From Chiloscyllium plagiosum (taxonomy: Eukaryota), in assembly GCF_004010195.1 (NCBI RefSeq), contig NC_057719.1:35335596-35390582 (forward strand): 54,987 nt of DNA, given 5' to 3'. This document shows, one piece after another, positions 1 through 54,987 of this stretch. The number at the start of each line of letters is the position of its first letter. The stretch's first letter is position 1. The position numbers were made by a program, and so were the translations under genes. The notes beneath the pieces are model-generated. The model was not told where the DNA came from, ran no database searches, and saw only the letters and a program-made list of their open reading frames with translations.

Positions 1-245
1 AGGAGAAACTTCTTCACTCAGAGAGTGGTGGCTGTGTGGAATGCTCTGTCCCAGAGGGCAGTGGAGGCCCACTCTCTTTAAGAAAGAGTTGGATAGAGCT
101 CTCAAAGATAGTGGAATCAAGGGTTATGGAGATAAGGCAGGAACAGGATACTGATTAGGAATGATCAGCCATGATTATATTGAATGGCGGTGCAGGCTTG
201 AAGGGCTGAATGGCCTACTCCTGCACCTATTGTCTATTGTCTATT
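1..245 (+). mobile_element. CR1 LINE 3' end
   Basis: RRNFFTQRVVAVWNAL-type ORF2 C-terminus, followed by the 3' UTR and a (ctattgt)n tail. Confidence 0.85.
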
Positions 246-249
246 CACA

Positions 250-1030
250 AAGCTGAGAGGGTCACTGATAGCAAGTACAGAGAGGTGGCCAGGTCGCAGG
301 CTAAAACTCCACAAGCAGGCAGGGAATGGGTGACCAGATAAAGAGGACGAGGTCAGCAGTAACACCCCTGTGGACATTCCTCTGAAAAAACAGATATACT
401 GCTTTGGATACTGTAATGGGGTAATGACCTCTTAGGGGAAAGCAATAACAGTCAAACTTGTTGCACCATGATTTGGTCTGCTGCACAGAAGAGAGGAGGA
501 GAAAGTGTGAAATGCAATAATTATGGGCAATTCAAGTATAAAGGGAATAAACATACATTTCTGTGGCCACAAACAAGACTCCAGAATATTATATTGCTTC
601 TCTGATGCTAGGGTCAAGGATATCTCAGAGGCTATAGGACATTCTGGAGGGGGAGGGTGAACAGCCAGTGGTGTGGTAAACATTGGTACCAATGACATAG
701 ATGGCAAAAAAGGAATAAGGTCCTAAAAGCAGAGTGTAGGAAATAAGTTGAAAAGTAGGACCTCAAAGACAGTGATGTCAAGGTTACTTACTATGCCACA
801 TAGTAATTTAGAGTAGAAAAAACAGGATACGTCAGTTGAATGCATGGCTGGAAAGATGGTGCAAGAGAGAGGGATTCAGACTCCTGGGATATTGAAACTG
901 ATCCAGGGGGTGAGTGTAGAACCAGTACAAACTGGATGGGTTAACCTGGACAGGATCGGGACAGATGTCCTAGGGTAAGTATGTACTGGTGTGGTTGAGG
1001 CAGGTTTAAGCTCGAACAGCAGGAAGAAGG
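250..1030 (+). mobile_element. Decayed CR1 ORF1 esterase (SGNH-like) region
   Basis: Broken translation IIMGNSSIKG..FCG..DSR..DARVKDIS..NIGTNDID resembles the CR1 ORF1 motifs GDS, PGARV and HIGTND. Confidence 0.75.
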
Positions 1031-1074
1031 GAAACTAAGCACGGTGACAAGGGAAAGAGACAGACAGGCAGTAA

Positions 1075-2130
1075 CAAAAGAACAGTGAACAAAGAACAGT
1101 AAGCGCAGGAACAAGCACTTCAGCCCACCAAGCCCTTCTAAACTAAAAGCCTTTTGTCTCTATGCAACCAGTACCTATTCCCTGTCTATTCACGTATCTG
1201 TGAAGATGTCACTTAAACATTGCTATTCTATCTGCATCAACCATCTCCTCTGGCAGTGCATTCCAGGCATTTAGCTTCTTGTGTGTCAAAAAACTTTGAC
1301 TATCAAATCTCCTTTAAACTTTCCCCCTTTATCTTAAATCTATGCCCTCGAGTAATTGATATTTCTATCCCCAGGAAAAAGACTCCAACTCTTCATTCTA
1401 TCCATGCCTCTCAATTTTGTAAACTTCTTTCAAGTTGCCCCTCAATCTCCTACGTTCTCGTGAAGACAAACCAAGATTGTCCAATCTCTCTTCATAACTG
1501 ATATTCTCCAAATCAGGCAACATCTTGGTAACCTTTTATGCATCCTCTCAAAAACCTCCACCTCTTTATGGTAGTGCAGCAACTAGAACTGTATGCAATA
1601 TTCCAAATGCGGCATAACTAAAGAACTATACAGCTGCAAAATGACCAGCTAATTTTTATACTCTACACTCTGACCAATGAACACTAGCGTACCATACACC
1701 TTCTTGATCACCTTATCCACTTATGTTCAAGAGTGTGGTGCTGGAAAAGCACAGCAGGTCAGGCTGAGGAACAGGGAAATCAACATTTCGGGCAAAAGCC
1801 CTTCATCAGGCATTCCTGTGCGTTTCCAGCACCACACTTTTGACTCTAATCTCCAGCATCCACAGTACTCACTTTCACCTTATCCACGTATGCTGTCACT
1901 TTCAGAAAACTATGGACCTAAATGCCTAGATCCCTCAGTGTGTCAACGCATCCAAGGGTTCTGCCATTTATTGTATACCCACCTCCTGCATTAGACCTTT
2001 CAAAATGCGTCCTCATATTTACAGTCATAGAGTCAGAGTTGTACAGCATAGAAACAGACCCTTCAGTCCAAATTGCCCATGCCAACCAGATATCCTAAAT
2101 AAATTTAGTCCCATTTGTCAGCATTTGGTC
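1075..2130 (-). mobile_element. CR1 LINE 3' fragments (two tails), interrupted by a PLE unit at 1726-1874
   Basis: Reverse complement of the CR1 ORF2 C-terminus and 3' UTR. A second HER1-like tail lies at about 2022-2130. Confidence 0.75.
1726..1874. mobile_element. Penelope terminal-repeat unit (family A), fold-back, degenerate hammerhead motif on minus strand at 1786-1810
   Basis: gtgtggtgctggaaa...tttccagcaccacac inverted arms. Flanked by the direct repeat tcaccttatccac[t/g]tatg at 1708-1725 and 1875-1892. Confidence 0.75.
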
Positions 2131-2139
2131 TTTTAAATG

Positions 2140-2508
2140 ATGCAACACCCTGGAGATTATTATTGACCAGAAACTCAACTGGACTCAGCACAAACACAAC
2201 TGGCTACAAGAGTAGGTCAGAGGCTAGGAAAATTAGAAAACTCATCTCATAACTCCCAAAGTCTACCCACCTACAAGCACAAGTCAGGAGTGTGATGGAA
2301 TACTCCCCGCATGCCTGGATGAGTGCAGCACCAACAACACTCTAGAAGTTCGAGACCCTCTAGGACATAGCAGCCCATTCGTTTGGCACTACATCCACAA
2401 GTATGCACTCCTTTCACCATCGACATTCAATAGCAGCAGTATGTACTATCTACAAGATGCACTGCAGAAATTCACCGAAGATCCTCAGACAAAACCTTCC
2501 AAACTCAT
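2140..2508 (+). mobile_element. Non-LTR retrotransposon fragment, second family (CR1/L2 group, possibly Zenon-like)
   Basis: Encodes a QVRSVMEYSP.AWMSAAPTTL.K-type RT C-terminal region. The same family recurs several times in the window. Confidence 0.7.
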
Positions 2509-2509
2509 T

Positions 2510-3430
2510 TAAAAATCACACAACATCAGGTTATAGCCCAACAGGTTTAATTGGCAGCACTAGCTTTCAGAGCACCGCTCCTTCATCAGGTCGTTGTGGA
2601 GGACACAAGTGTAAGACACAGAATTTATAGCAAAAATTTACAATGTGATGTAACTGAAATTATACTTTGAAAAATACCTTGATTGTTTGTTGAGTCTTTC
2701 ATCTATTCGAATACCATGATAGTTTCACTATTTTCAGATGTAAATCTCAATTTTAAAAAAAGTTACATTCTCAGGTTAACTGTAACAATTGATGTTAGCT
2801 AGAGAATACGTTGAAGGTGTTAGCCCCCTGTGTTCTCTGTCTGTGCCATAATGTTTAGACTGATTCTAATCTAAAAAGTGAGTTAACAGAATCTTACATG
2901 AATTCATGCAGTTTTTGAGCAAAGTACAAAGACTATTGGAGAAGGGCCTCAACTGGAACCTTGGGTTCATGCCACATTACAAGTGACCACCAGTGCACTA
3001 TACACACACAGACATTCCTACACACACACACATACACATGGACACACGTATACACAGACACACACACTCACACTTGCATCCCCTCACAGACTTAGACACT
3101 TTATACTCACACATACACACACTCACTCACTCACTCACAACCCCCCACCCCAGACAGACAGACACGCATATAAGTTTGTGGGGTGAATTTGTACTTGCAG
3201 AGTCACATTGAACTTTGCTCAAAAACTGCCCTCACAGACTTAGACACTTTATACTCATACATACACACACTCACTCACTCACAACCCCCCACCCCAGACA
3301 GACACACACGCATATAAGTTTGTGGGGTGAATTTGTACTTGCAGAGTCACATTGAACTTTGCTCAAAAACTGCATGAATTCATGTAAGACTCTGTGAACT
3401 CACTTTTTAGATTAGAATCAGTCTAAACTT
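2510..3430. mobile_element. Penelope-like element (family B) 3' region in inverted arrangement, with (CA)n-rich tract and internal ~150-bp tandem duplication
   Basis: Segment 2851-2928 is inverted relative to 3350-3430. GLNWNLGFMPHYK* at about 2943-2985 resembles a PLE GIY-YIG C-terminus. Duplicated unit at 3080-3229 and 3229-3373. Hammerhead motif at 2558-2594 on the minus strand. Confidence 0.75.
2558..2594 (-). ncRNA. Minimal type-I hammerhead ribozyme motif, family B
   Basis: Minus strand: gac CTGATGA a ggagc ggt gctct GAAA gc TA gtg. It has the core, stem II, an AGCT palindrome as stem III and a partial stem I. Confidence 0.6.
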
Positions 3431-3434
3431 ATGC

Positions 3435-4670
3435 CGTCTAGTTTTGGACTCCCCTACCCCGGGGAAAAGACCTCGACTATTCATCCTATCCATGCCCCTC
3501 ATGATTTTTATAAACCTCCACAAGGTCACACCTCAGCTTCCGTGCTCCAGGCGAAATAGCCCCAACCTATTCAGTCTCTCCTTATAGCTTAAACCCTTCA
3601 ACCCTTGCAACATCCTTGTAAATCTTTTCTGAACCCTTTCAAGTTTCACAACATCTTTCCTAAAGCAGAACTGAAAGCAGTATTCCAGAAGTGGCCGAAG
3701 CAATGTGGCCGCAACATGACATGTCAACTTCTATACTCAATGCACTGACCAATAAAGGCAAGCACACCAAACGCCTTCTTCACTACCCTGCCTACCTGCT
3801 GTTCCACTTTCAAAGAACCATGAACTGCATTCCTCGGTCTCTTTGTTCAGCAACACTCCCCAGGACCCTACCATTAAGTGGTCCAGGTTAAATTCCATCT
3901 GCCATTTTTCCACCCAAGTCTCCATTCTATCTATATTCTGCTGGATCCACTGCCAATTCTCCTCATTATCTGTAGCTCCTTCAATCCTGCATCGCCTTCA
4001 AACTTACTCATCAGACCATCTACACTCTCCTCCAAATTATTAATATATATTTTACAAACAACAGCAGTCCCGGCACTGATCCTTGTGGAACACCACCACA
4101 GGTCTCCAGTCATAAAAACACCCCCCTCCTACTACTCCATGTCAGTTCAGCATCCATCCGACGAGCTCACTGCAGATCATATGTGACTTCACCTGTTGTA
4201 TCAGCCTACCATGAGGGACCTTGTCAAATGCCTTGCTAAAAGTCCATGCAGACAACATCTACCATCTTACTCTCATCAATAATCTTTGTCACTTCCTCAA
4301 AAAAAACTCAATCAAGTTTGTGAGGCATGACCTCCTCCACAAAGCCATGGTGCCTACCATTAATAAAGTTAAACGTCCAACAGGTTTGTTTGGAAGTACA
4401 AGGTTTTGGAGCACTGCTTCTTCATCAGGTAGCAGTCTGAAAGCTTGTACTTCCAAATAAACCTGTTGGACTAGATCCTGGTGTTGTGTGATTTTTAACT
4501 TTGTCAACCCCAGCCCAACACCAGCACCTCCACATCATGGCTATCATTAACAAGTCCATACTTTTTCAAGTGAGAGTAAATCCTGTCCTTAAGAGTCTTC
4601 TCCAATAGTCTCCCTACCACTGATGCAAGACTCACTGGCCTGTAATTTCCCAGATTATCCTTGTTGTCCC
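3435..4670 (-). mobile_element. CR1 LINE ORF2 fragments (C-terminus and RT)
   Basis: ORF-track peptides LLRPLLEYCFQF..KDVVKLERVQKRFTRML, SCLTNLIEFF and GNYRPVSLASVVGRLLE are CR1 RT motifs. Confidence 0.85.
4365..4540. mobile_element. PLE family B terminal-repeat fold-back doublet nested in CR1, with degenerate hammerhead
   Basis: gtccaacaggtttgtttggaagtacaag is inverted to cttgtacttccaaataaacctgttggac, with cttcatcaggt in the middle. Confidence 0.7.
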
Positions 4671-4858
4671 TCTCATGGGAGAGTCGAGGGCTGGAGGGCG
4701 CAGTCTTAGAATAAAGGGGCGCCAAGTTAAGATTGAGATGAGGAGAAATTTCTTCTCTCAAAGGGTTGTCTTTGGAACTCCTTGCACAGGGAGCTGTGGG
4801 GCTGAGTCCTTGGGTATATTTAAGGCTAAGACAGATTCTTAGAATCAAGGGTGAAGAA

Positions 4859-5175
4859 GGGGCGGCACGGTGGCACAGTGGTTAGCACTGCTGCCTCACA
4901 GCGCCTGAGACCCGGGTTCGATTCCCGCCTCAGGCGACTGACTGTGTGGAGTTTGCACATTCTCCCCGTGTCTGCGTGGGTTTCCTCCGGGTGCTCCGGT
5001 TTCCTCCCACACTCCAAAGATGTGCAGGTCAGGTGAATTGGCCATGCTAAATTGCCCATAGTGTTAGGTAAGGGGTACATGTAGGGGTATGGGTGGGTTG
5101 CGCTTCGGCGGGACAGTGTGAACTTGTTGGGCCGAAGGGCCTGTTTCCACACTGTAAGTAATCTAATCTAATCTA
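4859..5175 (+). mobile_element. HE1-type (V-SINE) tRNA-derived SINE, full length and young
   Basis: A box (tggcacagtgg), B box (ggttcgattcc), V-domain gtgtggagtttgcacattctccccgtg, CR1/HER1-like tail ending (aatct)n. Possible gaagaa TSD at 4853-4858 and 5178-5183. Confidence 0.9.
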
Positions 5176-5619
5176 AAGAAGAAAATGGATGTGAAGCAAG
5201 TCAGATCATATATCATCCTACTGAATGGTGAGCAGGCTCAAGGGACCAAGTGCCCTACTCCTGTTCCTAATTCTTATGATCTTACTGATTTGTGCAATGC
5301 CCATCGTCTCCAATCTCTACTCATAGTTACAATTCTCCAGACCTGGCAACATTCTGGTAAATCTTCTTTGTTCTCTCTCCAAAGCAGTTCCATTCTTCCT
5401 GTAAGGTGGTGACCAGAACTGCACACAATACTCCAGTTGTGGGCTCACCAGTGACTTTTACAGTTTTGTCATTATATAATTACTTTTGTATTCTATACCT
5501 CTGCTGATGAAGGAGAGCATTCCACATACTTCCTGTACTACTTTATCTACCTAAACACCTATCTTGCACGCCAAGATCTCTCACTTCATCTATCTCTCTC
5601 AACACATTCCCTTTTTTTA

Positions 5620-5960
5620 TTCATTCACAGGCTGAGGGCATCACTGGCAAGACTAGCATTTATTGCCCATCCCTAATGCCAGAGAGCAATTTAGAGACAA
5701 TCACATTGCTGTGGGTCTGAAGTCACATGTAGGCCAGACCAGGTACGGATGGCAGTTTCCTTCACTAAAAGGACATTAGCGAAGCAGATGGGTTTTTTGG
5801 ATAGTAGACAATGGATTCATAGTCACTGAGAGACTCTTAATTCCTGATATTTATTGAATTCTAATTCCACCATCTGTAGTGGTGGGATTCAAATCCAGGT
5901 CCCCAGAACTTGGGTCTCTCAATTAACAGTCCAGTGATAATACCAGTAGGTCACTGCCTC
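5620..5960 (-). mobile_element. tRNA-derived SINE (second family) sharing its 3' tail with the CR1/L2-group LINE
   Basis: Minus-strand head has A/B-box-like motifs (actggtattatcactggactgttaat...ggatttgaatcccacc). The tail gcatttattgcccatccctaa matches LINE ends at about 31860, 33050 and 51085. Confidence 0.6.
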
Positions 5961-6210
5961 CCCTTATTGGGTTTCCCTTTTCCTGTTCCAATTCCCTAAA
6001 TGCATTACCTCACACTTAGAGTGGAACTTCACCTGCCACTTTCCTACCTGCTCACCAATCCATCTTTATTATTTTGGAGCTTACAGCTATCCTCTACACT
6101 ACTCACTGCATGATCAATTTTTGTGCCATTTGCAAATTTCCCAATTGTGTCTCTCATGTTCAAATCCAATTAATTCATGTGCAAAACAAACAGCAGGGAC
6201 CCTAGCAGGA

Positions 6211-6338
6211 GTTCCTGATGACGGGCTTATGCCCAAAACATCGACTCTCCTGCTCCTGGGATGCTGCCTGACTGGCTGCGCTTCTCCAGCACCAGAGTCT
6301 TCGACTCTGATCTCCAGCATCTGCAGTCCTCACTTTGA
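6211..6338 (+). mobile_element. PLE family A terminal-repeat unit, degenerate hammerhead
   Basis: ttcCTGATGAcgggcttatgcccAAAAcatcg (GAAA mutated), followed by ...ctccagcatctgcagtcctcacttt. Confidence 0.75.
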
Positions 6339-8239
6339 CCGAGCCATGGTCCTAATACCAAGCCGTGCAGAGCACCACTTAAAGAATATGGAACAGTACA
6401 GCACAGTACAGGCCCTTCGGCCTTGATGTTATGCCGACTTTTTACCTTATTCTTAGATCAAACTAACCGACATACCCTACATTTTACTATCATCCAAGTG
6501 TCTATCCAAGAGTTGCTTAAATGTCCTTAATGTATCTGACCCTTCTATCGCTGCTGGCAATGTATTCCATGCACCCACCACTCTCTGTGTAAAGAACCCA
6601 CCTCTGACATCTCCCCTAAACCTTCCTCCAATCATCTTAAAATTATGCCCCCTTGTGATAGCCATTTCCACCTTGGGAAAAAGTCTCTGGCTATCCACTC
6701 TACCTGTCCCACTCATCATTTTGTACACCTCTATCAAGTCATTTCTCATCTTTCTTTGCTCCCTCAGCCTTTCTTCATAAGGCATGCCCTCCAGTCCAGG
6801 CAGCATCCTGGTAAATCTCCTCAGCAGCCTCTCTAAATCTTCCACATCCTTCTTATAATGAGGCGACCAGAACTGAACACAATATTCCAAGTATTGTCTA
6901 ACAAGGACTTTATAGAACTGTAGCATAACCTTGTGGCTCTTAAATTCAATTTACCTGCTAATGAAAGCCATTCCAACAGTTTTCCAATCGCAAGGGCAGC
7001 CATCGACCATTGCCCTTTATTTCCTGCTAATAAGCCAACTTTGGATCCAATGTGATACATTATCCTGTGTTCCATGGATTTTGAATTTTTTGACCAGTCT
7101 GCCATGTGGGACCATGTCAAACACCATATTAAAATCCATGTAGACAAGATCCAATGTACTATCCCTCATCGATCCTCCTTCTCACTTCCCCAAACAATTC
7201 AATCAAATTTGTACGGCATGATCTGCCCTTAATAAAACCCTGCTGATTATCCCTCATTAGTTCATGACTTTCTAAGATAACATCTAAGCTAATCCAATCT
7301 CTCAGGACTAATTTTGATAATTTGCCCATCACAGACGTGGCCTATAATTGTTTTGCACTTCCTTTGTACCTTTTTAAGCAACAGAACTACATTTGCATTC
7401 CTCCAGTCCTCCAGCATCTCACCTGTGTTCAGTGAAGATTGGAAAATATCCTTAGAGCATCAGCTTTTTCCTCCCTGACTTCTTTCAACATCCTAGGGAA
7501 CAATCCAACTGGCCCTGGGGTGATGTATCCACTTTCAAGGATTCCAACTCCTCTAACACTTGTTCTCTCGTTATGATTACTTTGTCCAATATTTCAGGTT
7601 GCTCCTCTTGGATTACTATATCCACATCATCCTTTCCTTTGTGAATATGGAGAAAAAAATTCATTTAAACATCTGCCCATATTCTCACCATCTGCACACA
7701 AGTTCCCTTCTTCATCTCTAATAGGTCACACCGTTTCCTTAACTATCCTTTTGCTCTTTAAAGTTTGGTAAAACATCTTTGAGCTTTCTTTTATCTTGTT
7801 TGCTAACATTTTTTCATACCTTCTCTTTGATTTCTTTGTTTCTTCTTTAACTGAATTCCTGTACTTTCTACATTCCTGTAGGCTATTGGCAATGTTGAGT
7901 CTTTTGGGACTATGATGAGCTTTCTATTTCTGTTTAATTTTCCCTTGTATTTTTATAGACAACTATGGGGGTCTAGATTTGGCAGTACCATTCTTATTTT
8001 GGACAGGACATATCTGCTTTATACGCTAATGATCACACTTTGGAACCTCCCATGGGTTTACAACTAATTTATCCTTTCGCAGTCTTGTCTAGTCTGTCTC
8101 AGCCAAGTCACTTCTTAGTTTTGTAAAATTTGCCATTCCCCAGTTTAAAATACTTACTCCTGATTTATCTTTGTCCTTTCATGTAATAATACTAAATCTA
8201 ACAGAATTGTGGTCACTATCCCTGGTATGGTCTACTGTC

Positions 8240-9365
8240 TAACTCTGTCTTAAACACATTCAACGACTTGGCTTCTACAGCCTTCTCCGGTAATGAGTTC
8301 TACAGATAAAGAAATTCCTCATCATCTAACTTAGGTCCCAGACTCAATCATCTCCACATCCACTCTATCTAGGCCTCTCAGTATTCTGTAAATTTCAATC
8401 AGATTCTCCTCCTCATCCTTCTAAACTCAAATGAGTACAGACCAGACACCTCAACACCCCTCTTGTGTTCAGCCCTTTCATTATTCTTATAAATCTCATC
8501 TGGACCCCCTCCAAGGACAGCAAGTCCTTCTTTAGATTTTGGGCCCAAAACTGCAGTTGTAAATGCAGTCCAACCAGAGCATTATTGTGCCTCAGCACAA
8601 CATCCCCGTTCTTGTATTCTCTCTCTCAAAACACATTCTAACATTGTACTGTATTTGCCTTTCTAATTGCCAAATAAACCTGCGTTATCCTTAGCAGAAT
8701 CCTGAACTCCTAAATCTCTTTATGCTTCAGATTTCACTTAGAAAGTACATACATCTCTTGCAAAGTACATAATCCCACACTTTCCCTCATTGTACTCCAT
8801 CTGCTATTTCTTTGCCCAAGACCTTCTGCAGCCTGCCCACCTCCTCAACACTCCCTGCACCTTCAACTATTTTTCTTCAATTGCAAACTTAGAAACAATG
8901 CCCTCAGTTCCTTTATCAAGACCATTGATATATATCATGAACAGCTGTGGTCCCAACACTGACCTCTGCAGAACTCCACTAGTCACCAGCTGCAATCCTG
9001 AAAAGACTTCTTTATCCTCCTTCTCTGTCTTCTCCCAGTCAATCCTCGATGCATGCCAGTACGTTGCCCTAACACCATGGGTCCTTATCTTATTAGTAGC
9101 TTCCTGAATGGCACCTTATCAAATGCTTTCTGGAAATCTAAATAGATCACGTCCACTGCTCTCCTTTGTATAACTTGCCTGTTACCTCCTCAAAGAATTC
9201 TAACAGATTTGTGACGCATGACCCTTGATGAAGCTATGTTGTCTCAGCCCTATTTTTCACGCACTACCAAGCACTCCACAATCTCATCCTTAATAACGGA
9301 CTCTAAAATCTTATCAATGACAGAGGTCAAGTTAACTAGCTGAGTATTTCCCATTTTCTGCCTAG
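8240..9365 (-). mobile_element. Decayed CR1 LINE ORF2 fragment
   Basis: Reverse complement gives DVIYLDFQKAFDKVP (about 9110-9155) and QFWAQNLKKD..LEGVQ.RF. Confidence 0.8.
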
Positions 9366-10796
9366 TCTGAAGTCCTCATGGTCACTGTATTTATCATTTC
9401 CACTAGGACCCTGTTCTAGCCCAATTTAGTTGCAAACCACCCAACAGCATAGTTATTTCCAGCCCCATTATTGGAGCCAATGTCCCATAAAATTGAAGCC
9501 CTCCTTTCCAAACAACTCCTTCAGTCAGATTATTACCTCCTTAATCTTTTTAACCTGATGTTAATTTGCACATTGTTCTGCTAAAAGCCTGAGATTACAC
9601 CGTTTGAGACCTATTTCATGATACTTGCCAATCATGGTCTCTTGCCTATTCTGTTTGTTGACCCAATGACTGAATTCACTCCTTGTCTTCAAAATTTCCC
9701 TTCAAACAAGCTTAAACCATCCCTCCCTCTGGCAAATGATCAGTAACAAGTAGGTTATATGATCTTGCTTACAAAGGATGCTTCTGGTTCCCTTATAGCT
9801 ATAATATTATGCTTCTCCTCCTCACTCTTTGAAGACTTTTCTACACCAAGTTGCTGGAGTAGGAAAAACACATTCCAGTTATCCTTCAGACAGCCATTAT
9901 TCTTTTCCTCAAAAACAGAAAGTAATTTTCTGCCAATCATCATTCTCGATCTCTCCTAAATCTACTTATAATGCACATCATCAGTTATATCAGCCACATC
10001 TCTCAATTATGTTTGACTGAGGTCTGAAGCAAATAGTTTGAATATTTCCCCATCACTTATGTGTGCTGTATGTCAGTTTACACTCAGCTCAATGACTCTC
10101 AGCCAGAATGATTTGATATGAAGATACTGCTGAACTGTTCACTTGGAATTATGTCCCTGACAAATTCACGTGCACACGTTGCACTCCTGCACTACAATCA
10201 AACAATGTTTTAGTCTAACTTATTTGTACATACTTTATAGTTTACAGATTGTTTTATTTGCTAACGTATAGTAAGCAAAATATTTGGTTAAGCTTGCAAA
10301 TACTTTGTCACAAGCCTATACATGCCAACCACAACAAGTGCAGGAGGCATAAAAATAGTACCTTTGTCCCTTTCGCCCAGAATTCTCACTTTCTCTAATT
10401 TCCCAAATTCTATTACAGCAGAGTTGGAATCTGAAACAAAAACAGAAAGTGTTGGAAATACTCAGCAGGTTTGACTGCATTGGATGTCACCACTGAGCAC
10501 ATCTTCCTCGTTCCTCCAACTACAGGCTTCTAAACTGGATCAGTTATTCTGTTTCACCCTATCCATTCCTCGAACAGTTTCAGCACACCCAATGCCTTTC
10601 CATAATACGTTAGAAATAGGCTGCCCAACATTCCTTGCATCCACTATCCCCCATTTTCTTCATAACCCTCAATTCCCCAGTTGATCAATAATCTATCAGC
10701 CTTAAATATACACACGTACTCTAAAGGACCCACTAGTTTTCTGTGGTAAGGCATTCTCAACCCTCAGAAAAGAAATTCCTCATTTCAGTCATCCTT

Positions 10797-11362
10797 TTAG
10801 AGTCATGGAGATGGACAGCATGGAAACAGACCCTTCGGTCCAACACGTCCATGCCGACCAGATATCTCAACCCAATCTAGTCCCACCTGCCAGCATCCAG
10901 CCCACATCCCTCCAAACCCTTCCTATTCATATACCCATCCAAATGCCTTTTCGATGTTGCAATTGTACCAGCCTCTGCCACTTCCTCTGGCAGCTCATTC
11001 CATACACGTACCACCCTCTGCGTGAAACATTTGCCCCGTAGGTCTCTTCTATATCTTTCCCCTCTCACCCTAAACCTATGCACTCTAGTTTTGGACTTCC
11101 CCCACCCAGGAAAACGATTTTGCCTATTTACCCTATCCATACTCCTCATAATTTTTTAAACCTCTATAAGGTCATCCCTCAGCCTCCTACGCTTCAGGGA
11201 AAACAGCCCCAGCCTGTTCAGCCTCTCCCTATAGCTCAAATCCTCCAACCCTGGCAACATCCTTGTAAATATTTTCTGAACCCTTTCAAGTTTCGCAACA
11301 TCTTTCCAATAGGAAGACGACCAGAATTGCACGTAATATTCCAACAGTGGCCTAACCAACGT
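10797..11362 (-). mobile_element. Young CR1 (HER1-like) 3' end
   Basis: ORFs VRPLLEYYVQFWS.. and FTQRVVRVWNELPEEV..GRWD, with a catgactct tail. Closely similar to 29520-30080. Confidence 0.9.
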
Positions 11363-11830
11363 TTATTGAGATTGTTTCTTAAATGCATTCATTTGTGGGA
11401 CAAGGGCATTGCTGGCTAGGCCAGCGTTTATTCCCCTTTGGTCTTAGATTCTTCCATGAGAGGAAACACCTTCTCAGCCTGCCAAGCTCCTCAAAAATTT
11501 TCTATGTTTCAGTGAGATCACCTTTATTCATCTATATTCCAGTGAAGAGTCCCACCCTGTTTAGCCATTGTTCAAAAAACAATCCTTCATGTCATGGATC
11601 ATTCCAGTGAACCTTTTCAGAACTGCCTCCAATTAAATATCTTTTCTTAAATAAGGGAATCAAAGCTGTTCACAGCACTCCAGATGTGATCTTGCCAGCA
11701 TCTTATACAGTTGCAGTAAGACTTCCCTACTCTTATACTCCAAACCACTTGAAATAAGGGTAAACATTCCATTAGGCTTCCGGGTTATCTGCTGTACCTG
11801 TGTGCTAGCTTCTGTTTCGTGCACAAGTAG

Positions 11831-12157
11831 AATCAGAGAATCCCTACAGTGCAGATGGAGGCCATTCAGCCAATCTAGTCTGCAAGACTCTCTGAAGAGC
11901 ATCCCACCCAGACCCACTATGTCCCCCTCTCAACTTTTCACTGTAACGCTGCAGTTAAAAAGGCACTATACCTCGCCTGCATATCACTGGACACTACGGG
12001 GAAATTTAGCATGGCCAATTCACCTAACCTGCGCATTTTTGGACTGTGGGAGGAAACTGATGCACTTGGAGGAAACCCACACAGACACAGAGAGAACATG
12101 GAAACTCCAAACTGTCACCCAAGGCCGGAATCAAAACTATTGTGCCACCGTGTCACC
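11831..12157 (-). mobile_element. HE1-type SINE, diverged
   Basis: Reverse complement of the V-domain (aatttagcatggccaattcacc...ggaggaaacccac) and of the head (tgtgccaccgtg). Confidence 0.75.
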
Positions 12158-13279
12158 CCTATACCCCAAGTCGCTTTTGTGTTGCAGCTTTCTGAAGAGG
12201 GCGGGGGAAGAGAAGTGATTGTCATGGGCATCTATGGGGCAGTCAGTGTGTGTAACTGGGAAGGGCAGGTGTGGGTATAGTTTTATATTTACCAAGAGTT
12301 AAAGTAGGTTTTAAATGTTGCCAAATAAAAAAGGTTGAAGTGGAAGCCTCTTACTTGGAGTTAGGGATTTATTCAGACAATTCGAGCTAACAAACAATTA
12401 ATGTGTAGTCATGGTATCAGACCCAATGTGCGCCTTTTGGGATACATCCAGTCGTTGGCTTTCATTAGCCCAGACAATTCCAGTCTAAATTTGTAAATGA
12501 GATGTAGGAACACCATCTCTGGGGGTATAGATGCAAAATCGCTAAACATGGTGGTAGAGGTTGATAATTCCATAAAAGGTGCAAATATAGAACTAGGGTT
12601 CAATCCTGTTTGACCTTTTTGATGAACTAACAATGAGGGTTGATGAGAATAGTGCGATTGATGTGGCAGACTTGCCTCTGTGAACATGTTTGATAAGGTA
12701 TTAAATAATGGACTTGTCAGTAAAATTGAGCCCAATAATAAGGAAGAAAAGGGATCATGGTTGCATTAACAACAAGTTAGCAAAAAGACAGAAAACAAAG
12801 AAATGTCAGTTTTTTGTGGTTTGTAGGAAAGTACCAGCAAACTTACCCAGGGATTGATACTCAGACCATACTTTTCCTCGCTGCACTTAAATAATCTAGA
12901 CTTTGGAGCGCTGGGCACAACTTTAAAATGCACGGATGACATAAAATTTGGAAGCATTATGAACTGTGAGGAGGATAGTGACAGACTTTAAAGAAACAGA
13001 CAGGTTGGCAGAATGAGCCCATATGTGGCAGATTAAGTTTAATACCAGGAAATGTGAAGTGATACATTACGGTAGGAGGAATGAACTTTTGAACCCGTAC
13101 CAGGTATTTATAGATAATCAATGATGCAAGTTGGAATGAGTTCTGATTGCAGATGGTCATGCTCGATGACTCAAACATCCATAAGTGCTCACAGCTTGTT
13201 TAATGGGCTGGCATATAGACATCAAGCTGCAAATTCCTACAGTTTACAATTCAAATGAAAATAAATAAATCTTACTGTA

Positions 13280-14420
13280 TAGCTGCAAAACTTTTCCCAG
13301 CATCCCTCACCCCTCACATTTCATCGAGGCATGCTACGCTTCCTTGTGATCATTCTCCAGTGCCTCTGTGCCCAATGCAGCTAATCTTATAGGGCACAGA
13401 ACTGAAAGAATCCCAAAGTGTGTAGATCAGTAGATCTACAGTACACTAGAGTAGAGAACCCCTGACCAATTTTTCAACGAGGAGATTAAATAAGGCGAGC
13501 TCATTTGACCGTTCCATTTCAAACCTGAATTTGCCATTGATGAAAGGAAATTTTTTCGTGCAGCTGCAGATTCAAATACAGCAAGCGTATCATCAACATG
13601 AAATTTGCTTCATATGAATCTGCAGCTGAATGTAAGAATTTCCGTAAATGTCTTAACACGCTTCACCTTATGTTCAAATTCACATTTCAAATGGAAATCA
13701 AAATGTCCTAGTTGAACTATAAACTTACCTTCACTAGTCAATATATACATTCGGATTCCCACAGATCTATGTCCTACAATATTGGCCTCATTAGCAACCA
13801 CATATTTGAGGCCAAAGCGGACTGTTCAATGTGCAAACCTGATGCTGAAATAACATGCATCAAAGCCATCCTTTGGTTTCCCTGATTTGGTGCTATTTCA
13901 CTTAATATTATGCAAATTTAGGAAAGGTTTAAAACTTGATCGTGAAAATTGCTCAGTCTACCTTCAGTTACGCTGAGTGGGTAAGGTAATTCAAACATTT
14001 GAGCAACAGTGATAGGATGCTGTTTTTAAGTCAACGAGATGTTCTGTCCTTCTCACAAATGAGTAATGCTGGATATGCATCAGTGCTAGTGTGATGCCAA
14101 GTATGTAGGCTATAGGTTCCACATACTGGCGGAATGTATCAGACTGTATTAAACTTTCAGCTGTTCACAGAAAGTGCTATATTGATTGTACCAAACTAGA
14201 ACAGCAATTGTAAAATTTGCAATGCTGTCTAACATTAGGTGTGATTCTACAACTGAACAATTTACTGGATAATCCAGAATATGAAACGAACTATACAGGC
14301 ACCAAGTTTAGCGTTGACAGTTTTACCTGCAGAGGGTAGTGCAAGTTCTGGAACTTACATGTGTTGATGCCCAGGGACTTGTTCTTTGCAGGCAGAAAGT
14401 GGTGGTATACATATTACACC
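13280..14420. mobile_element. Old Penelope-like element: RT fragment on minus strand (13280-13600) back-to-back with RT/GIY-YIG remnant on plus strand (13612-14420)
   Basis: Minus: HVDDTLAVFESAAARKNF..FRFEMERSNEL. Plus: ESAAECKNFRKCLNTLH..FKFTFQME..SYNIGLISN, and a LLDNPE..VLCRQK-like C-terminus. Confidence 0.7.
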
Positions 14421-15321
14421 TATTTCAATTTAACAAAAATGTGTGACAGCCATTTATTAGTTCATTTCTCAGGGCAGTGCTCTGACCCAGAAACAATCTG
14501 TCTGGTTTTAAATTTAAACAAAGATTTGCTGTCACGCATCAATCAGCACTAATGCATACATTCTCCTGTGCTACAGGAAAAAGGCCGAGAATGGGAACAG
14601 GGTCGCTTTGCAGAGGAATGGGCATGAACGTAACAGCCGAATGACATCCTTGCGTGCTGTGACCACCCTGCAATCCTATATTTTAAGCTGACATGCTATG
14701 TTTAACTTTTGCAGAACCTTGATACCATAACATTGGCACATCTGACTCTGATTCTTCAAACGTTTTATATAAATTGAACAAAACTCTCCGTTATTTCCCT
14801 CTAGAAGCAAACCGAAGTGCTTTGATGATTCATTTAATGATCTCGTTAACTGGAACGGGAAATCCAAGTTTACAACTGCAGCATTGTTCTGATCTCTCCT
14901 ATAAGGATACTGACACACTGCAGCTCCTTTTTGAAGTAAACATATGACTGGGGCAGGGAGGGGTAATGTGACAGACGTCTTTAAGGTTATCGTAGTTTTG
15001 ATCAGGTAGACAGAGAGACGTTTACACTTGGAGATCAGAATAGAAATTGGGTCATTAAAATAATTTCTTATAAATCTAATGGGGAAATCTAGTGAAACCA
15101 CTTTACTCAGACAGTGGTGTTTATGTGGAAGCCGCTACTACAAGTAGTAGTAAAAACATGCAAAAACATGAGACTTGTTGATGAGGTCAGAAGAAGTGGT
15201 GGAAGGATGTGTATGCGTGATGCAGAGATATCTGCATGATCTTATTGGGACAGACAGCAAATTACTGGATCAGTGGTGCTGGAAGAGCACAGCAATTCAG
15301 GCAGCATCCGAGGACAGGCAA

Positions 15322-15357
15322 AATCGACGTTTCGGGCAAAAGCCCTTCATCAGGAAT
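15322..15357 (-). ncRNA. Minimal type-I hammerhead ribozyme motif, family A, intact core
   Basis: Minus strand: attc CTGATGA a gggc tttt gccc GAAA cg TC gatt. Confidence 0.75.
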
Positions 15358-15425
15358 AAAGGCAGAGAGCCTGAAGCGTGGAGAGATAAGCTAGAGGAGG
15401 GTGGGGGTGGGGATAGAGTAGCATA

Positions 15426-15832
15426 NNNNNNNNNNNNNNNNNNNNNNNNNNNNNNNNNNNNNNNNNNNNNNNNNNNNNNNNNNNNNNNNNNNNNNNNNNN
15501 NNNNNNNNNNNNNNNNNNNNNNNNNNNNNNNNNNNNNNNNNNNNNNNNNNNNNNNNNNNNNNNNNNNNNNNNNNNNNNNNNNNNNNNNNNNNNNNNNNNN
15601 NNNNNNNNNNNNNNNNNNNNNNNNNNNNNNNNNNNNNNNNNNNNNNNNNNNNNNNNNNNNNNNNNNNNNNNNNNNNNNNNNNNNNNNNNNNNNNNNNNNN
15701 NNNNNNNNNNNNNNNNNNNNNNNNNNNNNNNNNNNNNNNNNNNNNNNNNNNNNNNNNNNNNNNNNNNNNNNNNNNNNNNNNNNNNNNNNNNNNNNNNNNN
15801 NNNNNNNNNNNNNNNNNNNNNNNNNNNNNNNN
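15426..15832. other. Assembly gap (407 N)
   Basis: Run of n characters. Confidence 1.
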
Positions 15833-17464
15833 GGGGTGTGGACCTGACCAGGTAGTCACGGAGGGAGCGGTCTTTGCGGAAGGCGGAGAGGGGAATATAT
15901 CCCTGGTGGTGGGGTCTGTTTGGAGGTGGCGGAGATGTCGGGGGATGATTTGGTTTATGCGAAGGTTGGTAGGGTGGAAGGTGAGCACCAGGGGCGTTCT
16001 GTCCTTGTTGCGGTTGGAGGGGTTGGGTCTGAGGGCGGAGGTGCAGGATGTGGATAACTTGTTTAACATTTGCTATTCCTTAACCATTTGATTTTGAGTT
16101 ATCTTTTGAATAATTCAACAGCATCGCAATTTCCTCTCATCTATTTGCTGCTGAAAGGTTTGTAAAAAGAAACCTCCAATATTCCCTCTGGCCAAATTTC
16201 ACTGTTAGTCAATAAACCTAAAATTATCTCCAAATCTTTTTTTTTTTTACAATTCATCTCACTTGACTGCACTACCAATTTATTAATAATCCATTCCTTG
16301 CCTTCATTTCCTATATTACTTCTGTTGTCCAGGATTACTCTTTTCCATGGTTAACCTTCCCTTTTTGGCTGTGACTGTGCTTGCTATATCCAGTGTATAA
16401 TATTTCTGAACATAAGCTACTCTTTCTTCAATGCTTTATCCTCAAAACAGTGCTCTCCTCATTCTCACCATCTCAAAATATGCCTTTTGTCATTTAATAT
16501 TCCTTGCCTTCCACCTTATCACAGACAATTCTTTTGTTCTTCCTCCAACCAAAACCCTCCCTTTGCTTCTGTACTTGCTTAAAACATTTTTGATTCTTCT
16601 TTCCGATTCTGGGAATCAAACTTCAGAAAAGATATGCTTATCTTCAGATGGGTACATCATTAATACACCAAAATCAGACCTATTGTGATTATGTAAGTAA
16701 TTGCTACGCAGGAAAAGGTAAATTTAAGAAATGCTCACAAATCATCAACTAAACACCAATATATTTTTAAAAGAAATAGAACCATACAAACGTTGTGACT
16801 TAGAAAGAGGCCATTCAGCGTAGTGTGTCTGCACCAACCCAAAATAAAATTGCCTATTTAAGCAGGTTATAGTTTTCAGGTGCAGATCCAGCCATCTTCT
16901 AGGACTTGAGAATTTCCATAGATCAGAATGAATTTTAGTTTTTAAATATTTGTGACAGTGAGACATTACTTACAAATCAGCAAGAGAATGAAGACAGTGT
17001 ATGCGATAGAGAATGACATTGACCTCAAGAATACTGGAAACATACTGTTTATGGAATCTTATTGAATCTTTCGTTTTTAAGTAGTTTTATTTATCCAAAT
17101 TAATTTTGACTAGTATCACCAATCTGCTTCATCGACCATTAAACACTCTCAACTAATATAACAAGACTCAACAGTTTTGTATTATTGCATAATTTCAGTA
17201 ACATAATTACACTCAATTTTTTATGCCGTGGTAATTAACACCAATCATTACATTTCCTAGATGGATATGCCTTTTGAAATTAGAGTACATTAAGTTTTTG
17301 CTGTTATCCTTTATCTTTTGAACATTGTGTATAATTTAACACTCCCTCTGTGAGGCAAAGAATATTGTTAAAAAAAATCATTCTTGCAGGTATCTTTATA
17401 CAACATGGAATGAGATAGTCATTTCTCATTTTTATTTTTGTTTTTTTTAAAATTGTTTTTACAA

Positions 17465-18350
17465 AAGGAGACTATTTGAACCATTATGTCTGAACCAGCT
17501 CCTGAAAGAGCTATCCAACTAGTCCCACTCTCAAACCCTATCTCCATAATCCCCTAACTTCATCACTTTTAAATATCTGTCCAGCTCTCTTTTGAAATCT
17601 CCTGTGGAATCCACTTTCATCACTCTCTCAGGCAGCGTGTTCCAAATTCCAGCAGTTCTGAATAAAGACATTTCTCCTCATCTTACAGCTCTCTTGCTGA
17701 CAATCTTGAAATTGTGATCCCTGGTTATTGACATATCAACCAATGAAAACAGTATTCTGTTTTCCTTCTTTAACCTGCCAAAATTGTTCCTAATTTGAAA
17801 AACTCAATAGGATCACCCACTTAATCTTCTCTGCTCTCCAAAAGATCTCTCTAATTGTTCCTTGTATCTAAACTCCCTTATTCCTGATATTATTCTAGTA
17901 AAGCTCATTTGAACTCCTCCAGGGCTTTAACATACTTCCTTAAATAAAGGTACCCAGAACTGAACACAAAACTCGAAATATGAATTGACCAACGATTTGT
18001 AGTTGTGTAACATCATTTTATAATCCATGCCTCTATAAAGGCTCCAAAAGCTTTCTTATCAACTCTTTCAACTTGCCTAGCCACCTTCAGAAACTCATAC
18101 ACGTTAATCCCAAAGTCCCTCTGCTCCTGTACTCCTTTCGAAGATGTACCATTGAGCCTGAAGTGCCTCTCTAGGTTCGTTCTACCAAAATGCATTAACT
18201 CACATTTCTCTGCATTGAAATTCATCTGGTAAGTGTCTGCCCATTTAACCAGCTTGTCAATGTCCCTCTGAAGTCACTCAACACCATCAACATAATTCAC
18301 TATTCTCCCAAGCTTAGTATCATTTGCAAATTTAAAGATTTTGCCTTCAA
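17465..18350 (-). mobile_element. Old CR1 LINE 3' fragment
   Basis: ORF MNFNAEKCELMHFGRTN..QEQRDFG, and a KFANDTKLG motif at about 18310-18335. Confidence 0.8.
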
Positions 18351-18547
18351 AACCCATCTGCAATTCTAGCCTGAGCCTCTCTCCTAGAGATATTCTTCTT
18401 GATTTTTATTGCTATTATTATTTCAGTAAGCATCATATACCTCCTTTTTCTTATTTATTTTCTTATCAATATCCTTAGCCATCCAGGATACTATAGCTTT
18501 TGATATCCTGTAATTATTTCTCATGGGTATATACCTAGCTTGCATGT

Positions 18548-18880
18548 GGGGCGGCATGGTCGCTCAGTGGTTAGTACTGCTGCCTCATAGCACCAGGGAC
18601 CCAGGTTCGATTCCTGCCTCAGGCAAATGTCTGTGTGGGGTTTGCACATTCTCCCCTTGTTTGCATAGGTTTTCTCTGAGTGCTCTGGTTTCCTCCCATA
18701 ATCTGAAGATGTGCAGGTCAGGTGAATTGACCATGCTAAATTGCCCATAGTGCTAGGTGTATTAGTCAGGGGTAAGTATAGGGTAGGGGAATGGGTCTGG
18801 GTGAATTACTCTTTGGAGGATCGAAGTGGACTTGTTGGGTTGAAGGGCCTGTTTCCATACTGGAGGGAATCAAACTAATC
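18548..18880 (+). mobile_element. HE1-type SINE, full length
   Basis: A/B boxes, V-domain and CR1-like tail, colinear with the 4859-5175 copy. Confidence 0.9.
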
Positions 18881-19310
18881 TCCTTTTTTGAAATTCTCCC
18901 ATGTTTCATCCACGGTTTTATCTGCCAAATGTGTTTCCAATCAATTGGTTCCAGTTCAATAATTAGACCCCTAAGATCTGCTCTTTTCCAGTCTGGGATG
19001 TTAATCATTGACTGATTTTTATCCTTTTCCAAATAATATTGAACCTTATATATGGTGAACATTCCCAAATGCTCCCCAACTCTGACTTTCTCCACTTGGC
19101 CTGACTCATGTCAGAGTTCTTTTTTAACTGAATTTTGATTTTGAAGTTCTACTTTTGTGGACTACATTTATTTTTGTGGACACAAATGTTTTTGAATGTA
19201 GGAGAACAATTGATTTACGTTTGCCAAAAGTAAACATGGATAATAAAAAGTAGGCAGACTAACTTAAACTGCGCAATGACAAAGTTCATTCCTCATTCTA
19301 TGACACTTAC

Positions 19311-19493
19311 TTCTTCATTAAAAAGTTTGCTAGTCTCTTTCTTTACAGGGTCTATAAGTTGAACCTGTCCTGCAGAGAAGCCCACAAGTAGGGAGACACT
19401 TTCTGCAGTAGCTGTCAAATGGTTGAAATCATGGCAGGTGGGCTGTGTTCCTTTGTAAATCCGCTTGTCTATAGGTTTACTTAAATCTGCAGC
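19311..19493 (-). CDS. WDR20: WD repeat-containing protein 20, internal coding exon (exon 2 equivalent), 61 codons, phase 0/0
   Basis: The minus strand reads ttcttag|GCTGCAGAT...AATGAAGAA|gtaagt, with a canonical AG acceptor after a polypyrimidine tract and a GTAAGT donor. Translation AADLSKPIDKRIYKGTQPTCHDFNHLTATAESVSLLVGFSAGQVQLIDPVKKETSKLFNEE matches, from memory, vertebrate WDR20 almost residue for residue. No other WDR20 coding exon was found in the window. Confidence 0.96.
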
Positions 19494-20154
19494 CTAAGAA
19501 AGAAAAAGGAATATCAATTATTTTTATTTCTTTATTAGTCACTAAGGTATAAAAAGACTTCTACGAAATATTTTCTAAAGTTCCAAATTTGAAAAACATG
19601 TGCATGCTAATTTTACTTATAGAATATTGCATCCTTCAGCAACAAACGTTAACATTGCTCAAAACAAAAGCAAGCTATGCCAAAAATCTGAAATATCAGA
19701 GAAGAGAATTAAAACACTTTAAAAGTTTCAAGTCAATGACATGATCTCTGGAATATTTCCAAATTTTGTTTCAATTCAATTTCCCTAACTCAAACACACT
19801 GCGAAGTAACAATTTTGGAATCAAAAGATGAAATCCAGAAACTAGTGAAAATCATAAACAGCTATGTGGGTAAGGGAATGGGTGAGGAGAAAAGTTGATA
19901 ATTGTTGAGCAATTTTCTCCAGTGATAACTTCTTAAACTAATTTCATATCGCACGATTTAAAATTGTTGAAGTTTTATGGACTCTTATGATTTATTCCTT
20001 TCCTCAAAACAAATAATTGGAACCAAACCATATTTACCTTGGACAAACAAAGTAATTTGCATTTTCAATACTAGCTGCTTAATTTTAAAAAAAGGCACAG
20101 AAACAAACTTCTGTATGTTTCTTTAATAAAGTTTAGCCAAATAATACGGAGTTT

Positions 20155-21218
20155 CAGGATTGAAGGCGATTTAACGGTTTGAATCAGAAATTGGCTAGCT
20201 GAAAGGAGAGAGAGGCTGTTGGTTGGGAAATGTTCATCCTGGAGATCAGTTACCAGTGCTGTGCTGCAAGGATCTATTTTGGAGCCATGGCTGTTTGTCA
20301 TTTTTATAAATGATCTGGATGCAGGCGTAGAAGGATGGGTTCTTAAATTTGCAGATGACACTATGGTGGGCAGAGCTATGGATAGTGCCGAAGGATGTTG
20401 TAGGTTACAGAGGGACATAGATAAGGTGCAGAGCTGGGCTGAGAAGTGGCAAATGGAGTTTAATGTGGAAAAGTGTGCGGTAGTTCACTTCAGAAGAAGT
20501 AACAGGAATGCAAAGTACTGGGTTCACGGTAAAATTTTGGCAGTGCAGATGAACAGAGAGAACTCTGCGTCCAGGTGCATAAATCCCTGAAAGTTGCCAC
20601 CCAGGTCGATAGGGTTGTTAAGAAGGCATATGGTGTGATTGCGTTTATTGGGAGGGCGATTGAGTTTGAAGCCACAAGGTCATGCTTCAGCTGTACAAAA
20701 CACTGGGAACGCCGCACCTGGAGTATTATGTACAATTCTGATCACCACATTATAGGAAGGATGTGGAAGCTTTGGAAAGGGTTCAGAGGAGATTTAATAG
20801 GATGTTGCCTGGTATGGAAGGAAGGTCTTACAAGGAAAGACTGAGGGAACTGAGGCTGTTTTCGTTGGAAAGAAGGAGGTTGAGAAGTGACTTAATTGAG
20901 ACATGATAGATAGGAAGGACAGTGTGAGCCTTTTTCCTCAGATGGTGAAGACTAACACAAGGTGACATAGCTTTAAATTGAGGAGTGATAGATTTAGGAC
21001 AGATACCAGGGGTAGTTTCTTTACTCAGAGAGTAGTAGGGGCATGGAAAAGCCTGCTTGCAACAGTAGTAAACTAACCAACATTTAAATGGGCATTGGAC
21101 ATACATATGGATAATAATGGAACGGTGTAAGTTAGATGGGCATCAGATTAATTTTTCAGGCTGGTGCAACGTCGAGGGCCAAAGGGCCTGTACTGCGCTG
21201 TAACATTCTATGTTCTAT
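20155..21218 (+). mobile_element. CR1 LINE, 5'-truncated (RT C-half to 3' tail)
   Basis: ORF VTSAVLQGSILEP.LFVIFINDLD..KFADDT..WQMEFNVEKC, with a ttctatgttcta tail. Confidence 0.9.
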
Positions 21219-23214
21219 AATAGGAAACATTTATATCTACAACACAGTAATGTACCTAGAATTCAAAAAACTGTTTCAAGCATCTGTGCTGAATGCAAAA
21301 TTTAAGGATGCCTACTTCAAGATATTCTAATTATGTTGAATATGGTAAAGTCATACTGATAGATATCACATTTTTTTAATCGAATAAAGTTACATAAAAA
21401 TCAATACGCTTTAATTCATTTCAATTAATGCATTTGAATTTTACTGTGTCATGTTTTACTTCTTTCCCCCTTCAATTATGTTTTAATTTTTACTTTTACT
21501 AAGCTGTCACATGCAGCCAATCTGAAGATTCTCTTTCAGTAATACTAAGTTTCCTACTGCTGCAAAGTGTGACATAGAATTTCTTGGTTCTTGAAGGCAG
21601 CAATCAGAAAATTGCTGTATAAAGTGACGTATCAACTTAAAGAAATGGGAACACAAGTCCTTTAAAATTATAATGATGCTGCTGTAAAACAACTATAGAA
21701 ATATCAGACATTGAATTTAAGATGCAAATGAGATAAGTGTCTACTAATTTTCGCCGAATAGGAGAGTTGTGGCAAAATTGAGATCAATGTCATTCAGGTC
21801 AATTTAGTGACCACATTAACAGAACACAGCTACCAGAAATTCTCTGATCTAGATTTCAAAGATAAACACTTCGATATTCAATATATTATATCAATGTAAA
21901 GATATTTTAAGTATTTACCAAAAATACTTACATATTAAAAGACTTAGCACATTCTCTGGAATAAAAAGGAGCAATTTTATTCAATAAAAGGACGACAGTC
22001 AAACAGTCCTCGTGGTTGTGTGCTAAACTCCAAGCTTATTCAGGTTCAAATAACCATGGCAACCATCAAGAAAGTTTTGTTGTTACTGTACTCAGTGTTG
22101 AATGCTAGGCATTTTGACTGCACAGAGATGCTTTGCTCCATTTCCACTTCAAGACAGAAGTAAACCAGTTCCACTTTACTCAAAAAAAGTCTGCTTAAAT
22201 CCAGGAATCAGCATTGTATTACCCTAACCAGAAAGGGAATTACCAAAGGTAGTGCAGAAACTTAACAGAAGAAATACACAAGTTTAGGTGGATTCACAAA
22301 CTATTCAATCCAAGAGGAAAACTAAACAACTTTTCATTGCAAGACAAAATCTACCCATTTTTCAAAATTAATTTATTTAATATGGAATGTGGGTATTGTG
22401 AGCTAGGTCAGCATTTATTACACATCCTAAGTGAAATCAAGAGTCAACCTCATTGCTGTAGGTCTGGATTGCATACAGGCCAGATGGAAGATTTCCTTCC
22501 TTAAAGGGATTTTGTTTCCCCCATATGACATAGATATTGCTGGCTGAACCAACATTTATTTACGCCAATTTACCCAGAGTCAAGTACTTTGCCTAGTTTG
22601 GAGTGACAAATTGGCCAGATCAGGCAAATATGGCAAATTTTGTTCCCTAAAAGAAATTGATAAACCAGATGGGTTTTTACAACTATCAACCATGGTTACA
22701 TGGTTACAATTAAAGAAGTTTATTTTAAAGTTCAGATATTTATTGAATTTAAACTTCAGAGTCCGTCATGGCATATCATCAACCTGAGGCTAGCTTTTTA
22801 TCCCATGTCCTGGTCTACTTACAAAGTCAGACAGTGCAATGCTGAGGTGATATGGTGAAGTTGACAGTTTAGATGGATATCAAATGGGCCAAAAGGGAAT
22901 TTCCACTTTTCACCTTGCAGCAGTTTTAATAGAACAGGCAGTAAGTGTGAACTATAAACCATCGTCAAACCTGATTTTGGATTCTGTGATGAAAAAAACT
23001 GGGATACAAATGGTAAAAAGAGATGATATCCATTATGCTAAGGTTATTCTTGTTTCACTATAATTGGCAGGTTTTTCAAGTTTTTAACACTGTTTCAGCT
23101 CTGACATATTGACTTAAAGCAAGGAGATGTAGATAATGATTAGAATACTATTTGAACAATAGGAAACCATAAAACAGAAATTTACAGATCTGAAACTGTT
23201 AACAGTTACTTCAC

Positions 23215-23830
23215 ACAAACAAAGATGGTTGTAGTTGAAGGTCGATCATCTTAGCCCCAGGATGTCCCTATAGAAGTTCCTTGGTGTAGTATCCTAGGCC
23301 CAACCATCTTCAGTTTCTTCATCAAAGATCTTCCCTCCATCATAAGGTCAGATGGGGGAAAGTGGGTATATTCGTTGACAATTGCAGAATGCTCAGCACC
23401 ATTTGCAAATCTTTTGATACTGAAACAGTCTATGTCTAAATTCAGCAAGATCTGGACAAAATTCAGGCTTGGGCTGACAAATGGCAAGTACCTGGTGCAG
23501 GCAATGATCCTATCTAACAAAAGAGAATCCAATTATTGTCCCATGATAGTCAATGGCATGATCGTTACTGAATTCCCCACGATCAATATCCTGGGGATTA
23601 CCAGAGAAGCTAGTTTGGACCAGTTAAATAAATATTTTGGCTGCAAGAGCAGATTGAAAGACACTTTCAACATTCACTCCCTCCATTACCAATGCAAAGT
23701 ACTACCTACAAGATCCACCACAATTCACCAAGGTTCCTTAGTAAGCACTTTGCAAACAAATGAACTCTTCTACCTAGGAAGCCAAGAGCAGATGCATATG
23801 GACACCACACTGCAAGCATCCCCCTCCAGC
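23215..23830 (+). mobile_element. CR1/L2-group LINE RT fragment (second family)
   Basis: gaagttccttggtgtagtatcctaggcccaaccatcttc (GVPQGSVLGPTIF-like) and downstream homology to 2140-2508. Confidence 0.7.
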
Positions 23831-24460
23831 AAAACACCATGTGTGAATGGAGGAGAAACATGACTCCATCATTCCCCCGCCTTTCCAATGGCTTCACCTA
23901 TAGCATCATCTACACCTTTAAACTACTACGATATGCCAATTCAGAATCCAAAAAATGCACCACTTCTTTTATGGCAAGCAAGCACAAAGTTAACTTGGAA
24001 TGCTCCTTCCATAACTTTGGTCCCCAGATTACAGAATTTAAGGATATCATGTACATCAGGGTATACATTTCAACAATAAATCAGAACCCCAGTCACATTT
24101 AAACCAGGTCAAATAATGGCATGTGAGAGTTTTTATATTTTCATAAACTGGGGGATAGGCAAAGAAAAAGAAAAGGATGTAAATGGTACCTAGAATCATT
24201 AGAGTGATAGTTGTGAATTTATTACCAAAAGAAAATCATTCCATCCAAAGAATTTCATATACACATCTTCAAAGATGATTACATCATTCAAACTTTTAAC
24301 ACTCCTTCATATAAACTTGACACGATATAAGCAGACGAAAATAACATGCAATTTAAAAAAAATCATAAAAATTGGTGCAGTGTAGAATTTGCTTTCTATG
24401 TTTAAAGATTATCATTTGGACATAGAGAACCAATGAACTACATAAAATGCTTAACATATA

Positions 24461-24938
24461 CAGCAAACTTTGTTTTAATCAGCTTCTCATGAACCAGTAC
24501 TCTTGATAAATGGGCAAAAAATTACATATCTCAAATACCACGAAGTTTACTGTATTATTCTATCCAATTATTATAGTTTTTCAAAATTTATTTACCTCAA
24601 CGTAAGTATACTTGTTGCTCAATTGTACAACTGCATGAAATATCAGCAGTTGATTCAATTTTGGGTCAACCCCTCAAATACCACCATGTCTGAGTAGTCA
24701 ATTGAGGGTGCGAGTGAGAAGGCTCTCAGCTGCTATGTTTTATTTTAGGCAAAGTTGCACACTATTTAAGTTGCAAATAAAGTATAACAGTGATGTGTAT
24801 ACCCCCTGCATTACGTTTCTATTTCTTCGTATGCGCTTTTACATTGTTTATGTGGGTCTTTTGATAAACTTGTATGGAATACTTAATCAATTGGCACATT
24901 CCTGGTCCCGTAGATGCCAGATAATATAAAGTTTACTG
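24461..24938. mobile_element. Ancient Tc1/mariner (Tigger-like) non-autonomous DNA transposon
   Basis: TA|cagcaaactttgttttaatcagcttctcatgaaccag versus the reverse complement of the right end TA|cagtaaactttatattatctggcatctacgggaccag. This gives imperfect ~37-bp TIRs with TA on both sides. Confidence 0.5.
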
Positions 24939-25284
24939 TATTAATTCAAGCAAGTGCAACGTATTTTGATGGGAAAAAATTGGTTATTTCAACAAACAGT
25001 TGAGGCCTGGTGATAGCAGTCATTGAAGAGAGGTTATAACTTTTGGGTTTTCAACCAGTTATTCTTCCAAATTTAAAATTACCAGTCACCCCTGTTCCTA
25101 CAGTCTGTGATCCCCTTGATCTGGAGAACAAGTTTTACTGACTAGTATCAAGCTAAATGCAGAGTTTGGAAATTTTGCGTTCACCATTGATGTTCTCCTT
25201 ACTTAACAGGATGGATTATTCCCAAAAAAAAGCATATATTTTATATGCCAAAATTAACCTGCGCTGCCTTGTATGTACTTTGTT

Positions 25285-25880
25285 AAAAATCACACAAAAA
25301 CAGGTTACAGTCCCACCAGTATATTTGGACGCACAAACTTTCGGAGCGCTCCTCCTTCATCGGGTAGCCAGTGGGGCAGGATCATAGGACACAGAATACA
25401 TTGTAAAAGATCAAAATGTCAAACAACTTATGTGATGTATTGAACAAACTAAGATTGTGTTAAGTCTTTAATCACTTAGAATGAGTTACAGGTTTTGATT
25501 CATTAATATGTAAATCCCAGAACTTTAATTTAAAAAAGAGTGACATCTCAGCTCAGACAATGCATTAAAGGTGTGAGGTTTGAGTCTAGGAGAAAGTGAA
25601 GACTGCAGATGCTCGAGATCAGAGTCAAAAAGTGTGGTGCTGGAAAAGCACAGCCAGTCAGGCAGCAACCGAGGAGCAGGAGAGTTGATATTTTGAGCAA
25701 AAGCTCTTCATCCTGATAACAGCTTATGCCCGAAACAGCCACTCTCCTACTCCTTGGATGCTGCCTGACTGCCTGTGCTTTTCCAGCACCACACTTTTTG
25801 ACTGTGAGGGTAGAGTCTATCTGTATTACAACCTCAAGTCAGACCAGTTCTATTTCCAAAGTAGGAATTTATAAAATGTC
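25285..25880 (-). mobile_element. PLE family B terminal region containing a nested family A fold-back doublet (25589-25802)
   Basis: Homologous to 2510-2900. The nested unit is flanked by tgtgagg[tt/gt]..gagtcta repeats at 25572-25588 and 25803-25819. Confidence 0.75.
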
Positions 25881-25967
25881 ATAGTTATCTCTTCTGGGAT
25901 ATAAGTGACCTATACAAGAAGGACTGATTGCACCTGAATTGGAATCTGATTGCACCTGAATAGACCC

Positions 25968-26905
25968 AGTGGATGTGGTCTATCTAGACTTTCAAAAGGC
26001 CTTTGATAAGGTGCCACATGGGAGGCTGCTGAGCAAGGTGAGGGCCCATGGTGTTCGAGGTGAGCTGCTGGGATGGATTGAGGATTGGCTGTCTAACAGA
26101 AGGCAGAGAGTTGGGATAAAAGGTTCTTTTTCAGAATGGCAGCCGGTGACGAGCGGTGCCCCGCAGGGTTCGGTGCTGGGGCCACAGCTGTCCGCATTAT
26201 ATATTAATGATTTGGATGAGGGAACCGGGGGCATTCTAGCAAAGTTTGCCGATGATACGAAGTTAGATGGACAGGCAGGTAGTACTGAGGAAGTGGGGAG
26301 GCTACAGAAGGATCTAGACAGGTGGGGAGAGTGGTCCAGGAAATGGCTGATGGAATTTAACGTGAGCAAGTGCGAGGTCTTGCACTTTGGCAAAAAGAAT
26401 AAAAGCACAGACTACTTTCTAAATGGTGAGAAAATTAATAAAGCCAAAGCACAAAGGGATCTGGGAGTGCGAGTCGTCTAACATATGAGGAACGGCTGAG
26501 GATACTGTGATTGTATTCGTTGGAGTTTAGAAGATTAAGGGGAGACTTAATAGAGACGTACAAAATAATATATGGCTTGGAAAAGGTGGATGCTAGGAAA
26601 TTGTTTCCGTTAAACGAGGAGACTAGGACCCGTGGACACAGCCTTAGAATTAGAGGGGGTCATTTCAGAACAGAAATGCAGAGACATTTCTTCAGCCAGA
26701 GAGTGGTGGGCCTGTGGAATTCATTGCCACGGAATGCAGCGTCTTCAAGGCCGAGATTGATAGATTCTTGTTGTCTAGAGGAATTAAGGGCTACGGGGAG
26801 AACGCTGGTAAGTGAGCTGAAATGCGCATCAGCCATGATTGAATGGCGGAGTGGACTCGATGGGCCGAATGGCCTTACTTCCACTCCTATGTCTTATGGT
26901 CTTAT
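25968..26905 (+). mobile_element. CR1 LINE RT and 3' end with internal deletion
   Basis: ORF 25969-26481 DVVYLDFQKAFDKVPH..PQGSVLGP..KFADDTK, ORF 26511 (FFSQRVVGLWNSLP), and a (tcttatgg) tail. Confidence 0.92.
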
Positions 26906-26909
26906 GGAA

Positions 26910-29900
26910 GGGGGCCTGATATACCTTCAGGAAGATTTTAGAGCTGCTGGGACGATTTAAACTAGTAAGGTGGGGGGGTGGGACCAGGGAGATAGTGAGG
27001 AAAGAGATCAATCTGAGACTTACAGTTGGGAAAAGGAGCAAGTCAAACAGTCAGGGCAGGCAGGAACAAAGCAGAGAACAAGGTAGGACTGATAAATTAA
27101 ACTGCATTTACTTCGATGCAAGAGGCCTAACAGAGAAGGCAGATGATCTCAGATCATGGTACTGGGAGATCATAGCAATTACAGAAACATGGCTCAGGGA
27201 TGGATAGGGCTAGCCCTCTTGCAAGGATGCTTAATATTCCAGGACAAATGCTAGAGGAAGGATAGAAAGTGGGGCGAGAGAAAGGAAGTGGCGTTTTGAT
27301 AAGGGATTGCATTACTGATGCACTTAGGGAGGATATACTTGGGCATATATCCAGTAAAGTTATTTGGGTGGAACTGAGAAATAAAAAAGAGATAATCACC
27401 TTATTGGGATTGTACCATATAGCTCTTAATAGTCAGCGGGAAGTGGAGAAACAAATTTGTAAGGAGATTTCAGTTATCTGTAAGAATAACAGGGTGATTA
27501 TGGTGGGGGATTTTAACTTTCCAAACATAGACTGGGACTGCCAGAGTGTTAAGGGTTTAGATAGAGAGGAATTTGTTAAGTGTGTACAAGAAAATTTTCT
27601 GATTCAGTATATGGATGTACTTACTACAGAAGGTGCAAAACTTGAGGAGAAAGTGAGGTCTGCAGATGCTGGAGATCAGAGCTGGAAATGTGTTGCTGGA
27701 AAAGCGCAGCAGGTCAGGCAGCATCCAGGGAACAGGAGAATCGACGTTTCGGGCATATGCCTTTCTTCAGGAATCACTGCAAAACTTGACCTACTCTTGG
27801 GAAATAAGGTGACTGAGGTGTCAGTGAGGGAGCACTTTGGCACCAGTGACCATAATTCTATTTGTTTTAAAATAGTGATGGAAAAGGATAGACCAGATCT
27901 AAAAGTTGAAGTTCTAAATTGGAGGAAGACTAATTTTGACAGTATTAGGCAAGAACGTTCAAAATCTGATTGGGGGCAGATGTTCACAGATAAAGGGACA
28001 GCTGGAAAATGGGAAGCCTTCAGAAATGAGATAACGAGAGTCCAGAGACAGTATGTTCCTGCTTGGGTGAAAGAAAAGGCTGGTAGGTGTAGGAAATACT
28101 GGATAACTCGAGGAATTGAGTTTTTGTTTCAGAAAAAGGAAGCACATGTCAGGTATAGACGGAGAGATCAATTGAATCCTTAGAAAGTATAAAGCAGTAG
28201 AAGTATATTTATGAGGAAAATCAGGAGGGCAAAAAAGGGGACATGAGATAGCTTTGGCAAATAGGGTTAAGAGGAATCCAAAGGGATTTTATAAATACAT
28301 TTAAGGACAAAGGGTAGCTAGGGAGAGAATAGGGCCCCTCAAAGATCAGCAAGGCAGCCTATGGGTGGAACCACAGGATACTAAACGAGTATTTTGCATC
28401 AGTGTTTACTGTGGACAAGGAAATGGAAAATATAGAAAGTGGGGAAATAGATGGTGACATCTTGAAAATGTCCATATTACAGGTGGTGGTGCAGGATGCC
28501 TTGAAATGCATAAAAGTGGATAAATCCCCAAGACCTGATCAGGTGTACCCTAGAACTCTGTGGGAACTGGGCAAGTGATTACTGGACCCCTTGCTGAGAT
28601 ATTTGTATCACCGAGAGTCACAGGTGAGGTGCCGGAAGACTGGAGGTTGGCCGACGTGGTGCCACTATTTTAAAAAGGTGGTAAGGAAAAGCCAGGGAAC
28701 TATAGATGGTGAGCCTGACATCAGTGATGGGCAAGTTGTTGGAGGGAATCATGAGGGACAGGCTATACATGTATTTGGAAAGGCAAGGACTGATTAGGGA
28801 TAGTCAGCATGGGGGACTTCGTGCATGAGAAATCATGTCTCATGAACTTGATTGACTTCTTTGAAGAAGTAACAAAGAGGATTGATGAGGGCAGAGCGGT
28901 AGACATGATCTATATGGACTTCAGTAAGATGTTCGACAAGGTTCCCCATGGGAGACTGGTTAGCAAGGTTAGATCTCATGGAATACAGGGAGAACTAGCC
29001 ATTTGGATACAGATCTGGCTCGAAGGTAGAAGATAGAGGGTGGTGGTGGTGGAGAATGAAAGCCTGTGACCAGTGGTGACCCACAAGGATTGGTGCTGGG
29101 TCCATTGCTTTTCACAAGTATATAAATAATTTGGATGTGAACATAAGAGGTATAGTTAGTAAGTTTGCAGATGACACCAAAATTGGAGGTGTAGTGGACA
29201 GCAAAGAGGGTTACCTCAGATTAGAACAGGATCTGGACCAGATGGACCAATAGGCTGAGAAGTGGCAGATGGAGTATTTTTCAGATAAATGCGAGGTGCT
29301 GCATTTTGGGAAAGCAAATCTTAGCAGGACTTATACACTTAATGGTAAGGTCCTAGGGAGTGTTGCTGAACAAAGAGACCTTGGAGTGCAGGTTCATAGC
29401 TCCTTGAAAGTGGAGTCGCAGGTCGATAGGATAGTGAGGGTGTTTGGTATGCTTTCCTTCATTGGTCAGAGTATTGACTACAGGAGTTGGGAGGTCACGT
29501 GTTGGCTGTACAGGACATTGGTTAGGCCATTGGTAGAATATTGCGTGTAATTCTGGTCTCCTTCCTATCAGAAAGGATGTTTTGAAACTTGAAAGGGTTC
29601 GGAAAAGATTTCCAAGGATGTTGCCAGGGTTGGAAGATTTGAGCTATAGGGAGAGGCTGAACAGGCTGGGGTTGTTTTCCCTGGAGCATCGGAGGCTGAG
29701 GGGTGACCTTATAGAGGTTTACAAAACTATGAGGGGCATGGATAGGGTAAATAGGCAAAGTCTTTTCCCTGGGGTCAGAAATTCCAGAACTAGAGGGCAT
29801 AGGTTTAGGGTGAGAGGGGAAAGATATAAAAGAGACCTATCGGGCAACATTTTCACACAGAGGATGGTACATGTATTGAATGAACTGCCAGAGGAAGTGG

Positions 29901-30080
29901 TGGAAGCTGGTACAATTGCAACATTTAAGAGGCATTTGGATGGGTATATGAATAGGAAGGGTTTGGAGGGATATGGGCCGGGTGCTGGCAGGTGGGACTA
30001 GATTGGGTTGGGATATCTGGTTGGCATGGACGGGTTGTACCAAAGGGTCTGTTGCCGTGCTGTACATCTCTATGACTCTA
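26910..30080 (+). mobile_element. Long CR1 (HER1-like) LINE: APE endonuclease, RT and 3' tail, frameshifted
   Basis: IIAITETWL, MVGDFNFPNIDW and SDHNSI (endonuclease). SCLMNLIDFFEEVTK..YMDFSK.FDKVPH and KFADDTKIGG (RT). Tail ctctatgactcta. Confidence 0.93.
27646..27777 (-). mobile_element. Solo 132-bp PLE family A unit with hammerhead motif (27739-27774), inserted in the CR1 endonuclease
   Basis: Perfect 12-bp TSD tgcaaaacttga at 27634-27645 and 27778-27789. Minus strand attc CTGAAGA aaggc atat gccc GAAA cg TC gatt. Confidence 0.85.
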
Positions 30081-31603
30081 TATTACACTTGATAATGTAA
30101 CTATATTGAATCTATACAAATAAACATTGTATTTCATTGATATAGCTCACAGCTGGACAACAAGTAAAATATTGGTGATTCACAACAAAAAGTTACATTT
30201 CCATGTTGTTCTGCGTTGACATTAAAGCCAAGATATTGCACGTCAGCCTCAAATAGTCAATGTTTTGTACAGTCATTCCATTCTCAAGATAAATTGAAAA
30301 CTGATCTGAGCCACATACTTCATTATTTGTGGCTATACAGAAACAGCAAGCACCATTATAAAATTCAATAGAAACTGAAGATACTGGAAATACTCCGGTT
30401 GGGGGAAAAAAGACCAATTTCTGAATCAGAAAAAGAAAAAAGTTAGAAAAGCTTGACAGCAAGTATAGACACAGGCAGAGGAACAACAATCACAACATTA
30501 TTCCGAGATATGAATCCAAGCAGTGGAGAGTTTTTCTCAATTCCTCTTCAAGCACACAGTCAGTGAAATGCTGCATTGATGTCAAGGGCAATCACTCCTA
30601 TTATGCCTCTTGCGTTCAGTTCTTCAACTCTGATGAAGTTGAGACAATGTCTGAAGCTATGTGGTCTTGTTGAAAGCCAAAAAGAACAACAATGAGCATG
30701 TTATGGTGATCGAGTGCTACTTGATCACACTATTGACAACCCCTTCAATCACTTCACTGGTGATTGAGGAGATGACATCAGAACAGCAAATACAGCATAA
30801 CAAATTGAAGGTACCGGTAAATTACTGTTCTACCTAGGAGGAATGCTTGGGCCATCAATACTGGGATGAAAAGAAGGGTAGGTTTTATATTTCCATGCAG
30901 AGGAATGACACTGGGTGAAAGTCAGGAGTTAAATGAAGAGTGGACTGAGTTTCATTACAGGAACACTCCCTTTGGAATGCTGACTAGCAAAAGAAAGGAA
31001 AAGACTGTTTGGTGGTGGCATTAAGGTAGCAGAAAATTTCCAAATAACTGAGAAGGTTGAGCTTGGAAAGTGAAGGGATAGGAGAGAAGAGCAGAAATTA
31101 GATGAATGTGGTCAAAGGGAATACTTGTTTAAGCAAAAATGACAAAATTGGCAAAGTAATGCAATGGAAAATACTGTTATCTGAAAAAAGCATGTGTTAT
31201 TAAAATGCAAACCGTTGGCTGCAGACGAACTTCCATTCATCTCATTTTTAAGGTCATGGACATTTGAAATACAGAAAACATTAGTTGTACAATCTGTTTA
31301 AGCAATGTTAAATATCTCAACTTCAAAACACAGGTAATATTTCCATATAGTAATTGCCACAGGATGCATTTATGTTTGGCGTTTTACATAAAGACATAGT
31401 TGGTATGGTTCTTTTTCATGTTCAAGAATCCCAGCAAATGCAATTGAATAATGTCCAGCCAGCAGCAAAATCACTAATAAATTAATCAGTTTGCTGCTTG
31501 CTGTAACCAGTGCTAATTTTTTGTACGTAATAGTGTGGATATAATTCCATCCAACTGTAGCCTGCCATATATCAGCAAAATACATACCTAGTAGTGAGCC
31601 TGC

Positions 31604-31701
31604 TCTATTCCTGATGAAGGGCTTTTGCCCGAAACGTCAATTTTCCTGCTCCTCGGATGCTGCCTGAACTGCTGCGCTTTTCCAGCACCACTCTAATCTA
31701 C
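31604..31701 (+). mobile_element. Solo PLE family A unit with hammerhead motif (31607-31642)
   Basis: attc CTGATGA a gggc tttt gccc GAAA cg TC aatt. Flanking agcctgc repeats at 31597-31603 and 31702-31708. Confidence 0.8.
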
Positions 31702-31839
31702 AGCCTGCAATTATAGCTGATTCAAAATATCAGACAGATGCACAATTGGTCGAATTAATACTGCAGTTAATCAGAACTCTTACATAGTAACTTAAAACAT
31801 TGGATCAAATTATCGCAAAATGAAATATTTACTTGTCTT

Positions 31840-33860
31840 AATTTCATTCAGAGGACATGGGGTGCATCAATTCGATCAGCCTTTATGACCCATCCTTAAT
31901 TGCCCTGGAGAAGATATGATGAGTTGCCCTCTTAAATCACTGCAGTGCATTTGATGTCGGCCTACCCAAAATGTTATTAGGTAAGGTGTTCCAGGAGTTT
32001 GAACAGTAATAATGAAGGAACAGTGATACAGTTCCAAGTTGAGGATGCTGGGTGGTTTGGAGAGAACATGCAAGTGGTGATTTTCCAAGGATCTGCTGCC
32101 CTTGTCCTTCTAGGTAGTAAAGGTTGTGGGTTTGGAGAGTGCTGTCTAAGGAACCTTACCACTCAGTTGTTGCAGACGATTCTGCAGTAAGAAACACACT
32201 GTTGTCACTGTTCATTGGTGATTGACGGAGTGAATGTTCAATGCGATGGATAGGGATACATGTGAGTTGCTTTGTCCTTGGTATCATCAAACTTCTTGAG
32301 TGTTGCTGGAGCTGTACTCTCCAATTGCCTGGATGAGTATTTCATTACTCTCCTCACTTGTGCCTTGTGGATGGTGGACAGGTTTTGAGCAGTCAGTCAA
32401 TCAGGTAGAACTCCCAGCTGCTGACCTGCTCTTGTTAAAGATGGTTATTGCATAGCATGTTGCTTGCCACTCATCAGCCCAAGCATGCAAGTGTCCTGGT
32501 CTTGCCGCATTTAAATACGAAGTGTCTCAATACTACGGAGTTGCAAGAGGTGGGGAACATACTGTAATTGTCAGGAAGTGCCCCCACTTCTGACCTTGTG
32601 AGGAAAGATCATGATGAACAATTAGATAAAAATGTAGTCACATACATTATACAAATAAAGATGCAAACATCAATAAAATTGCAGAGTGGAAGCATTAAAA
32701 AGGTAAATTAAATTAAACATCCACAAATATGATAGTGTATTTTGGTAGAAAGAATTAGAGGTCACCTACTTCTTGGAAAAGACTTAAAAGTGGTAGAGCA
32801 GAAATGGGGTCCAAATGCACTAGGAGTACTGTTCACTGCTCTGGTATCCTAATCACAAAAAAAACTTCAGAGAGACATGAAAACATGTTTAAAACATTAC
32901 AAAGGATGATCACATAACTGAAGATTATAACAGAGGAAAAATGAACATACAGAGGGTTCTTTTCTCTGGAACAGAGAAGGCTGATGGGTTTACTGAATAC
33001 ATCTATACTTTTTAAAAAATCACTCATGGGACCTGGGCTTCGCTGGCTGGTCAACATTTATTGCACATTCTTCTTGAACTGCTACAGTCCATACATTGTA
33101 GATGGGCCCACAATGCCATTAAGGAGGGCATTCCAAGATTTTAATCCAGTGACAGTGAAAAAATGGCAATATATTTCCAAGTTAGGATAATGGGTGACTT
33201 GGAGAAGAACTTGCAGGCTTTCTTTTCTATCTGCTGCCCTTGTGCTTCTAGTTGCAAGTGATGTTGATTTGGAAGGTGCTATCGCAGGATCTTTGGTGAA
33301 TTTCTGCAGAGTATTTTGTAGATCATATGCATGACTGCTCCTTGGCATTAATGGTGGAAGGAGTGGACGTTTGTAGATGTACTGCCAAATCAAGTAGGCT
33401 ACTTTGTCCTGGACAGCGTTAAGCTTCTTGAGTGTTGGTGGAGCTGCACTCATCCAGGCGGCTTGAGTGTCCCATCACACGCTCGACTTGCCTCTTTTCA
33501 ATGGCAGACAGTCTCTGGCGAGCCAGGTGGTGACAAGTTACTCACTGCAGTATTCCTAGCTTCTGACCTGCTCTTCTACCCACTGCATCTATATGGCAAG
33601 TTTGGTTGAGTTTCTGATCAATGGTAACCTTCAGGATGTCGATAGTGGGGGATTCAGTGATGACAACACCATTGAATGTTATGTGACTGTGGTGGGGAGT
33701 CCCTTATTGGAGACAGTCATCACTGGGCATTTGTGCGACGAGTCCAGTTTAGTTTCTGATCAATGGTAACCCCTAGGATGTCGGTAGTGGGAGATTCAGT
33801 GATGACAACACCATTGAATGTTACGGGACTGTGGTTGAGAGTGCCTTGTTAGATACAGTC
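31840..33860 (-). mobile_element. Two CR1/L2-group LINE 3' fragments (31840-32620, 33020-33860) with a CR1 piece between them; ~150-bp tandem duplication at 33598-33860
   Basis: ORF MSAAPPTLKKLNAVQDKVA. Repeated gtttctgatcaatggtaacc...gattcagtgatgacaacaccattgaatgtt. Confidence 0.75.
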
Positions 33861-34766
33861 AGCTTCATCTCGCTATACACTTTCTGTCAGTGTTTAAATA
33901 AGAAAGATGTTAATCCTATATGCACATTGTCAGTATAGCAAGAATTAAGCTGCTGACTGGCATTAATTTACAAATTACATATAAAAAGGGAACAGGTGAT
34001 GAGCTACATATGCGATGAGCAGTACAATAGAGTAGTAGGAATGGGTTCAAAACACAACAGCTCCAGAGGTGTGTTATAACATTTTTCAACAGGTTCATTA
34101 GGAAATATTTACACTGGAGTTCTCAATTAAGCCTATCCAAAGGAAAGAGTGTCTGGAGTTCTATTTCACCAACAGGAATAGACCTAAAATGACATATATA
34201 GCTCAGCTTGCTGGCATCCAAATGCTACAGAAATTGGAGTATACAGTCCTTTTCAACAGTTTGAAAACTTGCAAAATTGCACAATGTTGCATAATAAAGA
34301 TTGTTAATAGTCAGGTTTCAGGAGGGCAGGACCATAGTTTGATTTGCTGGCTAAAGGTTGCCACTGCCAACCAAGCTGCTGTCCCTCAATATTGCACTAG
34401 AGGATTTACCAACTGTGTGCCCCAGTCCAACTGTCAGGAGAATCAGAAGTTTGCTTCACTTCAGTTGTAACCATATTCTACTAAATCTAGTTTTTAAAAA
34501 AAAACTTATCTATTGCCAGAGTACAAAGCTAGCTGTTCAAAACAAAATCTTTCACAGAAGACGGGGCAATGCCTTTGGTACCCATCCTCAGTTGCCCTTG
34601 AACTGTATGGTTTAGTGGCTTGCTAGACTGTTTCAGTGGGCAACAAAGAGTCAGCCACAGCATTAGCCAAGGCCTCTGAATTATTAATGCAATGAGATTA
34701 ACACTTAGCCACTGCCTTCAACTTCAAAACAGGAGACTGATGTTCTAAAGTCAAACTTCAGAAATG

Positions 34767-34880
34767 ACAACCACCTGATGAAGGAGCAGCTAGTGATTTC
34801 AAATAAACCTGATGGACTATAACCTGGTGTTGTGTGATTTTTAACTTTGTACACCCCAGTCCAACACCAGCATCTCCAAA
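34767..34880 (+). mobile_element. Solo PLE family B unit, hammerhead partly deleted
   Basis: ccac CTGATGA aggagc agctagtg (stem II 3' arm and GAA lost). Perfect TSD ttcagaaatg at 34757-34766 and 34881-34890. Confidence 0.8.
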
Positions 34881-36258
34881 TTCAGAAATGCCATGTTTCT
34901 TGTAGATATTAGATATGTAGCAGCATAGCTTTCATATGTATCTGCAAAAGTAATGATCATATTTGTATTTGTTGGTATGCCATACTTAACTGTGTAACTA
35001 ATATTTATACCAACTGCAGAGGTTTGAAAATTTAATGATTTAGCACCTTTCTTCTTGTATAACTGTTCAAAATTAAACTGATAGAAAGCAGAAGAGGAGG
35101 CTGCTGCGTACTATCAGAGCCCTGAGGGAATATATTTTGTTAGGTTATTATAAGGCACTATTAAATAAATTTCACTTTATATTCAGCTTATATTGAGACA
35201 GGTACACAAATGCTTTACATCATACTAACTGCCTCAGTCTAAAAAAGCTCAATTTTCCAGCATTAAATTGTCACACCTTAAATGACTTTCTTATTAAAAT
35301 ATCTTATCTGTAACTCTCTCATAGAATGCAAAAATAGTATACAGTATTCTCTAGCAGTTACTAAGGGAGCAGTCTAATTAAGAGAATTAAACAGCATCAT
35401 AAAACAAGGCAAAAGTTCAAGATGATGGTAAGTCATTTGAACAAAGGCCAAACTCAAGATCAGTAAATGCAAATACATACAGCTGGTATCTGAAACCGAC
35501 TTTTACAAATGTCTAGCTGGAGATTTTAACAAAGGTATTATTCTACAAAACATTAAGTGCCAAATGCCAACGTTTTCCAGTTATTGTTGACTGAGAGATA
35601 TGCTGTCAAACCTTTTCAACATGCACCCAATAGTTCAGATGCAAGAATACCAAATTTCCAAGGGAGAAAACATTTGTACTGCATGAAAAGGGAATGCTCA
35701 TTATTCACCAAGTCAAATCTGTGGAGAAATTGGCACGAGAATGTAACAGGAAACTATTGTTCACCATGCTTTGGTTTAATTTTTAAGACGACACAACACC
35801 AGAACATATTCCTTCTGTTTGAAGAGGCAGCAACCTGATTATGAAAATATGTAAGCTCTAGAAAGTCTTGGTGAACTACAATATAAGCCCAACTGAAAAT
35901 CTTAAAATTGCCCGTTAGCACAGTTTTCAGCACACTCTGGATTGTGCAACAAGTGCTCTCTAATTGCCGAAAAACTCTAACATTAGTCTTATGTTCGAAC
36001 ATAAGAAACAGGGACAGGAGTAGGCTATTCGGCCCTTCAAGCCAGCTCACTATTCACAGCTGGTTCAACATTCCTCGTGTTCGCTTTCCTGTCATTTGCC
36101 CATTATCACTGGCTCCCTACTGATCAAGAAGTTCAGTCTTAAACATACACAAGTACTCTGCCCTCACAACTCTGTGACAAAGTGTTCCAAAGATTTTACC
36201 ATTCGATAGAGGAGAATGAGTGAGGAATGAGAGTCCTAATGACTATCTCCAGTGAGAG

Positions 36259-36444
36259 GTCAGGCAGCATCCAGGGAACAGGAGATTCGACGTTTCGGGC
36301 ACAGGCCCTTCTTCAGGAATGGCCTGAAGGGCCTGTGCCCGAAACGTCGAATCTCCTGTTCCCTGGATGCTGCCTGACCTGCTGTGCTGTTCCAGCAATA
36401 AAGTTTCAACTTTGATCTCCAGCATCTGCAGACCTCACTTTCTC
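36259..36444. mobile_element. Very young PLE family A fold-back doublet with 16-bp TSD
   Basis: TSD ctatctccagtgagag at 36243-36258 and 36445-36460. Perfect 55-bp stem between 36257-36311 and 36326-36380. Confidence 0.88.
36285..36320 (-). ncRNA. Minimal type-I hammerhead ribozyme motif, best-preserved copy
   Basis: ATTC CTGAAGA a GGGC ctgt GCCC GAAA cg TC GAAT. Perfect 4-bp stem I, 4-bp stem II, ACGT palindrome and GUC cleavage triplet. Confidence 0.8.
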
Positions 36445-38272
36445 CTATCTCCAGTGAGAGACAATCCAGCCACAGCGCCAGTGAGAGACTATCTAGCCAC
36501 AGTGCCACTGAATATCAAGGGGTGATCATCAATATCCTGGAGGTTGCCACTGACCAGATAAGACAATCTCGCCATACTGGAGATCTCTGAACTGACTCCA
36601 AAGAAATAACATCTTTCCTTCAATAATGCGATAGAAACTGCTCCCAGTACTCAAGATCTCAAAAGTACCTTGTATTCCTACACTCCAACCTCTTTAAAAT
36701 AAACAGACGATATTAGCCTTCCAGATTACCTGCTGCACCGGTGTGCTAGCTTTCTGTGATTAATGCACAATTACCCCCAAGTCCCCTCTGTGTTGCAACC
36801 TTCATCCATTTTTCCCCATTTAAATAATACTCTACTTTTGTTCTCCCTTCAAATATGAACAATTTCACATTATCCTTCATTCACCAACTTTTTGCCCACT
36901 CATTTAATCTATCAACATCTCTCTATAAACTGTTTGTACCAATTTCATAATTTGCCTTTCCACCTATTTTTTGTGTCGTCCACAAATCTGGCTACATACA
37001 TTTGCTTCCATCCTCCAAGTCACTAATATATATATAATGTAAACAGGTGCAATCCCAGCAATAATTTCAATGGAAATCCCCACTGATTATAAGTTGCCAG
37101 CTTGAGAAATAACCCCTCTATCCCCACTTACTGTTTCCTAGTCATTATCCAATTCTCTACCCACAACAGTACTCCTGGGGAAAACATAGACTTTACTCTG
37201 AAGACTTAACATTTTGTGAGCTATTGTGACAAATACCTTTTGGAAGTCCAAATACAAGTCCAACACCAGTACTGGTTCCCGTCTATCCACTCTTGTTGAA
37301 ACTTCCTCGAAAAGCTAACAAATTAGTCAGACATGGTTTTCCTTTCATGAAGGCACGCTGACTCTACTTGATTAGATTATGATTTTCCAAATGTGCTGCC
37401 AAATGTTTTAAGTTTTACGAATACAAGTATGGTTAGTACACTGCTGATTGAAAATATCCAAAGGTTCGTTGATTCAATCCACCATTTATTGGAACATCAA
37501 CCTAATGATTTACTTGGCATTGTATCGGCAATAGAAACATCTAAATCAAATTAATCACATATGTGGTAGTCTTGAAAGTGAAGTCCTATTAGTGCAAAAT
37601 AAAATTGTATTCTTACTGTATAATAGGAGCAGCACGAAATAGCTAAGACCATAAAGTATAAGAATAGAATTAGGCTATTCCACAAATTAAGTTTGCTTTA
37701 CCACTAGATCATGGGTAATATGTTTCTCAACCCCATTCTCCTGCCTTCTCCCTGTAACTCTAGATTCCCTCACCAAGCAAGAACCTATCTTTGTCTTAAA
37801 TGCACTCAATGACTTGGCCTCCACAGTCTTCTGTGGCAACGAGTTTCACAGATTAACTACCCTCTGGCTGAAGAAACATCGCCTCATCTCAATTTTAAAG
37901 CATGATACCTTCACTCTGATGCTGTGCGTTTGGATTCTAGTCTCTCGTACTATTGGAAACATCTTCTCTACCTCCACGCTTTCATCTCACTATTCTGTAA
38001 ACTTCAATCAGAATGCCCCCATCCTCCTAAATTCCTTCGAATACTGACCCAAATTTTCAACCGCCTCTCATATAACAAGCCCTTCATATCCATGATCATT
38101 CATGTAAACCTCCTCTGGATGCCCTCCAATGCTGGCACACCATTCCATCAATACAAGGCCCAAAACTCTCAATATTCCCAAACGCGATCTGACAAAAGCC
38201 TTACACAGCCTTAACTGTAAGTTTCTGTTCTTTTATTCTAGCCCTTTCGAAAAGAATGCTAACATTGCATTT

Positions 38273-40770
38273 ATAGAGTCAAGAGATGCAGCAAGGAAAC
38301 AGACCCTTCAATCCAACTCGTCCATGTTGATCAGATATCCTAAATTAATCTAGTCACACTTGTCAGCATTTGGTCGATATCCCTTTAAACCTTTCCTATT
38401 TATCTGCCCATCGAGATACCTTTTAAATGTTGTATTTGTACCAGCCTCCACCACTTCCTCTGGCAGCTCATTCCATACATGCACCACCCTCTGTGAAAAA
38501 GTTGTCCCTTAGGTCCGTTTTAAGTCTTTCCACTCTCACCCTAAACCTATGCCCTCTAAATTTGGACTCCCTTAACTCAGGAAAAAGATTTTGTCTTTAT
38601 ACCCAATCCAAGCCCCTCATGATTTTATGAACCTTGATAAGGTCACCCCTCCCTCCAATGCTCAGGGAAAAACAGACACAGCCTATTCAGCCTCTCTTTA
38701 TAGCTCAAACCCTCCAACTCTGGCAACATCCTTATAAATCTTTTCTGAACCTTATCAAGTTTCACAACATCCTTCCTATAGGAGGGAGACCAGAATTGCT
38801 CACAATATTCCAAAAGTGGCTTAACCAATGTCCTGTACACGCACAACATGACCTCCCAACTCTTGTACTCAATGCTCTGACTAACAAAGGAAAGCATACC
38901 AAACGCCTTCTTCACTATCCTATCTACCTGTGATTCATGCCTCCTAGTTCTGGACTTCCCCCACCCCAGTGAAAAGACCTTTTATATTTATCCTATCCAT
39001 GTCCTTCATGATTTAAAAAAACCTCTATAAGGTCACTCCTCAGCCTTTGATGCTCCAGGGAAAACAGCCCCAGCTTATTCAGCCTCCTTAGGACCTTACC
39101 ATTAAGTGTGTAAGTCCTGCTCTGATTTGCTTTTCCAAAATGCAGCACCTCACATTTATCTAAATTAAACCAGGACCTTACCATTAAGTGTATAAGTCCT
39201 GCCCTGATTTGCCTTTCCAAAATGCAGCCTCTTACATTTATCTAAATTAAACTCCACTGCCACTCCTCAGCTCATTGCCACATCTGATCAAGATCCTGTT
39301 GCGCTCTAAGGTAACCTTCTTCGCCATCCCTTACACCTCCAATTTTGGTGTCATATGCAAACATACTAACTATACCACCTATGCTCACATCCAAATTATT
39401 CATTTCAATGATGAAAAGCAGTGGACCCAGCACCGATCCTTGTGGCACACCACTGGTCACAGGCTTCCAGTCTGAAAAGCAAACCCTCCACCACCACCCT
39501 TTGCCTTCTACCTTCCAGCCAGTTCTGTATCCAAATGGCTAGTTCTCCCTGTATTCATGTGATCTAACCTTGCTAATCAATCTACCATGAGGAACTTTGA
39601 TGAACGCCTCACTCAAGTCCATATAGATCATGTCCACCGCTCTGCCCTCAATCTTTTTCGTTACTTCTTCAAAAAACTCAATCAAGTTAGTGAGACACAA
39701 TTTCCTCCTACAAAGCCAGGTTGACTCACCCTAATCAGTCCTTGCTTTTCGAAATACATGTACATCCTGTCCCTCAGGATTCCCTCCAATAATTTGCCCA
39801 CCACCAACGTCAGGCTCACTGATCTATAGTTCCTTAGTTTTTCCTTACCACCTTTCTTAAATAGTGGCACCATGTTAGCCAACCTCCAGTCTTCCAGTAC
39901 CTTGTCTCTGACTATCTATGATCCAAATATCTTAGAAAAGGGCACAGCAATCACTTCTTGGATTAGTGGTGCTGGAAGAGCACAGCAGTTCAGGCAGCAT
40001 CCGAGGAGCAGCAAAATCGACATTTCGGGCAAAAGCCCTTCATCAGGAATAAAGGCAGAGCCTGAAGTCCTCATATTCTCCTTCCCTGTAGGGTACAACT
40101 GATCAAGTCCTGGGATCTATCCACCTTTGTGCATTTCAAGACATCCAGCACTTCCTCCTCTGTAATATGGACATATTTCAAAAAGTCACCATCTATTTCC
40201 CCACATTCTATATCTTCCACGTCATTCTCCACTGTAAACACTGATGCAAAATATTTATTTAAAATCTCCCCCATCTCCTGCATGTGACACATAGGCTGCC
40301 TTACTGATCTTTGAGGGGTCCTATTCTCTCCCTAGTTAGCCTTTTGCTCTTAATGTATTTGTTTAATCCCTTTGGATTCTCCTTAACCCTAATTGCCAAA
40401 GCTATCGCATGTCCCCTTTTCACCCTCCTGATTTTCCTCTTAAGTATACTCCAAAGACTCACTTGATCACTACTGTCTATACCTGACATATGCTTCCTTC
40501 ATTGTCTTGACCAAAACCTCAATTCCTCTAGGCATCCAGCATTCCCAACATCAACCAGCCTTGCCTTTAAACCTAACAGGAACATTGTGTATCTGGACTC
40601 TCGTTATCTCAATTTCGAAGGCTTCCCATTTTTCAGTCATCCCTTTACCTGCGAACATCCACCTCCCAAACAATTTTTGAAAGCTCCTGCCTAATACCGT
40701 CAAAATTGGCCTTCCTCCAATTTAAAACATCACCTTTTAGATCCAGCTCATTCTCTTCCATCACTATTTA
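38273..40770 (-). mobile_element. Long CR1 (HER1-like) LINE, same family as 26910-30080, internally rearranged
   Basis: ORFs TSGVPQGSVLGPLLF, NMVPLFKKGGKEK..NYRSVSLT and EMGEILNKYFASVFT. Duplicated blocks at about 38935-39087 and 39087-39250. Confidence 0.9.
39959..40067 (-). mobile_element. PLE family A unit nested in CR1, hammerhead with CpG-type mutation
   Basis: Minus strand attc CTGATGA agggcttttgccc GAAA tg TC gatt. Same terminus as 15266-15376. Confidence 0.8.
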
Positions 40771-41485
40771 AATTTGCCTTCCTAACTGTCAACTGAACCT
40801 GCAATGTTAACCTTAAGAGAACCCTGAATTAGGACTCCCATGCCCCTTTGTGCTTCAGAATTCTGAAGCATTTTCCCATTTACAAAGTAGTTTACATCTC
40901 TTCGTACCAAAGTGCATACCTCACAGTTGTTAGACATATTGTACTTGCATTTCTAGAAGGCATCTGATAAGGTGCCACAAAGATTACTGCAGAAAACTTA
41001 ACAGTACAGGGGTTAAGGGATATTAGCATAAATGGAGATCAGAAACTAGAGGGTATGCCTAAGTGGGTTAGTTGAATTGGAAGAAGTCCCTCAGAGGATC
41101 TGTTTTGGACACTCAACTTTTTACAATTAACATCAATGACAATGAAGGGAACAAAGGCAGTGCAAATAAGTCCATAGACACCACCAAGATAGATATGTTG
41201 TGAAGATGACAAAGAATTTGCAGAAGGATAAAATAGGTTGAGCAAGTGGACATAAATTTAGCAGATGGCATATTCTGTGAGAAAATTTGAAGTTGCTAAT
41301 TTTGACAGGAAGAATGAAAAAGCAGTTAATTACTTCAATGGAGAAAGGTCACAGAAATCCAAGGTACAGAAAGGTTTGGGGTGTTCTAATGTACGAGTAA
41401 CAAAACATTCATTTACAGGTACAGCATGTAACCAAGGTGACTCATGGGATACTATTCTTTATAATGAGACGAACTGAACATCTCA

Positions 41486-42765
41486 TGATGAAAGATCAGA
41501 AACCCACAAAGTTGGTAGCCTTACATCTATAAGGAGATGTGGGAAAGCGCTCAACCACGCTGGGGGGCCCAATTGTTCAGAAGAATTGGGGATATCTGTT
41601 CTTAGTGTCAATGGATCCGTGGAAATAAGGTGATAACATTTGTTCACTTGTGGAATGTGTGGCAGTACTTCCTTCTTACGTCAGAGGCTGGAGGCACGTA
41701 TATTTCATAATGGGATGTCTGATATCTAAATTGCTGGTTTATATCAAAGACTCTTAACAAAACTCATAATCAATAGGAAAAGAACTTGTAATTTATTAAG
41801 TGGAGTGGAAAATGCATTTAATAGAACAATTCTGATACATTTTCATGTATACCACACTGACCAGATTTGAACTTATGAAGCTCAGCTCCCTCATTTTGAC
41901 TGTTCTGGGAAGTGACTGTCTCATTACCCTTACAGGCTAGGAACACACAAAGGCTCAAATTGGAAGATGTTAATGTGTGAGTGAGAGAGAGAAAACATTC
42001 TTGTGTAAGTTACATTCACTAACCGAAAGGTTCAAGGGACACAGAGAGAGGATGAAAACTGGTGGAAAGATTAACCCTTTATGGTCTGATATGAGTGAAC
42101 ACTGATTTGTCATGGATTGAATGTGTGGGATGTTCCCTGGAGCTCAAGATTCGGAAATGTTATGAATTTGTTGTATTTTGGGAATCTTAGATGATTTTAA
42201 AAGAAACAGCCATTTTGGAGGACAATAATACTGGACATGTTAGCTTAGCAAGATGACCCCATGACCTTTCTCACATAGTTTAGACTAGTCTCTCGTTACG
42301 ATAGCCAAAGCAATCGACCATTTGGCCCGGCTGGATCAAGGTTTCCAACTTTGATATGCATGTAGCTTAATTAGTCAAGACCTGTCAATGAGCTTCTCTT
42401 CCTCTGAAAACTTTTGCCATTTTATTGCTGCTTATCTGATTAAAGACATGTGGCGTTTTTGTAATTTTAATACCAAATTCTGCATAAAGACAGCTTGTTG
42501 GCAGCAATAAGGGCAGTCGCCTGAGTGAGCTCTTAGGGGTGAGAGCTAGTGCCGCTACTCTGCTAAAGGCTTTACAACCTTAGATCAAGCGTGGCTTGTA
42601 GGTATCTATGTTTAAGATGTAACATCGATGCCATTGGTAAATAAAAGTAATAATTTAAACCAAACTGTCTGTAAGAGTTTTGTAATCCAGACTACCAGAG
42701 AGTACGATCTCCGGGATGAACCAAGAGAGGCTACAGGTCGAGTTCATCAGGGATCCGCTGAGACA
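41486..42765 (+). mobile_element. Probable solo LTR (1280 bp)
   Basis: TG...CA ends, flanks tctca (41481-41485) and tctcg (42766-42770), AATAAA at about 42640. It abuts and appears to interrupt a decayed CR1 and has no convincing ORF. Confidence 0.5.
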
Positions 42766-43410
42766 TCTCGAATAGGCACTTTAACACCAGAACATAGTAA
42801 ACCACAGTACTTTGTTTTTATTTCATTAAATTCAAACCTAGAATGAGTAGCCTGTTTTGAGGACAACATCTGCTCACATTTTAAGAGTTCTTGTGGCACA
42901 GTGGTTGTTGCCATTGCAGTTTAGAGGAGTGAGGGGTGACTCAGCTGAAGTGGACATGATCCTGAATGATCTTGACAAGTTGGACATGGAACACACATCG
43001 CCTCTTGTGGGCGAGTACAAACCTGGGGATAATCATTTAAAAATTAGAAAAGAAATGAAGGAAAAGCTTTTCTCTGAGGATTCTACAATTTTGGAACTCT
43101 GCCTCAGAAGACAATGGAAAAGGGGTCATTGAATACTTTGAAGGGAGATGTAGATAGATTCTTATTAGGCAAGGAATTCAAAGGTTATTCAATCATAGAA
43201 TCCCTACAGTTTGGAAGCAGGCTATTCAGCCCATCGAGTCTACTCACAGAGCAGTATACAGACACACCGCCCTAGCCTATCGCTAACCACCGAGCCATTG
43301 TGTTATCCTATTGGGGAAGGACAAGAGAGAGAGGGTAGCATGTAGAATTTGGAATATAAGCAGGTCAATCATGATCTTATTAAATAGAAGAGCACGCTTT
43401 AAGGCTGAAT

Positions 43411-43574
43411 GGAACCGATTGACCCTGCATGGACTCCGGACTACGTTCAGACCAGCCACGTCCTCAAACAGACTCGCTACCACAGCCACATCTCTTTCCT
43501 CAGCACCTTTCTACGGGACCGACTGACCCCACATGGACTCCGGACTACATTCAGACCCCCAGGTCATCTATTCT
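43411..43574 (+). mobile_element. Short templated insertion, probably from a Penelope ORF N-terminus, inside a CR1 3' UTR
   Basis: Flanking ggctgaat repeats at 43403-43410 and 43575-43582. Peptide HVLKQTRYHSHISFLSTFLRDRLTPHGLRTTFRP. Internal 40-bp repeat at 43414-43453 and 43518-43557. Confidence 0.6.
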
Positions 43575-44860
43575 GGCTGAATAGACTACCCCTTCTCTTA
43601 ATTCATATGTTCGTAAAACACATATGTGGGATTAAAAACAATTTCATCAAGTAGAAGCGTGAATAAGGAAAATGAAAACCACTCCAAGCATTAAGTAGAA
43701 ATTGAGTTTTAAAATTTTGGGGGAACTGGGTGGCATAGTGGGTCAGAAAATAGCATATTCATTTCTAAGACGTGGGAACTTGTCAGCTGCAAGGATCAAA
43801 TGCCCCTTGAAGTCTCTTCCCATTGATATAGGCTTGCAATGCAACATATTCCACCATCAGACAAATTCAAACTACACTGTTAAATCCAGAAGTGACCAGA
43901 TAGAAAGTTAAACAATTTGTATAGGAGCACTTACAAAATGCTCAGCTGAGTTTGCATGAAATAATTAAAATTAAGTACCAAGCTAATTTCCCAGCTGTGT
44001 TATTTACTGCAAGCATCTGCTCACGTTTTAGAGTTCTTGTGGCACAGTGGTAGTGTCCCTAACTTTGCACCAGAAAGCCCAGCTTCAACTCATACCTGCT
44101 TCAGAAGGCGTGTTAATAACACATCTGAACCAGATGATTTAAAAACAAATCTGTTCCCATTTGCAACAATCCTGGATAATTTACTATTCAATTTACCCCA
44201 GAATCTTACAGTGAAGATACTTCTTCTACACAGCACTATAATAGGCGTGAATGACGCAACATGAGAAATGATAGTCATAAGTCCTCAGCTTGACATTTCG
44301 GTGCATCCTTGGCAAGTATATTTTAATAATAGCAAACAGCCTCACTGGCCCCATAGAAGAGAGAAAGGTGAGAATTTGCACTGAATTATCCTTTGTACCC
44401 CGAAGAAAACTACCATTTGAAACTAAAATTACACCAGGTAAAACACCCGAACATGTACAACTGTGTAGCGCTGTATATAAGTAGCAAACAGCATATGACT
44501 AATTTATGTTTCTTAATGTTACCCTCAGGACAGACATCTTAAATGTGACCCAAATGAAAAAAAATCATTGCTGTAACTACAAGATAAGATTTTGACAATA
44601 CAACTAATTTACATGCAGGCAAGGCAATACACAAATTATTCCACAACTAAAAAACTGTTTATAGACTCCTTGATGATCCAATCAGTACCAGAGGCACAGA
44701 TCAGAAAAGTTCAGGCTTAATGCCACCCTTTTCTAAGTCAACAGGTAACGGTGGTAAAAGGTTAAGGTGACAAAAGAAAAGGCATAAAACTGACCTCAGG
44801 GCTGAGTTGACAGAGATGAATAATGAAGACAGACAAAAGTCAGGGTTTGGGTTTCAGTGC

Positions 44861-46656
44861 ATCATCGATTTAAGATTGTTTTAAAACAAAATTTATACAA
44901 GTGAATAAAAGTAATTTGCCAGACAGAGTTCTGCCTTCATGTATCAGGATTTTAAAAAAGAATAATAGAAAATCTCGCAATAAGAACTTATTTAGCTCAT
45001 ACAGTCATAGTCATAGTCATACAGCATGGAAACAGACTCTTTGGTCCAACACGTCCATGCCGTCCTAGTCTCACCTGCTTGCTCCTGGCTCATATCCCTC
45101 CAAACCTTCTCTATTCATATACTTATTTAAGTGTCTTTTAGATGTTGTAACTGTACCTATATCCATCAATTCTTCAATCAAGATCTGATTTCAGGACCCT
45201 GATCACCTGTCTTTTTTAAAACCCCATATCCTTTTGGAACAGCTGACTGTGATAAGATTGCAGCTTGCTTCTGCCTTTTCAAATTCAGAATAGGTTTGGT
45301 CCACTTAGACATTGCAGTAACTTTTTTTTGTTCCTGCATCAGTGACAACTTTTGTTGAGGATTTTGGAGTGCAAACAACAGAGGAAAGAAGTAAGCATAG
45401 GCAGAAGTGAGCTCAGCTATGCTGTCCGCTGCAGTTCAGTAGTCTGGCTTCAGTTACTATTGAGGTTCATACATGAATAAAGGTCAATTGCATGAGTTAT
45501 TACGAAGTCCATGTGTTCAACACAGACGGGGGGGAACAAAGATCAGTGGGTACTGGATATCGGAAACGAAAACAGAAATTGCTGGAGAACTCAACAGGTT
45601 TGGCAGCATGTGAGGAGAGAAAGCAGAGTTAACATTTTGAGTCCACTGTCCAGAAATTTCTGTTTTTGTTCCATAAAACATTTGTTCTTTTAATTATGGA
45701 AATAAACTACATTCTCCAAAGATTCTCATCCACCAAACAGGCAGAAACATCTGTTGTGCAATAAAATAAGTACATGTTTGCCTTTCCATATTTTTCTGGT
45801 GTATACAGTGTGCTCATTACTGTTTGAAATAAAATACCCAAGACACTGAAAATTTGATTGTTGGAAGCTCTAAGATTCTAGTTGTCCACTTCATCATTAA
45901 CAATCCTGTGACTACTCGCAATAGACTGCTGAACCAATTTGGTTGCTCAGAAGAGTATTGTCTGTTATCTTGAAAGTCTTTTTTAAAAATAAACACTTGC
46001 TATGAACAACTTGCTTATGAATAAGCTTAAATGCTATATACCTGATGATAAATTATTTACATCGGTGGCATTTCTTGAATGCAAACTTTTTCTCAGGCAT
46101 GTACTTTCCTCTGCTGTTTGCAATTTAAAATCCTCAAAAGTTGTCACTGATGCAGGAACAAAAAAAGTTACTGCAACGTCTGAGTGGACCAAACCTATTC
46201 TGAATTTGAAAAGGCAGAAGCAAGCCACAATCACATCACAATCAACTGGACCAAAAGGATATGAGGTTTTAACAAAGACAGGTGGTCAAATTGGGAAATC
46301 AGACCTTAATTGAAGAAGTGGTGGATGCAGGCACAGTTACAACATCTAAAAGACACTTAAATAAGTATATGAATAGGGAAAGTTTGGAGGGGAAGGTTTG
46401 GAGGGATGTGGGCCAGGAGCAGGCAGATAGGACTAGTTTAGTTTGGGATTATGTTCAGCATGGACATGTTGGACCAAGAGTCTGTTTTCATGCTGTATGA
46501 CTATGACTGTATGAGCTAAATAAGTTGTGTTCTTATCGCAAGATTTTCTATTACTTTTTTTAAAATCCTGATACATGAAGGCAGAATTCTCTCTCTGGCA
46601 AATTACTTTTATTCACTTGTATAAATGTTGTTTTAAAACAATTTTAAATCGATGAT
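44861..46656. repeat. Long inverted duplication: arms 44861-45388 and 46104-46656, ~715-bp spacer
   Basis: The arms align as reverse complements throughout (atcatcgatttaa...gaggaaag versus ctttcctc...ttaaatcgatgat). Each contains the same CR1 3' tail. Confidence 0.93.
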
Positions 46657-48869
46657 TGAAAGTGACTTTCTTCTACAGCTGCTAAAACTTCTTAGGCAGC
46701 AATAGGGTTAATATCTACAAAAGCTTTGTCCAAGAGTGTTTTATGAAGGTGAATAGGTCATACTGAAGGGTGTGTACCTTTCCTTCTGCACTTGTGGAAA
46801 CAAAGCAAGCATAAGTTACACGCAAGCCATCATGCTTACAGCAAAAACAATTTCCCTGCTTTCTGTCGCTCTCAAGGGGACTCAGGAAATATCTGATACA
46901 ATTGTTGCATAGAAAGAAGTTGCTGTACACCTGTTGATCCTTACAATAAATCTCTAAAATTGTTCGTAGAGTTATATAGAGAAAACTAGTTTGAATTGCG
47001 GGTGGGTCATTTTGTGCCTTGGTGGAATCGTTTTGTAATCATTCTAACTTGTCTAACTAAAACTTATTTATTGCAAACTTACATTCTACATTGATGTAGA
47101 CAATGGTTCTCATCAGGTTAATACAGATAGTATAGTACAACACTCAAACCAACCCAAAAAAAAGGAACTTGAAGAATATAACTATACTCTAAACTCTTGA
47201 GCATAGCAGGAAAAGTAAATAAAGGTAGGCAAGAAAGTACAGAGATGTGCCCATTTGTTTGCAGAGGCATAAATACAAAGATCACAAAGGCTATTCTAAA
47301 ACTGCATAAAATACTAATTAAATTTCAAAGAAACTAACGTACAGCTCTGGTCACCTTGTTGCAGGAAGGAGATGACCACACTTAAGATGACTTACAAGAG
47401 ATTGCCAGGAATGGAGGAACTTATTTATGGTGAAAGATTAGAGAAAAATATAGAGCAGGACAAAGTCATTCAACCAGTTAAGGCTGCTCCACTGTTTCAC
47501 TGGATCATAACTGATTATCTACTTCCCATGCTATCCCCAAACCCCTTGATGTCATTAGGGTCCAGAAATATATAGTTTTCCGTCTTAAACATTTTCAACG
47601 ATTAAGCTTCTAAAGGTCTTCAAAGTTTGTAAACAAATTGGATGTTTACACTGGATGGTGAGTTTAGAACCACAGCTTCTAAAGGTCTCTTGATAGAGAA
47701 TTCCCAAAGATTTACCACAATCAAGAAAAGAACTTATGCCTCATCTCAATCCTAAACGACCTACTTCTGATTCTGAGACTCACCAGTCAGCTGTAACATA
47801 CTATCTATATTCAGCCTGCCGGGTCTTGCAAGAATAATTTAAGTTTGAATGAGATCACCTCTCATTTTTTGAAATAACAGATTTCCTCTGCCATACCCAT
47901 GATTAATCTGATCAAACAACATAACATTCCCTCTATGGCCAGTATACCCTTTCTTAGATAAGGAGACCAAACCCATACAATACTCCAGATGCAGTCTCAA
48001 GGTTTCTCACAAAAAAAACCTTGATTTCACCCCAAAATATATTTACTTTTGCATTCCTGATAAACAACCTAACCTATGTTTAAACTGAGGACGCTGAGGA
48101 CAGATTTGAGATCTATGAAAGTACAATACCTAGATAAAGTGGAAATGAGGGATCAATTTCCCCTAGCCCTCTGCTAAGGGTATGGATTTTATTTTTAAAA
48201 ATTGACTGAAGTTATAAGGAGTTCAAGAGACAATCATTCACTCAGAGATGACTGGCGTCTGGAATACACTGTCTCAAATGGGTGGAAGGCAGAAACTCAG
48301 TGCATTTACATTTAACAAATTGAATATGGACTTGACAACTATTAACAAAGAACTGCAGGTAGGATCAGACTGGGTAGTTTTTCTTCCAGTCAGCACAGAA
48401 CGAATGAGCCAAATGACCCCCTCTGTGTATATTTATTTTTACACTGTTTAACTATCCATAACACTAACTACCTAGTTCTTTTTCTGTTTCAGTCCAGCTA
48501 CCATTGAAATGGTCATTTAATTATTTGCCACCTCTGTACTTAGATGTTAAAAATAATCTCCTAATCCTTCAGACATCACACACCCTTCGTCTTCCATGAA
48601 CTTTACTTTATCAAAACTCTGTTGCATATACTTTATGCTGCAGAAGGTTCCAATTACATACCATGCCTGTTTTTGTTGACCTATATTAGTTCCTGGTATC
48701 CCAACACTTCCAATTTAAATTTATAACTCCAATGAACTGTTAATCTGGGTTTTAAAATCCTGCCATCCATTTTTAAATGCACCACAGCTAATTTACATAT
48801 TTATTCACACCCACACACTGGTTCCAAGAAGAATGCAGATGCACATGCCAGAAACAACATATTTAAAAA

Positions 48870-49735
48870 ATAAGGCCACAGCATGGGGGTCTACATATCA
48901 AGCAGTAGATGCAGCATCCAGAGCCAAGTGATCCTACAACCAAAGTTCAAATTGAAGTCTGTCACATCTAGTCTTGAATAATGTTGGACATTTAAAAAAA
49001 TAACGAGAAGGAAGGTCCACAATTTTCCCCTCCTTAATAATGAGGGAACCCAGAGTATCAATGCAAGAAACAAGGCTGAACTGTTGGCAACCATCATCAG
49101 CCAGAATTGCCAAGTAGATGAATCATCTCACCACCACCTGAAGACCACAGAATCACAGTCTTCAGCAATCAAATTCACTTTATCGCGTTATCAAGAAACA
49201 ACCAATGCTGCTTAATACTGCAAATCTCACGAGCCCGGATAAAATTCTGGCAACAATACTGAAGACATGCTCCAGACCAACCATGCACCTAGTCAAGCTG
49301 TTCCAATACAGTTATAACACCAGCGTTTACCCAACAAGGTTGAAGTCACACTTAGCGCAAAAAATGATGGCTATCATCTTAGTACCAGGACATCCAACTG
49401 GAGTTCCTCAGGGTGAGTATTTTCTAATCAACCTGTTCAGAGAGGTTAGTCATCTCTGGAGCAGATGGGACTTGAACATGGGCCTCATTGCCCAGAGGTA
49501 AGGAGGCTACTACTGTACCACAATATCCCACCTATCCTCGGTAGTGAACTTGATCCAACCATCTTCAGCTGCTTCAACCTTCTTTCTTCATTTCATCAGA
49601 AGGTCAGAAGCAGGAATGTTTGCAAATCACTATACTACTTAGCATCATTTGTGACTCCTGGATACTGAAGCAGTTCATGACCATATACAAGACCAGGATA
49701 ACATCCAGACTTTGCCTAATAAGCTAGAACATCCA
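48870..49735 (+). mobile_element. CR1/L2-group LINE fragment (second family), decayed
   Basis: PDKILATILKTC..LVKLFQYSYNTSVYP and GVPQG motifs. Confidence 0.7.
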
Positions 49736-49756
49736 TTCTACACATTGTGTACAGGC

Positions 49757-50131
49757 AGTCATTGTGCACAGGCAGTTATTTGGTGCACTGAAACCTTGGC
49801 ATTCGTGTCACACTCATTGATGACTCCTCACCACCAACACCCACTCCACTCCACTCCACTCCACTCCACTCCACTCCACTCCACTCCACTCCCATTCTCT
49901 TTTTTATGCATGCTCTCTCGGGCATGAGGGGGGTGTGGGTGCGAGGGGGCGCAGGTGGGAATGAGGGCAAGACAACGTGCAAAAAAGCACACGAGAGTGC
50001 GCACCACAGAGCGGGAGAGCGCACGCACGAGAGAGGGAGAGAGAAAGACGGGATGGGGAGGGGGTCATCAATGAGTGTGACACAAATGCCACAGTTTCAG
50101 TGCACCAAATAACCGCCTTTGCACAATGACT
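49757..50131. mobile_element. MITE-like element with ~72-bp terminal inverted repeats and internal (CCACT)n
   Basis: 49757-49828 agtcattgtgcacaggcagttatttggtgcactgaaac...cactcattgatgactcctc is the reverse complement of 50059-50131, with few mismatches. Confidence 0.85.
49841..49892 (+). repeat. (CCACT)10 pentanucleotide microsatellite
   Basis: Read directly from the sequence. Confidence 0.95.
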
Positions 50132-50274
50132 CTATAATTAATCCAAGAAAATACCTCTCTAGGTTTGATTATTCAATTCATTTCTGGAGACAGAAAATAT
50201 TAAAAGCCTTTTATACGGACCAGAAATTCTTAGTCACCTGATCAGGATACCATCCACAGTTCAAACCCTTATGC

Positions 50275-50362
50275 ATTTGTATGGTGTGATCTGCCTGTAC
50301 TGTAGACAAAACAAAACTTTTCACTGTATCTCGGTATGTGACAATAAGAAGTCAAATCAAAC
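50275..50362 (+). mobile_element. Short LINE 3' tail (Rex1/Babar-like, from memory)
   Basis: caaaacttttcactgtatctcggtatgtgacaataa...tcaaatcaaa. Confidence 0.45.
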
Positions 50363-51059
50363 ATTTTTTAAAGACTGAAAGATCCAGTACAGAAATCACT
50401 TTGTTCAGTCCCTGTGTATTATATATTTTTCCAAATATTTTTCATCATTAATATGAACAAATATGCTAGCACACAGGGTTTTCTTCACACTATTCTCAGC
50501 TTATCCAGAGACGACAAGGTCACAATCACCTCCTAAGAAGTCTTCTGGAAGATTAACTAATATAGCCTGGAGAAATTTAAGGAGGTAATGCCAGGGAACA
50601 GGCCTGAAGCAATCATTGGTCTTGAACCATCAATGGAGGAGTGAAGAGTAAAGGGAAGGAGGAATTTGAAGATATATGGGGCAAGATCATAGAGGGAATG
50701 CAGACAAGGTCAATGATTTTGCATTAAATACTCTGGGAATTAATAAGAAGGATGCAATTAATGTGTGTGCAGTACTTAGTGAGGGACATAGTATATGGAA
50801 CATCTTTGACAAAGGCACGTATTAAAGTTTCAGTGAATAAGATAGCAATATTTCAGACCTGAAGTAAGCAGTGATACTTCGGTGTCAAATAGGCTGCCCA
50901 AGATTACTATAGTCTTGATTCTGCATGACAGAGATGGTGAGGGAATACAAAGGCAGAATTTCTAGTCGATAATGACTTTGATATATAATTGATTAACTGA
51001 AAAAGCACATAAATCTGACTAGTCCGACAACACATTGGCAGTCATAAGACTTTTTAAAA

Positions 51060-52170
51060 TTTTGAGGAATATAGATTTCATGGTTGGGTCAGGTTTATTG
51101 CTCAACCCGAGCTGCTCTTGAGGTGGTGGTGCTGAGCTGCCTTTTTAAACTGCTACTGGTAGGTACACCCACAATGCCCTTAGGAGCATTTCGATCCAAC
51201 AGCAGTGAAGAAACAGCAATATATTTTCAAGTCAATGGTGAGTGGCTTGGAGGGGAATGGGAAATGTGGTGGGGTTCCCATGTATCTGCTGCCTTTTCTA
51301 AGTGGAAGTGTTCGTGGATTTGAAAGGTGAAGTTTAAGGATCTTCGGTGAATTTCTAACAAGAGCATCTTGTAGATGGTACACACTGCTGCTACTGAGGT
51401 GAAGGGAATGGCTGCTTGTGGATGTGGTGCTAATCAAACAGGCTGCTTTGTCCTGGATGGTGTCAAGCTTCGGGTGTTGTTGGAGCTGCACTCATTCAGA
51501 TAAGCGGAGAATATTCCATCACATTCCTGACTTGTGCCTTGCAGATGTTGCACAGGTTTTAGGGAATCAGGATGTAAGTTACTTGCTGCAGTATTCCTAG
51601 TCTCTGGCCTGCTCTCATAGCCCTTGTATTTATATGGAGAGTCCAGTTGGGTTTTTGGTCAATGGTAACCCCCAAGATGTTGATACTCGGGGATTCAGTG
51701 ATGGTCACTCCACTGAAAGTCAAGAGGTGGTGGTTAGATTCACTGGCACTTGTGTGGCATGAATGTTGCTTGCCACATGTCAGCCCAAGCCTGGATATTA
51801 TCCAGGTTTTGTTGCATTTGAACATAGGCTGCTTCAATATCCAAGTTGTCGCAAATGCCCCTTTACAGTGTGCAATCTTTGGCAAACATTCCCACTTCTG
51901 ACCTCATGATGGACGGGAGATCATTGATGAATCAGTTGAAGATGGTTGGGCCTTGGACACCACCCTGTGGAATTCCTACAAAAGATGTACTGGAGCGGAG
52001 ATGACTGACCTGCAAAAACTACTACCATCTTTCTACATGCCAGCAATGACTCCAACCAGAGGAGCTTTTCCCCAATTCCCTTTGATTCCAATTTTGTTAG
52101 GGTTCCTTGATGCCACACTTAGTCAAGTGTGGCCTGATGTCAAGGGCTGTCACTCTCACCTCTTTAACAC
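51060..52170 (-). mobile_element. CR1/L2-group LINE fragment (second family)
   Basis: ORFs KLDTIQDKAACLI, INILGVTIDQKPNW and WHQGTLTKLESKGI. Confidence 0.8.
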
Positions 52171-52294
52171 CATCCAAAGGCTGCAATGCAAGTGAATGAT
52201 GGAAAAAGTCACACTTATTTCATTAGAACTTTGGGAAACTCTGAGGTGTTCTTGTAATTCATTTACATTATGCAACTGAAATGCACATCAGTCA

Positions 52295-52560
52295 GGGTTC
52301 AGCAGTAAATATCACAAGCTTCCACACCAGGACTTATGCCCAAATATCAGAAAGCACAAACATCGCTGATTGATGTACTGAGGAAATGAGGCATTGTGAG
52401 CATGCTAACATGTGATGAGACATTAAAATGAGGTGTTAACTGTCCCTTCAGTTGGACATAAACATGGGAGTTATTCCCAATGTCGTGGCTTTATTTATTC
52501 CACAAATCAGCATCTCAAACAGAAAGTGGAATTTTAACCATGGGATATCATTTGTTTGAT
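52295..52560 (+). mobile_element. Degraded Deu-domain SINE (SacSINE1/AmnSINE1-related); a matching 3' part at about 53855-53990
   Basis: gatgagacattaaaatgaggt..actgtcccttcagttggacataaa..ggagttattcccaatgtc resembles the Deu-domain consensus as I recall it. Confidence 0.5.
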
Positions 52561-54397
52561 GTCACTTCTGCCCTTTTTAGTGGTTCCCACAGGATTACAA
52601 TTAAAATGTAAAGTACTGGTGACATGCATGATAAATCCTTTGTAATGCAGCAGGAATACTTTTGTAGTTGCCAATCCCAGTATCAGCTGACAATACAGCA
52701 GGTACAGGCAGGCTTTAAGAGCCTCATGAACGAAAAGGAATGCTCCTCATTACGGTCACAATTTTCCTGCCTAACTCCAATACCATTAACACAAGACTTA
52801 GAAACACAAAGGTGGCAAGAACATTTTTCAAATTTAGTTTTATGCTTGTAAATATTTCAATTATATTGGCTTCACTTTATTCATGTTTGCATCATCATTG
52901 ATCAGCTCAGTCAGTGTTAAACATACTGGTACACCTCATACTGGTACACCTCATAGTTTTTATACTTTGATGTTACAGGGGAATTAGTTTCTTTAACTAT
53001 AAAGAAATGTCTCTACAATGAGTATATGCGATCACTATTAAAGTTCATTTTTGTGTCCAATGTTGTGCGCAATTCTGTGAGACATGGTTGAAGCAGAAAT
53101 CTCAGCTGGGTCTTTCTTCTGTGCATTGTGGAGAAGATTGTCTGAGATCTCCCTCAATAGGATAACTGAAATGTAATTAATAAGCTCAAAGCCCTGTCAG
53201 GTGTTTGCCAGCCAACAACCAGAGATGGTCAGTACAACCACTGCCTTTTAGGTCACTTTTTTTTAAAAAAAAAACCTGAACTAACAGTTCTGACCAGACC
53301 CAAACATTTCCAGATTGCCATTGTTGCAGTCCACTAAACCACCTTCTATCCTTTATTCAATTCCTCTTCCACTGTGTCATGACTCCAAAGTACATTCCAT
53401 GCAAATCCCCCCCTCACCACTGATTAAACCCTGCCAGCCCCATTCCCACATGAAAGCTACCATTTTCCTGCTCCTCTCCCCTTGTACCCCTAGAGTTCAA
53501 CAACGAAAGCTGCTGATGTGAGAGAGCCGAATATTGCGTGCCACCTTTAAAACAAACATGAATCGGGTACTACAAGATTCTCATGTGGCATTGACTTTAT
53601 CCTGAGGGTAGAACATAATTACATTTTAACACAATAGTATTCACATCAGAGTAATATATGATAATTGAGACTTGACTACAGGTCAACTTGAGGTCCGATA
53701 TGCCACAATTACAATGCTGACTTCGTCCCTGCATCTCAACCCACAGTTATGAAATTGGCATTCCAGCTCCTATCTAATTCAAATCATGTATCACTTTTCT
53801 CATTCTTGCAAGCTCCATAAAATTCCTGCTCAACTCCCTTCCTGCTAGATTGTGTGGTCATTATCACATTGCTGTTTCTGGGATATTGTTACAACATTTT
53901 CTATATTACACTGTGATTACACATCAAAAATACTTCATTGATTGTAAAATGATTCAATTGTCATGAAAGGTGCCGTATAAATGCCAATTCTCAAGAGACC
54001 AAAAGTAGTACATAAGCAAATTTAGCAAGACACCAAACAATTGCAACTACTCTTGTTTACGTATGATACTAAAGATACTCAAAAACAGATAATCCAACAA
54101 ATACAGCTGATCCAAGCCCTCCATCTTACCAAACACAATTCATGGGCTTTCCACGACTGCTTTTGCATGATCTCAGAGGGTTCAAATCCACAAAATTATG
54201 GGCAAAAGCAGAAATTATTTCAAACAATGCAACGAGTTGCAATAACAGAAAACTTTCTTGTCCTTAAGCGCCAGACTTTTTTTAAAACTTGTGTTAAGGA
54301 ACACAATTGAAGAATCACATTGAGATATACCGTATTGTTCAATTTTGCAATAAGGTGGCAAGGCATTTCCAGGTCTCTCTGCATCCAGGCTCACACT

Positions 54398-54656
54398 CTT
54401 TATCGAGTTCTTTGAGGAGGTGACTAGAAACTTTGATGAGGGTCGAGCTGTGGATGTGGTGTATATGGACTGTAGCAAGGCATTGATAAGGTTTCCCGAC
54501 CTCAAATTCACCTGGACCGTCTCAGACTTTATCGAGTTCTTTGAGGAGGTGACTAGAAACTTTGATGAGGGTCGAGCTGTGGATGTGGTGTATATGGACT
54601 GTAGCAAGGCATTGATAAGGTTTCCCGACCTCAAATTCACCTGGACCGTCTCAGAC
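54398..54656 (+). repeat. Exact tandem duplication of a 129-bp CR1-RT/Penelope-RT chimeric unit
   Basis: Units start at 54398 and 54527 and are identical. The peptide FIEFFEEVTRNFDEGRAVDVVYMD (CR1) is joined to PDLKFTWTVSD (PLE). Confidence 0.92.
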
Positions 54657-54987
54657 CCCTCCCTCCCCTTCCTAGACCTTTCCATTTCTATCTCGGGTGA
54701 CCAAATCAACACGGACATTTACTATAAACTGACTTAGACTCCCACAGCTACCTAGACTACACCTCCTCCCACCCTGCCCCCTGTAAAAACGCCATCCCAT
54801 ATTCCCAATTCCATCGTCTCCGCCGCATCTGCTCCCAGGAGGACCAGTTCCAATACCATACAACCCAGATGGCCTCCTTCTTCAAAGACCGCAATTTCCC
54901 CCCAAACGTGGTCGACGATGCCCTCCACCGCATCTCCTCCACTTCCTGCTCCTCCTCCCTTGAGCCCCGCCCCTCCAACCGCCACCA
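54624..54987 (+). mobile_element. Penelope-like element RT region (runs off the window)
   Basis: PDLKFTWTVSDPSLPFLDLSISISGDQINTDIYYK..DSHSYLDYTSSHPAPCKNAIPYSQFHRLRRICS, a PLE RT motif-7/thumb sequence. Confidence 0.9.

Follow-up and report, generated by a model that had tools for sequence, protein, structure and literature searches.

Hammerhead ribozymes of metazoan Penelope-like elements (PLEs) occur mostly as dispersed single motifs thought to be truncated PLEs, with some close opposite-strand pairs (Cervera and de la Pena 2014, PMC4209133). In endonuclease-positive PLEs, one end carries a tail of 30-40 bp, a 5'-truncated copy lies inverted in a head-to-head arrangement, the insertion is bordered by a duplication, and the pseudo-LTR (pLTR) has TATA and Inr-like motifs (Craig et al. 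2021, PMC8557442; Arkhipova et al. 2013, PMC3846280). With the enzyme of Poseidon PAc from Anolis, hammerhead cleavage is not needed in vitro and uncut RNA is the main substrate; reverse transcriptase (RT) uses two internal start sites that bracket the tail, and both target strands are extended (Frangieh et al. 2024, PMC11167929). Non-LTR retrozymes of animals are non-coding and pLTR-related, carry a type I hammerhead, and are found as dispersed monomers and as head-to-tail tandems, with circles formed by double cleavage (Cervera and de la Pena 2020, PMC7229834; Li, Clavereau and Pollet 2026, bioRxiv 10.64898/2026.07.22.740005). The 2026 survey includes one cartilaginous fish.

The window analyzed here is a stretch of 54,987 nucleotides from Chiloscyllium plagiosum (NC_057719.1, positions 35,335,596 to 35,390,582). 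The initial annotation named 12 hammerhead sites in this window; all carry sequence of one of two families, A or B, and no further site was found. Sites were called by pattern plus base pairing, and positions are numbered from C3 of the core (0), with minus upstream and plus downstream. The motif comprises the core CUGANGA / GAAA / UH, stem II, a short stem I and a palindromic stem III remnant. All 11 core bases are intact at seven of the 12 sites (C3 at 1809, 2589, 15353, 27770, 36316 and 40046 on the minus strand and 31611 on the plus strand) and broken at the other five, so the proposal that the units carry a hammerhead core holds in part. A unit size of 100-215 bp had also been given, and two family B units measure 299 and 328 bp. 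The hammerhead is the lowest-energy fold in one of six window cores and lies within 1 kcal/mol in one more. The suggested search of the window with Rfam hammerhead models gave no hammerhead match, and the two microRNA models that did match hit inverted repeats only.

Exact core matches number 89,248 for family A and 20,761 for family B genome-wide, compared with none for reversed patterns, and the frequency of the motif is thus far above chance. Coelacanth and frog have 4,000-9,000 hammerheads, in contrast to the more than 110,000 exact cores found here (PMC4209133). Among aligned copies, the core is intact in 127 of 163 for family A and 50 of 81 for family B. The proposed check of core conservation over the flanks succeeds for family A, in which variability is 0.027 in the core, 0.170 in the loop and 0.178 downstream; the family B downstream figure is inflated by a 2-base indel and is left out. 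The covariation-like support that had been claimed is a between-family difference only, because no compensatory pair in stem II occurs in more than one aligned copy within either family. The short stem I, an extra base between A9 and 10.1, the G10.1-C11.1 pair, the palindromic stem III remnant, and the dispersed single motifs with some close opposite-strand pairs all resemble published PLE hammerheads (PMC4209133). By sequence, the motif is, as had been proposed, the known PLE version of the minimal type I hammerhead, whose stem III is palindromic, since both families adjoin PLE coding sequence.

In family A, ORFs with Pfam matches to GIY-YIG end just upstream of cores (locus L077). In family B, an RT ORF lies between two cores (L061), although its RT match is weak (E 0.004), and GIY-YIG was not seen at this locus, where that copy is deleted. 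The RT regions of the two families share 38% identity over 103 aa. The earlier link of family A to PLEs is confirmed by these loci, and it extends to family B. The family B tail ends at the ATG of the ORF (+121), whereas the ORF of Poseidon PAc starts inside the hammerhead (PMC11167929). For family A, shared sequence past the tail revealed no 5' leader into an ORF start, the 20 best RT loci being gapped or truncated. At a separate locus, L065, a family A tail is joined directly to mid-RT sequence, which we read as a partial tandem. On sequence grounds, the units are end pieces of two PLE families, a known kind of element.

The family A pLTR end at 15265-15425 (minus strand, -72 to +88, intact core at 15353) enters a 407-base N gap. 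Beyond the gap, a PLE coding fragment from the RT-to-endonuclease region (15833-16079) lies on the same strand as the hammerhead and shares 68% identity over 57 aa with a PLE ORF that has a GIY-YIG domain. The unit at 15266-15425 had been described as terminating a PLE coding fragment; PLE-like coding sequence is indeed present on the same strand, but the link crosses the gap.

Four of the window units are head-to-head inverted pairs rather than single units. The family A insertion at 1726-1880 has a minus arm from -4 to about +83 with an intact core (C3 1809) and a plus arm that is a short 3' piece with tail. In the young family A insertion at 36257-36445, the minus arm spans -5 to +59 with an intact core (36316) and the plus arm spans +5 to +124 with tail. 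The arms of the family A insertion at 25588-25798 start at +2 and +10, inside the core, so that neither carries a full core; the tail is on one arm. The family B insertion at 4367-4538 consists of a minus arm from about -8 with a G12>A change in its core (4428) and a plus arm from +18 to +120 with tail.

Solo units of family A are located at 6212-6336 (plus strand, -3 to +121, with tail; core 6215 broken by G12>A), 27645-27774 (minus strand, -4 to +125, with tail; core 27770 intact), 31603-31700 (plus strand, -8 to +89; core 31611 intact) and 39959-40067 (minus strand, -23 to +87, without tail; core 40046 intact). The unit at 27645-27774 lies in an endonuclease-domain fragment of a LINE, has a G directly before -4, and has its first stem II pair broken. 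At 31603-31700, the first base past the cut is A, and a stem I pair is lost. The family B solo unit at 34767-34882 (plus strand, -8 to +118, with tail; site 34771) has an internal deletion that takes the 3' strand of stem II and most of the GAAA. Two long copies of family B are on the minus strand: 2509-2836 (-247 to +82, intact core 2589), which has TATAAA upstream and ATTAAA downstream and lacks the tail, and the older 25282-25580 (-249 to +81), whose core (25363) is broken by U4>C.

Flanking duplications were scanned for 11 window units against 150 random controls; the unit at 15265-15425, which enters the gap, was left out. Five units reach or exceed the best control: 1726-1880, scored as 1732-1880 (18 bp, 1708-1725 / 1875-1892); 25588-25798 (17 bp with 2 mismatches, 25572-25588 / 25803-25819); 27645-27774 (a perfect 12 bp, 27634-27645 / 27778-27789); 36257-36445 (a perfect 16 bp, 36243-36258 / 36445-36460); and 34767-34882 (16 bp with 2 mismatches, 34751-34766 / 34875-34890), for which the score equals that of the best control and the end G of the duplication directly precedes -8. 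The repeats at 4367-4538 (13 bp with 2 mismatches) and 31603-31700 (7 bp) are at chance level, with 9 of the 150 controls scoring as high, and no flanking duplication was found at 2509-2836, 6212-6336, 25282-25580 or 39959-40067. Thus, of at least six units said to sit between direct repeats of 7-18 bp, five withstand comparison with controls. Among 273 copies scanned, 76 have a repeat score of at least 9, and 72 of these repeats are shorter than 27 bp, mostly 12-16 bp.

The 3' ends are bimodal in 264 family A and 140 family B arms. The two fixed ends, with and without the tail, are about 35-40 bases apart, and the tail is of the 30-40 bp PLE type. Exactly one arm has the tail in 110 of 118 inverted insertions, which matches the two internal start sites and the both-strand extension observed in vitro for Poseidon PAc (PMC11167929). 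The one-end tail, the inverted 5'-truncated copy and the duplication also agree with endonuclease-positive PLEs (PMC8557442; PMC3846280).

When arms are anchored on the sequence that follows the cut, their 5' ends pile up just upstream of the core. Windows of -9 to -1 (family A) and -11 to -1 (family B) hold 93 of 247 and 54 of 139 arms, so truncation lengths are not smooth, as the initial annotation had anticipated. The stop rate per base in the peak is 0.089 (A) and 0.078 (B), roughly tenfold that elsewhere (0.004-0.012 in all other bins), and at the cut +-2 it is 0.009 (A) and 0.003 (B). In a content-blind sample of 800 kb, the peak holds 21 of 52 family A and 8 of 23 family B arms. An adjoining inverted arm or a duplication backs 74 of the 93 and 42 of the 54 peak ends, and a few peak calls resemble long copies of subfamilies that lack a reference. 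The frequency of ends at the cut itself is about 1.9 times that at a neighboring control position (491 versus 200 raw). In PLEs described previously, truncation is variable, whereas here about 40% of arms end within one narrow window and have a G at the junction (PMC8557442; PMC3846280).

The predicted cut is 3' of the core and the unit ends are 5' of it, on the opposite side. The suggestion that ending near the ribozyme fits cleavage therefore fails, as does the accompanying check of genomic ends against the predicted cut, and predicted ribozyme cutting is not what sets the 5' ends of the units. About 40% of arms that reach the peak run on upstream, which implies a second route. The peak is weak in A1 copies (5 of 41). 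One of 45 copies with A1 upstream sequence carries an A2 core from the peak onward; its tail is mixed as well, and it was not counted as a strand-transfer chimera. A splice-acceptor origin of the peak was rejected because peak copies share no common upstream exon. An upstream cut through type III wiring was likewise discarded for A2, in which a matching stem I and triplet are absent by eye.

A G frequently occupies the junction. Among copies with a non-element base before -4 (A) or before -8 (B), that base is G in 5,541 of 9,492 and 1,338 of 1,836, respectively. In non-inverted A copies this base is G in 12 of 21 cases, whereas the next base outward is G in 2 of 21 (p 0.0025). Outside the peak, G precedes 21 of 85 family A ends and 10 of 50 family B ends, and when all positions of the family A peak window are pooled, G is not enriched (11 of 45). 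Of 12 solo A copies with this G, 7 include it (often as GAT) in the target duplication as well, so target preference could contribute. For inverted copies, the G can be read as an extension of the partner arm in 4 of 8 cases of family A and in 3 of 5 inverted-class cases of family B, the latter among eight family B junctions inspected in context. At L080 and L175, it belongs to neither target nor arm. Untemplated G at full-length L1 and SVA ends has been attributed to the cap (PMC3287187).

Of 56 long copies of family B, 39 have TATAAA at -38 or -40, which is 30-32 bases upstream of the peak position (-8). Family A has no TATA box, and a TTATC motif is instead at a fixed -34 to -36; these signals recall the TATA and Inr-like motifs of other pLTRs (PMC8557442; PMC3846280). 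Reads from one raw run of a 3'-end poly(A) library include 192 loose ends, from many copies, at exactly -4 of family A. Reads cross the predicted cut, and no pile-up of ends was seen there in this library. Family A reads are on both strands, and no poly(A) loose end is present among the 6 listed of 155 family A matches. In family B, a poly(A) site used in RNA is at +57 to +60, about 30 bases past the cut, and its hexamer is kept in 121 of 145 sampled copies.

The units are short end-module insertions of two PLE families, and our favored explanation, which we consider likely, is that their commonest class arises by run-off of RT. The RT of the element would start inside the 5' leader of its RNA, copy up to an uncut and probably capped 5' end that lies a few bases before the hammerhead, and run off there. 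The peak would then mark the transcription start, and the G would reflect a C that was added either opposite the cap or where the template ends and that often pairs with a G in the target or partner arm. In inverted units, both cut target strands might act as primers, one per start site, and the two cDNAs might join through short homology. Products without an upstream promoter would mostly be dead ends. Genomic run-off products at the RNA start go unreported in the portion of the Poseidon PAc account considered here, and copy ends and a 5' peak likewise in that of the metazoan hammerhead account (PMC11167929; PMC4209133).

It is also conceivable, although unlikely, that the units are ordinary 5' truncations from the 3' pLTR and that the peak has a local cause other than an RNA end, such as RT stalling or a bound protein at the upstream edge of the hammerhead fold, combined with microhomology, for example GAT. 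Truncation at the 5' end is usual in PLEs (PMC8557442), ends are found everywhere, if at a low rate, the element start shares NAT with many of the solo duplications, and the enzyme studied in vitro favors ATT targets (PMC11167929). However, a structural block should halt RT 3' of the fold, not past it, and this account leaves unexplained why family B, with a different sequence after the junction, has the same G excess, why TATAAA lies 30-32 bases away, and where the G of L080 and L175 comes from. Alternately, solo pLTR copies that bear a promoter might be transcribed into a short capped non-coding RNA, and this RNA might serve as the template in trans. Each unit would then descend in one generation from a non-autonomous copy and would not be a by-product of full-length RNA. 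Such a source also predicts the 5' peak and the G, thousands of copies retain the upstream promoter-like region, and a pLTR alone sufficed for trans mobilization in a rotifer (PMC3846280). We give this source little probability; the lizard enzyme depended on RNA sequence beyond its start sites, which solo copies lack (PMC11167929). It is compatible with run-off at the 5' end and does not exclude it.

The initial annotation gave two readings, extreme 5' truncations of PLEs or independent retrozyme-like mini-elements. Non-autonomous elements of this kind, retrozyme- or SINE-like with RNA ends made by ribozyme cleavage, would account for the very high copy number, the units' own duplications and the small excess of ends at the cut, and animal retrozymes derive from pLTRs (bioRxiv 10.64898/2026.07.22.740005). 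Also, short family A copies resemble one another more than shuffled ones in a nearest-neighbor test with one arm per inverted pair and about 90 aligned bases (0.61 versus 0.52, p 0.014); within subfamilies, however, p is 0.086, and family B has no such signal (p 0.53). Short and long copies have subfamily variants in common. Cleavage should yield units that begin at +28/+29 without a core, whereas the peak is at -4/-8 and about ten times larger, and RNA reads cross the cut with no accumulation of ends there. Only one same-strand pair closer than 1 kb occurs among 57 cores in 800 kb, and none in the window; retrozymes are head-to-tail tandems with boundaries at the cleavage site, whereas the units here are solo or head-to-head, with ends on the wrong side (PMC7229834; bioRxiv 10.64898/2026.07.22.740005). 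Together with the two fixed PLE 3' ends, these observations largely refute mini-elements for the bulk of the units, and their probability is very slight. The elements themselves are ordinary PLE debris, and run-off at an uncut 5' end is the preferred origin of their commonest class.

In LTR retroelements, RT starts in the leader and runs to the cap, which produces minus-strand strong-stop cDNA. Family B is similarly arranged, with a promoter, a repeat from the RNA start to the poly(A) site, and then a leader with an RT start. In contrast to LTR elements, a tRNA primer site and integrase are absent, nicked target DNA is the primer, and strand transfer is a proposal. Tentatively, and with somewhat less than even probability, the pseudo-LTR of PLEs might be a true U3-R-U5 repeat, with the short units representing failed strand-transfer jumps and the hammerhead a switch in R. 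Family B RNA would begin at -8, with its poly(A) site at +57 to +60. RT would start at +82 or +121, both beyond the poly(A) site, so polyadenylated RNA could be primed in the 5' leader only. Strong-stop cDNA made to the cap would then jump to the hammerhead-containing 3' repeat to copy the ORF; tens of thousands of short units would be jumps that failed, and a hammerhead in R could strip the RNA of its cap or its poly(A) tail. If so, the units would be a genomic record of LTR-like strand transfer in a target-primed element. A 2008 paper states that PLE terminal repeats are not made by reverse transcription (PMC2377424).

The units bear on how PLEs regenerate terminal repeats and on the role of the PLE hammerhead. 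The more than 110,000 ends of two shark-like families offer a record, made in vivo, that agrees with internal initiation on uncut RNA; they also name exact positions that can be tested: the RNA start, the poly(A) site and two RT starts. Family B also scatters a working poly(A) signal through the genome.

All 12 hammerhead sites that the initial annotation placed in the window are real, and no further family A or B unit was found there, but all 11 core bases are kept in only seven, the core being broken in five. Head-to-head pairs make up four of the window units. The reported flanking direct repeats stood in part: among 11 units scanned, five equal or exceed the highest score of 150 random controls, two do no better than chance and four have none. 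Exact genome matches number 89,248 for the A core and 20,761 for the B core, and reversed control patterns give 0. Within family A (163/168 arms), variability is 0.027 in the core, 0.170 in loop II and 0.178 downstream, a sequence pattern consistent with constraint on the source elements. The covariation-like support claimed earlier did not hold, as stem II changes are chiefly CpG decay without compensation. The available text of PMC4209133 describes weak cutting of related motifs as dimers, and that of PMC11167929 describes cutting only with protein and insertion that proceeds without cutting.

The proposed tie between family A and Penelope-like elements (PLEs) is confirmed by GIY-YIG ORFs that terminate just upstream of A cores at the family A coding locus L077; over 57 aa, the L077 ORF shares 68% identity with the window coding piece at 15833-16072. 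At the family B coding locus (L061), an RT ORF is flanked by two B cores, and at this one locus the B tail continues into an ATG at +121, which opens an ORF. RT regions of A and B share 38% identity over 103 aa, and the two are therefore separate PLE families. A 99-aa segment of the family A RT has 19,299 candidate genome matches, and many of these lie in frames that stay open for several hundred codons, which suggests recent activity.

In element coordinates, 0 is C3, the C that opens CTGANGA. The cut is predicted 3' of the core, after +27 in family A (GUC) and after +28 in family B (CUA), based on the type I wiring described in the available text of PMC4209133. The sampling anchor was 30 bases 3' of the cut, so core-less copies also enter the count. 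Copies came from the first matches to three anchor patterns on contig C1, from 800 kb of four other contigs chosen blind to content, and from the window and its flanks; about five fetched regions were widened to include an adjacent core match. End counts omit 100 arms known only from core-selected loci, include each arm of an inverted pair once, and are censored at gaps for 17 A arms and one B arm.

Insertion ends do cluster near the ribozyme, in a sharp, non-smooth peak of 5' ends, but this peak lies upstream of the core and not at the cut. It holds 93/247 A arms (-9 to -1) and 54/139 B arms (-11 to -1), with per-base stop rates of 0.089 and 0.078; all remaining bins have rates of 0.004-0.012, and the rates at the cut ±2 bases are 0.009 (A) and 0.003 (B). 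By manual count, the content-blind 800 kb by itself places 21/52 A arms and 8/23 B arms in the peak. Since subfamilies have the conserved core in common, the lack of a subfamily reference could mimic a 5' end; an adjoining inverted arm or duplication accompanies 74/93 A and 42/54 B peak ends. The peak share is 5/41 in A1, 49/112 in A2 and 8/13 in A3. RNA reads of another data set include 192 loose ends at family A -4. The 3' ends form two groups about 35-40 bases apart, a spacing that is the PLE tail, and exactly one arm carries the tail in 110/118 inverted insertions.

We infer that the peak is the capped start of an element RNA, which would then be uncut by the ribozyme. Among copies with a foreign base directly before the start, this base is G in 5,541 of 9,492 for a start at -4 (A2/A3) and in 1,338 of 1,836 for a start at -8 (B), where about 25% would be expected from the 40% G+C of the window. 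Non-inverted A copies have the junction G in 12/21 cases and a G one base further out in 2/21. Across the whole A peak window, G occurs in only 11/45. The available text of PMC3287187 attributes the untemplated G of full-length L1 and SVA ends to cap copying. The junction G frequently belongs also to the target duplication or the partner arm, which counts against this reading. Such sharing would be expected if a terminal C on the cDNA anneals to a G, but target preference is a possible source of the G as well. Among long B copies, which extend upstream of the peak, TATAAA begins at -38 or -40 in 39/56, and TTATC lies at -34 to -36 in 82/84 family A copies typed by that motif. We take the start positions of both families to match the initiator consensus. 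In two symmetric inverted B pairs (C2:44328391-44328461 and C2:43379296-43379367 in G000) both arms start at -8, and each arm has G at -9, 1-2 bases apart.

It is also possible that a small class of copies derives from ribozyme cleavage. Genome-wide, 491 A copies have their first base right at the cut, preceded by three foreign bases, compared with 200 at control position +32, an excess of about 1.9-fold once corrected for chance mismatch; starts at -4 with one foreign base number 9,492, in a pattern set that overlaps the cut-site set but is not identical to it. However, by manual count, CAG or CCT precedes 43 of 100 cut-site cases listed, and because both are the element's own sequence, short homology accounts for part of these starts. 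CCT directly precedes the first base after the cut in 20 of the 100 copies listed, which look as though the folded core had been passed over from one GA dinucleotide to another; these copies could reflect RT skipping the folded hammerhead. In six of the 100, the base just ahead of the cut is all that is missing.

The suggestion of independently mobilised mini-elements was not supported. The 57 cores in 800 kb include one same-strand pair within 1 kb. In a nearest-neighbour test with one arm per insertion and short/long labels shuffled, B neighbours share a label at 0.516, against 0.518 when shuffled (n = 60), with no excess, and A neighbours within subfamilies at 0.613 against 0.558 (p 0.086, n = 111), which is marginal. 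Both classes occur in the main subfamily variants. One copy (L363:1457-1630) is chimeric, joining A1 upstream sequence, an A2 core and a mixed tail.

Family B has a poly(A) site seen in use in raw poly(A) reads that make up 2% of run X21 (organism B, which may be another species than the window's; similarity 90-95% for most reads). On the sense strand, 499 reads pass from family B into poly(T) at +60 and 407 at +57. These exits lie about 12-15 bases past ATTAAA, in DNA that is not A-rich and ahead of a GU-rich tract, and AATAAA or ATTAAA is kept in 121/145 B copies. The reads may be host transcripts terminating in dispersed B copies. In this run, reads span the cut, and the ends listed include no pile-up there. 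No comparable site appears in family A among the matches listed. Among the A subfamilies, a candidate AATAAA occurs in A3 alone, where it immediately precedes the short 3' end (for example, window 36326-36445).

Earlier literature already describes the motif, the tail, the inversions and the duplications. We found no published report of the 5' peak with junction G, nor a U3-R-U5 reading of the hammerhead-bearing pseudo-LTRs, in a literature in which subscription papers are thinly covered and supplements of 2024 and 2026 papers may bear on both. The observations give a mechanistic lead open to experimental test.

A large WDR20-like exon lies on the minus strand outside the window, about 7 kb ahead of its start (L079:1538-2923; E 5e-279 to WDR20 residues 139-567). 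The missing N-terminal exons would fall towards or beyond the window, and therefore the window units may be intronic to this gene; a poly(A) signal lies on its strand in 3/4 B units. Several units are nested in LINE-type repeats, and LINE RT and endonuclease fragments occur at window 20183-20590, 25960-26960, 27266-28183 and 29537-30001, two with Pfam RVT_1 and Exo_endo_phos_2 matches. A perfect 129-bp tandem duplication (window 54398-54656) spans the junction of a CR1-like RT piece and a second piece that, by motif, we take to resemble PLE RT. Two-copy tandem duplications of 144 and 82 bp lie at window 3081-3373 and 39090-39252.
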